From: an uncultured Gammaproteobacteria bacterium
Lineage (GTDB): Bacteria; Patescibacteriota; Microgenomatia; CAYXHB01
Length of the DNA stretch: 42,893 nucleotides
Assembly (NCBI GenBank): GCA_964464795.1
Contig: CAYXHB010000001.1
Location: 1 to 42,893, forward strand
Reading direction: 5' to 3'
A program made the position numbers and the translations under genes. The notes under the pieces are model-generated. The model ran no database searches. It was not told the origin of the DNA and saw only the letters and a program-made list of their open reading frames with translations. Positions 1-42,893 of this stretch are shown one piece after another; within the stretch, counting starts at the first letter, position 1, and each line of letters opens with the position of its first letter.

Positions 1-2
1 GG

Positions 3-2120
3 ACAACTGCACGTAACTCCGGTAATGGCGGCAGCGGTCTGGATGGAACACTTACTAGTATGGCCTCACCTGCCACCTCCACCTCAGGATGGACTAATAA
101 TGGCAAGTTGGATAAGGCTCTAGTATTTGATGCATCAAACGACTATGTCACAGGCTCTGATGCATCTTTTCCGTCGGGTTCCAGCCCAAGGAGTATATCT
201 GCATGGGTTAACCCAACTTCCCTGCCAACAACGAATGATAACGGAATAATTTTTGTTTATGGAACAAACTCCAACAATCAAGCAAATGGTATTAGCTTGC
301 AGAATGTATCTGGAACTCAATACATCCGGTATTTCGGATGGGGTAATGATTTTGATACTACACATACCGTGCCTACCAATGCTTGGACTCAAATTGTGGC
401 CACTCATGATGGAACCAATACCAGAGTTTATGTAAATGGCAAACAGGTTAACAGCTCAACAAGTTATACTTCATGGAATACTGTTTTGGGCGGTAGTTAC
501 TTCATTGGCAAAAATCTCCCAGCCGTAGGTTATTTCAACGGCCGTATTGACGAAGTCAAAGTCTACAACTATGCCTTAGATGAAGATGAGGTCAGAGTTG
601 ACTATAACCAAGGCAAGTCAGCTGTAGTGGGGTCACTGAGTACCGAGTCAGATGGGGTAACTCCATCCAACTCCTCAGCTCGTGAGTTCTGCGTCCCTGG
701 GGATACCTCCACCTGTAACCCACCTATCGGCAGATGGAAACTGGATGAAAATACAGGCACTACTGCCATTGATATCTCTGGAAATAATAATACCGGCACA
801 CTCACCAATGGCCCATCCTGGGCACCAGGCAAACTGGGACAGTCCGTCCGCTTTGACGGTACCGATGACTACATCTCCATCCCCGACTCATCAACCTTGG
901 TTTTTGGCAACAGTACCACCGACAACGCCTTTTCCATCTCCGCTTGGGTCAACCAAGGGAACAGTACCGCTCCTTTCGCGGATGGATTCCCCATTGCCTC
1001 CAAGACAGCTGGCACCCTGCCTCCGCTTGAGTGGTTGTTAGATATTTATACCAACCAGCCTGGACTTACCTTGTACGATGATGCCGGGAACCATCAAGTC
1101 GCTAGATACACCACCACCCCATACTCATTTGCCGCTAATACCTGGTATCACATCACCGCCACCTACACCGGAGGCGGCATCAATGGCATCAAGGTGTACA
1201 TCAATGGTATGGAAACATCCACTTCCACCTATTCAGAAGGTACCTATGTAGCCATGCACAATACCACTACACCGGTGAACATCGGTGCATTCGCGCCCAC
1301 AGATAGTACCTACAAGTGGTTTGCCAGTGGGTTTATCGATGACCTGCGCATTTACAACTATGTCCGTACTCCAGCACAAGTTGCCTGGGAATACAACCGG
1401 GGAGAGCCATTCGTCTGGTACAGGATGGATGAGTGTACTGGGACAAGTATTCGTGATGCTTCAGGGAATGGATTAAACAGCACCTTAACCATAGGTGGGA
1501 GCGGTACAAACACTTCAGCTGGAACATGTACAAGCGGAAACAGTGCTCATGCCTGGAACAATGGAGCATCAGGTAGAATCAATTCTTCTCTAGATCTGGA
1601 TGGCACCGATGACTATATAGATACCTCATTGATGTCATCTCTAAATCTTACTGGACAGAGTTTTAGTATGTCGTCCTGGATCAAGACCACCCAAAGTAGT
1701 TTATCAACCTACATGATGATCAGAGATAATGCTGCAAATGCCTCAGGGGTCTTGGGAGGTTTGATTCTTAATGTGAATACTAATACTGTTGCCTTTGATA
1801 CCTGGGACTATGTTTCCAATAGAGTCCAGGGTACCAGAACTGTTAATGATGGTCAGTGGCATCATGTAGTGGCTACCTACAATGTCTCTTCTGGACTAGC
1901 TAGCCTGTACATTGATGGAGCTCTTGATGCAAGTAGGACCTTGACTGGTTCAGCAGGGAGTGTAAACCGCAGACTCAGACTAGGTGGCAATGTCCATACA
2001 GGCGGCTCAGTGATTCAGTATTATGATGGCCAACTGGATGATGCTCGTGTTTACAACTATGCGCTAAATCAAACCCAGATCCGTGACCTTTACAACAATG
2101 GTGCCGTCAGCTTTAGGTAG
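3..2120 (+). CDS. Surface/secreted protein with three LamG (concanavalin A-like lectin) repeats; 5' end runs off the window
   Basis: The frame is open from nt 3, with no stop before the listed Met at 60. There are three ~230-aa repeats, each carrying 'GTL..G..W..GK.G.A..FDG.DDY', 'ISAWV' and '(V/I)YNYAL....(V/I)...YN.G' signatures typical of Laminin_G_3 modules. Stop is TAG at 2118-2120. Confidence 0.8.
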   Translation, partial: TTARNSGNGGSGLDGTLTSMASPATSTSGWTNNGKLDKALVFDASNDYVTGSDASFPSGSSPRSISAWVNPTSLPTTNDNGIIFVYGTNSNNQANGISLQNVSGTQYIRYFGWGNDFDTTHTVPTNAWTQIVATHDGTNTRVYVNGKQVNSSTSYTSWNTVLGGSYFIGKNLPAVGYFNGRIDEVKVYNYALDEDEVRVDYNQGKSAVVGSLSTESDGVTPSNSSAREFCVPGDTSTCNPPIGRWKLDENTGTTAIDISGNNNTGTLTNGPSWAPGKLGQSVRFDGTDDYISIPDSSTLVFGNSTTDNAFSISAWVNQGNSTAPFADGFPIASKTAGTLPPLEWLLDIYTNQPGLTLYDDAGNHQVARYTTTPYSFAANTWYHITATYTGGGINGIKVYINGMETSTSTYSEGTYVAMHNTTTPVNIGAFAPTDSTYKWFASGFIDDLRIYNYVRTPAQVAWEYNRGEPFVWYRMDECTGTSIRDASGNGLNSTLTIGGSGTNTSAGTCTSGNSAHAWNNGASGRINSSLDLDGTDDYIDTSLMSSLNLTGQSFSMSSWIKTTQSSLSTYMMIRDNAANASGVLGGLILNVNTNTVAFDTWDYVSNRVQGTRTVNDGQWHHVVATYNVSSGLASLYIDGALDASRTLTGSAGSVNRRLRLGGNVHTGGSVIQYYDGQLDDARVYNYALNQTQIRDLYNNGAVSFR

Positions 2121-2164
2121 GGGGGAAGAATTAGGAATTAAGAAAAAAGAATTACAGAGAATAT

Positions 2165-2340
2165 CAGATTGCCACGGCCATCCTTATCAGTTTGTCCTCG
2201 CAATGACGGCCGCGGTGGTGTTTTTTAAGTCGGAATGACAAAGAAAGGGGCAAGATGACAACCGCGGTAGTGTACTCCTAAGTCGGGATGAAATGTAAGG
2301 CTGCCTTTCCCTACTGTAAATGTAAAGGCCGTCATTCGGC
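2165..2340. repeat. Repeat-rich, potentially structured intergenic element upstream of rpsT
   Basis: Contains 'cagattgccac' (2165-2175) and 'tcgcaatgacgg' (2198-2209), motifs that recur at 42426-42436 and 42478-42489 (the first also at 37305-37315 as reverse complement). A ~36-nt direct repeat occurs at 2203-2238 and 2255-2291. A 10-nt inverted repeat, aatgacggcc (2202-2211) / ggccgtcatt (2327-2336), brackets them. Confidence 0.5.
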
Positions 2341-2440
2341 GGTTGGGAGCAGCCAGAAAGTGTCGTTAAGATGAACTAATTGGCAGATAGAGGTTTTTGG
2401 ATTATAATAGGCAGAGTTATTTTCTTTAAAGAGAAAAATT

Positions 2441-2680
2441 ATGCCAGTTACTAGAACAGCCACCCGTGCGTTGCGCAGGTCAAAAAGAAAACAAATTGTC
2501 AACCTGAAAAGGAAGAATGTTTTGCGGGCGGATTTGAAAAAATTCCGTCTCTCACCTTCGGAGAAAACACTACAGTCATTGACAAGTACAATTGATAAAA
2601 CTGCCAAATGGGGATTGATACACGCGAATAAAGCGGCGCACATGAAGTCACAAGTGGCTCGTAGGCTGGCGGCGAAGTAA
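2441..2680 (+). CDS. rpsT: 30S ribosomal protein S20
   Basis: 79-aa basic protein with an S20-like N-terminus (RALRRSKRKQIVNLKRKN) and the 'GLIHANKAAHMKSQVARRL' C-terminal signature. Confidence 0.9.
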   Translation: MPVTRTATRALRRSKRKQIVNLKRKNVLRADLKKFRLSPSEKTLQSLTSTIDKTAKWGLIHANKAAHMKSQVARRLAAK

Positions 2681-2746
2681 GGAAAGTAAAGGAAACATAC
2701 TTGTAGGAAGAGATAGAGGTCATCTATACTGGGAAGTGTTCCTGCC

Positions 2747-3316
2747 ATGCCCAGACACGCCCCGACTATTAATTTGCTGGAGAAAGTTAACAGTTCCAGT
2801 TCAACGGATAAGATATTGACCTGGGCGTTGTCCGTGGGGAGATGGATTGTAATTGTGACGGAGTTAGTGGTGATTGGAGCATTCATCTGGCGGTTCTCTC
2901 TGGATATGCGCCTGACTGCTCTACAGGAGGATATTGAAACTCAAAAAAATCATATTCGAGCATTTGCTTCGGTTGAAACCGAGTTCAGAGCTGCACAACA
3001 GAGAATTAATTCCGTAGCTGAGGCGTTGGATTTGCAACCTGATATCCCGACGATTTTTAGTGAGTTTAACAAAAGTTTTCCCAGGACAACTGACTTGAAA
3101 ATAAACAGGTTTAATTGGAATAAAAATATAATTTCTATAACCGGCGAGGCTGTGGATGAAACTACGATTTCACTTTTTGAAAACACCTTAAGATCGTCAC
3201 CTTTGGTCACCAGCGTCAACCTGACAAACGTGAGTTTGAAAGTTGAGAACAACCCAGAATTAGCTGGCACACATTTATATGAATTCAACTTAAACGCCAG
3301 TATTAAAATGAAATAA
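2747..3316 (+). CDS. PilN-like pilus assembly protein (single-pass membrane protein)
   Basis: N-terminal 'TINLLE' motif (PilN 'INLLP'-like), followed by one TM helix (WIVIVTELVVIGAFIW), a coiled coil and a small C-terminal domain. Confidence 0.6.
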   Translation: MPRHAPTINLLEKVNSSSSTDKILTWALSVGRWIVIVTELVVIGAFIWRFSLDMRLTALQEDIETQKNHIRAFASVETEFRAAQQRINSVAEALDLQPDIPTIFSEFNKSFPRTTDLKINRFNWNKNIISITGEAVDETTISLFENTLRSSPLVTSVNLTNVSLKVENNPELAGTHLYEFNLNASIKMK

Positions 3317-3319
3317 AAT

Positions 3320-3982
3320 ATGTCTGCCACACCTGACCAACCATTAAGTAGTAAGTTTTCTTTTAGAAGTTCGCAGAGACTGCTGGATACCAAAAAGAAA
3401 CAAACTTATCTGGAGATTATACTGACGTTTGTGACCATTATTTTCTTCGGGTTGTTTGCCTTAAGACCAACATTCTCGACCATTGCGACGTTGTTGGGTG
3501 ATATCAATAACTTGGAGAACGTAAAGACACAATTACAGGAAAAAATCGACGCCATGTTTGCCGCGCAACAAATTTTGGATGAAAACGGTAGTAAGCTAGG
3601 GTTGTTGGAAGAGGCAATTCCGATATCTGCGGACTTGGCCATGTTTACCGCTCAAGTAGACAGGGCGGTAGAAGGGACTGAGTTCAGCCTTAACTCAGTC
3701 GGATATGGTGACTACGCAATTGATGGCGGTGAGAATAGCGTATCTGCGGCAGAGACCACCGCTGATGCCGCTCCACAAGGAAACTGGACGGCAGTTAAAT
3801 TTATAATTAACGGCAGCGGGAGATATGAATCTATTCTGGAATTTACACGGCGATTGGTGAGTTTCCGGCGAGTGATAATTATCGAATCGATTTCAATAGA
3901 TTATAGTGATATTCAAATAGAAACTGACGTGCCAAGAGTAGTTATTAGCGGAGCTATTCTGCATCAGCCGAAAAATTTATGA
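3320..3982 (+). CDS. PilO-like pilus assembly protein
   Basis: TM helix (IILTFVTIIFFGLFAL), then a coiled coil, then a C-terminal 'INGSGRYESILEFTRRLVSFRRVIIIESISI' block resembling the PilO core. ATGA overlap with the next ORF. Confidence 0.5.
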   Translation: MSATPDQPLSSKFSFRSSQRLLDTKKKQTYLEIILTFVTIIFFGLFALRPTFSTIATLLGDINNLENVKTQLQEKIDAMFAAQQILDENGSKLGLLEEAIPISADLAMFTAQVDRAVEGTEFSLNSVGYGDYAIDGGENSVSAAETTADAAPQGNWTAVKFIINGSGRYESILEFTRRLVSFRRVIIIESISIDYSDIQIETDVPRVVISGAILHQPKNL

Positions 3983-4212
3983 AAAGACCTAAAGATAATA
4001 CTTTTTTGATTTTGCTGGGAAGTCTGACTCTTATCACGCTGACTGTCTGGATTGGGTCGGAGGTTTATCGGGGATTGGTAGTAGATAGGATTTCGCCAGA
4101 AGTCAGTCAGGAGTTAGTTGAGCTTAACTCAAACTTGAATTTATCGGTGCTGCAAACGCTTGAACAAAGAAGTCCATCGGACGCGGTTATCACAGATACA
4201 GTAAATGAATAG
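3979..4212 (+). CDS. Small single-pass membrane protein, hypothetical
   Basis: 77 aa with one TM helix (FLILLGSLTLITLTVWIG). Start is translationally coupled (ATGA) to the PilO-like gene. Confidence 0.5.
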   Translation: MKRPKDNTFLILLGSLTLITLTVWIGSEVYRGLVVDRISPEVSQELVELNSNLNLSVLQTLEQRSPSDAVITDTVNE

Positions 4213-4284
4213 GTTAAAAAAGGCACTCAAGACGGTTTACATGTTGACTGTTGGCCTGGAGATTGTAAAAATGAATTAATATTT

Positions 4285-5787
4285 ATGTTCAAAAAATCTG
4301 CCTCTGCTGGGATGTCTCCCAAAATTCCGATGCTGGTGGGGTTATTATTACTAATTGCCGGAGTCGTCGGTGGAGTTTACTTAATACAAAACAGGCAATC
4401 GCCTATTGGGACTCAAGCTGAAGTGGGCACAGCCCCGGGGCAAGTTGAAGTTTCTAACGTAACGAGTAACTCGTTTACAGTCAGCTGGGTGACACAGAAC
4501 ATGGCAGCTGGTTTCTTATCGTACGGAACTGACGAAGGAAACCTCAACAGCGTAGCCCGCGACAAGCGGGACTTGATGTCCAGTGAATATCAGCAGCACC
4601 AAACCCATTATGTACAAGTAACGGGACTGAGTCCTGGTACAGAGTATTTTTTCGTAATTAACTCGGGAAGAATGGCTTATACCACAGCAGAAGGTTCTTC
4701 TTATATAGTGACAACGGCGACTGGTAGTGATGTTATAGGCGAGTTGCCAACCATATCAGGAACAATACAAAATGTGGATGGCGGAGTCGAAGAAGGAGCA
4801 ATTGTATTGATATCAGGGCCGAACTTGAGTAAGCAGTCGACATTGAGTGATGAGAACGGGAATTGGACGATAGTTTTGGCGCAGGCTTTTAACCCGACCT
4901 TGAATGGAGCGGGGGGCATTGACGGCGAGGATGAAATCTGGATTAGAACTAATTCCGTCGGTGGGAACTCCTCGGCTTTGTTGCTTGGGAAACAAATTAA
5001 CGACATTCCGACGTTAACCACGGGACAAACTTTTGACTTTAGAAGTTTAGTGGCCAGCGGAGAAAATTCTGATTCAAAATTTAATTTTATTGATGATTTG
5101 GCGGCCCAAAGTGCAGGTGGCGGCCAGACAATTAATATCTGGAACCCGCAGGAAAACGAAGCATTAAATACGTCGAGGCCTCAGTTTATCGGCACAGCGC
5201 CGGCCAATATCACAGTTTCCATAACTGTAATCCAGGGGCAAGATGAAACTGACGGCACCGCCCAAAGTGACCAACGAGGCAACTGGCGCTGGACGGCCGA
5301 GGAAGATTTTAGCTTGGGTTCCCACGTGGTCAGAGCTAGTTACACGAATGACTCAGGGATTACTTTCCAAGCCGAGAGACGATTTAGTATATTGGGTAGC
5401 TCGCTGGGGGGACCTGCGATAGAGTCCAGTCCCAGCGGTGGTTTGGCGCAGACTTCTCCATCCCCATCGCCAACGACCGTAGCCATGGCGCCAACGGCTA
5501 CCCCAACCGCATCACCTACCAGCACGCCCGTGCCTTCAGTACTAACCCCGACAGTCACGGTAGTGCCGACAGTAACTGCCGTCCTCACTCCCTCGGAAGT
5601 ATCTTTGACTCCGACTTTGACATTGACCCCAACCCCAACTGTGACTGATGAAGTGAGCGAGATTTCTCTGACCCCGACACCAACTCCGGCTCTTGAACTG
5701 CCGTTGGCTTCGACTACTTTGCCGACTTATGTGTTGGGGATCGTGGTGATGTTGATGGTGGGAATTGCGGTCTTGCTGCTTAACTAG
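4285..5787 (+). CDS. Membrane-anchored surface protein: FN3-like, carboxypeptidase-regulatory-like and Ig-like domains, Pro/Thr-rich stalk, C-terminal TM anchor
   Basis: N-terminal signal/anchor helix. FN3 signature 'VSNVTSNSFTVSWVT...GLSPGTEYFF'. 'GTIQNVDGG...ENGNWTIVL' beta-sandwich. PT-rich tract at about nt 5450-5700. Terminal hydrophobic helix 'YVLGIVVMLMVGIAVLLL'. Confidence 0.75.
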   Translation: MFKKSASAGMSPKIPMLVGLLLLIAGVVGGVYLIQNRQSPIGTQAEVGTAPGQVEVSNVTSNSFTVSWVTQNMAAGFLSYGTDEGNLNSVARDKRDLMSSEYQQHQTHYVQVTGLSPGTEYFFVINSGRMAYTTAEGSSYIVTTATGSDVIGELPTISGTIQNVDGGVEEGAIVLISGPNLSKQSTLSDENGNWTIVLAQAFNPTLNGAGGIDGEDEIWIRTNSVGGNSSALLLGKQINDIPTLTTGQTFDFRSLVASGENSDSKFNFIDDLAAQSAGGGQTINIWNPQENEALNTSRPQFIGTAPANITVSITVIQGQDETDGTAQSDQRGNWRWTAEEDFSLGSHVVRASYTNDSGITFQAERRFSILGSSLGGPAIESSPSGGLAQTSPSPSPTTVAMAPTATPTASPTSTPVPSVLTPTVTVVPTVTAVLTPSEVSLTPTLTLTPTPTVTDEVSEISLTPTPTPALELPLASTTLPTYVLGIVVMLMVGIAVLLLN

Positions 5788-5808
5788 TAGGGATAGTAGG
5801 ATATAGCA

Positions 5809-7077
5809 ATGCGATATATGATTGTGGGTTCTGGATTTACAGGACTGGTGGCAGGTCTGAAGTTAGCTCGAGCTGGTCACGAAGTGGTGATTTTGGAAAA
5901 AAATAAATATTTAGGCGGGTTAGCGGCTGGATTTGAAGACAGAAACTGGCAGTGGCCGCTGGAGCATCATTACCATCATATTTTTAAGAGTGACAGAAGC
6001 ATTATTAATTTGGCAAATGACTTGGGGGTGAAAGTTGAGTTTAGGAGAGTAAAAACCAGCACTTGGGACGGGAAGAGTTTGTATCAGTTAGATTCCGTGG
6101 GGAGCTTGTTGAGAACTGACCAAATTACTTTGAATGATAAATTGAGAATGATGGCGGGGTTGGGGATACTCAAACTCTGGCCTAACTGGAAGATGTTTGA
6201 AGGAATGACAGCAGAAGAGTGGATAAAAAAAGTCATGGGGCAAAACGTATGGGCGAAAATATGGGAGCCGTTGTTTCGAGGCAAGTTTCACTCCTGGGCA
6301 GGAGAAGTCAACGCTACGTGGTTCTGGGCCAGGATTCATGCCAGGAGTCAGGAACTTGGTTATTTTGAAGGCGGATTTAAAGGATTAGTTGATAAGCTGG
6401 AGGAAAAGTTGAGAAGCTTGGGTGTGGAGATTTACACTGATTGTGAGGTGGAAAAAGTCGAACTTGAAAAAAAGAAGGTGAAAATAAAGGCGGGAGGGAA
6501 AAACTGGGCGGCTGATAAACTGCTCATCACCGGCCCGAGGTCAATTGTGAATAATCTGATGCCCAAGGTGGGGCTTAAAGGAGGGCAAATACCAAGTCTG
6601 GGAGCGGTGACCGTGGTGTTAGCCATGAAGGAATCACTATTAACAGACGGGACTTATTGGTTAAATATCAGTGATTTGAAGGCGCCGTTTCTGGCGGCGG
6701 TTGAGCATACACGGATGATCGACAAAGAGCATTATGGTCAGGATAACTTGCTTTATATAGGTAATTACTTGCCAAAGGAACATGAATTTTTCGCAGCGAG
6801 CGACGATGAATTGCTTGATAAGTACACGCCTTATTTACAAAAAATAAATCATAAGTTTAAAAAGTCATGGGTGAGGAAAATGTGGGTTTTCAAGGCACCT
6901 TATGCTCAGAGTGTAGTGAGAGTTAACCACTCACGTCAGGTGCCGGAAATGGAAATAGTGAAAAACCAAGTGTACTGGTGCGGGATGGAACATGTGTACC
7001 CATGGGACCGGGGCACTAATTACGCGGTTCTCTGGGGGGAAAGGATCGCAAAGATGATGCTTGCTGGGGTAAGATGA
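5809..7077 (+). CDS. FAD/NAD(P)-dependent oxidoreductase (amine-oxidase / phytoene-desaturase-like fold)
   Basis: N-terminal dinucleotide-binding motif 'IVGSGFTGLVAGLKLARAGHEVVILEKNKYLGGLA'. About 420 aa, typical of the family. Confidence 0.8.
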   Translation: MRYMIVGSGFTGLVAGLKLARAGHEVVILEKNKYLGGLAAGFEDRNWQWPLEHHYHHIFKSDRSIINLANDLGVKVEFRRVKTSTWDGKSLYQLDSVGSLLRTDQITLNDKLRMMAGLGILKLWPNWKMFEGMTAEEWIKKVMGQNVWAKIWEPLFRGKFHSWAGEVNATWFWARIHARSQELGYFEGGFKGLVDKLEEKLRSLGVEIYTDCEVEKVELEKKKVKIKAGGKNWAADKLLITGPRSIVNNLMPKVGLKGGQIPSLGAVTVVLAMKESLLTDGTYWLNISDLKAPFLAAVEHTRMIDKEHYGQDNLLYIGNYLPKEHEFFAASDDELLDKYTPYLQKINHKFKKSWVRKMWVFKAPYAQSVVRVNHSRQVPEMEIVKNQVYWCGMEHVYPWDRGTNYAVLWGERIAKMMLAGVR

Positions 7078-7080
7078 AGT

Positions 7081-8919
7081 ATGGGTGATTTTGCGAAAAA
7101 AATCTGGCGGGAGAAAATGAAAACAATCATAGTAGTCGTGGGAATGGCGCTGGTGTTGGGAATAAGCAGGTTTGGATTCCTTGACTGGGGGGCACCATGG
7201 TATTTCCATCCGGATGAGCGCAATGTGGCGATGGCGGTGAGCCGAATTTATCATCAGATAGAGGCTGGAGAGGAAGACGCGTTGAATCCGGATTTTTTTG
7301 CTTATGGCGGATTGCCGATTTATACAATAGTAGGATTAATTACTCTGGGGGGGTATTTCTTTGAGGTTCAAGACGCATTTGAAGCGGCTATAATCGCCAG
7401 TCGGATATTAAGCGCAATGTGGATGGTGCTGGTACCGCTGTTAACTTACCAGGTTGGGAAATATTGGGGCAAAAGCATCGCCAAGACGGCTTTGGCTGTG
7501 AGTGTAGTATGTGTAGGGTATATCCAGTTTGCCAGGTATGGGACTTTTGAGAGTTGGCTAACCGTATGTTATTTGCTATTTTTGTGGCTGGTTATCAGGC
7601 TATGGAAGCACTGGTCAACAAGAGATTGGCTGCTTGTTAGTCTAGTCGTGGGAGCCGGAGTTGCTATTAAGGTGCCAAGTTTATATTTAGTGCCGTTGTT
7701 GGGGTTGACCTGGGGAAAATGGCTTTTTCTCAAAATCAAAAAAAGTCATGCCTGGCAGACCCGACTGGTCATGGTCGTCAATATGCTCATAAGTGGTTTG
7801 ATTGCTGGCGGAATGGCTTTTGGGGTGTTTGCCCTGAGTAATCCTTATGCTTTCCGTGAAGATTTGGCACGGATTTATAGTGTTAATCCAGGGAGGTTTG
7901 TGATTGAATCCGGAGCAGAAACCATCACTTGGACTGGGCAAGTGGAAAACTGGAATGTGGCCAGTTTGAATAAACTATTTGGCGAGAGTTTCATTCATTC
8001 AATTAATGTTGAGGGTGGGATTGCACGGGGAACCATCAAGACCTTTTACACCCGCCATTTTCAAGGAAGCGAAAACGGCATATACCAACTGACCATGATT
8101 ATGCCCTGGCTGCTGAGTATTCCTGTTATGTTTCTGGCTCTCTGGGGTCTACTGGGCTTGGGCTGGTGGAGCGGGAGGAGACACTGGCCAAGTTTGATAT
8201 TGTTAGTCTGGATAGGGTTGCAGTTGGTGTTTATTTTCCCGTTGTATGTGAAGTGGACTCGATACATGGTGCCGGTGTTGCCTGGGTTTATCTTAGCCGC
8301 GAGCTTGGGAAGTTATTTAATCCGGCGGTTGATTGAGATTCTATGGAAGGATAAACAAGCGCGATTAGTTCGAAGAGTGATGTTAGGCGGGTTGGTGGCG
8401 GCGTGGGGATGGCATGCACTTTATACTTTGATGTTTGGAGTCACGTTGACCCAAGGCGATACCAGGATGCAAGCGGCTGAGTGGACGGGGCAAATGATGA
8501 GCAAAGATATCCGGGTGTTATCAGAGGTGTATGACTTGGGGATAGTGCCTTTTAACAGCGTGATTAGCCCCAGTCAAATTACTTTGTTTAATTTTTATGA
8601 TTTGGACGACAACCCTAGAACCGCGATTGATATGGAAAAAGAATTGGAAAATTATGACGTGATTATCTTGCTGTCACGAAGAATCTGGAAACATACAACT
8701 GATAGTCCAGAACAGTTCCCTAAAGCGGCGGAGTTTTATAATGCGCTGTTTGAGGGAAGGAGCGGCTTTTTTAAGATACAGGAGTTTAGCAATTATCCGC
8801 GGTTTGGGCCTTTGATAGTATATGATGAAATAATGGCAGAGGAGACATTTAGTGTCTTTGACCATCCAAGAGTGCAAATCTGGGTTAAACAAGATAGTTA
8901 TGAGTCAGTGATGTTATGA
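7081..8919 (+). CDS. Polytopic GT-C fold glycosyltransferase, family 39 (PMT/ArnT)-like
   Basis: More than 10 predicted TM helices. 'FHPDERNV' first-loop motif. Soluble C-terminal domain ending 'FSVFDHPRVQIWVK'. Paralogous to the next gene, with an ATGA overlap. Confidence 0.75.
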   Translation: MGDFAKKIWREKMKTIIVVVGMALVLGISRFGFLDWGAPWYFHPDERNVAMAVSRIYHQIEAGEEDALNPDFFAYGGLPIYTIVGLITLGGYFFEVQDAFEAAIIASRILSAMWMVLVPLLTYQVGKYWGKSIAKTALAVSVVCVGYIQFARYGTFESWLTVCYLLFLWLVIRLWKHWSTRDWLLVSLVVGAGVAIKVPSLYLVPLLGLTWGKWLFLKIKKSHAWQTRLVMVVNMLISGLIAGGMAFGVFALSNPYAFREDLARIYSVNPGRFVIESGAETITWTGQVENWNVASLNKLFGESFIHSINVEGGIARGTIKTFYTRHFQGSENGIYQLTMIMPWLLSIPVMFLALWGLLGLGWWSGRRHWPSLILLVWIGLQLVFIFPLYVKWTRYMVPVLPGFILAASLGSYLIRRLIEILWKDKQARLVRRVMLGGLVAAWGWHALYTLMFGVTLTQGDTRMQAAEWTGQMMSKDIRVLSEVYDLGIVPFNSVISPSQITLFNFYDLDDNPRTAIDMEKELENYDVIILLSRRIWKHTTDSPEQFPKAAEFYNALFEGRSGFFKIQEFSNYPRFGPLIVYDEIMAEETFSVFDHPRVQIWVKQDSYESVML

Positions 8920-10655
8920 AAAAAAACAACAAGTGGATACATCCGTTACTGTTAGTGGTCATTTTGTTATTGGGGTGGGGAGCGCGGGTTTGGGGTATTA
9001 ACTGGGACGATGGGTATCATTTTCATCCTGATGAAAGAATGATAATTATGGTGGCAGAGAGAATCTCGTGGGTGAATCCAATTACGGACTGGGAGACTTT
9101 TACCTCACCTGCTTCTCCAATGAATCCGAAATTTTTTGCGTACGGGAGTTTGCCGATTTATTTGCTGGCGATGAGTGCACATTTGCTAGGGGTGGTCTTG
9201 GGTCAAGGAAATGTGGCGACTTATGATGGAATGTTGATTGTGGGGAGGTTATTGTCGGCGACGTTTGATACTTTGACTATTTTGATAGTATTCCTGATTG
9301 GGAAGAAAATTGGCAAGGCAACTCTGGGGTTGATAGCGGCAGGCTTGTATAGCTTGGCGGTGTTTCCTATCCAGGCGAGTCATTTTTTTGCGGTTGATAC
9401 TCTCTTGTCATTACTGGTGAACGCAAGCTTGTTGGTGTTGGTGAGTATAAGAAAAATGACTTGGAAAAGTGCTCTAGTTCTGGGATGTTTGTGGGGACTG
9501 GGGCTGGGGACCAAAGCCAGTGCTCTTGTGGTGGCTGGATTGATTGGTGCTTGGCTGGGGCATGGGTTACTTGGGGTGGGAAAATTGGGGAAAGGGAATA
9601 CAAAGTTATGGGAAAGAGTTACGCGAGCTTTGGGATGGGGTGTGGTGATGGCGGCGGTGGCGATGGTAGTGGTAAGCATTGTCCAGCCTTACATGTGGTA
9701 TGACAAGGAACAGTTCTGGGGAGACGTTGAGAACCAATCCAGAATGAGGAATGACGCCTGGACGTTCCCTTATACCAGGCAATACATCGGAACTATGCCT
9801 TATGTTTATCATGGGGAGCAAATCGCCAAATATGGACTGGGATGGGGACAGACAGGGTTAGTATTGCTGGGGATAGCGGCGCTAGGAGGGATGGTGAAAA
9901 AAACAGGCTGGAAAAAGTTCTTGGAGGAAAATAAAAGTGTTTGGGTAATAGTATTAATGGCTTGTTTTGTCATCCCTTTTGGGATGTATAGTGTTAAATT
10001 CATGCGCTATCTCCTGCCGATTTATCCAGGATTGGCGCTCTTGGGAGGACTGGGTTTGAGTAGTTACTGGAAGTTTGATGGAAAAGTAAAAAATATATAT
10101 ATCGTGGGAACAGCCTTATTAATCCTAATGAGTGTGTTATGGACCGGGGCGTTTATGTCTATGTACCAGAGGGAAAATACCCGCCTGACTGCGAGTAAAT
10201 GGATGTGGAATAACTTGGATAGAGGTGCGGTGCTGGCAATTGAACACTGGGATGATGCTCTGCCTATCCCGCCGTGGCACAGTAAGTTTAGCCAAGTGAG
10301 TTTGGCTTTGTACGAAAGTGACACAAGGGAAAAGTGGTCTATAATCAGCATGCAGTTGGAGAGGGCGGATGCGATTGTGATAGCCAGTAACCGGTTATAT
10401 GCCCCCTTAATGCGGTTGGATGAGCACTATCCGGTAGGTGGGCAGTATTATCAAAAATTGTTTGACGGAGAATTGGGGTTTGAATTATCATTGGAGGCAA
10501 CCAACTATCCACGCATTTGGGGATATGAGATAGTTGACGATGAGGCTGATGAAAGTTTTCATGTCTATGACCATCCTCGGGTGATGGTGTTTGTGAAGAA
10601 AAATCAATATACTGCTGATGATTATTATCGTTTAATTACCCAAAATAAATTCTAA
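8916..10655 (+). CDS. Polytopic GT-C fold glycosyltransferase, family 39-like (paralogue of 7081-8919)
   Basis: Has the same 'FHPDERMI' loop motif and the same C-terminal 'FHVYDHPRVMVFVKK' block. Multiple TM helices. Confidence 0.75.
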   Translation: MKKNNKWIHPLLLVVILLLGWGARVWGINWDDGYHFHPDERMIIMVAERISWVNPITDWETFTSPASPMNPKFFAYGSLPIYLLAMSAHLLGVVLGQGNVATYDGMLIVGRLLSATFDTLTILIVFLIGKKIGKATLGLIAAGLYSLAVFPIQASHFFAVDTLLSLLVNASLLVLVSIRKMTWKSALVLGCLWGLGLGTKASALVVAGLIGAWLGHGLLGVGKLGKGNTKLWERVTRALGWGVVMAAVAMVVVSIVQPYMWYDKEQFWGDVENQSRMRNDAWTFPYTRQYIGTMPYVYHGEQIAKYGLGWGQTGLVLLGIAALGGMVKKTGWKKFLEENKSVWVIVLMACFVIPFGMYSVKFMRYLLPIYPGLALLGGLGLSSYWKFDGKVKNIYIVGTALLILMSVLWTGAFMSMYQRENTRLTASKWMWNNLDRGAVLAIEHWDDALPIPPWHSKFSQVSLALYESDTREKWSIISMQLERADAIVIASNRLYAPLMRLDEHYPVGGQYYQKLFDGELGFELSLEATNYPRIWGYEIVDDEADESFHVYDHPRVMVFVKKNQYTADDYYRLITQNKF

Positions 10656-10657
10656 AC

Positions 10658-13054
10658 ATGATGATGCATATTTTAAATTGGTGGGCGGTGTGGTGGATGG
10701 TGGGATTTGTGTCTTTGCCGGTGGCGATGAAGATGTTTAGCTCTCTGAGTGATAAAGGATATGCTTTGGCACGATTGTTGGGAGTGTTGGTGATATCGTA
10801 TGTGATTTGGTTGGGAGCAAGCTTAAAAATTGTGCCTTTTTCCAGCTACTCGGTTTGGATTGTGTTTGGGTTGTGGGTGGGGGTGAACTGGATAATTTTT
10901 AGGAGAGAACAAAAAGAGATAGTGAGTCAATTAAAGAGTAATGGCTGGAAATGGTTGCGGGTGGAGGCGATTTTTGTGGTGTTTTTGTGTTTGTGGAGTT
11001 GGGTGAGAACCTTTAGTCCGGATATCAACGGACTGGAGAAGTTCATGGATTATGGCTTTATGAATGCAATTTTGCGAAGCGAGTTTTTCCCTCCTAATGA
11101 CATGTGGTTTGCGGGAAAAGGGATTAACTATTATTACTATGGTCATTATGTGTCAGCGCTGATGACTAGGATGTCCCAAGTACCAGCCGCAGTCAGCTAT
11201 AACCTGATGATAGCGACTATCATGGCCAACGCTATTGTAGCGGTGTATTCGTTGGTTGGAAGTCTGGTTCAATGGGCAGGCCTTGAACAGAAACATAACT
11301 TACGGCCGTTTTGGTGGAGGTTGGGAGGGACGGTGGCTGTGTTTTTGTTAGTGTTCCGCGGGAACTTGCATTTGGGAGCTTATGAATTGGGGAAATGGTT
11401 ATTGGACTGCCCTACCCCGACGGGAGAGGAAATTGTCTGTACTTCTAAGGTAGGCTTTGTAAACCCTAAGTGGTTTCCTGATGTATCAGCGCCATACTGG
11501 TATCCTGATGCAACGCGGTATATCCCCTATACGATTCATGAGTTCCCGATTTATAGTTTTATAGTGGCGGATTTGCACGCTCATTTGATTAATTTGCCGT
11601 TTGTAATTTTATATATTTCTTTTTTACTTCAGCTAGTTAAAGTTGGTACAAATAAATTGAAGTGGTGGCTGGTTGGCGGGTGGGTACTGGGAATTTTTTA
11701 TATGACTAATGCCTGGGATTGGCCAATATATATGTTGTTAACAGGGTTGGTTTTGTTGTATTTACAATGGCGACGAATAGTAGAATTACCAGCTGGACAC
11801 TGGAAGTGGTTGGTTAGTTCTAGTTTGACAGCAGGGCTTGTATTAGTGACGGTTGGGTTATTAGGTGGAAAATTGTCAGTGTGGCCGGAGTGGGTGGACT
11901 TGAATTGGCTGACAATAATTGTGTTAGCGACTATCTCTGGGTTAGGAATGTTTGTGGTGAGCAAAATGGCGCTGCCGGCGTGGTCGGTTTGGAAACCGAT
12001 TGTGTACAACTTGGTGCTTCCGTGCGTGATTATTTTGGTTGTTTCGATACTGACAGCTTTACCGTTTCATCTGGCATTTGAACAAATCGCCCAAGGGGTT
12101 GATTATGTTGCTGTCAGGTCGGATTTTTCTAAATTGTTGACTCTCTGGGGTTGGGATTGGTTTATGGGGTTGGTGTTGGTGGGCATCACAATTTTGACTC
12201 AGAAGAAATTTGCTAGTCAGAAAAGCCAACTTGACGGAGTTATGCTGGTCATCTGGGGGTTAGGAATAGGTCTGATTGTGATTCCTGAATTTATATATAT
12301 AAAGGATATTTATATTCAAGAGTACCATCGGGCCAATACCATGTTTAAGCTGGTCTATCAGTCCTGGACTCTGTTCGCGATAGTTTCGAGTTACACATTA
12401 ATCCGCTTACTGCGCTTGGACATGGGACGAAAAGGAAACCTGGTGAAAATTCCTCTATTACTGGTAATCGGCTTGATGATATGGCAAATGGGACGGTATC
12501 CATTTGTGGCTACCCAGTCTTATTATTCCATTATCAGTCCGTTTACAGATAGCTTGAACGTAGAGGCTACACGAAAGGGGTTGGATGGAGAGTTGTGGCT
12601 AAAGGAAGTTAGTCCTAATGAATATGCTGTTTTGGAGTACTTGAAACAGTTGAAAGGCGCGCGTGTGATTGTGGAGGCCGTGGGTGACAGCTACACGGAA
12701 TATAACAGGTTCTCGGCTTATAGCGGATTACCGACCATTGAAGGTTGGCTTGTACATGAGTGGTTATGGCGAGGGAGTTTTGATGAGCCGGGAAGGAGAG
12801 CAAGTGAGGTGGAGCATATTTACACGGCTAAAAGTGAGATTGAAACCAAGCCTGTGTATGAAGCAGAGCCGGTGGAGAGCGTGCCTGAGCTGATTAAAAA
12901 TTACAACGTAGAATATATTATCTTAGGAGAAAAGGAAAGAGAAAAGTATTCTACAAATGGGATGACGATTAACGAGCCGTTGCTGGAACAGTTAGGGGAC
13001 GTGGTGTTTGTTTCAGGTGAGAGCAAAGTATATAAGGTAAGAGCGAACCCTTGA
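10658..13054 (+). CDS. Large polytopic membrane protein of the DUF2298 / 'YYY' family (GT-C-like)
   Basis: About 20 TM helices. 'GINYYYYGHYV' motif characteristic of the Chloroflexi/archaeal YYY membrane-protein family. Soluble C-terminal domain. Confidence 0.75.
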   Translation: MMMHILNWWAVWWMVGFVSLPVAMKMFSSLSDKGYALARLLGVLVISYVIWLGASLKIVPFSSYSVWIVFGLWVGVNWIIFRREQKEIVSQLKSNGWKWLRVEAIFVVFLCLWSWVRTFSPDINGLEKFMDYGFMNAILRSEFFPPNDMWFAGKGINYYYYGHYVSALMTRMSQVPAAVSYNLMIATIMANAIVAVYSLVGSLVQWAGLEQKHNLRPFWWRLGGTVAVFLLVFRGNLHLGAYELGKWLLDCPTPTGEEIVCTSKVGFVNPKWFPDVSAPYWYPDATRYIPYTIHEFPIYSFIVADLHAHLINLPFVILYISFLLQLVKVGTNKLKWWLVGGWVLGIFYMTNAWDWPIYMLLTGLVLLYLQWRRIVELPAGHWKWLVSSSLTAGLVLVTVGLLGGKLSVWPEWVDLNWLTIIVLATISGLGMFVVSKMALPAWSVWKPIVYNLVLPCVIILVVSILTALPFHLAFEQIAQGVDYVAVRSDFSKLLTLWGWDWFMGLVLVGITILTQKKFASQKSQLDGVMLVIWGLGIGLIVIPEFIYIKDIYIQEYHRANTMFKLVYQSWTLFAIVSSYTLIRLLRLDMGRKGNLVKIPLLLVIGLMIWQMGRYPFVATQSYYSIISPFTDSLNVEATRKGLDGELWLKEVSPNEYAVLEYLKQLKGARVIVEAVGDSYTEYNRFSAYSGLPTIEGWLVHEWLWRGSFDEPGRRASEVEHIYTAKSEIETKPVYEAEPVESVPELIKNYNVEYIILGEKEREKYSTNGMTINEPLLEQLGDVVFVSGESKVYKVRANP

Positions 13055-13112
13055 GATATTGGAAATTAGTCTCTCGAACTGAGATTGAAGTATAATATAG
13101 GGAACTGACTAT

Positions 13113-14003
13113 ATGCGAGTGATTAAGTTAATATTATTTTTTGTGGTTATTTGGCCAAGTTTGGCCTGGCCGGCCATCAGCTGGGCCCAAGAAGACATGT
13201 TGAGTGTGGAATCGGAAATAAGCACGGAGCAGTTATTAATGGATGAGGCTGAAGGAGAAGATTTAGGTGAAGGGGAAATTTTAAACTTGCCAGTGTTAGC
13301 GAATAATGAGTCTGATGGGCGAGATTTGAGCCGGCTGCGGCCTTGGAATATTTTGGCCTGGGGGGTCAGATACGCTCTGAATGCCGGGGTGACCAGTGAA
13401 ACGTTGGTGTTCGTGTTGCTATTACCCGCGTTGGCTACTCTAGTTACTCTGTGTCGGTATGTAATCGGGTTGCCGACCTTGGGAATGATTTTACCCTTGG
13501 CGTTGGCGGCGACGTTGCTTGCCACAGGACCGTTACTGGGAGCTGGTCTGTTGGCAGCTATCATGATTGGTTCGATCGGCGGAAAGTATTTGTTACGACA
13601 TGTAAGGATAATGCATTTTGCTAAATTATCAATGTCTTTTTTGTTAGTAAGCTTTACGGTGCTGGGGATGATTACATTGGGGACTTTGACCATTAAGAGC
13701 CATGCCGAGGAGCTGACTTTTTTGCCTGTATTGGTGTTGATAATCTTAAGTGAAAGACTGACGGCTTTGGGACTCAATCGGACTTTGTCTGCGACTCTGT
13801 ATATTTTCTTAGTTAATTTGGGAATTGCTTTGGTAGGGTTTGTGATGTTGTCTTCGGGGCAGGTACAGAGAATGGTATTGCTTTATCCTGAGTTAATCTT
13901 GGGACTAATACCAATCAATGTAATTTTGGGGCGGTACTTTGGGCTGAGATTAACCGAGTTGTTGAGATTTAAAACTTTAATTACTCCGTATGCCGGTAAG
14001 TGA
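13113..14003 (+). CDS. 7-TM membrane protein of the type usually fused to an inactive transglutaminase (7TM_transglut-like)
   Basis: Signal peptide, then an acidic linker, then 7 TM helices beginning 'LLLPALATLVTLCRYVIGLPTLGMILPLALA'. Overlaps the downstream ATP-grasp gene by 14 nt, which is the usual partner arrangement. Confidence 0.65.
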   Translation: MRVIKLILFFVVIWPSLAWPAISWAQEDMLSVESEISTEQLLMDEAEGEDLGEGEILNLPVLANNESDGRDLSRLRPWNILAWGVRYALNAGVTSETLVFVLLLPALATLVTLCRYVIGLPTLGMILPLALAATLLATGPLLGAGLLAAIMIGSIGGKYLLRHVRIMHFAKLSMSFLLVSFTVLGMITLGTLTIKSHAEELTFLPVLVLIILSERLTALGLNRTLSATLYIFLVNLGIALVGFVMLSSGQVQRMVLLYPELILGLIPINVILGRYFGLRLTELLRFKTLITPYAGK

Positions 14004-15267
14004 ACAAGTGCTGGGCATGAATGCCCGCAATTATTTGTATATTAGGAAATATAACAGTAGGGCGGCGCACAGGATTGCTGATAACAAACTGTTGAGTAAG
14101 AAAGCTTTACTGAAAGCAGATTTACCCACCGCCGCTCCATTGGCAGTGTTTAGGAATATGGGTAGTATGAAAAAGTTTGACTGGAGCAAATTGCCGCACA
14201 AAGGGTTTGCGATTAAACCCGCACGCGGGTATGGCGGTGAGGGTATTATTGTGTTTGCAAACTGGCAGGGAACTTATGGAGAAACAGTGAGCGGAGAAAT
14301 CGTGACTGTGAAGGATTTGCAAACTCATATTCTGGATATTTTGGATGGGAAGTTTTCGCTACAAACGTTACCTGACTGGGGGTATGTAGAAGAGTTAATT
14401 ACGCCCCATCCGTTTAGCAAACGGTTAGCAGCCGTAGGGTTGCCTGATATCCGCGTAATTGTGTTTAACCAAATTCCGGTTATGGCGATGATGCGGGTGC
14501 CAAATCAGAAGTCTCATGGAAAAGCTAATTTGATGCAGGGCGCGATTGCTCTGGGTATAGACTTGCGAACTGGGATTACTTTTTCAAGTTATACCAAAAA
14601 AGGTTCGACCCCGAGGTATTTATCAGGAACTAAAGTTAAAGCCAAGGGGATTAGAATACCTGACTGGAGACAGGTCTTATTGTACGCCAGTAAGGCCGCC
14701 CGCGCTTGTGAGCTAGGGTGGGCGGGGATAGACATGGTGATGGACGCAGAGCGCGGCCATCTGATACTGGAAGTTAATGCCCGCCCCGGGTTGGCAATCC
14801 AGTTAGTCAATAAAGCCTCATTGAGGACCCGTGTGGAACGAGTGGAGAATCTTAAACCCATGACCCATGCGCGGGCAGTGGATTTGGCACAATCACTATT
14901 TGCCCAGGACTTTGCTGATAAAGTGGACATGGCTCCAAAAATACTGGGCCGGAGAGAGGCTGTAATTTTGCATAAAAATGAAGACACTGTTTTGCTGGCA
15001 GATATAGATATCCAGAGTGAGCACTGTTTGATTGACAGAAAGTTGGCTAAAAGTCTCAAGATACCAGTTTTGGAAACTCCTCTGGTGATAAAAAATCGTA
15101 AAAGTGAGAAAAGTTATAAAGCAGTAACTTTGAGATATACATTGATGGGACAGAAATTTAAGGTGACTGCTGGGATAACTAATTTGGATGATAACGTGAG
15201 CAAGGTGATATTGGGAACTGATGGGATTAAAGGATTTTTGGTTAATCCGGAGAAGAAACAAAGCTAG
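13990..15267 (+). CDS. Alpha-L-glutamate ligase-like (RimK-related) ATP-grasp enzyme with a C-terminal divergent retropepsin-like (RimB / 'Zn_protease') domain
   Basis: N-terminal 'LGMNARNYLYIRKYN...ADNKLLSKKAL' and 'KPARGYGGEGI', 'EVNARPGL' ATP-grasp motifs. An extra ~110 aa (nt ~14941-15249) has 'LLADIDIQSEHCLID' and '...VILGTDGIKGFLVNP', matching the AKIDTGA...LLGR..L..FLVDP pattern of RimK-associated retropepsin-like proteins. Confidence 0.8.
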   Translation: MPVSEQVLGMNARNYLYIRKYNSRAAHRIADNKLLSKKALLKADLPTAAPLAVFRNMGSMKKFDWSKLPHKGFAIKPARGYGGEGIIVFANWQGTYGETVSGEIVTVKDLQTHILDILDGKFSLQTLPDWGYVEELITPHPFSKRLAAVGLPDIRVIVFNQIPVMAMMRVPNQKSHGKANLMQGAIALGIDLRTGITFSSYTKKGSTPRYLSGTKVKAKGIRIPDWRQVLLYASKAARACELGWAGIDMVMDAERGHLILEVNARPGLAIQLVNKASLRTRVERVENLKPMTHARAVDLAQSLFAQDFADKVDMAPKILGRREAVILHKNEDTVLLADIDIQSEHCLIDRKLAKSLKIPVLETPLVIKNRKSEKSYKAVTLRYTLMGQKFKVTAGITNLDDNVSKVILGTDGIKGFLVNPEKKQS

Positions 15268-15285
15268 GCTTATTTATAAAACTAG

Positions 15286-15357
15286 CGTCGCTACGGGGAT
15301 TCGAACCCCGGTTACATGGATGAGAACCATGCGTCCTAACCACTAGACGATAGCGAC
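15286..15357 (-). tRNA. tRNA-Glu (anticodon CUC)
   Basis: The reverse complement folds as a cloverleaf: acceptor GTCGCTA/TAGCGAC, D arm GTCT-AGTGGTTA-GGAC, anticodon arm CATGG-TTCTCAT-CCATG, T arm CGGGG-TTCGAAT-CCCCG. No encoded CCA. Confidence 0.9.
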
Positions 15358-15367
15358 AGATAGGGAT

Positions 15368-15376
15368 ATTTTAACA
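15368..15376 (-). promoter_or_regulatory. Extended -10 box (TGTTAAAAT) upstream of tRNA-Glu
   Basis: The minus-strand sequence TGTTAAAAT ends 10 nt before the mature tRNA 5' end. Confidence 0.35.
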
Positions 15377-15384
15377 AACAGGCG

Positions 15385-15424
15385 CCAAAAAAGCCTTAGG
15401 AGAAAAATTAATCTCGAAAGGCTT
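15385..15424 (-). terminator. Candidate intrinsic terminator after the pilin gene
   Basis: On the minus strand, AAGCCTT, a 20-nt loop and AAGGCTT are followed by TTTTT. It lies 9 nt downstream of the pilin stop. The loop is long, so this is tentative. Confidence 0.4.
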
Positions 15425-15432
15425 GATTGGGG

Positions 15433-15861
15433 TTAACGCAAGACGGTTATATACTCGCCTGGGTTAAGTTCACTTGAAGCTGAAGCTACAATTCTACCGT
15501 TGGCGTCTCGGAAAATTGTATAGCCTGTGTTGGCTTCAGTTCCGTCAACCGGATCCATAGGGATGGCTGGAATATAAGTAGGAACTAATTCGTCACTCAA
15601 GTCGACTCCAGCAGTACCTAACTGGCCTGGAGTAGTAGTAATGTCAGTTGGAGCATTGCCGTCGTTTTCAACTGTGTATTGATATATGGCGTTGACAACC
15701 TGATAGACGTCATTGCGCCTTTGGGTGTCACGGGCGTTAGCGAATTGACGGAGAGGATTGACAGCTACAAGCACGACTGCGGCTAAGATAGCGATAATTC
15801 CAATTACGACCATCAATTCGATAAGGGTAAACCCGCGTTGTTTTGTATTGGTTTGATTCAT
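15433..15861 (-). CDS. Type IV pilin / pseudopilin (prepilin-type N-terminal cleavage/methylation domain)
   Basis: 'KQRG|FTLIELMVVIGIIAILAAVVLVAV' class III signal peptide. I prefer ATG at 15861, with GGGAGG upstream, over the TTG at 15885 used by the ORF track. Confidence 0.9.
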   Translation of the reverse strand: MNQTNTKQRGFTLIELMVVIGIIAILAAVVLVAVNPLRQFANARDTQRRNDVYQVVNAIYQYTVENDGNAPTDITTTPGQLGTAGVDLSDELVPTYIPAIPMDPVDGTEANTGYTIFRDANGRIVASASSELNPGEYITVLR

Positions 15862-15917
15862 GGGCAGATGGTCACCTCCCTTCAAGATATGATTTATCTG
15901 CCCTTAGCGCGAGATAA

Positions 15918-16172
15918 TTACGGCGTCTGGGCAGACTCACTTGTTTCCAGCGTAACAGAGCTATCTGGGACTGTCAAACGGTCTTGGGTAGCAAACTCCA
16001 CTGCGTCTTCAATTTGCTTAGGGCTTAGTTCGATGTTTTGGGTTGAGGGAACTTCCTGAGGTTTGGTTTGAGACAGTTGGATGTACATAAGCCAAAAGCT
16101 AACTCCCCCGACTATCAGCCAAGTGATAATGGTGAGAAAAATGGGAAGGTTTTGTTTAATTTGTTTGAACAT
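15918..16172 (-). CDS. Small single-pass membrane protein inside the pilus operon, hypothetical
   Basis: 84 aa with TM helix 'LPIFLTIITWLIVGGVSFWLM'. Overlaps the PilO-like gene end by 17 nt. Confidence 0.5.
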   Translation of the reverse strand: MFKQIKQNLPIFLTIITWLIVGGVSFWLMYIQLSQTKPQEVPSTQNIELSPKQIEDAVEFATQDRLTVPDSSVTLETSESAQTP

Positions 16173-16788
16173 AGAGTTTACCTTTGAGAGTAGCTTTGAC
16201 TGAGTTTTCCGGCTCTGGTCTAATAGCTAAATCAACATCTTGAGGCGTATAAACCAAACCTCCAGCAGTCAGGTCGTCGAGCAACTTCTCTACCTCTGTA
16301 ATACTAGCAGCAGTGAAAGTAATAGTAACAGGCAGGAAAGGAAACTGCTCTCCTTGGCCGAGTACCGGAGCATTGGTGTCAAAACGGAGTTGGGGGTCAG
16401 GGAAGGCTGATAAACGATGGTTGATGCGTTCAATTACCCCAATGAGTTGTTGTTCTGAAGGGAAAACTTGATTAATGGTGTCTAGTTCATCTTGGTATTG
16501 GGTTTGGAGTTGCTGAATTTGAGCAGCAGAGGCTTGTTGTTTACGCAGGTTCTCCCCTGCTGCGTGGCGTTTGATGACTTCTGAAGTGAGCTGATAGAAA
16601 CCTAAAATCATGCCAATGAAAAGGAGGACTAGCATGATAGAAATAAGCAGACTTAAATTCTGAGGTTTGGGCGGCGGTGAAACAGCCGGAGTCTTGGTTT
16701 CGGACGGTGCGGGAGCTTGAGTTTGAGGAGACGATGGCTCCTCTTGCTTGGGGGCTTGAGTTGGAGGAGGATTGGAGGTAGCGTTCAT
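16156..16788 (-). CDS. PilO-like pilus assembly protein
   Basis: Start re-set to ATG 16788, 2 nt after the upstream stop at 16793-16795. Pro-rich N-terminus, TM helix (LLISIMLVLLFIGMILGF), coiled coil (QIQQLQTQYQDELD), C-terminal alpha/beta domain. Confidence 0.6.
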   Translation of the reverse strand: MNATSNPPPTQAPKQEEPSSPQTQAPAPSETKTPAVSPPPKPQNLSLLISIMLVLLFIGMILGFYQLTSEVIKRHAAGENLRKQQASAAQIQQLQTQYQDELDTINQVFPSEQQLIGVIERINHRLSAFPDPQLRFDTNAPVLGQGEQFPFLPVTITFTAASITEVEKLLDDLTAGGLVYTPQDVDLAIRPEPENSVKATLKGKLYVQTN

Positions 16789-16792
16789 AGGA

Positions 16793-18142
16793 TTATTGAT
16801 TGGAAGATTGGAGGTTAAGAGTAATTGTAAAGGGAACTGGTTGTCTTTGTTCGAAAACAGATAACGGCAACCTGACTTCGTTAAAAACTTCACTTTCGTC
16901 CAGGGCCGACTGGAAAGCGAAAACATCGGCTTGATTCGGGGCAACTCCGACGACAACTAAAGATTCTGTGGCGAGAACGAAGCGCATGCTGCTAATAGTT
17001 ATTTGAGGAGGGAGGCTCTGGTTAACTGCCTGGATAGCATGAAAAGCACTGCGACGGGCACGTGACTGGTTAATCAAGTTTATCTGAGCCTCTGACTTAT
17101 GGAATTGTTCTGATAACGCTTGCAAGTCAGCAGCCGGAGGAGCAACTGGACGCGAGTTACTGTAGGCTTGCCAGGCAAGAAAAATGAAGTAAGCGGCTAG
17201 GAAATTGAGGAGCAGCAAGGCCCAAGCACTGAGTGAAAAAATCCGTTTACGGCCATTGGAGTTACTAACGCTTGTGTAATCAATGTGGTATTGGGTAGGG
17301 ACTAAGTTGATGGTTTGACGGTCTTGAGGTGGAGCAACTGGTTTACTGGCTACGGAATCAATAAAAGCAGTTTGGGAAGAGGGGAGGATTTTGGCAGGGA
17401 AACTAAGTTTGAGTGCTGAGGCAACTTGCTCTGCTAATGAGCCAATGACGTAAACATGGGTAATTTCGAGGTTGTTTTTCTTGTGATAGTAATTGAGCAT
17501 TTGAGTGGCGACGGCGGCCACGTTGTCGACTTCTGAAACTACTGAAACTAGGTCAATAACATTTTTTTGGTTACTGACAACCAGCACTGACTCGGCTTCG
17601 GCTTCGATAATCAGGCCAGGGAGTTCTTGGGTGGAGATTATCCGGCAGAGAACCATGCTGGGAGTATCAATATCAACCACTTTGACTCCGTGAGAGCGCA
17701 AGACGTCAACATATTGCTCAAGAGGGGCCCGCGGGGCGGCGACGACCTGTAAGGTGGTAATAGGAGCTTCTTCTTTGATAATCTGCCAGTCGATAATCAT
17801 TTGCTCAGGCGGCAGAGGTAAGTAGTTTTGGACTTGCCAAAGAACGGTTTCGTGCATTTCCTGAACAGGAGAGGTTATTTCTACTAACCGAGTGAGGATG
17901 CTGGATTCGGGAATACAGATGGTGACTCCTTGTCCAGGACTCCAGCCTGAGGTAATCTCTTTAATGGCCGGGTCAGTGGAAAGATGGGAAAAGTCAGTTA
18001 TAGTTTCAGGTGCGAGAGTGGCCTGTCTGTAAGTTTTTTTGGACTGGGTTTTGGCAATAATTTGGCTACCAGTAAAACGGATTGCTTGTTTACTGATATA
18101 AAATTTAGTGTTGGATGAGGGCGATTTTGGAGTTTTGTTCAT
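16793..18142 (-). CDS. PilM-PilN fusion protein (actin-like ATPase-fold PilM domain, TM helix, PilN-like domain)
   Basis: The N-terminal ~270 aa resemble PilM. These are followed by 'INLVPTQY' (PilN INLLP-like), a TM helix 'IFSLSAWALLLLNFLAAYFIFLAW', and a periplasmic-type domain. Confidence 0.7.
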   Translation of the reverse strand: MNKTPKSPSSNTKFYISKQAIRFTGSQIIAKTQSKKTYRQATLAPETITDFSHLSTDPAIKEITSGWSPGQGVTICIPESSILTRLVEITSPVQEMHETVLWQVQNYLPLPPEQMIIDWQIIKEEAPITTLQVVAAPRAPLEQYVDVLRSHGVKVVDIDTPSMVLCRIISTQELPGLIIEAEAESVLVVSNQKNVIDLVSVVSEVDNVAAVATQMLNYYHKKNNLEITHVYVIGSLAEQVASALKLSFPAKILPSSQTAFIDSVASKPVAPPQDRQTINLVPTQYHIDYTSVSNSNGRKRIFSLSAWALLLLNFLAAYFIFLAWQAYSNSRPVAPPAADLQALSEQFHKSEAQINLINQSRARRSAFHAIQAVNQSLPPQITISSMRFVLATESLVVVGVAPNQADVFAFQSALDESEVFNEVRLPLSVFEQRQPVPFTITLNLQSSNQ

Positions 18143-18151
18143 AGGGAAAAT

Positions 18152-19366
18152 TTAGCCGCCTTGTTGTTGGAGGCCGCCGACAAGACTATAGATTGGACCA
18201 ATAATTGAGACAACCATAATTCCCACCGCGACTCCAACCATAAGTAGTAAGACAGGTTCGATAATGTTGGCAAAATTATTGAGGATATCCTCTACTTCAT
18301 TATCATAATACTCGGCTGAGTCTTTGAGCATGGTTTCCACAGAACCGGTTTTTTCACCGGCCGCAACCATGCGGACAGTGATTTGAGGGAATAGCTTGGG
18401 GTAACCCCGCATGAGGTCAGCTAAGGAGATACCTTTTTGCAGTTCTAAATGGAACGGCGCGACAGCTTTTTGATAGGTAGCTTGATTGAGGGATGTGGTG
18501 ACAATTTGCATGGCCTGGTTAATCGGCACGCCGCTGGCAAGCAGAGTACTCAAGATGCGGCAGAAACGAGCTAAATCAAGATAATTAAGCAAGCGCCTGA
18601 TGGCTGGAATGACTTTGACTGTGGCGAGGGTGATTTTTTTGCCCAGGGCTGTTGTGAGAAAAATAACCAAACCAACAAATCCAGCTAAAATGGCTGGCAA
18701 AATGAAAATAATGTTGTCACTGACGAATAAGCCTACCTGCATAATTAGTCGGGTGTAAAAAGGTAAACTGACTCGCATACTTAAGAAAACCGGAGCCATG
18801 CGAGGGAGGACGAAGAAGAGTAACAACATCCCGACTCCTAACATAGCAATTACAATGATAATCGGGTACATGAGAGCGCTTTTGACTTTTTGGCGGAGTT
18901 TGTATTCGTCGTAGAGAAAGTCGGCTAAGTAAGTCAGGGATTCGTTCAAAGTCCCTGATAACTCCCCTGCTTTGATTAAAGCAATGATAATAGGGTCGAA
19001 AACTTTGGGGTATTGTTCAAAGGCGGTGGAGAGGTTTTTGCCCTGTTGCAACTGGGTGTAGGTGGTAGAGAGAATTTCTTTGAGCTTGGCGTTGGATGTG
19101 TCGTGGGCAAAAACATCGACTGACTCGGGTAACGATAATCCTGCACTTAACATAGTGGCTAGGTAACGACAGAGATTGGCTTTTTCAATTAAAGGAACGG
19201 AGTTGCCCCATTTTTTGTTTTTTTTGGTGGAGACTTTCTTGAGCCAGACGATTTTGAAGCCTTGGCCTTGGAGTTCTTGTTTAGCACTGTTACTATCGGT
19301 GGCGTTGAGAGTGTCTTGGACAACTTGTCCTTGGGGGGTGGTGACTCGGTATTCAAAGGTGGCCAT
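18152..19366 (-). CDS. pilC: Type IV pilus inner-membrane platform protein PilC (T2SS F family)
   Basis: Duplicated GspF-type domains, 3 TM segments, 'AGEKTGSVETML' motif. Start set at ATG 19366 (MATFEYRV...), which avoids overlap with pilB. Confidence 0.9.
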   Translation of the reverse strand: MATFEYRVTTPQGQVVQDTLNATDSNSAKQELQGQGFKIVWLKKVSTKKNKKWGNSVPLIEKANLCRYLATMLSAGLSLPESVDVFAHDTSNAKLKEILSTTYTQLQQGKNLSTAFEQYPKVFDPIIIALIKAGELSGTLNESLTYLADFLYDEYKLRQKVKSALMYPIIIVIAMLGVGMLLLFFVLPRMAPVFLSMRVSLPFYTRLIMQVGLFVSDNIIFILPAILAGFVGLVIFLTTALGKKITLATVKVIPAIRRLLNYLDLARFCRILSTLLASGVPINQAMQIVTTSLNQATYQKAVAPFHLELQKGISLADLMRGYPKLFPQITVRMVAAGEKTGSVETMLKDSAEYYDNEVEDILNNFANIIEPVLLLMVGVAVGIMVVSIIGPIYSLVGGLQQQGG

Positions 19367-19385
19367 GTGATTTTGGGATGGGAAA

Positions 19386-21074
19386 TTAATCTTGTTCTTT
19401 AACTGCGCGCAGGACTTCTTCGACAGTGGTGAGTCCGGCGGTGACTTTATCAAGACCGTCCTCAATCATGGTAGTCATGCCTTGTTTTTGAGCCAGTTCT
19501 AAGATGTTATCGGCAGAAGCGTTGTCGACGATGAGTTTACGAATGTCCCCGTCAATTTCGAGAACTTCGTAGACACTAATCCGACCGCGGAAACCTGTAT
19601 TGCCGCATTCGTGACAACCGTGACTGCGGAAAGTAGTGACTTTTTTGATTTGAGGGCGATACTTGCCAAAGACCTCGGTAGCCGTGGGGTCGTCAGCGAT
19701 GCGGTAGATGCAAGATGGACACAGACGTCTGACTAAGCGCTGGGCCATGACCACATTGAGGGTGGAAGCGAGAAGAAAAGATTCTACGCCCATGTCGATT
19801 AGTCGAGGGATAGCTCCAACCGCACTATTGGTGTGAAGAGTGGAGAGGACCAAGTGACCGGTAAGGGAAGCGTGGATGCCCATTTCAGCTGTTTCTGTGT
19901 CGCGGATTTCCCCGACCATGATGATGTTGGGGTCATGGCGCAGCAAGGCTCGTAAGCCGGCCGCGAAAGTCAGACCTGTGGCCGGATTAACCTGAATTTG
20001 ATTAACCCGATGGATGCCGTATTCAATAGGGTCTTCGACTGTACAGATATTGACTGCCGTGGTGTTGAGCATGTTGAGGATACTGTATAAAGTGGTGGTC
20101 TTACCTGAACCCGTAGGGCCGGTAACCAGGAGCATGCCGTGAGGGCGGGTGATGTTGTGACGGATAATTTCCAAAGCGCCGCCGCTCATGCCTAATTCCG
20201 ATAAACTCAAAGGGCGGGCTGATTCGAACAACATCCTCATGACGATGTTTTCGCCGTAGAAGGAAGGGATGATAGAAACTCGCAGAGCAATAGACTGGTC
20301 AGCATAGGAAAATTTGAAACGGCCGTCTTGTGGGACGCGGTGTTCGTCTATCTTGAGCTGGCCTAAGATTTTGATGCGGGCGACGATAGCGGGTTGGATT
20401 TGTTTGGGTAGAGCAATGATGTCACGCAAGTTACCGTCGATGCGAAAACGAATCATTAGGGCGTTATTGAGAGTTTCGACATGAATATCCGAGGCACGCT
20501 CAGCAATAGCGTACTCAAGAATAGTGTCGAGAATTTTAACGACCGGTAAATCTGAGGCTACCTTGGTAATGTCGGTTTGGGTGCGGGCAGTGGATTTTTT
20601 GATATTTTCGGATAAGATATCGGCGAAGACTTTCTTGATACCTTTTTTGTATTGAGTGAGAGCTTGAGTGAGGTCGTTAGGGAGAATGTAGTAAGGGATG
20701 ATTTTGAGCTTGGTGGCGCGGCGGGCAATTTCTTGGGATTCGAAGTTTTGCGGGTCGGTGAAAGCGATGGAGATTTCAGTGTCAGTTTTTTCGAAAGGAA
20801 TAATCTGATAAGAACGAGCTTGGTTTTCTGGAACGGTTTCGAGGACTTCTAGTGGGATGCTTTTGGTTTTGAGAGTGATAAAAGGCACTCCTTGAGCCTC
20901 AGCAATTAACTGACCCAAAGCCTGCTCGGAAATAATGCCGCGGAAAATGAGAATATCCTCAATAGGACGCTCTAGTTCGTCGGCAGCCTCTTTGGCCGAG
21001 AGGTAGTCGGCTTCGGATACGAAACCTGAGTTAACCAGGATGTCTTGTAAATTGGCGGGCAGATGGGATGACAT
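19386..21074 (-). CDS. pilB: Type IV pilus assembly ATPase PilB (GspE family)
   Basis: T2SSE N-terminal domain, Walker A 'GPTGSGKTT', Asp/His boxes, tetracysteine 'CPSC...CHEC'. Confidence 0.93.
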   Translation of the reverse strand: MSSHLPANLQDILVNSGFVSEADYLSAKEAADELERPIEDILIFRGIISEQALGQLIAEAQGVPFITLKTKSIPLEVLETVPENQARSYQIIPFEKTDTEISIAFTDPQNFESQEIARRATKLKIIPYYILPNDLTQALTQYKKGIKKVFADILSENIKKSTARTQTDITKVASDLPVVKILDTILEYAIAERASDIHVETLNNALMIRFRIDGNLRDIIALPKQIQPAIVARIKILGQLKIDEHRVPQDGRFKFSYADQSIALRVSIIPSFYGENIVMRMLFESARPLSLSELGMSGGALEIIRHNITRPHGMLLVTGPTGSGKTTTLYSILNMLNTTAVNICTVEDPIEYGIHRVNQIQVNPATGLTFAAGLRALLRHDPNIIMVGEIRDTETAEMGIHASLTGHLVLSTLHTNSAVGAIPRLIDMGVESFLLASTLNVVMAQRLVRRLCPSCIYRIADDPTATEVFGKYRPQIKKVTTFRSHGCHECGNTGFRGRISVYEVLEIDGDIRKLIVDNASADNILELAQKQGMTTMIEDGLDKVTAGLTTVEEVLRAVKEQD

Positions 21075-21083
21075 AGAGTTTGT

Positions 21084-21485
21084 TTAAGTGTCAGACTCGG
21101 GTTTAGAACCCTTGGGTGAGGGTTTGATATATTTATGGACAACTTCAATTATTTGACTGGGGGTTAGTTTGGCCTTGATAAGGAATTCGTTGGCGCCCAT
21201 GTCTAGAGCGGCTTTTTGTTCTTCTTCCTGGTTGAGATTGGAGAGACAAATTACAGGAGTGGATTTGGTTTGGCGGGTGGAGCGGATTTCCTCCAAGACA
21301 TCCAGTCCGTTCATACGCGGCAGCATGATATCCAGCAGAATGACATCAGGTTCTTGAGAGATAGCCTGCTCAAGAGCTGACTGGCCGTCTGTACAAGTGA
21401 TGACCTCATGTCCATCTTGCTGAAGATGGGTTGAATAAATCTTGATTAGGAAAGCATCGTCGTCGGCGATGAGAATTTTGGACAT
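21084..21485 (-). CDS. Single-domain response regulator (CheY-like receiver only)
   Basis: 'KILIADDD...DVILLDIMLPRMNG...ICLSN...GANEFLIK'. Start set at ATG 21485. No output domain. Confidence 0.9.
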   Translation of the reverse strand: MSKILIADDDAFLIKIYSTHLQQDGHEVITCTDGQSALEQAISQEPDVILLDIMLPRMNGLDVLEEIRSTRQTKSTPVICLSNLNQEEEQKAALDMGANEFLIKAKLTPSQIIEVVHKYIKPSPKGSKPESDT

Positions 21486-21489
21486 TAAA

Positions 21490-21702
21490 TTACTGTTTAT
21501 TTGATAATTGATAAATATGGTTTTTGAGTGATTCGATCTCTTCAAGGAGAGCGGCTGACTCATTGGTGGCAACTTGTAGCAATTCGTTAGGTTGGGACTG
21601 GGTTTGCTCAAGTTCCCAGAGTGCGGTTCTGATTTTGGTTATACGAGCAAGGATTTGGTGAAAAACTATATGAGTATCGTCTATAGGATGATGGCTGGTC
21701 AT
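21490..21702 (-). CDS. Small helical hypothetical protein between the two receiver genes
   Basis: 70-aa ORF whose stop lies 4 nt before the downstream receiver start. Heptad-like sequence (LWELEQTQ...LLEEIESLKNHIYQL). No clear SD, so coding status is uncertain. Confidence 0.4.
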   Translation of the reverse strand: MTSHHPIDDTHIVFHQILARITKIRTALWELEQTQSQPNELLQVATNESAALLEEIESLKNHIYQLSNKQ

Positions 21703-21759
21703 AATTACATTGTACTCAATAACGGCAAGTTACTGCTAGCCCTGGAAGGAGAGGCAATA

Positions 21760-22137
21760 TTACTCAAGCAAGCGGGTTACTTTGGCAAGAAACTGATCGG
21801 GGTTAAGGTCTGACTTGATAATGACGCTATCAACGCCTAAATTTTTACCTTCTGTGAAAATACCATCATGGGATAAGTTGGTCATATAGACAATCTTATG
21901 ATTGGGTTGTTTGGGTGGATGAGATTTGACATCTAGAAGCACGCTGCGGCCGTCCTTCTCAGGGAGCATGACGTCCAGTAGAACTAGATCATAACCGCCT
22001 TTTTTCATGGCTGCGGCTGCCTGGTCGCCGTCAATGGCTACATCAACTGCGTAGCCTGCCTCGGTGAGAACATCAAAGTAAATCTCACGCAAGAATTCTT
22101 CGTCTTCGACCAGGAGGATTTTTTTTTGTGCGGGCAT
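21760..22137 (-). CDS. Single-domain response regulator (CheY-like receiver only)
   Basis: 'KILLVEDEEF...DLVLLDVMLPEKDG...'. 125 aa, no output domain. Confidence 0.9.
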   Translation of the reverse strand: MPAQKKILLVEDEEFLREIYFDVLTEAGYAVDVAIDGDQAAAAMKKGGYDLVLLDVMLPEKDGRSVLLDVKSHPPKQPNHKIVYMTNLSHDGIFTEGKNLGVDSVIIKSDLNPDQFLAKVTRLLE

Positions 22138-22175
22138 ACGACTTCACTATGGCACACTGGGAATTTTTTTTCAAT

Positions 22176-24332
22176 CTAAAAAATAGCCTTGGTGGGCAAG
22201 CTGAAATAGAAAGTGGAACCTTTACCAAGTTTTGATTCAACCCAAATTTGGCCACCGTGTTTTTTGATAATCTGATTACAGATAAAGAGCCCAAGGCCAG
22301 TGCCGCCGGATTCAGCTACACTGACCAAAGTGCCCTCAAGGCGGCCGAACTTGGTGAAGAGCTTGGGCAAGTCTTTCTTAGAAATCCCCTTGCCTGTATC
22401 CGAGATGGCTGTCTGGACAGCGTTTTTCTCGGCCGTGAAACTAATATCAATTCTGCCGCCAATAGGCGTGAACTTGATGGCGTTACCAATTAAGTTAATA
22501 AAAACCTGATGAAGTTTGTCAGGGTCAGCATTGACGAGTTTGGGGGCTGGAGATTGAAGGGTGATGGTGATGTTTCTCTGTGTGGCTTGGGATTGTAGTT
22601 CATCGAGGGCTATCTTGGCTCTGGCGCTTAAATCAAGCTGAGCTGCGTGCAGCTCAATCCTGCCGGCTTCAATACGGGAAACGTCCAGCATGTCGTTGAC
22701 CAGAGCTAAAAGCCGGTCCGTGGATAAATAGGCTCTGTCTAGGTATTGGCGGCTTTTTGGGCTAATTGTGTCACCATTATTGGATTTGTTAAGAATCATC
22801 CATAGATAACTCTTGATAGCCGTCATGGGAGTGCGCAGTTCGTGCGAAGCAATGGAGAGAAATTCGTCTTTGATCTTGTCCAGTTCAGTCAAACGTTTGT
22901 TAGCCTCGCGCAGGTCGGTGGTAGCTGATTTTATTTCTTGTTTGAGTCTGATATTAAAGTTGCTAATCTCAAGGAAAGAACGGGCGTTTTGGATGGCGAT
23001 AGCCAGTTCTGGCGCCAGAATCTGAAGCAGCTGAATATCCTGGTCTGAGTAAATATCGCCTGAGGACTTTTCGCCTAAAATTAGTTGGCCGACGTATTGA
23101 TGTTTAAAGGTTAGCGGGACGATCACGCCAATATGATATTCGCGCATGATTTGTTTGATGTGGTTCTCTGGTAACTCTTCAAAAACCAAGATTTTTTTTG
23201 TATTGGCTGAGAAAAGCTGGGCGTATCTCTCCAGATCATAGAGACTTTTGGCTCCATCTCGGCCCAAAATATTAATCTTAGTATGACCACTGCTCTCAAG
23301 CAAAACAACAAAGGCTATCTCAGTTCTGAGGTTGGTTTTGAGCTGGAAGATGGTTTTTTTTATTAAATCTTCCAGGTCGATGTTGACGGAAATTAACCGA
23401 TTTAGGTGAGTTAACAACTCTTGAGTGTCATATCTGCCTTTGAACAAAAAGCGGTCAGTGAGGTGTTCGATGTACTTGCGCAAAGGTTGAAAAGTGTAGG
23501 CAAGAACCAAAGCCAAGGCGGTGGAAATACCGAATTGATCGCTATTGAGCTGACTCGGAAATAGATAACGACCAAGAACAAACAGCATTGAAGCGTAAAA
23601 GCTCGAGAGAATGAAAATTAACAAAGTGTAAGAAACAGTACGAGCAACAACTAATCGAACTTCCATCACACGATGCCTGACAATGGCATAAGCAATGATG
23701 ATATTAAAAACAAGTACATAAATGGGGAGAAAAGGAACAAAATAGCCAATTTTAAAAAAAACAACCAACAGGAAATTAAAAATTAGAATGAGTGAGAATA
23801 AGACAAAAAATCCTAGAAAAACTAGGCTGAGCTTACGCTTTTCTATTTTTTTAGCTTTGCGATAATGAAGGTAGATAATAATTAAACCGCTAAGGACTGT
23901 AAGGATAGTGTGGATGAGAAAAATCGGCATGCCAATTCCAGGCTCAGGAATGACTAGGTTTTCTGGAGTGATCTGGACATCTTTGAAGATAAAGTTCGTG
24001 AAGCCAAGGAAAAACAGTGCTATTGAGCTAACGATTATTGGATATTTAACTGAATTGCGAATAGTAATTTCGTCTTGAGGAAAAGTGACAAGGAAGAAAA
24101 AGACAGCGGCGTTAATGAGAGCCCCGAGGGAGATAATGAGTTTGGATAAAAATATTTTTATATTAACGCCAGGAATTAAATATAGCTCGCTATTGACGAC
24201 TAAGTAGACCGTGATTATCCCTAATAGAATTGTGAAGAGTTTGTTAGTCCAACTTTTGGGATTATTACGATAAATAAGAAGAGCCAGGATTAAATTTCCC
24301 AAAGCAAAGATGGCAAGAAGAACGTGTTGCAT
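22176..24332 (-). CDS. Sensor histidine kinase: N-terminal 7-8 TM sensor region, GAF-like domain, HisKA, HATPase_c
   Basis: About 260 aa of TM helices. GAF-like block (EIAFVVLL...YVGQLILGEK...LLQILAPELAIAIQNA). H-box 'FLSIASHELRTPMTAI'. N, G1 and G2 boxes (NLIGNAIKFT, DTGKGI, GGTGLGL). Confidence 0.9.
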   Translation of the reverse strand: MQHVLLAIFALGNLILALLIYRNNPKSWTNKLFTILLGIITVYLVVNSELYLIPGVNIKIFLSKLIISLGALINAAVFFFLVTFPQDEITIRNSVKYPIIVSSIALFFLGFTNFIFKDVQITPENLVIPEPGIGMPIFLIHTILTVLSGLIIIYLHYRKAKKIEKRKLSLVFLGFFVLFSLILIFNFLLVVFFKIGYFVPFLPIYVLVFNIIIAYAIVRHRVMEVRLVVARTVSYTLLIFILSSFYASMLFVLGRYLFPSQLNSDQFGISTALALVLAYTFQPLRKYIEHLTDRFLFKGRYDTQELLTHLNRLISVNIDLEDLIKKTIFQLKTNLRTEIAFVVLLESSGHTKINILGRDGAKSLYDLERYAQLFSANTKKILVFEELPENHIKQIMREYHIGVIVPLTFKHQYVGQLILGEKSSGDIYSDQDIQLLQILAPELAIAIQNARSFLEISNFNIRLKQEIKSATTDLREANKRLTELDKIKDEFLSIASHELRTPMTAIKSYLWMILNKSNNGDTISPKSRQYLDRAYLSTDRLLALVNDMLDVSRIEAGRIELHAAQLDLSARAKIALDELQSQATQRNITITLQSPAPKLVNADPDKLHQVFINLIGNAIKFTPIGGRIDISFTAEKNAVQTAISDTGKGISKKDLPKLFTKFGRLEGTLVSVAESGGTGLGLFICNQIIKKHGGQIWVESKLGKGSTFYFSLPTKAIF

Positions 24333-24361
24333 ACTACTATCATAGCTGTTTATGTAGTACG

Positions 24362-25432
24362 TTAGTCAATTGTTTTCAATGACTTGGGAATATCAAGGAA
24401 AGCGCGGTAAGAACGAGTGTCTTTTTGAAGTAAGATTTGTTCGACTGCATGAGTAACGACAACTGATAAAAGTTGCGACGCAATAATTAGTTGTGGGTAA
24501 CTGGTGAGAGTTGAGCCTACTTCATAAACCGAATTGAGCATTTTGGGCGAATGTAACTCTTTGCCGATCATTTGGATGAAAAATTCAGTCACGTCTTTCT
24601 TAGTAATTGTGGCTTTCTTCAAATCTGCGGGATTGAGCTTGTTTAAAAACAAGTCAGTGGTCAAGTTTTGGTCTATGTCATATCGTTCTACAATGAGCAA
24701 GATACCTTTTTCTATATCGGCACCCGAAACTACTGGAATTCCAAGTTTTTTGGCATATTGGCGTAGTTTGAGTTTGAGTGGAAAACTATCAAAAGCATCA
24801 ATTACGACCTTGACGTTGCTTAAAAAGGCAGATAAATTTTTACTGTTAAGACCTTGGGGGAAGATGTTGATCGTCAAGTATGGGTCAATTTCGTGAAGTT
24901 CTGTTTGAACAACTTTAGTTTTGGGTTGGTATAGATGAGGAAGAGAAAAAGTGGCTCGGTTGAAGTTGCTTATCTCTACCTGGTCGTAGTCAGCTAAGTT
25001 GTATTCACGGCCTACACCATAACGGACAAGAGCATTGGCAATATTTTTCCCACTGCTAAGGCCAGCGATGGCGATGGTTGAATTATGGATTTGCTGTAAT
25101 TCTTGTGCTGTTAACAGATTTAAGTTGCGACAAGTTCGTAATTCAAAATATTGACGTTCCTCGAGTAAATGAAGCAGCAAGTTGTGACTAGGATAGTGAA
25201 CCCATCTCCCTTGAAGGTTTCGCTGTTTAATAGATGAAAGTGCAGGGTGGTGCTGGAAAATTATTTTCTGCTGCTCAGCAGGCGTGAAGGAATAATATTG
25301 AGGATTTTTGAAAATAAACCAGTCTTGGAACATTTCTAAATAATTGTCTTTTATTTCAGTTTGCTTGGGCAATCTGTCTATTAAGTTGGATAATTCTGTT
25401 TGAGAATTTAGTTGATAGACTTTGTGGTTCAT
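24362..25432 (-). CDS. ThiF/MoeB/E1-like adenylyltransferase-family protein with an N-terminal extension
   Basis: 'RWVHYPSHNLLLHLLEERQYFELRTCRN' precedes a Rossmann block 'IAIAGLSSGKNIANALVRYGVGREYNLADYDQVEISNFNR', which matches the E1-like nucleotide-binding pattern. Confidence 0.7.
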   Translation of the reverse strand: MNHKVYQLNSQTELSNLIDRLPKQTEIKDNYLEMFQDWFIFKNPQYYSFTPAEQQKIIFQHHPALSSIKQRNLQGRWVHYPSHNLLLHLLEERQYFELRTCRNLNLLTAQELQQIHNSTIAIAGLSSGKNIANALVRYGVGREYNLADYDQVEISNFNRATFSLPHLYQPKTKVVQTELHEIDPYLTINIFPQGLNSKNLSAFLSNVKVVIDAFDSFPLKLKLRQYAKKLGIPVVSGADIEKGILLIVERYDIDQNLTTDLFLNKLNPADLKKATITKKDVTEFFIQMIGKELHSPKMLNSVYEVGSTLTSYPQLIIASQLLSVVVTHAVEQILLQKDTRSYRAFLDIPKSLKTID

Positions 25433-25433
25433 A

Positions 25434-26837
25434 TTAAATGAAGTGTTTTAGTTTGGTGTTTTTGTACTTGTCGTGATTGGCTTCCTCGGAACGGTAAATA
25501 AAATTGATGCCGCTTCCGCGAGTGTGTTCTTGTGTGACTCTATAATCGGCGTTTATTCCTTTGAGCATGGCGAAGAATTCTTGTTCAAATTTCTCTTGGT
25601 CAGTTTTTTTGAGTCTCTGATGGGGTTTAAAGTAAAGAATGACCTGAAGGCGATTTTTCATACCACTAGTGTTGACGACTCCGTACTGGAAGTTTTGAGA
25701 GAAAAGAGAAGCATAACGTGAGTTTTGGATGCAATGCCGAATATCCTCTGTATAGACATTGGCGGAATTAATTAAAATTGAATCTGTCCGACCGTGGACA
25801 AAAAGTAAGTTATCTGGCAACTGATCCTTGGAAATACGAATGCCTAATTCTCTACATAACTCCCTTATTTGATGTTGAGTAAGAATTCCGCCGCGATCGT
25901 GAATGTTATATCTTATTAAAGGAATCGGCTGATCGGCCGTGATGACAATTTCGTCTTTGATAACTTCAATATGTTTTGATAAAGGATTGTATTCAACTAA
26001 GGATGGAGTGCTTTGAGAGTGAAAATATTTTTTTATGAGAGCTGGCCGAGATTGAATTTTTTGGAGTATCTTAATAGAAAGCGGAGTTTCCACTCCTATG
26101 ATGCCGGTATCTGAGCAGGCGTACATACCAATAATGTCTATCCTTGATTGAGGTGAATTAACTTTTGCTTTTAAAGCTGAACGCCAGTGCTCTGAAAACC
26201 TATCTCCTGTCAAGATAAATTTGAGATTTAAATTCGCAAATGGTAATTCTTTCTCGGTCATTTCTTCAATTAAATCGGTAACGAGAGGCGGATACCCGAT
26301 TATAATGATTTGATCGTAGAATCGGTATAACTCTCTGATGGCAGTGGTGGCGTTATGAACATTCATGCCTGGAGTGACAATGGTGATCTTATTAGTTCTG
26401 GCAGCAGCAATGGCGAGCATAGTTTCTAGGATTCCACCGATCCACATACCAAGAGCCAAGGTATTTACTATTAAGGTCCTCTGTTTTGATATATCAAAGA
26501 ACTGTTCATAAAAGACTATTTTTCCAGGAATAATCTGGTCGTCGATAGACTGATCTCTTAACCACAAAGTGGGATTTCCAGTTGATCCCGAACTTGTGGT
26601 GATCAAATAATAGTCCGAAAGTTGCTTATTATCGCGAATCCGTTGATGAACGGGATACTTATTGAGGTAATTACGTCGATCTGTGATGGGAAGTAAGGAA
26701 AAGTCTTGGACTGTTTTGAGTTCAGGAATTTTAATCTTGTTTTTTTTAAGAAATTGGGAATAAGCTGAACAGTTATCTGCAACTGATTTAAATAAATTGA
26801 AGGCTTTTTCTAAAGGAAGATCTGCGTTATTTTTCAT
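25434..26837 (-). CDS. PaaK / coenzyme F390 synthetase-like adenylate-forming enzyme (aryl/acyl acid ligase)
   Basis: 'TTSSGSTGNPT' (SSGTTGKP-type AMP motif), 'NTLALGMWIGGILE', and a 467-aa size match the phenylacetate-CoA ligase family. Overlaps the upstream lyase by 11 nt and ends 1 nt before the E1-like start. Confidence 0.75.
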   Translation of the reverse strand: MKNNADLPLEKAFNLFKSVADNCSAYSQFLKKNKIKIPELKTVQDFSLLPITDRRNYLNKYPVHQRIRDNKQLSDYYLITTSSGSTGNPTLWLRDQSIDDQIIPGKIVFYEQFFDISKQRTLIVNTLALGMWIGGILETMLAIAAARTNKITIVTPGMNVHNATTAIRELYRFYDQIIIIGYPPLVTDLIEEMTEKELPFANLNLKFILTGDRFSEHWRSALKAKVNSPQSRIDIIGMYACSDTGIIGVETPLSIKILQKIQSRPALIKKYFHSQSTPSLVEYNPLSKHIEVIKDEIVITADQPIPLIRYNIHDRGGILTQHQIRELCRELGIRISKDQLPDNLLFVHGRTDSILINSANVYTEDIRHCIQNSRYASLFSQNFQYGVVNTSGMKNRLQVILYFKPHQRLKKTDQEKFEQEFFAMLKGINADYRVTQEHTRGSGINFIYRSEEANHDKYKNTKLKHFI

Positions 26838-28491
26838 ATTCTTTCAGAGAGACGGATGACTCAAAGAGGTCGGTAAAGTCAAACAATTTGTTTGATAGTT
26901 CTTCTACATATTGACCTAGAGGCTGCTCTACTTTAATAAAAGGAACTATCTTTCGTATGAGTTCATAAACAGGCTGGGTTTGCGGCGAGAGCAAGTGTGG
27001 TCCGCCTCGCAAATCTACGGCCTGCGCTGCTGCCATAGCGTTGGTGGCAATAGATAGCTTGGCTAGTTTAATAACTTCTCTGGTCATAATAGCTGAGGCC
27101 GGTGCTTGCGAAGTAATATCTTGATTGTGTTCTTCATGAACCCCAAACATAGTGTTAATCGGAACACTAAGAGCAGTGGCGTAGACTTCAAGCATGCCCA
27201 TTTGGGTCTGTAGTCCTTTGAAAGTACACTGAGTGACCGCGTGTGGCGAGGAAAGGTTTGCAGGCAGACCTCGAGAGAATTTCGGGTTTACCAGGCGAGA
27301 TAAATGACGGTCATTTTGCTTAACTATCAAAGTACCTACTTTGCGCAGCGCATCTAAGGTATCGGCCATGTGCATCGCAAGAAAATTGCCTCCACTTACC
27401 CACTGATATGGCTCTTCGTTTTCAAAGACGTGTTCGTTAGTTGTCCAAAGAGGATTGTCAGAAACGCTATTAGCGTTAATGGTAACTGTTTCCCACGCTT
27501 GGGATAAGCGTTCCCACGATGGCCCAAAGTATTGTGGGAGGCAACGCAAGCTATAGGGGTCCTGGGTTTCGTCTCCATTTTGGTGTTGATGCTTTAGCAA
27601 ATCCTGTTGGGATAACTGGCTGCCCAAAAGTGAATTCCTGAGGATGGCAGAAACATATTTTTGGCCAGCATGAGGTCTAACGTTAGACAAAAAAGGATGA
27701 AAACTACGGACCTTACCATGCAAAGCTTGAATAGTAAGTGAAGAGATAAGTAAGTTGATAACAAACAAGCAACTTAAGTCATATAAGGCAAAGGCAGCTG
27801 CTGCAGTCGAAAAGTTATCACCGTTTGCAAGAGCCAATCCTTCTTTGGGTGCCAAAGTAATTGGAGAAATTCCATATTTATCTTGCAACTCGGTGGACGT
27901 AATTACACGGCCGCGATTGTTTGTCAACTTAGCAGTAGGATGTTGAAGCAAAGTGGAAATAATTCGGCCATTTTGAGCAAGATCACCAGATGCGCCGACG
28001 GATCCATATTCACCGACAATTGGAGTAAGACTTTTATTTAATAAATTGATTACTGACTGGAGTATCTCACTGCGGATACCAGAATATCCTGAGGCCAACA
28101 TATTTACACGAACAAACATCGCTGACCTCACAATCTCTGTGGGAATAGCATTACCAGTTGAAACGTCAATATGGACGATAGCATTTGAGATATCTCTGGC
28201 CTGATTAATGCGAGACTCTTTTGCTCCTTGGTTGAGGACGCGGGCACTTTGGCCTCCATAGGAACCTGTAACTCCGTATATGGCTTGCCCGTTTTCAATT
28301 TGTTTTTTAATTTGTGAAATTATTTCATTGTTTTGACTTGCAACATGCGGGTCAAGATTGATGGAAACGGGAGTTTTATCCCGACCTACGGCAACTATCT
28401 CCGGGATGCTAGTTTGTTTAGCTCCGTCAATAATAATCTGTGACGAACCACGACGGTGGACAATTTGACTAATAAAATCGTTTTGTTTCAT
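26827..28491 (-). CDS. MIO-dependent aromatic amino-acid ammonia-lyase or aminomutase (HAL/PAL/TAL family), divergent
   Basis: Ala-Ser-Gly MIO triad in 'GSVGASGDLAQNG' (codons at 27985-27993). 'IYGVTGSYGG' catalytic-Tyr loop. 'SVSDNPLW'. 'NQDITS' (QEDHVS-like). Confidence 0.88.
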   Translation of the reverse strand: MKQNDFISQIVHRRGSSQIIIDGAKQTSIPEIVAVGRDKTPVSINLDPHVASQNNEIISQIKKQIENGQAIYGVTGSYGGQSARVLNQGAKESRINQARDISNAIVHIDVSTGNAIPTEIVRSAMFVRVNMLASGYSGIRSEILQSVINLLNKSLTPIVGEYGSVGASGDLAQNGRIISTLLQHPTAKLTNNRGRVITSTELQDKYGISPITLAPKEGLALANGDNFSTAAAAFALYDLSCLFVINLLISSLTIQALHGKVRSFHPFLSNVRPHAGQKYVSAILRNSLLGSQLSQQDLLKHQHQNGDETQDPYSLRCLPQYFGPSWERLSQAWETVTINANSVSDNPLWTTNEHVFENEEPYQWVSGGNFLAMHMADTLDALRKVGTLIVKQNDRHLSRLVNPKFSRGLPANLSSPHAVTQCTFKGLQTQMGMLEVYATALSVPINTMFGVHEEHNQDITSQAPASAIMTREVIKLAKLSIATNAMAAAQAVDLRGGPHLLSPQTQPVYELIRKIVPFIKVEQPLGQYVEELSNKLFDFTDLFESSVSLKEYEK

Positions 28492-28508
28492 AGAGTCTAC
28501 AAAAATTA

Positions 28509-28514
28509 ATTATA
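28509..28514 (-). promoter_or_regulatory. Candidate -10 box (TATAAT) for the lyase-led minus-strand array
   Basis: Perfect TATAAT on the minus strand, ending 17 nt upstream of the lyase ATG (28491). No convincing -35. Confidence 0.3.
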
Positions 28515-28541
28515 CTGGAAAACTCATATTAAGCTTGTATT

Positions 28542-28550
28542 TGATATAAT
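28542..28550 (+). promoter_or_regulatory. Extended -10 promoter (TGATATAAT) for RNase P RNA
   Basis: TGnTATAAT ends about 7 nt before the first helix of the RNase P RNA. Confidence 0.45.
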
Positions 28551-28557
28551 TACATTT

Positions 28558-28862
28558 ATGGATCGGGGTGCGGGATAAAATCCGCATTCAGGAAAGTCCA
28601 GACAGCATGAAGCACGGCGAGGTAGGTAACTACCTTCCCCGATGAAAATTGGGGCGAGTCAGAGCCACAGAGACGAGTAATGTGAAACGGCTCCGGTGCA
28701 AATCGGAGTGCCGACTCTCTAGAGGGGAGTGGGCGGCAATCCTCCCGGCTGCAAGTTCCGAGTTTCGCGTTACGAGGCGCTTCACCCAAGGACTGTAAAG
28801 TCCACGCGAAGAAGAGAACGCACCAGACAGATGATCCATCAAGACAGAATCTGGCTTATATA
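28558..28862 (+). ncRNA. rnpB: RNase P RNA (bacterial type A-like, compact); ends uncertain by about 15 nt
   Basis: Universally conserved blocks on the + strand: 'CAGGAAAGTCCAGACAG' (CR-I), 'GTAATGTGAAACGGCTCCGGTGCAAATCGGAGTGCC' (J11/12-P12 region), 'AAGACAGAATCTGGCTTAT' (CR-V/P4 3' strand). P2 pairing ATGGATC (28558-) with GATCCAT near the 3' end. P3 hairpin GCGGGATAAAATCCGC. Confidence 0.85.
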
Positions 28863-28870
28863 TTTTCTAT

Positions 28871-28892
28871 CCCCGCTTAATTATTTGCGGGG
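28871..28892. terminator. GC hairpin between convergent rnpB and the AI-2E transporter gene (possible bidirectional terminator)
   Basis: CCCCGC-N10-GCGGGG. The transporter stop codon (28881-28883) sits in the loop. No flanking U-run, so weak. Confidence 0.3.
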
Positions 28893-29873
28893 GTAGAATT
28901 CCTGAAACACAGCCCTGCCCACTAAAACACAAGGAACAGCCAAAATTGCGCCCGCTACACCGGCCAGAGTGAGTCCGACCACTAAGGCGATAATGGTGAC
29001 CAGAGGTCTAACCCCAGTATTTTTGGCCATAATTTGCGGCACGATAACATTATTTTCGACCTGCTGCACCAGAACACTCCAGGCTAAAGCTCCCACTCCA
29101 GGCAAGGTGCCGGCACTGAATCCGGAGATAATAGCGGGAATAGCAGCGATAGTCGGCCCGATGTTAGGAACCAGTTCGAGAAATCCAGCCACTATGGCCA
29201 AAGGCAGAGCATAAGGGATACCTAGAAGAGCAAAACCAACATAGGATAATAAGCCCACAATGAACATGAGCATTAATTGGGCCCGAACCCAGCCGCCCAT
29301 TTCAATTTCAATCTGATTAACGAGTCTCTCAATGCGGGTTTCTAAACTGCGGTCGCCTAAAAGAGTGCTTAGATAACGGTGAAGGTTTTTGCGTTCGAGG
29401 AGTAAGTAGAAACTAATTACTGCAGTACTGAAGACATTCAAAACATTGGAGAAAAAGCCTGAGACTATTCCAAAGAGATTGGTGGAAAGGCCGCCCAGTT
29501 GGGAAAGAAATTGGGCAAACATAGCTGTGTCAACTTGATACTCTCTGCCTAAACTAGAAACCAACTTGGGGAGTTGGTTTATCAGGCGGCCAGTTTGGTC
29601 GACCAGCGGGGGAACTATCAAAGATACAAAAATCCCTAATATCAAAACACACACAAGATAAACCAAGGTAACCGAAGTTGCCCGGTTAGGACTGTAGTTG
29701 TGAAATTTCCAGTTTTGGATTCTAGTTACCAGTGGATTTAGCGAGGCCATGATAATTAAGGCGATAAACATTTGAATTAAGATGAAGCGCAGTTGATAGA
29801 TAAGGAAAGCGCCTACGACAATCCCGAGAGCGGTTAGGAGACTTTTAGTCGTGATTTCGATTTTCTGAGGCAT
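28881..29873 (-). CDS. AI-2E family transporter (PerM/UPF0118-like permease)
   Basis: Eight TM helices and the family's conserved core 'GIPYALPLAIVAGFLELVPNIGPTIAAIPAI'. Confidence 0.85.
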   Translation of the reverse strand: MPQKIEITTKSLLTALGIVVGAFLIYQLRFILIQMFIALIIMASLNPLVTRIQNWKFHNYSPNRATSVTLVYLVCVLILGIFVSLIVPPLVDQTGRLINQLPKLVSSLGREYQVDTAMFAQFLSQLGGLSTNLFGIVSGFFSNVLNVFSTAVISFYLLLERKNLHRYLSTLLGDRSLETRIERLVNQIEIEMGGWVRAQLMLMFIVGLLSYVGFALLGIPYALPLAIVAGFLELVPNIGPTIAAIPAIISGFSAGTLPGVGALAWSVLVQQVENNVIVPQIMAKNTGVRPLVTIIALVVGLTLAGVAGAILAVPCVLVGRAVFQEFYPRK

Positions 29874-29897
29874 AGGTTGGAAAGTTGAGAAAATGAC

Positions 29898-30854
29898 TTA
29901 AGTATTTAAACTATACCATTCCCGCAACGAACTGGCTATTTGCGCATAGTCGTAGGGGCTGGTGTACCAATTGATATGGGGTTGTTTGCGAAACCAGGTC
30001 ATTTGCCGTTTGGCGTATTGACGCTCGGAGGTGACCCATTGGGCCACCGCGTCAAGCCAAGAGATTCTACCTGCTCGGAACTCAAGCCATGGTTGGTATC
30101 CTAGCGTGTGTTTGACTAAATCAGTAATTAAATTCTGCTTGGTGAGGAAATCCAGTTCATTATCAACTTGCATAACCCGCTGGTAGACCCGCTGCGCAAT
30201 CTGTTGGTTGAGAGAAGCCAAAGATTGGAGTTTGAGCCCAATCCAATGAGTTTCCCAGCTTGGATGTGAGCTTGAGTCCTGAAGAGTCGGAACTTGATTT
30301 ACTTCAATAGCGCGAATTAAACGACGGGGGTTGTGCTGGTCGGAGTTATTCATAGAGTGAAGCTTATCTGGGTTAAGAGCGAGAAGTTGGGATTGCAAGC
30401 CCTGAACACTGAGGGAAGATAACTGGTGGCGGAGTTCTAAATTAGGCGGAATGTTGATAGTATCAGGAGGAGAAAACAAAGCCGATAAATACCAGCCACT
30501 GCCACCAACAATTAACGGGGCTGTTGTAAGATAATTGGCGAAAATGTGAGTGACGACTTGGCAGTAATCAGATACGGAAAATTGAGTCGTGGGAAGGACA
30601 AAATCATATCCCCAAAGGCGAATACTACCGTTGGTGTAATAGATGATGGAAAATTCTTGGAAAGATTGAACTTGAACTCTGCGCCAACCCGAGGGGATGT
30701 CCTTACCGGTGACAATGTCCAGATGTTGGTAAACCTGGCGGGAGTCAGCACTGATAATATCGCTGATGGCTAAGTCTGATGCTAACTTGAGGGCGAGTGA
30801 AGTTTTGCCGCTGGCTGTAGGACCACAAACTACGATGGCTTTGTACTGAGACAT
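29898..30854 (-). CDS. miaA: tRNA dimethylallyltransferase
   Basis: 'IVVCGPTASGKTSLALKLA', 'IISADSRQVYQHLDIVTGK', 'RRLIRAIEV', 'YAKRQMTWFRK'. Start set to ATG 30854. Confidence 0.88.
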   Translation of the reverse strand: MSQYKAIVVCGPTASGKTSLALKLASDLAISDIISADSRQVYQHLDIVTGKDIPSGWRRVQVQSFQEFSIIYYTNGSIRLWGYDFVLPTTQFSVSDYCQVVTHIFANYLTTAPLIVGGSGWYLSALFSPPDTINIPPNLELRHQLSSLSVQGLQSQLLALNPDKLHSMNNSDQHNPRRLIRAIEVNQVPTLQDSSSHPSWETHWIGLKLQSLASLNQQIAQRVYQRVMQVDNELDFLTKQNLITDLVKHTLGYQPWLEFRAGRISWLDAVAQWVTSERQYAKRQMTWFRKQPHINWYTSPYDYAQIASSLREWYSLNT

Positions 30855-30926
30855 TTGTTTTTTTGGAAAGATGCACAGTATTATAAAGCGCAAAACGAGT
30901 TTTGACGAAAAAGCAGAGTCAAGAAA

Positions 30927-31205
30927 CTATTTCACTGCCCGTTTGAGAGCTTTGCCTGGAGAGAACCTGGCGGCCCGATGGCCTTTGACTATTTTGCGGA
31001 TTTTGGTGCCTGGGATAACCACAGGTTTGTCTTCCACGTAAGTCACTTTGTAGGTTCCGTGTCCAGAAATGAGAACTTTTTCGCCTTTGGAAAGAGCAGC
31101 GGCGATTTGATCCAGGTAAGCATCAATTATCTCACGTACAGCTCGCTTGGTAGTGTAGGGGCCAAGCTGATTGGAAATTCGGTCAATAATTTGGTTTTTG
31201 GTCAT
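30927..31205 (-). CDS. hup: HU/IHF-family DNA-binding protein
   Basis: 92 aa. 'MTKNQIIDRIS...', 'ISGHGTYKV', an arm region 'RFSPGKALKRAV', and a strong SD (AAGGAGG) upstream. Confidence 0.9.
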   Translation of the reverse strand: MTKNQIIDRISNQLGPYTTKRAVREIIDAYLDQIAAALSKGEKVLISGHGTYKVTYVEDKPVVIPGTKIRKIVKGHRAARFSPGKALKRAVK

Positions 31206-31312
31206 TGAGTATTCGCCTCCTTTCCAACAAGTAATAAAACCTTATAGATTACACACTACTGACTAGAAGGGGCGTTTGTCAAGCCCTGTAGGGATATTCT
31301 GCAGTTTTGGAG

Positions 31313-32596
31313 TTAAGAAGCTACGGCTACAGCCCGAACGTCACGAATGCCGGTGACTTTTATTTGTCCCACGTAGTCGGCTTCTTTTTGGAGCTTTTGG
31401 GCGATTTTGTGGACTAAAATGGTTAATTCTGCGTCAGAAACCTGGTTGGGTTTGACCATGACCCGGACTTCGCGGCCGGCTTGATAAGCCACAGATTCGA
31501 TGACACCTGGGAAACTGGCGGCAATCTCTTCTATCTTGGTCATACGTTTGAGATAACCTTCGTGTGGTTCATATCGAGCTCCCGGGCGGCCTCCAGATAG
31601 AGCATCAGCTACCCAGACAATGCGGGAAACAGGAGAGGAGAAAGGTTTGTCTTCGTGGTGTTCAGCAACAGCGTTAATAACAACTTCAGGCAGGTCATAC
31701 TTGCGAAGCAGGTCAACACCCAGCTGGACGTGGCTGCCTTCGTCTTCGGTGACAACTTTGCCGATATCATGCAACAGACAAGCTAGTCTGACTGATTGAA
31801 CGTCGGCTCCTAGTTCTCCGGCGATACTAACGCCGATTTTGGTCTCCTCGATGGTGTGGGTAATCATACTCTGGCCATAGGAGAAACGGAACTTGTAGCG
31901 GCCGAGCATTTTGACCAAGTCCAGAGGGAGGTTGTAAACCTTGCAAGTGTGACAGAGTTCTTCGCCGGACTCGAGGATAATGGTCTCCACGTCGTGTTTG
32001 ATTTTTTCGACAATTTCTTCAATCCTGTCAGGCTGAATACGAGCGTCTTTAATTAATTGAATAAGAGCTCGGCGGGCAATTTCGCGGCGGACTGGGTCGA
32101 ATGAGGAAAGACGAATGGTGTTGGTTTCGTCCATGTCAATTTCGACTCCGGTGGCGTATTCAAAAGTGCGGATGTTCTTGCCTTCGCGGCCAATAATGCG
32201 GCCTTTAATTTCGTCTGAAGGAAGGCGGACGCTAGAGACTGTATACTCGGCTAAGTAGTCAGTGGCACCATGAACCATGGTATCGAGAATGATGCTTTGG
32301 GCTTTGTCTTGGGCGGTTTTTTTGTATTCCTCCTCGGCGGAGCGGATGCGTTTGGCGACTTCGTCGGAGAGAGTTTTCTCAAGTTCAGTGAGGAGTAAAT
32401 CCTGGGCTTCTTGGCGGGTGAGGGACGAGGCTTTCTCGAGTTTGGTAATTAAAGCGTTTCTTTCTTGGGCTAAATCTTCTTTAGTAGCTTGAAGTGTTTG
32501 TTGCTCGATGGAAAGTTTGGATTCGAGGGATGCTAAGTTTTGCTCGCGGGTGGCGAGTTGGTCGGCAAGAACCTGCAATGAATGATTATCAGCCAT
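31313..32596 (-). CDS. rny: Ribonuclease Y (coiled coil, KH and HD domains), lacking the usual N-terminal TM anchor
   Basis: KH 'GRIIGREGKNIRTFE'. HD 'LLHDIGK...AVAEHHED'. An in-frame TAA lies 10 codons upstream of the ATG with no alternative start. Confidence 0.9.
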   Translation of the reverse strand: MADNHSLQVLADQLATREQNLASLESKLSIEQQTLQATKEDLAQERNALITKLEKASSLTRQEAQDLLLTELEKTLSDEVAKRIRSAEEEYKKTAQDKAQSIILDTMVHGATDYLAEYTVSSVRLPSDEIKGRIIGREGKNIRTFEYATGVEIDMDETNTIRLSSFDPVRREIARRALIQLIKDARIQPDRIEEIVEKIKHDVETIILESGEELCHTCKVYNLPLDLVKMLGRYKFRFSYGQSMITHTIEETKIGVSIAGELGADVQSVRLACLLHDIGKVVTEDEGSHVQLGVDLLRKYDLPEVVINAVAEHHEDKPFSSPVSRIVWVADALSGGRPGARYEPHEGYLKRMTKIEEIAASFPGVIESVAYQAGREVRVMVKPNQVSDAELTILVHKIAQKLQKEADYVGQIKVTGIRDVRAVAVAS

Positions 32597-32682
32597 ATAT
32601 TGAAATTGACACGAAGCGAGGTATTAACCAAGTAGTTCGAACACAGCCTGCTGGAGTGAGAACACGTGCTTCATGTGTGGGT

Positions 32683-32712
32683 AGTATACGATTTGAATAA
32701 CGATTAAGTCAA
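32683..32712 (-). promoter_or_regulatory. Candidate sigma70-type promoter for rny
   Basis: Minus strand reads TTGACT (32712-32707), 18 nt, then TATACT (32688-32683), about 85 nt upstream of the rny ATG. Confidence 0.35.
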
Positions 32713-32755
32713 TTAGCGGGAAATTTAAAATACAAAGGGAAAAGCTTCTTCATCT

Positions 32756-33364
32756 TCACTTACCGATAATTTCTTCCACGGCGCGGCGGGCTAAGGAAAA
32801 ACTAAACCCCCGACGGCCTAAGTAAGCTAAGAGCTTTTGGCGCTGCTCTTTGGGCGGCTTGGAAGATAATTTCTTGAAATATTTAGTAGCCACCGAACGA
32901 AGAAGTTCTGTTTCATCAATATTTGCGACCGCTTCTTGAATATCTTGAGACGCAAGACCTTTTTGGCGCATTTCAAACTTGAGTTCTTGAATAGAACGAG
33001 GGCGGAAAGTTTGGCGATTGTCAGCCCACCAGGCGGCAAACTTGGCGTCGTCTAGTAAATCCAATTTTTGTAACCGAGCGGCGAAAGATTGGGTTTGCTC
33101 TTGTGAGAGGCCTTTTTTAGTAGCCCAAGCTTGGTACTCAGCTTGGGAGCGGGGGCGGAGCGTGGCCCAGTTCAGTAGGCGGTTGAAAGACTGTGTCTGT
33201 TGGACTTCGCGGGTTAACTTGAGCCAGTCGTCTTCGCTTAAGATTAAGTTAGGCTTGAGATGCCAAGATAAGGCCACCTCTAGGGGCATAATTAAATGTA
33301 TGTTTTCAACCAGAGTTACTTTGACTTGGCGGTTCGGGAGAGAAACGACGCGGGCAATCTGCAT
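32756..33364 (-). CDS. recX: RecA regulator RecX
   Basis: Lies immediately downstream of recA. Three-repeat helical protein with 'LRPRSQAEY', 'DDAKFAAWWADNR', 'LKFEMRQKGL' and 'AYLGRRGFSF' RecX-like elements. Confidence 0.8.
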   Translation of the reverse strand: MQIARVVSLPNRQVKVTLVENIHLIMPLEVALSWHLKPNLILSEDDWLKLTREVQQTQSFNRLLNWATLRPRSQAEYQAWATKKGLSQEQTQSFAARLQKLDLLDDAKFAAWWADNRQTFRPRSIQELKFEMRQKGLASQDIQEAVANIDETELLRSVATKYFKKLSSKPPKEQRQKLLAYLGRRGFSFSLARRAVEEIIGK

Positions 33365-33376
33365 GCGATGAGTTAA

Positions 33377-34492
33377 TTATTCTGAATCCAAGGTGGCGGG
33401 GAGAGCGTCTTCGTCGGTGTTTTCCCCGAATTCTTTGGGGACTTTGGTGTTGGCTGAGTTAACCTTGTCCCAGATTTTTTGATTTATTTCCTGGCTGATT
33501 TGAGGATTTTCCTCAAGGAACTCAACCGTGGCTACCCGCCCTTGACCCATGACCTGGTCTTTGTATTTGAAGAAAGCTCCGGAACGAGCAATGATGTCCA
33601 TCTCGACTCCGACGTCAAGCAAGCTGCCCATTTTGGAGATACCCTTGAGACCGAGAACTTCAAATTCTGCAACACGGAAGGGAGAGGCGACTTTGTTTTT
33701 GACAACTTTGACGCGGTGGCGGGAACCGACTATTTGGTCTTTGTCTTTGAGGACTTCGATTTTGCGGACATCTAAACGGATGGAGGCATAGAATTTCATG
33801 GCTAGTCCGCCGGGAGTGGTTTCGGGGTTGCCGAACATGACGCCGATTTTTTGGCGCAGCTGGTTGGTGAAAATACAAACCGTGCGGGTGCGAGAGATGA
33901 CCCCTGTGAGTTTGCGCAGAGCCTGGGACATTAGCCTGGCCTGGACACCCATCATGGAGTCGCCCATTTCGCCTTCTATCTCGGCCTTGGGAACCAGAGC
34001 CGCGACTGAGTCAATCACAATCACATCCAAGCCTCCAGAGCGGATGAGGGTTTCGACGATTTCCAGAGCCTGCTCACCCGTATCAGGTTGGGCAATAATC
34101 AGTTCATCTAGATTAACTCCCAGAGTTTCGGCCCAAGCGGGGTCAAGGGCGTGTTCAGCGTCGATGAAAGCAGCCGTGCCGCCCTGGCGTTGGGCTTGGG
34201 CGATGATACTTAAGGCAATGGTGGTTTTACCTGAGGCTTCAGGGCCGTAAATCTCGGTAATCCGGCTGCGAGGTAGTCCTCCAACACCCAGTGCTAAATC
34301 AATGGCAATGGCTCCGGTCGGAATGGCTTCAACTTGTAAGTGTTTTTGCTCCCCTAGTTTCATGATGGCGCCCTTGCCGAATTGTTTCTCAATCTGTTGC
34401 ATGGCGATATTAATCGCTTCCTGTCTGGGAGTGAGTTTGGCAGGGGAAGGAGTATCTGTGTCAGGTCGAGATTTGGGAGGACGGCCAGCCAT
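33377..34492 (-). CDS. recA: Recombinase RecA
   Basis: '[15 protein letters not shown]', Walker A 'GPEASGKTT', '[12 protein letters not shown]', 'IDSVAAL', '[22 protein letters not shown]'. Confidence 0.97.
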
Positions 34493-34499
34493 AAGTTAT

Positions 34500-34521
34500 T
34501 CACTTTATGTCATGAAAGTGA
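34500..34521. promoter_or_regulatory. Perfect 7-8-7 palindrome directly upstream of recA (candidate operator or 5'-UTR hairpin)
   Basis: TCACTTT-ATGTCATG-AAAGTGA lies 8 nt from the recA ATG, in the position where an SD would be expected. Confidence 0.35.
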
Positions 34522-34542
34522 GAGGAAGGCAAGGGGGAAAAG

Positions 34543-34551
34543 TGCTAATAT
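34543..34551 (+). promoter_or_regulatory. Extended -10 box (TGCTAATAT) placed for a leaderless transcript of 34558-35175
   Basis: The -10 hexamer ends 6 nt before the ATG at 34558. There is no SD in between. Confidence 0.3.
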
Positions 34552-34557
34552 TTTATT

Positions 34558-35175
34558 ATGAAATCCAAACTTATTTTTCTGATAATTTCTTTTTTGATAT
34601 TGGCGGGGGTTTACTGGTTTGTTCTGATATATCAAAAAACTGCCTCGGTTGAAAATAGGGCATATTCGGTACAGGAGGAAATACCAGATGTGTTTAGCGA
34701 ATTTGAATGGACTAGCAGGCAAATTACTAAAGATGAAAGTGTGGCTGGTGATTTTAGAGTGCATTGGAGGAGTCAAAATAATAAATACGGCGAGATATCT
34801 GCTGGGGGACTGGTTTATGAAATTACATTGAACGACCACGATGACGGGTATGAAGAACTGAAAAAATATTTCATGGGAATGGGGACTGTCGATTTAGATT
34901 ATAAATTCGCACAAAACAATTGGCTTAATGCTAGCGAGTATGGAGATTACTATTTAACAGGCGCTGGTAGCGATGGTCCGTTTGGCAGTACTGTGGGATT
35001 CATAAAAATTAATGGCCATGAGCTGAGAACGACAGGATATCGCACAACTATCAGTTACACCAAATTTAATGGTCCGATGGAGCCACCAGGTTGTCCATGT
35101 TCGTTAAAAGTGGATATCTTCATGAGTGACCCGGTTATACTAAGCGATGATGTGTTTGAGTCAGAGACTGAGTAA
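34558..35175 (+). CDS. Membrane-anchored hypothetical protein
   Basis: N-terminal signal-anchor 'LIFLIISFLILAGVYWFVLIY' followed by a soluble ~170-aa domain. No recognisable family. Confidence 0.6.
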   Translation: MKSKLIFLIISFLILAGVYWFVLIYQKTASVENRAYSVQEEIPDVFSEFEWTSRQITKDESVAGDFRVHWRSQNNKYGEISAGGLVYEITLNDHDDGYEELKKYFMGMGTVDLDYKFAQNNWLNASEYGDYYLTGAGSDGPFGSTVGFIKINGHELRTTGYRTTISYTKFNGPMEPPGCPCSLKVDIFMSDPVILSDDVFESETE

Positions 35176-35222
35176 GGTTGCGTGGAGTTTTACAATGGTA
35201 AATTGGCTTAAGTATTAACCAG

Positions 35223-35231
35223 TGCTACAAT
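35223..35231 (+). promoter_or_regulatory. Extended -10 box (TGCTACAAT) upstream of tRNA-Pro
   Basis: Ends 11 nt before the tRNA 5' end. Confidence 0.35.
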
Positions 35232-35242
35232 CTGTACTTAAT

Positions 35243-35316
<74 letters not shown>

Positions 35317-35397
35317 AAACTTATTGGCCGTGAAAATAGGAAAGTACCTACTTGTTTTTGAAATTATTTCCTGAAATACTGATTAGAGATTGTAACT

Positions 35398-36132
35398 ATG
35401 GAACCAGATAATCTAACTCCACAAGCTCAACCAAATCCAGTTGAAGTGCCAGTCCAACCTGCACCTGTTCAACCTGTAGATAATAATTACCAACCAGAAC
35501 ATGGGTCAAGAAAATTTATAGCTGTCTTGGGAGTTATAGTGTTACTTTTATTGGTTGGTGGCGGTGCATATTATTTGGGAACCATGAACGGGAGGACAAG
35601 TGCAAATTTAGAAATGGATGGTCTAGTTGCCCAAAACAATGTGGTTGATACATCAATACCAACGGTGACAAATGCCCCTCAACAGAATGAAACTGCTAAC
35701 TGGGAGATGTATTCAAATGAAGTTTGGGATTTTAGTTTTCAGTATCCATTTACTTTTATGATTAATGACAACTTGCCAAGCACAACCAGCCTTAGTGACT
35801 GGGGTGCTGATAAGAAAATCGAATTAGTTGATGAGCAGAATGGACGGAATTTGTCTTTCTGGATTCCTTTGGATGGGTTTGGTCCTTTTTTCGCTGACAT
35901 TGGGTATACAGAAATGGGATATTCTGAAAGCCAAGGTTTGTATGTAGTTGAAGAAACTCGTGGAACAAGTGAATATCCAACTGAGGGTAAAAAAATGATT
36001 ATTACCAAACAAGGGTTTACTGTAGCCGGATATCCACATCCTATGTTTTTTATTTTTACTTATCTTGAAGACGATTCTGAGGCAGAAGAAATTTTCAAAG
36101 AGATTCTTTCGACATTTAGGTTGGGGAGTTGA
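35398..36132 (+). CDS. Membrane-anchored hypothetical protein
   Basis: Pro/Gln-rich N-terminus, one TM helix 'FIAVLGVIVLLLLVGGGAYYL', and an extracytoplasmic ~170-aa domain. No recognisable family. Confidence 0.6.
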   Translation: MEPDNLTPQAQPNPVEVPVQPAPVQPVDNNYQPEHGSRKFIAVLGVIVLLLLVGGGAYYLGTMNGRTSANLEMDGLVAQNNVVDTSIPTVTNAPQQNETANWEMYSNEVWDFSFQYPFTFMINDNLPSTTSLSDWGADKKIELVDEQNGRNLSFWIPLDGFGPFFADIGYTEMGYSESQGLYVVEETRGTSEYPTEGKKMIITKQGFTVAGYPHPMFFIFTYLEDDSEAEEIFKEILSTFRLGS

Positions 36133-36179
36133 TAAATTAATTTGCGACTTAAACTGATTTCCAATGGTAGAATTGCCTA

Positions 36180-37271
36180 ATGGATAACTTGAAACAAGTA
36201 TTGGCTGAGTTGAAAGAAAGACTTGCGGCTGTGGAAGAGAAACTGGGGCGGGATTATCTGCAAAAAACAATTCGGGAGCTGGAAGCCAAGACTATGAAAG
36301 AAGATTTCTGGAATGACTCCGAGTCAGCCCAGCGGGTAATGCGAGAGTTAAATAGCAAACAAGCGTTGCTGGCTAATTTGGAGAGTATGGAGAAGGAGAT
36401 TGAAGATTTGGCCGGACTGCGGGAGCTGTTTGCTCATGATGATGAGTTGGATAATGATGAGGTACAACTGGCGCAAGAAGTAGAGAAGGTCAGGCTACGG
36501 CTGGAACAGTTGGAACTGAGTGTGTTTTTGAATGGGAAGTATGACCAGAATGACGCGATTATCTCTATCCACGCAGGACAGGGCGGGACTGAGGCTCTGG
36601 ATTGGACGGCGATGCTGTTTCGGATGTACATGAGGTTTTGCGAACGGAAAGAATGGGGATTGGAGATATTGGAAGAGTCAGTGGGTGAAGTGGGTTACAA
36701 ATCGGTGTCGATGCTGGTCAAAGGAGAGAGTGCTTATGGGTATCTCAAGCACGAGGCTGGCACACATCGGCTGGTGAGGCAGTCACCGTTTAACGCTGAT
36801 AATCTGCGGCAGACGACGTTTGCCTTAGTGGAAGTGCTGCCCTATTTGCCTGAAAACGATGAGGTGAAAGTGAGCAAGGAAGAGATTGAGTTTGAGGCTT
36901 TTCGCTCGGGCGGCCATGGGGGTCAGAACGTGAACAAAGTATCAACCGCGGTACGGATTAAACATATTCCCACCGGGATTGTGGTGACTTGTCAGACCCA
37001 GCGGACTCAGGAACAGAACCGGAAAGCAGCCATGGCGTTATTAACCGCGAAGTTGTGGGAGCGGCAAATACAGGCGCAAGATAAATTGGAGTCAGAGTTG
37101 AAAGGCAAATATCAGCCGGCTGCCTGGGGGACGCAGATTCGCTCTTATGTGCTGCATCCTTACAAGATGGTCAAAGATTTGCGGACCGAAGTTGAGTCAA
37201 GCCAACCGGAGAACGTATTGGATGGGGATTTGGAGATGTTTATTGAGGCGGAGATTAGGAAGTTGAGTTAG
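36180..37271 (+). CDS. prfB: Peptide chain release factor 2 (single uninterrupted frame)
   Basis: 'SPF' tripeptide in 'RQSPFNADN'. 'SGGHGGQNVNKVSTAVRIKHIPTG' GGQ motif. No internal TGA frameshift site. Confidence 0.93.
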   Translation: MDNLKQVLAELKERLAAVEEKLGRDYLQKTIRELEAKTMKEDFWNDSESAQRVMRELNSKQALLANLESMEKEIEDLAGLRELFAHDDELDNDEVQLAQEVEKVRLRLEQLELSVFLNGKYDQNDAIISIHAGQGGTEALDWTAMLFRMYMRFCERKEWGLEILEESVGEVGYKSVSMLVKGESAYGYLKHEAGTHRLVRQSPFNADNLRQTTFALVEVLPYLPENDEVKVSKEEIEFEAFRSGGHGGQNVNKVSTAVRIKHIPTGIVVTCQTQRTQEQNRKAAMALLTAKLWERQIQAQDKLESELKGKYQPAAWGTQIRSYVLHPYKMVKDLRTEVESSQPENVLDGDLEMFIEAEIRKLS

Positions 37272-37296
37272 GGAGTGACCAGCCATCTTGTCATCC

Positions 37297-37368
37297 TTGT
37301 GCATGTGGCAATCTGGTATTCATGAATGGCAGCGCTGCAAGTCCCGGTTCCCGCATCAAGTGCGGGAA
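37297..37368 (-). repeat. 72-nt intergenic repeat, copy A (inverted relative to copy B at 42373-42444)
   Basis: The reverse complement shares an 18-19 nt hairpin block (TTCCCGCACTTGATGCGGGA) and an identical 25-nt block (GAATACCAGATTGCCACATGCACAA) with copy B. The middle section diverges. Confidence 0.65.
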
Positions 37369-37436
37369 GACGCGAGAAAGGAGTGTGGCGGCAAAGACTT
37401 GCGCGAAACAGGGGAAAACATTTATAGTTAGCTGGT

Positions 37437-37985
37437 ATGGAGCCGAACCAAACCCTGGAAACTCAAAATCCCACGGTACCAACAGTGCAATCGCCACTTG
37501 TGAAGCCGTTGGAAGGCGCTGATAATAATCAGATGGCAAATACTACTAACGGTGGGAAATCTAAAAGCAAAGTGTTAATGGCAGGTCTGCCAATATTGAT
37601 AATCGTGGCTGGAGTGGTGAGCGGATACTTCTTATCGGGAAATGTTGCCTCAAGTAATTCCAGCAATGGCGATAGTCCGGCAACGGCTCTGGGTGGGGTG
37701 AGTAACAGCCGTGGTAATAGTGTGACTGAAGAAGGCATTAGGGATGATGAGTTGTTCCCTGATAAAGCCGAAGGCGAGTTACAAGTTAACGATGGTTCGG
37801 TGACCCAGGAAGGGTCGCATGTCTTGATTCGTCCAGGAGGGGCTGACCAGACGGCTTACTTGACCTCTTCGGTGGTGGATTTGGATAAATTTGTAGGTAA
37901 ACAGATTGAGATTTACGGCCAGACTCACACGGCTCAAACTGCTGGGTGGTTGATGGATGTGGGGTATGCACGGGTGATTGATTAA
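37437..37985 (+). CDS. Membrane-anchored hypothetical protein
   Basis: One TM helix 'LMAGLPILIIVAGVVSGYFL' and a Ser/Asn/Gly-rich linker with a small C-terminal domain. The start is uncertain; an alternative Met is at 'MANTTNGG'. Confidence 0.55.
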   Translation: MEPNQTLETQNPTVPTVQSPLVKPLEGADNNQMANTTNGGKSKSKVLMAGLPILIIVAGVVSGYFLSGNVASSNSSNGDSPATALGGVSNSRGNSVTEEGIRDDELFPDKAEGELQVNDGSVTQEGSHVLIRPGGADQTAYLTSSVVDLDKFVGKQIEIYGQTHTAQTAGWLMDVGYARVID

Positions 37986-37991
37986 TAACTT

Positions 37992-38438
37992 ATGGTCAAA
38001 TTCATGCGATTGAATTACCGAATTTCTCTCAAGGCTAGCATTATTCTATTCATGGTGGTGTTCGCCATCTGGATTGTCTATATCCCCTACTTTGATAGTC
38101 GATGGGAACAACTGGAACGTATAGGACTTCTAGACTTTATGATGGTTCTCGTGGGATGGCTAGTTTCTTATGTATTTATGGCCGTATGGTTAGCTTGTCT
38201 TGTGTATCTGGTTTTTAGCGTGTGGATTTGGACTCGGGCAAAGGGCGGTTCTATCTCAAAAGACAAAGCCATCGAACATGTCATACGGTCTTTGTGTGTG
38301 CTTGCCTTACTAATGGTCGGTTACATGATTTTGGAATTGGTATTTGTTGCATTGCCGCATTCCGTCTTCACAACAGTGGAATTTTATCGCGAGAGTTGGT
38401 TGCAGTTTGGACCATCAGTTGTTGTGACAGCCCGGTAA
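37992..38438 (+). CDS. Small polytopic membrane protein, hypothetical
   Basis: 148 aa with four hydrophobic helices. No recognisable family. Confidence 0.55.
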   Translation: MVKFMRLNYRISLKASIILFMVVFAIWIVYIPYFDSRWEQLERIGLLDFMMVLVGWLVSYVFMAVWLACLVYLVFSVWIWTRAKGGSISKDKAIEHVIRSLCVLALLMVGYMILELVFVALPHSVFTTVEFYRESWLQFGPSVVVTAR

Positions 38439-38505
38439 GGGATCGCTTAGAGTAGATGAAACTAATTCGGGATGGGCAGGGTGCGCGCGGGTTTGTTATG
38501 ATGTA

Positions 38506-39177
38506 ATGATGATTAATATCAAAGGGGTAACTAAAGAATTTGGGACCGTGGTGGCGCTGCAGAGTGTGGATTTGGAAGTGGCAAAAGGAGAGTTCGTATT
38601 CTTAACCGGACCGTCGGGCAGCGGGAAAACTACCTTGATGAGGTTACTGCTGCGGGAGATTGTGCCGGATAAAGGTGAGGTGCTGGTAGACGGGGTGGAT
38701 ATTGTGAAACTAGGGAAGAAGCAAATTTCTAAGTACAGGCAGAAAATTGGCGTAGTGTTCCAGGATTTCAAACTGATTAACGAGTTGACTATTTATGAGA
38801 ACATCGCGGTGCCTTTGCGGGTGTCTGGGATGAATAAGAGCGAAATTCATGACAAGGTTAGTGACATTGCTAAACTGGTGGGACTGGAGCATCGGTTGGC
38901 GATTTTTCCGTCGCAGATGGCGGGAGGGGAGTTACAGCGAGCTTGTCTGGCGCGGGCAGTAATCGGGCGGCCAAAGTTGTTGTTGGCTGATGAACCGACC
39001 GGGAATTTGGATCCGGTCACATCTTGGCAAATCATGCAGTTACTGGAAAAAATAAACAGCATGGGAACTACTATCCTAATGGCGTCGCATAATCTGGAGA
39101 TTGTCGAGGCCATGGGCAAACGGGTCGTGCAACTGGAACATGGTGCGGTTATCAGCGATAACAAAGAAACAGTATGA
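38506..39177 (+). CDS. ftsE: Cell-division ABC transporter ATP-binding protein FtsE
   Basis: Walker A 'GPSGSGKTT', signature 'MAGGELQR', Walker B 'LLLADEPTGNLD'. 223 aa. ATGA overlap with ftsX. Confidence 0.9.
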   Translation: MMINIKGVTKEFGTVVALQSVDLEVAKGEFVFLTGPSGSGKTTLMRLLLREIVPDKGEVLVDGVDIVKLGKKQISKYRQKIGVVFQDFKLINELTIYENIAVPLRVSGMNKSEIHDKVSDIAKLVGLEHRLAIFPSQMAGGELQRACLARAVIGRPKLLLADEPTGNLDPVTSWQIMQLLEKINSMGTTILMASHNLEIVEAMGKRVVQLEHGAVISDNKETV

Positions 39178-40088
39178 AAAATAGCAAACGAATAGCTCAC
39201 AAAATCAAACTCAGCTTGGCTCGGGATGTCTGGCATAGCATCAGGCGCAGCCCTTATCAGACGATGGTGGCGCTCTTGATGCTGATGTTTACGTTTTATA
39301 CTGTGACCATTTTTGCGTTGATTGCTTTGGGCACGCATGAAGTTATTCGGTTCATGGAAGCTAAGCCTCAGGTGACGGCTTTTTTCAGTGAGCCGCCGGA
39401 TAGTGAACAATTAGGAGACTTGCGCCGTCAACTGGAGCAAGTGGGAGAGTTGAAAGATTTCCGGTATGTTTCCCAGGAGGAAGCGTACAAAATTTATCAA
39501 GAACAGAATCAAGATGACCCAATTCTGCTTGAGATGGTGGTGGCTAATATCTTACCTTCCAGTGTGGAGGTGTCATCTGAGAGTCCGCAGGACTTGCAGC
39601 GAATGGCTCAGTTGTTAGGGGAAAATGAATCTATTGAGGATTTGATATATCCTAAGCAGGTGGTGGATGAATTTGTAAAATGGACGACTTCAATCCGGAC
39701 GATGGGATTGGAAAACGCGGTTTTCTTAGGACTGCTGTCTTTCTTGTTAATCTTTGTGACCATGGGAGTTAAGGTGGCCATGAGGAAACGGGAGATTGGA
39801 ATTTTGCAGTTAGTGGGGGCTAGCCGTTGGTATATCAGGCGGCCGTTTGTGTTGGAAGCAATGTTTTATGGGTTCTTTGGCGCGTTGCTGGGGTGGGGGG
39901 CGGCTTACACTCGGTTGTTGTATGCTACGCCGTTTTTGATTAATTTGTTCCAGCCGATTGGGGGATTGCCGGAGGCGTTTTCGCCTATAACCATGCTTAT
40001 GTTATTGGGAGTGGAGATTGGGTTGGCTTTGGTGGGAGCCGTGATTGCTACATCTTTGGCGGTTAGCAAGTTCTTGGCAAGACATTAA
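39174..40088 (+). CDS. ftsX: Cell-division permease-like protein FtsX
   Basis: TM1, a ~110-aa extracytoplasmic loop, and three C-terminal TMs with 'LQLVGASRWYIRRPFVLEAMFYG'. Confidence 0.87.
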   Translation: MKNSKRIAHKIKLSLARDVWHSIRRSPYQTMVALLMLMFTFYTVTIFALIALGTHEVIRFMEAKPQVTAFFSEPPDSEQLGDLRRQLEQVGELKDFRYVSQEEAYKIYQEQNQDDPILLEMVVANILPSSVEVSSESPQDLQRMAQLLGENESIEDLIYPKQVVDEFVKWTTSIRTMGLENAVFLGLLSFLLIFVTMGVKVAMRKREIGILQLVGASRWYIRRPFVLEAMFYGFFGALLGWGAAYTRLLYATPFLINLFQPIGGLPEAFSPITMLMLLGVEIGLALVGAVIATSLAVSKFLARH

Positions 40089-40089
40089 C

Positions 40090-41340
40090 ATGCGGAAGTA
40101 TTTAGGACTAATATTACTGGCGGTTATCCCCTTGATGGTCAGTTCAAGTAACCCGATTGCACTGCTGGCTCAAGAAAGCAGTGACGAGGAGGTTGAAACT
40201 GAACAATCTGATAATGATGACTTGGGCCGTAGGAGAGAAGAAACCCAAAAGCAAATCGAAGAACTGGAAGCCAAAATATCCGAAACGCAAACCACCAGCC
40301 GCAGTTTGAATCAACAAATTGCCTATATGGACAACCAGGTTAGATTGACCCAGTTGCGGATTGCGCAGTCGGAAAACGAAATCAAAGTGTTGTTGTCAGA
40401 AATAGACAACCTGGGAACTAAAATTGAGTCGTTGGATATGAATCTAGATGAAATGGCGGTGTTATTGGCAAGCCGGGTGCAACAGACATATAAGGTAAGT
40501 ACGATTGATTCTTTGAGTGTATTTTTTGGGTCAGAGTAGTTTTCGGATTTGGCTAGTAAGGTCAAGGTTATGCAACGGGTACAACTGAACGACCGGCAGT
40601 TGTTATTAGCTATGCAAAAGACCAAGACTAATTTCGAACAGCAGAAAACTCTCAAAGAAGAAAAGCAAGCTGAAGTCCAAACTTTGCGCGGTCAACTAGA
40701 ACGGCAGCAAGAAACACTGCGCCAAGAGCAACAAGCCAAGCAACAGCTCCTGACTGAAACCCGTAACAGCGAAGCTGTATACCAGAGTCTGCTATCCCAA
40801 GCCCGGGCGCAGTTGGCGGCGCTAAGCCGGTTCGTAGCTAGTCAAGGCGGGGCGAGTATCTTGCAGAATCAAACTAAATGCGATGACTGGGGCTGCTACT
40901 ATAGCCAACGAGATGCATTATGGGGAAATATCGGCATGGGCGGGTCGGAATACTCGGTAGCTGAGTATGGTTGTTTGATAAGTTCGGTATCGATGATTGC
41001 CAGTCATTATGGCAAGGATATTAAGCCTGTTGATATTGCGGTTGTGTCCTCGGCATTTCAAGTCAAAACCGGATACTTGCGGCATTCTTTTTCAGTCAAA
41101 GGCGTGGACGTGCAGTTATCTGCCGTGTCGAAAAATTTACTCGATAGTGAGTTGGCAGCAGGTCGGCCGGTGATAGCCGGACTTTATTCTGGGCCCGACC
41201 ATTTTATTGTGATTGTGAAGAAGGAAGGCAGTGAATACATAATGCATGACCCGTTTATGGAGAACGGCAGCTACAGACCTTTGACTGATAAGTATCCTGT
41301 GTCCGCGATTACCAGTTTGCGGTTAGTGAAGTTTAACTAG
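40090..41340 (+). pseudogene. FtsEX-associated coiled-coil protein with a C39-like (papain-fold) cysteine peptidase domain, interrupted by an in-frame TAG at 40537-40539
   Basis: ATG 40090 lies 2 nt after the ftsX stop. Signal peptide 'MRKYLGLILLAVIPLMVSS' and coiled coils. The track ORFs 40045-40539 and 40549-41340 share one frame. The junction reads 'LSVFFGSE*FSDLASKV', which matches the conserved '..GS.SFSDF..R' of PcsB/CwlO/EnvC-type coiled coils. The C-terminus has 'YYSQRD..WG...YGCLISSVSMIASHYG' and 'GPDHFIVIV'. Confidence 0.65.
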
Positions 41341-41412
41341 TTGTGAGGATTGCCCAACCGCGGTGGGAGTAGATAGAATTAAGGAGGAGGGGCGAGCAAA
41401 TTAGTTTTTGCA

Positions 41413-42315
41413 ATGAAAACAGTATTCTCAGTTGTACTGGGCAGTATTCTACTGTGGGCAGGCGCGGGAGTTAGGGAAGTGTGGGCTCTAGAGAATGGTG
41501 ACATGGAAGACGGAGTTGATAAGTGGGAAGCGATAAATACGAAAGTCAAAATCGAATCTGTTGGTGAGAGTTACGAAGGGAGCAAATCTCTCAAGGTGGG
41601 CAATTCGTCCACGTCTTCGGCTGGAGCCAGGCAGATAGTGAGAGGAGTTACCGGCAGCAGTGGCTATGAAATCCGCGGGTGGATATACATAGAGAACCAA
41701 GTTACCAAAGAAGCCTTTATTAGAGTCGCTTGGTACGAGAGTGAGGATGGGTCAGGCAGACAGTTATCAACCCGCGATAGTGAGAAAATTGTTGACGCAG
41801 GCGGGTGGCGGGAAGCACGGGCAAGTTTCCAAGCGCCGGAGCAAGCCAAGAGCGCTCATGTGCGCTTGATGCTGTCGAGTAAAACTGCTGAGGAAACAGC
41901 CTGGGCACGGTTTGATGCGGTGACGCTAATGCAAGTGGAGTTAACTCCGACTCCTGAGCCAACGGTGAAACCCACCTCGACTCCCCGACCGACCGCCACG
42001 AGTAAACCTACAGCTACTATTAAACCTAGCCCGACTAGCTCGCCAACATCCACACCCACAACGGCGGTTGTAAGTGTCTTGGGGATTGAAGCAGAAGATG
42101 AGGAAGAATACGCAGATGAAAGTGAGGAAGCCGAATATGACCACGAGCTGGAAACAACGGAGGAAGTTAAAGAAAATGAACAAGTCCACGGACTCATAGA
42201 AAAATCCCAAGCGCCGGAATGGATATGGACGGCGGTGATGGGAGTGGGGACTGTAATGCTGGGTTCAAGTGTGTGGTTGGGGTATAGGAAAAACAATAAA
42301 ACATTGTCATCCTGA
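41413..42315 (+). CDS. Membrane-anchored surface protein: CBM4/9-like beta-sandwich, Pro/Thr-rich stalk, acidic tract, C-terminal TM
   Basis: Signal peptide. 'ENGDMEDG...WE.....ESYEGSKSLKV....GARQ...V..GSGYEIRGWIY...ARFDAVTL' resembles carbohydrate-binding module 4/9. PT-rich tract at about 41938-42070. Terminal helix 'WIWTAVMGVGTVMLGSSVWLGY'. Confidence 0.65.
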   Translation: MKTVFSVVLGSILLWAGAGVREVWALENGDMEDGVDKWEAINTKVKIESVGESYEGSKSLKVGNSSTSSAGARQIVRGVTGSSGYEIRGWIYIENQVTKEAFIRVAWYESEDGSGRQLSTRDSEKIVDAGGWREARASFQAPEQAKSAHVRLMLSSKTAEETAWARFDAVTLMQVELTPTPEPTVKPTSTPRPTATSKPTATIKPSPTSSPTSTPTTAVVSVLGIEAEDEEEYADESEEAEYDHELETTEEVKENEQVHGLIEKSQAPEWIWTAVMGVGTVMLGSSVWLGYRKNNKTLSS

Positions 42316-42372
42316 GCGTAGCCGAAGGACCTCTTGGTTTTCTTTTGGCGTTACTCGTTAACTTATCCGTTT

Positions 42373-42489
42373 TTCCGCACTTGATGCGGGATCTGGGATT
42401 TTCATGAGCTGTAGGTCACGAATACCAGATTGCCACATGCACAAATTAATTTAAAAGAAAGTTGATAATTTGTGCTTTCGCAATGACGG
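42373..42489 (+). repeat. Intergenic repeat copy B (72 nt, 42373-42444) plus an adjoining 'cagattgccac...tcgcaatgacgg' hairpin element
   Basis: See copy A. In addition, GCACAAATTA (42439-42448) pairs with TAATTTGTGC (42467-42476), and 'tcgcaatgacgg' (42478-42489) matches 2198-2209. Confidence 0.65.
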
Positions 42490-42536
42490 AAAGACCGTTG
42501 CTGAATCTGAAAAAATAATCCACCCTTCACTTCCGG

Positions 42537-42542
42537 TATAAT
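42537..42542 (+). promoter_or_regulatory. -10 box (TATAAT) placed for a leaderless trmD transcript
   Basis: TATAAT ends 7 nt before the trmD ATG (42550), with no SD in between. Confidence 0.3.
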
Positions 42543-42549
42543 CACTCTT

Positions 42550-42893
42550 ATGAAAATCGACATCGTGACATTATTCCCCGAAATGTTTGCGGGTATGTTT
42601 GACTACTCTATTATCTCGCGGGCGGTGAAAAAGGGACTGGTGGAAATCAATGTGCATCAGTTGCGTGATTGGGCAACTGACAAGCATCGTCTGACTGATG
42701 ATAGGCCGTTTGGCGGCGGGCCGGGAATGGTCTTGAAACCTGAACCTCTATTTGCTGCTGTGGAGAGTTTGAAGAAAGAAGGTTCGAAAGTAATCCTGAT
42801 GAGTCCACAAGGAAGTGTGTTTAATCAATCAAAGGCGCAGAAATTGAAAGAAGAAACTCACCTGATTATCATCTGCGGGCGATACGAAGGCGT
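42550..42893 (+). CDS. trmD: tRNA (guanine37-N1)-methyltransferase TrmD; 3' end runs off the window
   Basis: My translation reads '[68 protein letters not shown]...IIICGRYEG', the canonical TrmD N-terminus. The ORF is absent from the track because it is open at the window edge. Confidence 0.92.

Follow-up and report, generated by a model that had tools for sequence, protein, structure and literature searches.

Joint exchange of a putative signal-synthesis cassette and a kinase 7TM domain beside type IV pilus genes

We analysed a 42,893-nucleotide stretch of DNA (hereafter, the window) from a small-genome bacterium of the CPR/Patescibacteria type that carries enzyme, two-component and type IV pilus genes in one minus-strand array. 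Our main finding is that the three enzymes, a predicted route to a tyrosine-derived small molecule, have been swapped among close relatives as a single block with the 7TM domain of the adjacent sensor kinase. The block has no DNA similarity to the equivalent locus of L172, a relative otherwise collinear on both sides. We give roughly an even chance to the reading in which the array encodes a hypervariable small-molecule synthase and its cognate 7TM sensor, feeding stand-alone receivers, which in turn control the pilus motor.

Layout and boundaries of the array

The features discussed are as follows.

15285-15357, minus: tRNA-Glu(CUC), the downstream boundary, directly after the hairpin (ARAGORN and Rfam)
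15385-15430, minus: intrinsic-terminator-like hairpin with U6 (dG -19.6 kcal/mol, z=-5.0)
15433-15861, minus: type IV pilin (N_methyl motif 2e-10; 81% identical in L172)
15918-16172, minus: 84-aa single-TM protein (kept in L172: 49% identity, E=1e-20)
16156-16788, minus: Pro-rich single-TM protein in the PilO position (61% identical to its L172 ortholog)
16793-18142, minus: PilM-PilN fusion (weak matches: Pfam PilN 9.4e-5, PilM_2 4.6e-4; PDB PilM 3jc8 1.8e-4)
18152-19366, minus: PilC platform protein (PF00482 1.3e-58, two repeats)
19386-21074, minus: PilB-type assembly ATPase (PF00437 2.3e-132, with MshEN)
21084-21482, minus: stand-alone receiver RR2, immediately 5' of pilB (PF00072 2.6e-25)
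21490-21702, minus: orf70, a 70-aa helical protein between the receivers (ortholog at the same position in L172)
21760-22137, minus: stand-alone receiver RR1, module-associated type (PF00072 8.8e-17)
22176-24332, minus: sensor histidine kinase, HK (Pfam HisKA_7TM, marginal GAF, HisKA, HATPase)
24362-25432, minus: ThiF-like, ATP-dependent cyclase homologous to the N-terminal half of TrzS, Rv1355c (NCBIfam NF005901; PF00899)
25434-26837, minus: PaaK-fold adenylate-forming ligase, aryl-acid activating (NCBIfam PaaK 8e-12; PDB PaaK2 2y4o 3e-4)
26827-28491, minus: MIO-dependent aromatic amino acid ammonia-lyase (PF00221 E=2.6e-113)
28509-28514, minus: TATAAT hexamer, candidate -10 element (read from the sequence; perfect; 17 nt before the lyase ATG)
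23694-28585, minus: exchangeable cassette (promoter region, lyase, ligase, ThiF-like gene and kinase 7TM, residues 1-212)
28547-28870, plus: RNase P RNA, bacterial class A (Rfam RF00010, 93.1 bits against a gathering score of 100, E=4.2e-29)

An earlier note had described 13 same-strand genes. On checking ORFs and translations in the window, all 13 were found where claimed, and the spacing recomputed from coordinates again ran from a 17-nt overlap (PilO-like/84-aa) to 57 nt (RR1/orf70). Lyase and ligase overlap by 11 nt. Gaps are 1 nt (ligase/ThiF), 29 nt (ThiF/HK), 38 nt (HK/RR1), 7 nt (orf70/RR2), 9 nt (RR2/PilB), 19 nt (PilB/PilC) and 9 nt (PilC/PilMN). The gene order and identities also stand, except for the label 'PilO-like', which lacks sequence support; that protein has no family or PDB match. 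The PilM-PilN ortholog in L172 carries PF11104.

The 390-nt 'gap' ahead of the lyase is not empty, since it contains the opposite-strand RNase P RNA gene. The match spans the full RF00010 model (1-367), and the region folds with z=-3.45 on the plus strand and z=-1.25 on the minus strand. Locus L004 also has RNase P RNA between AI-2E and lyase genes. Hence, the array's upstream end is fixed. At the other end, none of 200 shuffled sequences matches the folding of the hairpin after the pilin. Both this hairpin and the TATAAT hexamer are present as described, but they cannot be called the 'only' terminator and the 'only' -10 element. This is because consensus promoter and terminator scans of the window were, overall, at chance level, and list internal sites resembling promoters, at 24396-24369 (ThiF/HK junction) and 22174-22146 (HK/RR1 gap). 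For the same reason, the TATAAT hexamer alone is not significant. Co-transcription of the array is suggested by the short gaps, with promoter-like hexamers standing at those two junctions.

Exchange and recurrence of enzymes and sensor

DNA collinearity with L172 on the RNase P side reaches window position 28586. In the flanks, identity to the window is 90% for PilB, 81% for the pilin and 72% for AI-2E. The kinase itself is divided: identity to the L172 protein is 22% across residues 1-212 and 74% across residues 213-718. In place of the lyase, ligase, ThiF-like protein and kinase residues 1-212, L172 has one unrelated enzyme, a single Rossmann/OCD-like protein, and a different 7TM domain. The breakpoint in the kinase coincides with a modelled hinge after the 7TM bundle and with a block of low G+C (0.33-0.42 from about 23500 to 27000, compared with 0.43-0.50 around it). 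L004 and L173 show a like pattern, with 29-30% identity for ligase, ThiF and 7TM, and 65-74% for kinase core, receiver, PilB and PilC.

Across 30 kinases, similarity in the 7TM domain tracks the enzyme cassette rather than the kinase core. All seven kinases beside a lyase-ligase-ThiF set have 7TM domains 40-52% identical to that of the window. The figure is 21-32% for the other 23, some of which have equal or higher core identity. Similarly, ligase correlates with 7TM at a Spearman coefficient of 0.67 (p=3e-4), and with kinase core at 0.49. The co-varying part is thus the 7TM bundle, and not the GAF region. Note that such co-variation is equally expected if the kinase senses the enzymes' substrate, keeps their product as a bound cofactor, or physically docks the enzymes.

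The module recurs across CPR bacteria. A 7TM kinase lies within 8 kb in 35 of 37 informative loci with ligase and ThiF, and in 3 of 42 ligase loci without ThiF; searching in reverse, from kinase homologs, showed an amino-acid-transforming enzyme directly upstream in 3/3 cases, and an adenylate-forming ligase as well in 2/3, although these counts overstate independence because the loci compared are phylogenetically related. The synteny check suggested previously for trio and kinase is therefore positive. The extension of that synteny to pilus genes is supported only in one lineage. Pilus genes adjoin the module in 7/9 close-clade loci, plus L065, L172 and L173. Three arrangements occur: the module precedes pilB, follows the pilins, or separates pilC from the pilins. 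Pilus adjacency was seen in none of the 30 lyase-lacking ligase-ThiF loci of the genome and metagenome scan set, mostly from Saccharibacteria and Parcubacteria. L173, which came from the kinase look-up, has no lyase, yet pilB-pilC is present. Our literature search found no description of this module.

Logically, trio, two-component system and pilus genes could be independent units packed into a small genome. Short intergenic gaps occur everywhere in such genomes, two internal junctions have promoter-like sites in scans at chance level, and pilus adjacency is confined to one lineage. Conversely, the 35/37 and 3/3 counts, block exchange of enzymes and sensor domain in two independent pairs, and a pilus adjacency that survives three different arrangements are not what coincidence predicts. 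We disfavour this explanation and rate it lowest of all. The link between trio and kinase is stronger than adjacency, given block exchange and co-variation of 7TM with cassette.

Predicted chemistry of the cassette

The lyase is predicted to be a tyrosine ammonia-lyase (TAL) making 4-coumarate. Its closest solved structure is Anabaena PAL 2nyn (1e-70), and it keeps the Ala-Ser-Gly (MIO), the catalytic Tyr and YSLRCLPQ. His107-Ile108 aligns with AvPAL Phe107-Leu108; His at this Phe/His selectivity switch is the tyrosine type, and is kept in every cassette lyase of that type. Several enzymes interchange at the first step of the module, the lyase among them. Others are HAL-type lyase, aminotransferase, ELFV dehydrogenase and prephenate dehydratase, and all act on amino acids.

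The ligase had no match in a Pfam search. Its AF2 model (pLDDT 87.2) has BT_0428, PaaK1/2, ClxA and AjiA1 as best Foldseek matches (E about 1e-21 to 1e-17). SSGSTGNPT, Asp314 and Lys462 are invariant across the ligase family, and the adenylation site is intact. ClxA and AjiA1 are aryl-acid adenylating enzymes. We know of no PaaK-family enzyme that makes N-acyl amino acids.

The third protein had been called 'E1-like'. It does belong to the ThiF/E1 family, but we read it as most probably a ThiF cyclase of the oxazolone type and not as a ubiquitin-like activator. Its specific resemblance is to the ThiF-like cyclase half of the oxazolone synthetases TrzS/TyzB/OxzB. Against the NF005901 'Rv1355c family' it scores 208.6 bits (E=1.5e-61) over profile positions 59-342 of 722, compared with no more than 85 bits for generic ThiF/MoeB models; PADLOC returns only generic E1 matches. 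It carries an Arg finger (SNFNRA) and an Asp (DAFDS). A saccharibacterial ortholog matches the Rv1355c/TrzS family at 7.6e-89. Experiments have shown that TrzS, TyzB and OxzB use ATP to cyclise N-acyl aromatic amino acids to oxazolones (PMC12856293, PMC10404671, PMC12596934). At 20 related loci the ThiF-like gene has an Acg-family FMN oxidase gene nearby, at the majority of them placed between it and the kinase. This oxidase (216 bits, cut-off 199) matches Rv1355c positions 374-650, so the two genes together rebuild a split TrzS.

Beyond family-level reactions, we propose the following chemistry. The lyase would convert L-tyrosine to 4-coumarate. The ligase would adenylate 4-coumarate and couple the aryl acid with a nucleophile such as an amino acid. 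The ThiF-like enzyme may then adenylate the N-acyl-amino-acid carboxylate, giving an oxazolone-type (azlactone) product by cyclisation. An N-acyltransferase (OxzA/TyzA/TrzA) and a flavin oxidase are defining parts of known oxazolone pathways, whereas our searches found neither in the window. Hence, the product may be something other than an oxazolone. We saw no dedicated exporter. The upstream AI-2E-family transporter is kept whatever the cassette type, and may therefore be there through synteny alone.

Might the ThiF-like protein and ligase instead modify a carboxylate of pilin, kinase or receiver, with the kinase as target or docking partner? Peptides or proteins are the substrates of most ThiF-like enzymes characterised so far (PMC12596934), the module sits beside pilins in several loci, and co-variation could mirror a protein-protein interface. 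However, the profile scores favour the small-molecule cyclase (208 bits) over protein-activating ThiF/MoeB (85 or fewer). The cassette has no small beta-grasp or precursor-peptide gene, a conserved C-terminal Gly-Gly is absent from kinase, receivers and pilin, and Saccharibacteria have the core module without pilins. We consider protein modification very improbable.

Another reading, which we think unlikely, is that the kinase detects an aromatic amino acid or aryl acid supplied from outside by the host, which the enzymes merely convert or consume, and that pili respond to host proximity. Episymbionts rely on host metabolites, and a sensor matched to the substrate would co-vary with the enzymes as well as one matched to the product; that all first enzymes take amino acids also fits. 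Against this, two ATP-consuming activating enzymes are biosynthetic rather than catabolic, there are no downstream catabolic genes in the array, and the receivers have no DNA-binding output with which to induce a catabolic operon. A 7TM bundle within the membrane would also be unlikely to bind tyrosine, which is polar.

Sensor kinase, receivers and proposed pilus control

The HisKA_7TM match of HK (33.2 bits) is over its cut-off. The 7TM bundle (residues 1 to about 220) is followed by a hinge (221-227 in the AF2 model, pLDDT 79.9), 2-3 further TM helices, a GAF-like alpha/beta domain (about 303-428), then DHp and catalytic domains. Kinases of this family are uniform in length, about 710-745 aa. 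As stated in the earlier note, the GAF-like region is without cysteine; there is none in the HK sensor and none conserved across the kinase family.

This bears on the idea that a conjugated aryl-oxazolone-type molecule stays bound in the kinase 7TM/GAF region as a prosthetic group. The kinase would then sense light, redox or membrane state, not a diffusible signal. In the tal-pcl arrangement, TAL and a coumarate ligase supply the PYP chromophore, and a TAL and aryl-acid ligase beside a sensor recall it. Enzymes that co-vary with a binding domain fit too, as do the absorbance of tyrazolones at 360 nm (bioRxiv 10.1101/2020.06.11.147165), the precedent of cyanobacterial GAF photoreceptors that steer pili, and receiver-only regulators that control PilB downstream of photoreceptors (PMC11181946). 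However, a thioester link would need the missing Cys, many cassette types have no lyase or oxidase and so no obvious conjugated product, and the single enzyme of L172 is an unlikely chromophore maker. Furthermore, at least one related locus (L039, Nealsonbacteria) is from groundwater, a dark habitat. We regard a bound cofactor as decidedly unlikely.

Both receivers are receiver-only by Pfam, in agreement with the claim that they lack a DNA-binding output, and their acidic pocket, Asp, Thr/Ser and Lys are all intact in the translations. RR1 is 75%, and RR2 83%, identical to the L172 ortholog. RR1 orthologs adjoin the lyase module in L001, L003 and L166-L169. A receiver lies directly 5' of pilB in the window, L004, L167, L172 and L173; it is RR2-like in L004 and L173, and unclassified and truncated in L167. 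The orf70 protein has no Pfam or NCBIfam match. Its L172 ortholog is 43-44% identical (E=3e-13), with His11 and His15 invariant, so orf70 is, by conservation, a real gene.

Returning to the reading of a synthase with its own sensor, the HisKA_7TM bundle would bind the cassette product or a pathway intermediate, a ligand that would act from outside or within the membrane. Enzymes and bundle would form one specificity cassette, evolving and swapped together. This parallels agr of staphylococci, where agrB/agrD and the sensor half of agrC correspond to the enzymes and 7TM here. The kinase core may phosphorylate RR1 and RR2, possibly via the His-containing 70-aa protein, and the receivers would gate pilus extension by acting on PilB/PilC/PilM at the protein level. 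Binding of receiver-only regulators to PilB/PilC is established in cyanobacteria (bioRxiv 10.1101/2021.06.11.447907; PMC11181946). A signalling role was proposed earlier for oxazolones, with no known receptor (PMC12856293; bioRxiv 10.1101/2020.06.11.147165). The suggestion that the trio's product or substrate is the cue gating pili has partial support, from trio-kinase synteny, block exchange and 7TM co-variation. The variable input module and conserved output module would be one functional unit. That relatives swap the enzymes together with the 7TM sensor points to a self-made ligand, and its own receptor, controlling pili.

Gene content and boundaries of the array

The earlier note described thirteen minus-strand genes linking a small-molecule module to a type IV pilus machine. 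All thirteen open reading frames are present and, recomputed from their coordinates, the intergenic distances are the same (29 nt before the kinase, a 57 nt maximum, and a 17-nt overlap). Family searches agree with most of the gene labels. The exception is the 'PilO-like' label of a 210-aa protein, for which neither family nor PDB searches gave support. The array, and other features of the window discussed here, are as follows.

15433-28491 (-): array encoding, in order, a lyase, a ligase, a ThiF-like protein (previously called E1-like), a kinase, receiver RR1, a 70-aa protein, receiver RR2, PilB, PilC, PilM-N, the 210-aa protein, an 84-aa protein, and a pilin
21490-21702 (-): the 70-aa helical protein, between the receivers
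28547-28870 (+): RNase P RNA gene (rnpB)
28881-29873 (-): AI-2E-family transporter gene, directly upstream of rnpB and the enzyme genes
13113-15267 (+), 10658-13054 (+), 7081-8919 (+): gene group with a 7TM_transglut protein (PF14402) paired with a sugar-transfer-associated ATP-grasp protein (PF14397)
60-3982 (+): 686-aa protein with three Laminin_G_3 domains, then a second PilN-like gene (2747-3316, PF05137, 5.5e-9), then an unassigned 220-aa open reading frame

The distal genes encode a PilB ATPase, a PilC platform, PilM/N alignment proteins, and a prepilin with a class III signal, which together identify type IV pilus machinery. Note that the PilM/PilN fusion match is weak, and that PilT, PilD and a secretin are not found within the array. 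Two receiver-only proteins, with no DNA-binding domain, sit between the kinase and pilB. The 70-aa protein separating them has a counterpart (positions 11992-12204, 43-44% identity) in L172, a close relative collinear with the window. His11, His15 and a WELEQ motif are invariant between the two, and there is no family match. Speculatively, this protein may be an adaptor or a small phosphotransfer protein.

At the upstream end, the apparent 390-nt gap contains the RNase P RNA gene, on the opposite strand to the array (93.1 bits, E=4e-29). The class A score is below the Rfam gathering score of 100, both here and at the comparison locus L004 (46.8 bits; 7813-8230, minus strand). Because the window's score falls just under the gathering score, a default Rfam scan missed the gene and a permissive scan was needed to find it. 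Model positions 284-303 are deleted, and spurious open reading frames of 70-86 aa overlap the gene, which default annotation would miss. At the downstream end, the pilin gene is followed by a hairpin and U6 tract (dG -19.6 kcal/mol, z=-5.0) and then directly by tRNA-Glu. The hairpin, recovered by folding, had been missed in a terminator scan because its stem is interrupted.

The array had also been credited with only one promoter and only one terminator. That claim is not supported. Promoter and terminator scans returned counts expected by chance, and promoter-like hexamers also occur at the ThiF/kinase junction and in the kinase/RR1 gap. Since the counts equal chance, the scans neither support nor refute a single operon.

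The position of the AI-2E-family transporter gene is conserved in four loci (the window, L004, L172 and L173), whatever the cassette type. No gene was assigned as product exporter; the transporter could be one, or its position could be plain conserved synteny with miaA/miaB. The PF14402/PF14397 pair is preceded by a DUF2298 membrane protein and a PMT_2 glycosyltransferase. Together, these genes run towards the pilin/tRNA end of the array, and they probably form a cell-surface modification unit of their own. The region at 60-3982 may belong to a second locus for a pilus or adhesin.

Co-variation of the enzyme cassette and the sensor domain

The kinase (718 aa) matches HisKA_7TM (PF16927, 33.2 bits against a cut-off of 28.6), HisKA (1e-17) and HATPase_c (1.8e-30), with SHELRTP as the phospho-acceptor H-box. 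In a structure model, seven helices occupy residues 2-220, followed by a low-confidence hinge at residues 221-227. Residues 303-428 form an alpha/beta unit, modelled with moderate confidence. The GAF match is marginal (PF01590, 22.8 bits against a cut-off of 22.4), and GAF_2 and GAF_3 are under cut-off; many homologs carry precomputed GAF hits.

Comparison with L172, an 18-kb contig, reveals a mosaic. The two sequences are collinear across recA-miaA-AI-2E-rnpB (66-84% DNA identity). Collinearity resumes at kinase residue 213 and extends over RR1, the 70-aa gene, RR2, PilB (90% amino acid identity), PilC (84%), PilM-N, and two small membrane proteins, as far as the pilin (81%). Between these blocks, the window has 4.9 kb, comprising the lyase, ligase and ThiF-like genes (the trio) and kinase residues 1-212. 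The equivalent 2.4 kb of L172 encodes one unrelated enzyme and a different 7TM domain. Kinase identity is 22% for residues 1-212 but 74% for residues 213-718. The L172 enzyme (488 aa; 7823-9289), present in place of the whole trio, combines an NAD(P)-binding Rossmann core with a long N-terminal half that has no assignment. It is weakly similar to ornithine cyclodeaminase/mu-crystallin and shikimate dehydrogenase (E between 2.5e-6 and 4e-5). The exchange breakpoint corresponds to the hinge after the seven-helix bundle in the model. It is also the edge of a low-G+C block (about 23500-27000; 0.33-0.42 versus 0.43-0.50 around it) that spans the ligase, the ThiF-like gene and the 7TM part of the kinase but excludes the lyase. 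This base composition suggests that the block was acquired separately from its surroundings.

A second mosaic pair, L004 and L173, behaves similarly. Here, the kinase core (74%), receiver (67.5%), PilB (73%) and PilC (65%) are conserved while the ligase (29.5%), ThiF-like protein (29.6%) and 7TM domain (29%) have diverged. We also compared 30 kinases with that of the window. All seven encoded beside lyase, ligase and ThiF-like genes have 7TM domains 40-52% identical to the window's, even where core identity is 37% (locus L008). For the other 23, 7TM identity is 21-32%, including L172, L173 and L069 (core identities of 76%, 50% and 47%, respectively). The 7TM domain is also a better correlate of ligase identity (rho 0.67) than is the kinase core (rho 0.49). 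Given the two mosaic pairs, and this tracking of cassette by 7TM domain, we conclude that the enzyme cassette and the 7TM sensor domain co-vary as one specificity block.

To survey recurrence, loci were collected by ligase-homolog look-ups, by scanning 185,579 species genomes with a ligase alignment, and by a metagenome scan with the same alignment. The last added little; the matches listed were mostly distant ligases, on short contigs, without ThiF. Gene content was compared using tblastn and clustering of open reading frames. Members of the ligase family are widespread, occurring in CPR, Actinoplanes, cyanobacteria and Chloroflexi. A ThiF-like gene lies beside the ligase in at least 46 independent loci, and the named records are predominantly CPR/Patescibacteria. 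Recurrence of trio-kinase synteny, put forward previously as a check, was borne out: a histidine kinase is within 8 kb in 35 of the 37 ligase-ThiF loci with enough flanking DNA, and in 26 of those its 7TM domain is recognisably like that of the window. For ligase loci without ThiF, a window-type 7TM sensor was present in 3 of 42. The reverse test used three homologs of the kinase sensor found independently of the enzymes. All three have an amino-acid-transforming enzyme directly upstream, and two also have an adenylate-forming ligase. Locus L174 (4924-10229) has no ThiF-like gene, but there a canonical AMP-binding (PF00501) ligase and an aminotransferase precede a more distant member of the kinase family. 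Hence, the tie between the kinase and adenylating plus amino-acid enzymes extends beyond the PaaK/ThiF version.

Pilus genes adjoin the module in seven of nine independent loci with a ligase at least 37% identical to that of the window. There are three arrangements: the module is upstream of pilB (L004 and L008, as in the window itself), downstream of the pilins (L001 and L167), or inserted between pilC and the pilins (L168 and L169). L003 and L166 have no pilus genes nearby. Further pilus-adjacent cases are L065, L172 and L173; the last, found via a kinase look-up, lacks the lyase yet has pilB-pilC. Conversely, none of the 30 lyase-lacking ligase-ThiF loci listed in the scan set, mainly from Saccharibacteria and Parcubacteria, has pilus genes within 10 kb. 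On these counts, coupling between module and pilus is persistent but restricted to one lineage. Alternatively, trio, kinase and pilus genes could have been juxtaposed by coincidence. The block exchange, together with the synteny counts, makes this unlikely.

The three enzymes and their putative chemistry

The best model for the ThiF-like protein is NCBIfam NF005901, the family of Rv1355c (TrzS) from M. tuberculosis, an oxazolone synthetase with a ThiF-like half and a flavin oxidase half. The match covers profile positions 59-342 of 722 (E=1.5e-61, 208.6 bits); for lack of the oxidase half, it falls short of the whole-protein cut-off, 476 bits. Generic ThiF/MoeB models score no more than 85 bits (next generic ThiF, 84.9). 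Both the adenylation-motif Asp (DAFDS) and the Arg finger are present. Hence, the protein is predicted to be a TrzS/TyzB/OxzB-subfamily cyclase whose adenylation site is intact. TrzS converts N-acyl-tryptophan to an oxazolone using ATP and O2 (PMC12856293). TyzB/TyzC and OxzB perform the same chemistry with N-acyl-tyrosine (PMC12856293, PMC10404671, PMC12596934, bioRxiv 10.1101/2020.06.11.147165). The best sequence match in the PDB is 9egb, for which we found no publication.

Two other roles for a ThiF-like protein were considered. It could modify proteins, as a ubiquitin-like or sulfur-carrier E1. We rejected the E1 assignment, because there is no beta-grasp partner and ThiF/MoeB scores are far under the TrzS-family score; with the protein so near small-molecule cyclases, protein modification is unlikely. 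Alternatively, the array could be a defence system, with the protein as a CBASS-type (Cap2) or other defence E1. PADLOC E1-E2 models match the generic E1 core only (best 1.2e-10, 38 bits) and the array was found to have no E2, JAB or effector. We consider this reading unlikely too.

In the window, a flavin oxidase of the nitroreductase superfamily was found neither by tblastn with a CPR oxidase nor by Pfam searches of the open reading frames. Relatives usually have one, an Acg-family FMN oxidoreductase of about 330 aa (216 bits; cut-off 199) whose gene separates the ThiF-like gene from that of the kinase. Since this oxidase also aligns with positions 374-650 of Rv1355c, the ThiF-like gene and the oxidase gene together amount to a split TrzS, which is present in 20 loci. 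Similarly, no open reading frame in the window matched an acyltransferase family, as would be expected for an N-acyltransferase of the OxzA/TyzA/TrzA type (AHL-synthase-like fold). The PaaK-fold ligase holds the adjacent place of that acyltransferase in all CPR loci.

The ligase (467 aa) has no Pfam match but is PaaK-like in NCBIfam (8e-12) and the PDB (2y4o, 3e-4). Foldseek searches with an AF2 model (pLDDT 87.2) recovered PaaK1/2 and BT_0428 (E about 1e-21, TM 0.55-0.70), and the structural neighbours also include the aryl-acid adenylating enzymes ClxA and AjiA1. The P-loop (SSGSTGNPT), Asp314, and C-terminal Lys462 are invariant across the family. Thus, the ligase is a predicted adenylate-forming enzyme of the PaaK type (ANL superfamily). 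At 44 bits, against a PaaK equivalog cut-off of 646, it is not phenylacetate-CoA ligase itself.

The lyase is an aromatic amino acid lyase (PF00221, E=2.6e-113) closest to cyanobacterial PALs (nearest structure 2nyn, 1e-70). It retains the Ala-Ser-Gly MIO triad and catalytic Tyr loop, with GASGD, IYGVTGSYGG and YSLRCLPQ conserved. Residues His107-Ile108 align with Phe107-Leu108 of AvPAL and are conserved in 12 related cassette lyases. According to the RsTAL work of Louie and of Watts, both from 2006, a His at this Phe/His selectivity switch is said to specify tyrosine. The enzyme is a predicted MIO-dependent tyrosine ammonia-lyase, though it may instead have aminomutase activity. We also rejected a role in histidine utilisation, since the closest structures are those of PALs, the selectivity switch reads His-Ile, not Ser-His, and hutU and hutI genes are absent.

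The first enzyme is interchangeable between loci. Lyases in this role are of the TAL type (His switch) or the HAL type (Ser-His, Thr-Ser-Gly); other loci have a class I/II aminotransferase, a Glu/Leu/Phe/Val dehydrogenase, or a prephenate dehydratase. All Microgenomates-type cassette lyases have His-(Ile/Val/Thr) and Ala-Ser-Gly. Those of L012, L016 and L029, Saccharimonadales- or Parcubacteria-type loci where the lyase lies beside ligase, ThiF-like, oxidase and kinase genes, have the Ser-His switch and Thr-Ser-Gly triad of histidine lyases. This split points to different chemistry for each cassette type.

For the window, the most likely chemistry has three steps, each resting on family-level reactions and otherwise our proposal. 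First, the lyase would turn tyrosine into 4-coumarate. The ligase would then activate coumarate and couple it to an amino acid. Finally, the ThiF-like enzyme would cyclise the coumaroyl-amino-acid product to an azlactone-type compound. The lyase, rather than a flavin oxidase, would be the source of unsaturation, which would lie on the acyl side instead of the amino acid side.

A candidate signalling circuit and its relatives

We conclude that the 7TM bundle probably recognises a small molecule made by the cassette, or an intermediate in its synthesis. From there, the signal would pass through the conserved kinase core and both receiver-only proteins to the pilus motor, whose genes come next in the array. 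An adaptor or phosphotransfer step could be provided by the 70-aa protein. Note that co-variation fits a self-made extracellular signal, a sensed substrate, a bound cofactor or chromophore, and a docking interface alike; hence, co-variation alone cannot separate these. We rank second the possibility that the kinase senses the substrate of the enzymes. However, the two ATP-dependent activating enzymes look biosynthetic, and the receivers could not induce a catabolic operon. In third place, the product could be a cofactor or chromophore bound by the kinase. One version, a PYP-like thioester-linked chromophore, was already judged improbable in the earlier note and is ruled out, as no Cys is conserved in the kinase sensor.

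Recognition of a cassette-made molecule has precedents in its logic. In staphylococcal agr, one hypervariable block comprises the genes for signal synthesis and the N-terminal, polytopic sensor half of the adjacent kinase, while the kinase core and downstream genes are conserved. Cassette and 7TM domain make the same pattern in window/L172 and L004/L173. The agr hypervariable region is mentioned in PMC6834553. Unlike agr, with which no part is homologous, the array would use an enzyme-made small molecule rather than a ribosomal thiolactone peptide. Its regulators lack a DNA-binding domain, and its output would be a pilus machine, not transcription. In CqsA/CqsS (Vibrio) and LqsA/LqsS/LqsR (Legionella), an acyl-activating synthase for a hydrophobic small molecule is found beside a multi-pass membrane kinase, which senses within the membrane, plus a receiver. 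The array shares this pairing of an amino-acid- or acyl-activating enzyme with a multi-pass membrane kinase and receiver protein. Its enzymes are a lyase, an ANL ligase and a ThiF cyclase, rather than a PLP-dependent acyl-CoA transferase, and its sensor fold is HisKA_7TM. We know of no described block exchange of synthase and sensor domain for Cqs or Lqs.

A tyrosine ammonia-lyase paired with an aryl-acid ligase is also found in PYP chromophore supply (tal and pcl, a pair that adjoins the sensor protein gene pyp) and in flexirubin synthesis (FlxA/FlxY). The lyase has an NCBIfam match to FlxA (2.7e-57); the ligase has a weak one to FlxY (1.8e-5), confined to its N-terminus. Unlike those systems, the array has no Cys for a thioester, a PaaK-type rather than 4CL-type ligase, a ThiF cyclase, and no polyketide machinery.

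The closest enzymatic parallel is with OxzAB (Pseudoalteromonas rubra), TyzACB and TrzAS (M. tuberculosis). These share an ATP-dependent ThiF-like cyclase of the same subfamily and chemistry derived from aromatic amino acids; many related CPR loci also have a flavin oxidase of the Acg/nitroreductase superfamily beside the cyclase. In contrast, the array has the PaaK-fold ligase instead of an OxzA/TyzA/TrzA N-acyltransferase and, in the window, a tyrosine ammonia-lyase instead of the oxidase. The CPR module, whose product is predicted only, is coupled to a dedicated 7TM histidine kinase and receivers that are absent from described oxazolone clusters. The trzAS genes do adjoin signalling genes (GGDEF/EAL) (PMC12856293). 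At L170 (Rhodococcoides trifolii; 2404-8215), an actinobacterial ThiF-like homolog, 33% identical to the window's, lies beside EAL and GGDEF genes and a flavoprotein, echoing the cyclic-di-GMP genes beside trzAS.

On the output side, PilG/PilH (Pil-Chp) and cyanobacterial PixG/PixH/PixE-PilB1/PilC also have output-less CheY-like receivers. Such stand-alone receivers control the pilus motor by contact, and the cyanobacterial receiver-only regulators bind PilB/PilC (bioRxiv 10.1101/2021.06.11.447907; PMC11181946). Unlike Pil-Chp and Pix, the array has no CheA-type kinase, MCP or PATAN domain, and its putative input is a classical HisKA kinase with a 7TM sensor.

We found no literature description of this module, in CPR or elsewhere. 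The logic of a synthase with a cognate membrane kinase is already known (agr, Cqs/Lqs). What is new is the host group, the set of parts (a PaaK-fold ligase, a TrzS-type cyclase and a HisKA_7TM sensor), the putative use of receiver-only proteins as output to a pilus machine, and the block-exchange evidence. A wider proposal, whose chances we would put somewhat below even, is that CPR carry a widespread, hitherto unrecognised family of 'private-language' circuits. Here, a hypervariable cassette of PaaK-fold ligase, TrzS-type cyclase and interchangeable first enzymes, with its matching HisKA_7TM sensor, would define pherotype-like groups and, in one Microgenomates-type lineage, gate type IV pili, for host attachment or DNA uptake, via receiver-only proteins.

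Bacterial N-acyl oxazolones have no known role or receptor, though signalling has been raised as a possibility (PMC12856293; bioRxiv 10.1101/2020.06.11.147165). As a dedicated 7TM kinase co-varying with a TrzS-type cassette, the kinase of the array is a candidate oxazolone receptor. If the 'private-language' proposal is correct, such metabolites would gain their first receptor and physiological role. The exchange of enzymes and sensor between close relatives is a natural experiment, pinpointing 212 residues expected to carry ligand specificity. Type IV pili have a central place in the episymbiosis and motility of Patescibacteria and, probably, in their DNA uptake. Regulation of pilus extension and retraction was left as an open question in a study of the Saccharibacteria pilus (PMC12206443), and the array offers a concrete, testable pathway from input to output. 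Under the 'private-language' proposal, the circuits would also be the first system for cell-cell signalling or kin recognition in episymbionts of this ultrasmall kind. If confirmed, very reduced genomes would still invest in self-made, diversifying chemical signals.

Follow-up and report, generated by a model that had tools for sequence, protein, structure and literature searches.

A conserved operon of three biosynthetic enzymes and a sensor kinase: a possible source of an aromatic N-acyl amino acid-derived signal and its receptor

Layout of the locus

The window analyzed here, a stretch of 42,893 nucleotides, contains three minus-strand ORFs which encode a TAL-like MIO aromatic amino-acid ammonia-lyase (or aminomutase; 26827–28491, 554 aa), an adenylating ligase of an unnamed subfamily of the PaaK family (ANL superfamily; 25434–26837, 467 aa) and a ThiF-like ATP-dependent cyclase of the oxazolone-synthetase clade (24362–25432, 356 aa). 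The lyase and ligase ORFs overlap by 11 nt, and ligase and ThiF-like ORFs are separated by a single nucleotide; recomputation of these positions reproduced what a previous sequence-only reading had reported. That reading described the genes as a three-gene module. The trio is real; its limits, however, have to be drawn more widely, as the conserved operon has at least five genes and also takes in a sensor histidine kinase and response regulators. The kinase gene (22176–24332, minus strand; Pfam domains HisKA_7TM, GAF, HisKA, and HATPase_c), which had been overlooked, starts 29 nt past the ThiF-like gene. A receiver-only response regulator of 125 aa (21760–22137, minus strand; PF00072 only) lies 38 nt beyond the kinase gene. 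The ORF of a second receiver-only regulator (21084–21611, minus strand; PF00072, E = 6e-25) probably starts at a Met around position 21482, since its receiver domain begins at residue 46, and it ends 9 nt ahead of pilB. The latter encodes a type IV pilus assembly ATPase with an MshEN domain (19386–21074, minus strand; Pfam T2SSE and MshEN) and is followed by genes for PilC (18152–19465; T2SSF), a PilN-like protein (16793–18142; PilN), and a pilin (15433–15885; N_methyl). The assignment of this pilus cluster to the unit is tentative, and the output of the two-component system may run through PilB. Among the major ORFs of the window, hutU/hutI, carrier protein, NRPS/PKS, and LuxI genes are absent, as had already been noted.

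Family assignment of the three enzymes

The lyase matches PF00221 (E = 2.6e-113), and its closest solved structure is the Anabaena PAL 2nyn (E = 1e-70). The Tyr-loop (Tyr72), the MIO triad (A167-S168-G169), and SDNPL are present, in agreement with the sequence-only reading. The motif described there as QED-like also exists, in its true form NQD, which is the PAL/TAL variant as opposed to the NQED of histidases; H-N-Q-D occupies the position of N-Q-E-D in HAL. His107-Ile108 aligns to Phe107-Leu108 of AvPAL, and these switch and H-N-Q-D residues are kept in orthologues from the same type of cassette. An ordinary histidase was ruled out, with both the Ser-His switch and the Glu414 equivalent of HAL absent. 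As a rule of thumb from the TAL/PAL literature, a switch His goes along with tyrosine preference. The lyase is predicted from its residues to supply an aryl-acrylic acid, namely p-coumarate, and it could act as an aminomutase instead.

The ligase has no Pfam match. By sequence it resembles PaaK weakly (TIGR02155, E = 8e-12; profile against PDB PaaK, E = 8.5e-18), whereas by fold it is clearly a PaaK-type protein (AF2 pLDDT 90.5; Foldseek matches to PaaK1/2 and BT_0428 at E ~1e-21). The AMP motif noticed before was recovered as SSGSTGNPT (residues 82–90), together with the hinge RYNIHDRGG and the C-terminal Lys462; SSGSTG and the hinge are conserved, and Lys462 is invariant. Further Foldseek matches (E 1e-16 to 1e-18) are NatL2, AjiA1, and ClxA from benzoxazole pathways; they set a precedent for PaaK-type enzymes in which another small molecule takes up the acyl group straight from the adenylate, with no need for CoA. 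The window ligase shares their fold family at only ~14–15% identity. In contrast to these enzymes, which have an amidohydrolase as partner and aminohydroxybenzoates as substrates, it stands beside a ThiF-like cyclase and is predicted to use aryl-acrylic or keto acids. Its sequence family suggests that the ligase activates the acid and joins it to an amino acid, thus taking the place of the N-acyltransferase of known pathways; it could also be a plain CoA-thioester maker, as the fold comparison does not separate CoA-dependent from CoA-independent ligases. In one related locus (L057) a PaaK-like homologue is fused to a nitroreductase domain, which ties the ligase to the oxazolone pathway.

The pair of a His-switch MIO lyase and a translationally coupled candidate for activation of an aryl-acrylic acid is reminiscent of PAL/TAL with 4CL in phenylpropanoid synthesis and of TAL with pCL in the supply of the PYP chromophore. 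In contrast to those pairs, a PaaK-type ligase (COG1541) takes the place of the 4CL/pCL type, neither a CoA-dependent downstream enzyme nor PYP is present, and a ThiF-like cyclase and a kinase complete the unit.

The ThiF-like protein matches PF00899 across residues 102–238 (E = 1.8e-24), which confirms the E1/ThiF block recognized earlier; the N-terminal extension is about 100 aa rather than ~125 aa long and is a regular part of the family. The best family match is PRK07877 (Rv1355c family; positions 59–342 of 722, E = 1.5e-61; next best family 7e-29), and a fused protein above the PRK07877 cut-off shares 33% identity with it (E = 3e-46). The best 150 family members among 1.84 billion representative proteins are mostly ThiF-nitroreductase fusions of ~750 aa, which align to positions 5 to 365 of the ThiF-like family profile. 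In the split form, ThiF-like genes match the N-terminal half of PRK07877 (1.5e-61 to 2e-78) and neighboring nitroreductase-like genes its C-terminal half (4e-52 and 7e-50). Asp215, Arg159, and Lys171 align with Asp130, Arg73, and Lys86 of MoeB, so the ATP/Mg residues are kept (AF2 pLDDT 94.3). Judged by these matches, the gene belongs to the oxazolone-cyclase clade and corresponds, as a free-standing unit, to the N-terminal half of TrzS/OxzB. With this clade as precedent, the statement that an E1-type enzyme in such a setting has none does not hold, and a grouping of the ligase and ThiF-like genes with thiamin or molybdopterin housekeeping functions was not found. Rv1355c (TrzS) and OxzB cyclize and desaturate N-acyl amino acids (PMC12856293; PMC12596934), and for OxzB, the ThiF-like cyclase of Tyz, and TrzS the substrates are small N-acyl amino acids (PMC12596934; PMC12856293).

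Most characterized ThiF-like enzymes, on the other hand, target carboxylates of proteins, peptides or tRNA (PMC12596934), and the closest solved structure is AclA (9egb), described as "in complex with substrate." Both facts would fit the conjugation that the sequence-only reading had offered, with adenylation of a protein or peptide C-terminus and attachment of the aryl acid; the modification would resemble those of RiPPs or of ubiquitin systems. This is hardly probable, since the gene falls into the clade that holds the only ThiF-like enzymes with known small-molecule substrates, and the protein lacks both a catalytic Cys and the CxxC zinc motif, its single Cys being non-conserved. Neither a ubiquitin-like partner nor a small protein ending in GG is encoded in the window, and E2, JAB, protease or precursor genes were not found. 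The intergenic parts of seven cassettes likewise hold no conserved small ORF, all matches being shadow frames inside large genes.

Related loci and the linked sensor kinase

The order lyase, PaaK-like ligase, ThiF-like cyclase, HisKA_7TM kinase is found in seven independent loci, namely the window, L001, L011, L012, L013, L094 (a Woesebacteria genome), and L096, with amino-acid identities of 37–58% and genes that overlap or lie a few tens of nucleotides apart. A receiver-only response regulator usually accompanies them. The trio is thus conserved as a neighborhood, and the objection that the sequence-only reading had raised against itself, a lack of such conservation, does not apply. Regulator homologues adjoin the cassette in L004, L011, L012, L013, L094, and L096, and the order kinase, regulator, PilB recurs in L012 and L013. 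Type IV pilus genes are frequent neighbors of the unit; they lie near the cassette in L006, L011, L020, and L094 too, but in only some of the loci overall.

PaaK-like and ThiF-like genes are adjacent in 41 non-redundant loci, hosted by candidate-phyla-radiation bacteria; several source-sample names (Hainich, Rifle) point to groundwater. The N-acyltransferase of the known pathways was not seen in any of the 41. A flavin desaturase is usually present, although absent from the window clade, and an amino-acid-deaminating enzyme is present but variable: MIO lyase, ScyB-like amino-acid dehydrogenase, IlvE-like or class I/II aminotransferase. All of these strip the amino group from an amino acid, which fits the supply of different acyl donors. 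The same swapping of the upstream enzyme, together with the usual desaturase, argues against salvage or catabolism of aromatic amino acids, in which lyase and CoA ligase would serve assimilation and the two-component system would sense the substrate. Such a route classically begins with TAL/PAL and an aryl-acid ligase, and the PaaK family is best known from phenylacetate catabolism, yet downstream catabolic genes were found neither in the window nor in related loci, an oxazolone-type cyclase has no catabolic role, and the regulators lack DNA-binding domains, so that we regard this explanation as improbable.

Of the 35 evaluable loci, i.e., those of the 41 with enough downstream DNA, 34 have a homologous kinase gene directly behind the enzymes. 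This adjacency indicates a functional linkage without direction; the kinase might control the pathway rather than sense its product. HisKA_7TM is present in all full-length kinases tested (27/27), and a GAF domain in only six of them; kinases of the window clade carry one. In loci of canonical fused ThiF-nitroreductases, a different 7TM kinase, of the 7TMR-DISM type, independently follows in about half of the evaluable cases. Divergence of the enzymes is matched more closely by that of the 7TM sensor (rho 0.37 and 0.41) than by that of the kinase core (rho 0.12 and 0.17), a correlation in which co-inheritance and co-adaptation are not separable.

A TAL-like lyase next to an acid-activating ligase, the resemblance of arylidene oxazolones to the GFP chromophore and the 7TM and, in the window clade, GAF domains of the kinase might also suggest that the kinase itself binds the product as a cofactor or chromophore and works as a light or redox sensor. 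TAL and pCL supply p-coumarate to photoactive yellow protein, and retinal sits in 7TM rhodopsins. However, the nearly invariant positions of the 7TM region include neither Lys nor Cys, which makes a covalent Schiff-base or thioether/thioester link unlikely; the GAF domain is confined to 6/27 kinases, and a light sensor is not expected in groundwater-type samples. We consider such a role very improbable.

Proposed pathway and signaling role

Of the readings considered, the most likely one, which we propose tentatively, is that the operon makes a small aromatic molecule derived from an N-acyl amino acid, probably an oxazolone, and carries its receptor. Each chemical step is deduced from family membership; what the analysis establishes are the gene identities, catalytic residues that are intact, the place of the ThiF-like gene in the oxazolone-cyclase clade, and the conserved link with the kinase. 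The MIO lyase would deaminate an aromatic amino acid, with the His switch predicting conversion of tyrosine to p-coumarate. The PaaK-family ligase would adenylate this acid and transfer it onto the amino group of an amino acid, giving an N-coumaroyl amino acid, in place of the acyl-CoA-dependent N-acyltransferase (OxzA/TyzA/TrzA) of known pathways. The ThiF-like cyclase may then adenylate the carboxylate of the N-acyl amino acid, and ring closure by the amide oxygen would yield 2-(4-hydroxystyryl)-oxazol-5(4H)-one. For TrzS, cyclization comes first and the saturated cyclized intermediate arises without the desaturase step (PMC12856293). As the window clade lacks a flavin desaturase, the lyase product would already bring the conjugation with it. 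Saturated 5(4H)-oxazolones are reactive, and the end product might be another compound; moreover, known oxazolone synthetases are defined by two partners, one of them the desaturase, and its absence counts against the proposal.

In comparison to OxzAB of Pseudoalteromonas rubra, TyzACB, and TrzAS of Mycobacterium tuberculosis (Rv1356c-Rv1355c), the cyclase belongs to the same clade, with the same N-terminal domain, GLSxG loop, and Arg/Lys/Asp ATP-Mg residues and a predicted small-molecule substrate, and most related CPR cassettes contain a flavin desaturase of the same family, albeit as a separate gene. The operon differs from them by its PaaK-family ligase instead of an N-acyltransferase, the added deaminating enzyme (here the MIO lyase), the lack of a desaturase in the window clade, the 7TM sensor kinase as a fixed part, and its Microgenomates-type rather than proteobacterial or actinobacterial hosts. 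The whole pathway is not described in the searchable literature, in line with the earlier proposal of an undescribed route.

The kinase is predicted to be the receptor for the pathway product: its HisKA_7TM domain would respond either to the product, expected to be lipophilic and prone to hydrolysis, or to the N-acyl amino acid from which it is formed. The receiver-only regulators, once phosphorylated by the kinase, would work through contacts with other proteins, and the neighboring type IV pilus machinery is a possible target. Enzymes for small hydrophobic molecules beside a multi-pass membrane histidine kinase are also known from CqsA-CqsS and LuxM-LuxN; signaling by the operon would be analogous, although no sequence relationship to those synthases was seen and the sensors differ (HisKA_7TM, or 7TMR-DISM in the canonical fused loci).

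The enzyme evidence is identical if the operon instead makes a secreted or surface-bound bioactive compound, be it an antimicrobial, a host modulator or a modification of pilus or cell surface, with a kinase that senses another cue, e.g., from the host, and either just controls production or works in parallel. Stieleriacines are an example of known N-acyl amino acids with a modulating effect on communities (quoted in PMC12856293), pilus genes are close to several loci, and linkage alone gives no direction of information flow. We nevertheless judge this rather unlikely, given that the kinase is linked almost without exception, while pilus genes adjoin only some of the loci, and that the sensor domain tracks the enzymes more closely than the kinase core does; as the regulators consist of receivers without DNA-binding output, transcriptional control of the operon is not their obvious role.

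For the known oxazolone systems, a signaling role was already suspected by their authors, with no receptor known. The kinase as constant fourth partner moves the reading of these cassettes from plain metabolism to the production and sensing of a signal.

Layout and conservation of the operon

The three enzyme genes were found on the minus strand at the positions assigned to them by the sequence-only reading, namely an MIO lyase of 554 aa (gene 1, 26827-28491), a PaaK-type ligase of 467 aa (gene 2, 25434-26837) and a ThiF-like protein of 356 aa (gene 3, 24362-25432). Recomputation also agreed with the 11-nt overlap and the 1-nt spacer described between them, and no further gene is located within this enzyme block of the window. 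A histidine kinase gene (22176-24332, minus strand; HisKA_7TM, GAF, HisKA and HATPase_c domains) starts 29 nt past gene 3 and is followed on the same strand by two receiver-only response regulators and then by pilB, pilC, a pilN-like gene and a pilin gene. This full type IV pilus cluster (15433-21074, minus strand), which comes directly after the regulators, encodes PilB with MshEN, PilC, a PilN-like protein, a 266-aa protein without assignment and the pilin. A second PilN-like gene of the window is found at 2747-3316 on the plus strand.

Upstream of the lyase, a full-length match to the Rfam model of bacterial class A RNase P RNA was detected on the plus strand (28547-28870, E=4e-29), with a score of 93.1 bits that is just below the Rfam gathering score of 100. 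Since this gene on the opposite strand leaves only 55 nt before the lyase start, the operon starts at the lyase. The odd-looking ORFs at 28556-28842 are accounted for by the same RNA gene. An AI-2E transporter gene (28881-29873) was considered as a further member of the unit in the window, but was rejected because the RNase P RNA gene stands between it and the lyase; its recurrence in the related locus L012 looks like shared synteny. Scans for promoters and terminators gave signals no better than chance.

The order lyase, PaaK-like gene, ThiF-like gene and HisKA_7TM kinase is repeated in six further loci (L001, L011, L012, L013, L094 and L096) with amino-acid identities of 37-58%, one of which (L094) stems from a Candidatus Woesebacteria genome, and a receiver gene is usually near these loci. 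The trio, which had been proposed to form one undescribed pathway, is thus a conserved neighbourhood, the kinase included. Locus L004, which is truncated at the ligase, shows the order ligase, ThiF-like gene, kinase and regulator. The closest relatives of all three proteins bear Woesebacteria, Roizmanbacteria or Patescibacteria names, and on this basis a Microgenomates-type bacterium is the very probable source of the window. The GC contents of the ligase (0.380), ThiF-like (0.385), kinase (0.415) and lyase (0.433) genes are lower than that of the window overall (0.452). Horizontal transfer as suggested by this dip nevertheless seems unlikely, as the dip is mild (0.38-0.43 vs 0.452) and the gene order shared with L012 and L013 speaks for vertical inheritance.

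Elsewhere in the window, an overlapping gene pair on the plus strand (13113-15267) encodes a 7TM_transglut membrane protein (PF14402) and a "sugar-transfer associated" ATP-grasp enzyme (PF14397), and looks like a separate predicted amidoligase system. A gene for a flavin amine oxidase (PF01593; 5809-7077, plus strand) is located about 17 kb off the cassette, that is, the PaaK-like and ThiF-like gene pair with its accompanying genes, on the other strand.

Predicted functions of the three enzymes

Gene 1 matches PF00221 over the full length of the Lyase_aromatic fold (positions 3-466 of 466, E=2.6e-113), which confirms it as an MIO enzyme, and both the A167-S168-G169 MIO triad and Tyr72 of the Tyr loop are kept in 125-131 of 131 homologues. 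The motif previously described as "QED-like" actually consists of the residues NQD. As a rule, TALs carry His-Leu at the selectivity switch, PALs Phe-Leu and HALs Ser-His, and HALs have Glu (the HAL Glu414 position) where PAL and TAL carry Gln. In the alignment, His107-Ile108 of gene 1 are located at Phe107-Leu108 of the Anabaena PAL (2nyn, AvPAL), and the motif reads H-N-Q-D. His107, which we take to match the selectivity-switch position of RsTAL His89 and AvPAL Phe107, is shared by the cassette orthologues and kept in 105 of the 131 homologues. Because of the His-Ile switch and the H-N-Q-D motif, gene 1 appears to be TAL-like and no histidase, and it is predicted to belong to the tyrosine ammonia-lyase class, either as lyase or as aminomutase. 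The HutH model TIGR01225 yielded 277.6 bits vs a cut-off of 539, and neither hutU nor hutI was found among the major window ORFs (Pfam). An ordinary histidase as part of a hut system, the alternative raised beforehand, was therefore dismissed on account of the switch residues, the H-N-Q-D motif and the missing hutU/hutI in the window. A lyase 46% identical to gene 1 is encoded at a locus without a ThiF-like gene in Candidatus Scalindua japonica (L095, 6685-9683), where it is preceded by a 430-aa protein without family match, a CHAT protease and a PAS/GAF protein; by this arrangement, the lyase clade of gene 1 extends beyond the candidate phyla radiation and has a different gene context there.

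No Pfam family was matched by gene 2. Its sequence matched the PaaK equivalog TIGR02155 with E=8e-12 (44.4 bits vs a cut-off of 646) and PaaK2 in the PDB with E=3e-4, its family profile matched PaaK with E=8.5e-18, and a Foldseek search with its AlphaFold2 model (pLDDT 90.5) led to PaaK1/2 and BT_0428 with E about 1e-21. The SSGSTG motif, the hinge motif RYNIHDRGG and the C-terminal Lys462 are kept in 36 homologues. Its assignment to the PaaK-type adenylating enzymes holds on the weak sequence matches, the agreeing predicted fold and SSGSTG, and going by the model it is a PaaK-type ANL enzyme that has only the fold and the ANL motifs in common with PaaK. Phenylacetate-CoA ligase PaaK itself was rejected, as the TIGR02155 score is far under the cut-off and no paa genes are nearby. 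Solved PaaK-family relatives found by Foldseek include the benzoxazole-pathway ligases NatL2, AjiA1 and ClxA. These ligases need no CoA to join an adenylate with another small molecule, which supports the proposed role of gene 2 as an amide former. A profile search of genome contigs with a narrow PaaK-like alignment gave three loci only. No cultured organism with the cassette was found, since the cyanobacterial homologues of gene 2 (32% identity) stand alone.

Gene 3 was correctly recognized as a ThiF-domain enzyme (PF00899, E=1.8e-24). Among the NCBIfam models, none comes close to PRK07877 (Rv1355c family), whose N-terminal half gene 3 matches over positions 59-342 of 722 with E=1.5e-61. Its 208.6 bits stay below the whole-protein cut-off of 476 bits, as gene 3 comprises no more than the ThiF half. 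The runner-up family reached 100 bits, and with the models for ThiF and MoeB the scores remained far under the cut-offs. When 1.84 billion representative proteins were searched with a profile built from gene 3 and related sequences, 1377 of them matched at E<=1e-30; the top 150 are mostly proteins of ~750 aa which cover the whole profile, N-terminal domain included (positions 5-365). The N-terminal extension, estimated before at ~125 aa, measures about 100 aa and is normal for the family. With 503.6 bits, one such fusion protein, that of locus L075, lies above the PRK07877 cut-off; it shares 33% identity with gene 3 (E=3e-46). These comparisons place gene 3, by sequence, in the Rv1355c/PRK07877 clade of ThiF-like cyclases, clade-specific N-terminal domain included. 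Asp215, Arg159 and Lys171 align with MoeB Asp130, Arg73 and Lys86 and are invariant or nearly so in 28 family members, and judged by this alignment the ATP/Mg adenylation residues of gene 3 are intact. Asp215 is equated with TrzS Asp217 on the ground that PMC12856293 describes the latter as the residue conserved in the ThiF adenylation motif.

Within this clade, TrzS (Rv1355c) converts N-acyl tryptophan to an oxazolone (PMC12856293), the OxzB and Tyz enzymes do so with N-acyl tyrosine (PMC12856293; PMC12596934; de Rond et al.), and in a 2025 review the oxazolone synthetase is the one ThiF-like enzyme listed with a small-molecule substrate (PMC12596934). The E1-type partner, for which no precedent had been recognized, thus has one in the oxazolone synthetases, as its best match is PRK07877. 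The further suggestion that gene 3 conjugates the product to the C-terminus of a protein or peptide is very unlikely, given the match to a small-molecule clade and the lack of partner features: its single Cys (residue 101) is non-conserved, CxxC is absent, no plausible GG-ending small ORF (ubiquitin-like, ThiS/MoaD partner) is present in the window, and the intergenic parts of seven cassettes contain no conserved small ORFs, all matches being shadow frames within large genes. The last observation also led to the rejection of a RiPP precursor. Gene 3 differs from canonical E1/ThiF-MoeB sulfur-carrier activation in having no GG partner, no CxxC and no conserved Cys; on this account and because of the low ThiF and MoeB scores, a ubiquitin-like E1 role was rejected, as was the grouping with thiamin/molybdopterin sulfur transfer that had been named as an alternative.

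The wider cassette family and its sensor kinases

By looking up the gene contexts of more distant ThiF-like relatives and scanning metagenomes with the family profile, 88 non-redundant loci were collected. The ThiF-like gene adjoins a gene 2 homologue in 41 of them, and the majority of these 41 loci also contain a nitroreductase-like gene matching the C-terminal half of PRK07877 (E=4e-52 in L009, E=7e-50 in L006), so that, judging from these matches, the ThiF-like and nitroreductase-like genes together amount to a split TrzS/OxzB. Two fusions were observed as well, namely an 837-aa protein of a PaaK-like ligase and a nitroreductase-type domain (L057, 10527-13040) and a nitroreductase domain fused to an alpha/beta hydrolase (L025, 4656-6587).

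The first gene of the cassette is variable and encodes an MIO lyase, a ScyB-like amino-acid dehydrogenase (E=3e-90) or an IlvE-like or class I/II aminotransferase, all of which take the amino group off an amino acid. The lyases of desaturase-containing cassettes are of another type than gene 1 and combine a histidase-like [S/G]-His switch with the PAL/TAL-type NQD (L019, 2701-4350; L020, 6436-7983; L043, 6337-7899; L059, 58-1620; L056/L057). As they differ from the window-type lyases at the switch, different lyases have been recruited onto one scaffold. The idea that the MIO lyase replaces the desaturase was weakened, because both occur together in L019, L020, L043, L059 and L057. That the cassette serves as a salvage route for aromatic amino acids is improbable, since this is at odds with the cyclase, the interchangeable first enzyme and regulators without DNA-binding domains.

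In common with the oxazolone synthetases (OxzB/Tyz/TrzS), the window cassette has the ThiF-like cyclase domain and the adenylation residues. In contrast to OxzAB/TrzAS, the window has no flavin desaturase and no adjacent acyl-CoA:amino acid N-acyltransferase. With four cassette desaturases as tblastn queries, neither the window nor any of seven window-type loci yielded a flavin desaturase, and no desaturase, dehydrogenase or aminotransferase is within reach in the window clade. Likewise, an OxzA/TyzA/TrzA-type acyltransferase was found neither in the Pfam-scanned cassettes nor among the major window ORFs, and in the cassettes the PaaK-like gene takes that place. With one defining component in common and two partners absent or replaced, the cassette ought to be kept apart from the OxzAB/TrzAS systems.

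Of the 35 loci whose sequence extends far enough downstream, 34 have a kinase gene directly behind the enzymes, typically in overlap with them or no more than ~60 nt away. HisKA_7TM was present in all 27 full-length kinases tested, a GAF domain in only six. HisKA_7TM is a widespread sensor domain; one reference gives it as a sensor, with no ligand named. The pairing of a TAL with a ligase follows the logic of PYP, and the product might on these grounds be a bound chromophore of the kinase; this is quite unlikely, however, as the 7TM region has no conserved Lys or Cys and most of the kinases have no GAF domain. In a second group, the canonical fused ThiF-nitroreductase loci, about half of the evaluable ones have a four-gene follow-on encoding a ~240-aa protein without family match, a 7TMR-DISMED2/7TMR-DISM kinase, a hybrid kinase and a receiver. 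It was seen next to fused or stand-alone Rv1355c-family ThiF(-nitroreductase) genes in L075 (7734-14260) and L031 (2245-7776), and also in L052, L061, L081, L084, L088, L090, L033, L038, L071, L072 and L079. This second link is independent of the first, and with HisKA_7TM in one group and 7TMR-DISM in the other, the 7TM sensor kinases tied to oxazolone-type enzymes belong to two families that are not related.

Sequence distances between the 7TM sensors followed those of the enzymes with Spearman coefficients of 0.37 (ThiF-like) and 0.41 (PaaK-like), which is better than the 0.12 and 0.17 of the kinase core. This tracking lends weak support to the proposed sensing of the product by the kinase, and co-inheritance or co-adaptation would both give it. 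There is a modest chance that the kinase regulates synthesis of the product rather than senses it, the product then being a bioactive or surface molecule. The order kinase, regulator and PilB also appears in L012 and L013, while L006, L011, L020 and L094 have pilus genes nearby.

Proposed pathway and implications

Taking the gene identities, the intact catalytic residues, the clade membership and the conserved linkage as established, a pathway can be drawn in which the MIO lyase would make p-coumarate, the PaaK-type ligase would adenylate it and form an N-coumaroyl amino acid in place of an N-acyltransferase, and the ThiF-like cyclase would close the oxazolone ring on this intermediate. The product or its open-chain precursor would be the ligand of the co-transcribed 7TM kinase, which may then act via the receiver-only regulators, possibly on the adjoining type IV pilus machinery. 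An aryl-acrylic acid, which offers a carboxylate only, can serve solely as an acyl donor, and this was counted in favor of the proposed chemistry. A cyclase without desaturase would also be chemically sensible, because TrzS performs cyclization before desaturation and the saturated ring forms with the desaturase step blocked (PMC12856293). For the family as a whole, we tentatively suggest a group of dedicated small-molecule signaling systems of the candidate phyla radiation, a plausible though far from certain reading, in which a modular pathway (interchangeable deaminating enzyme, PaaK-type amide ligase, ThiF-type cyclase and sometimes a desaturase) would lead to aryl or keto-acyl amino-acid oxazolones, and the HisKA_7TM kinase would be their cognate receptor and control type IV pili via CheY-like regulators, and thereby host attachment or motility.

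No literature was found that links oxazolone-type genes to histidine kinases, PaaK-type ligases, MIO lyases or bacteria of the candidate phyla radiation, nor any on 9EGB/C/D, AclA or a Patescibacteria lyase with ThiF. Oxazolone natural products were reportedly discovered only in 2020-2021, and their discoverers are said to have suspected signaling and to have had no receptor. The authors of the known systems give the role of oxazolones as not known, perhaps signaling (de Rond et al.; PMC12856293). The near-obligate operon link and the two unrelated sensor families provide concrete receptor candidates for oxazolones, which, if this is true, would get their first biological role and receptor. 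The ATP-dependent PaaK-type ligase would be a second feed route for the ThiF-like cyclase vs the acyl-CoA N-acyltransferase, and acid donors would be interchangeable, which may be of use in enzyme discovery and biocatalysis. Bacteria of the candidate phyla radiation are thought to be biosynthetically minimal, and the host interactions of the Microgenomates-type ones, which are not yet easily grown, are poorly understood. For these Microgenomates-type bacteria, the cassette points to dedicated chemical signaling, possibly coupled to type IV pili.
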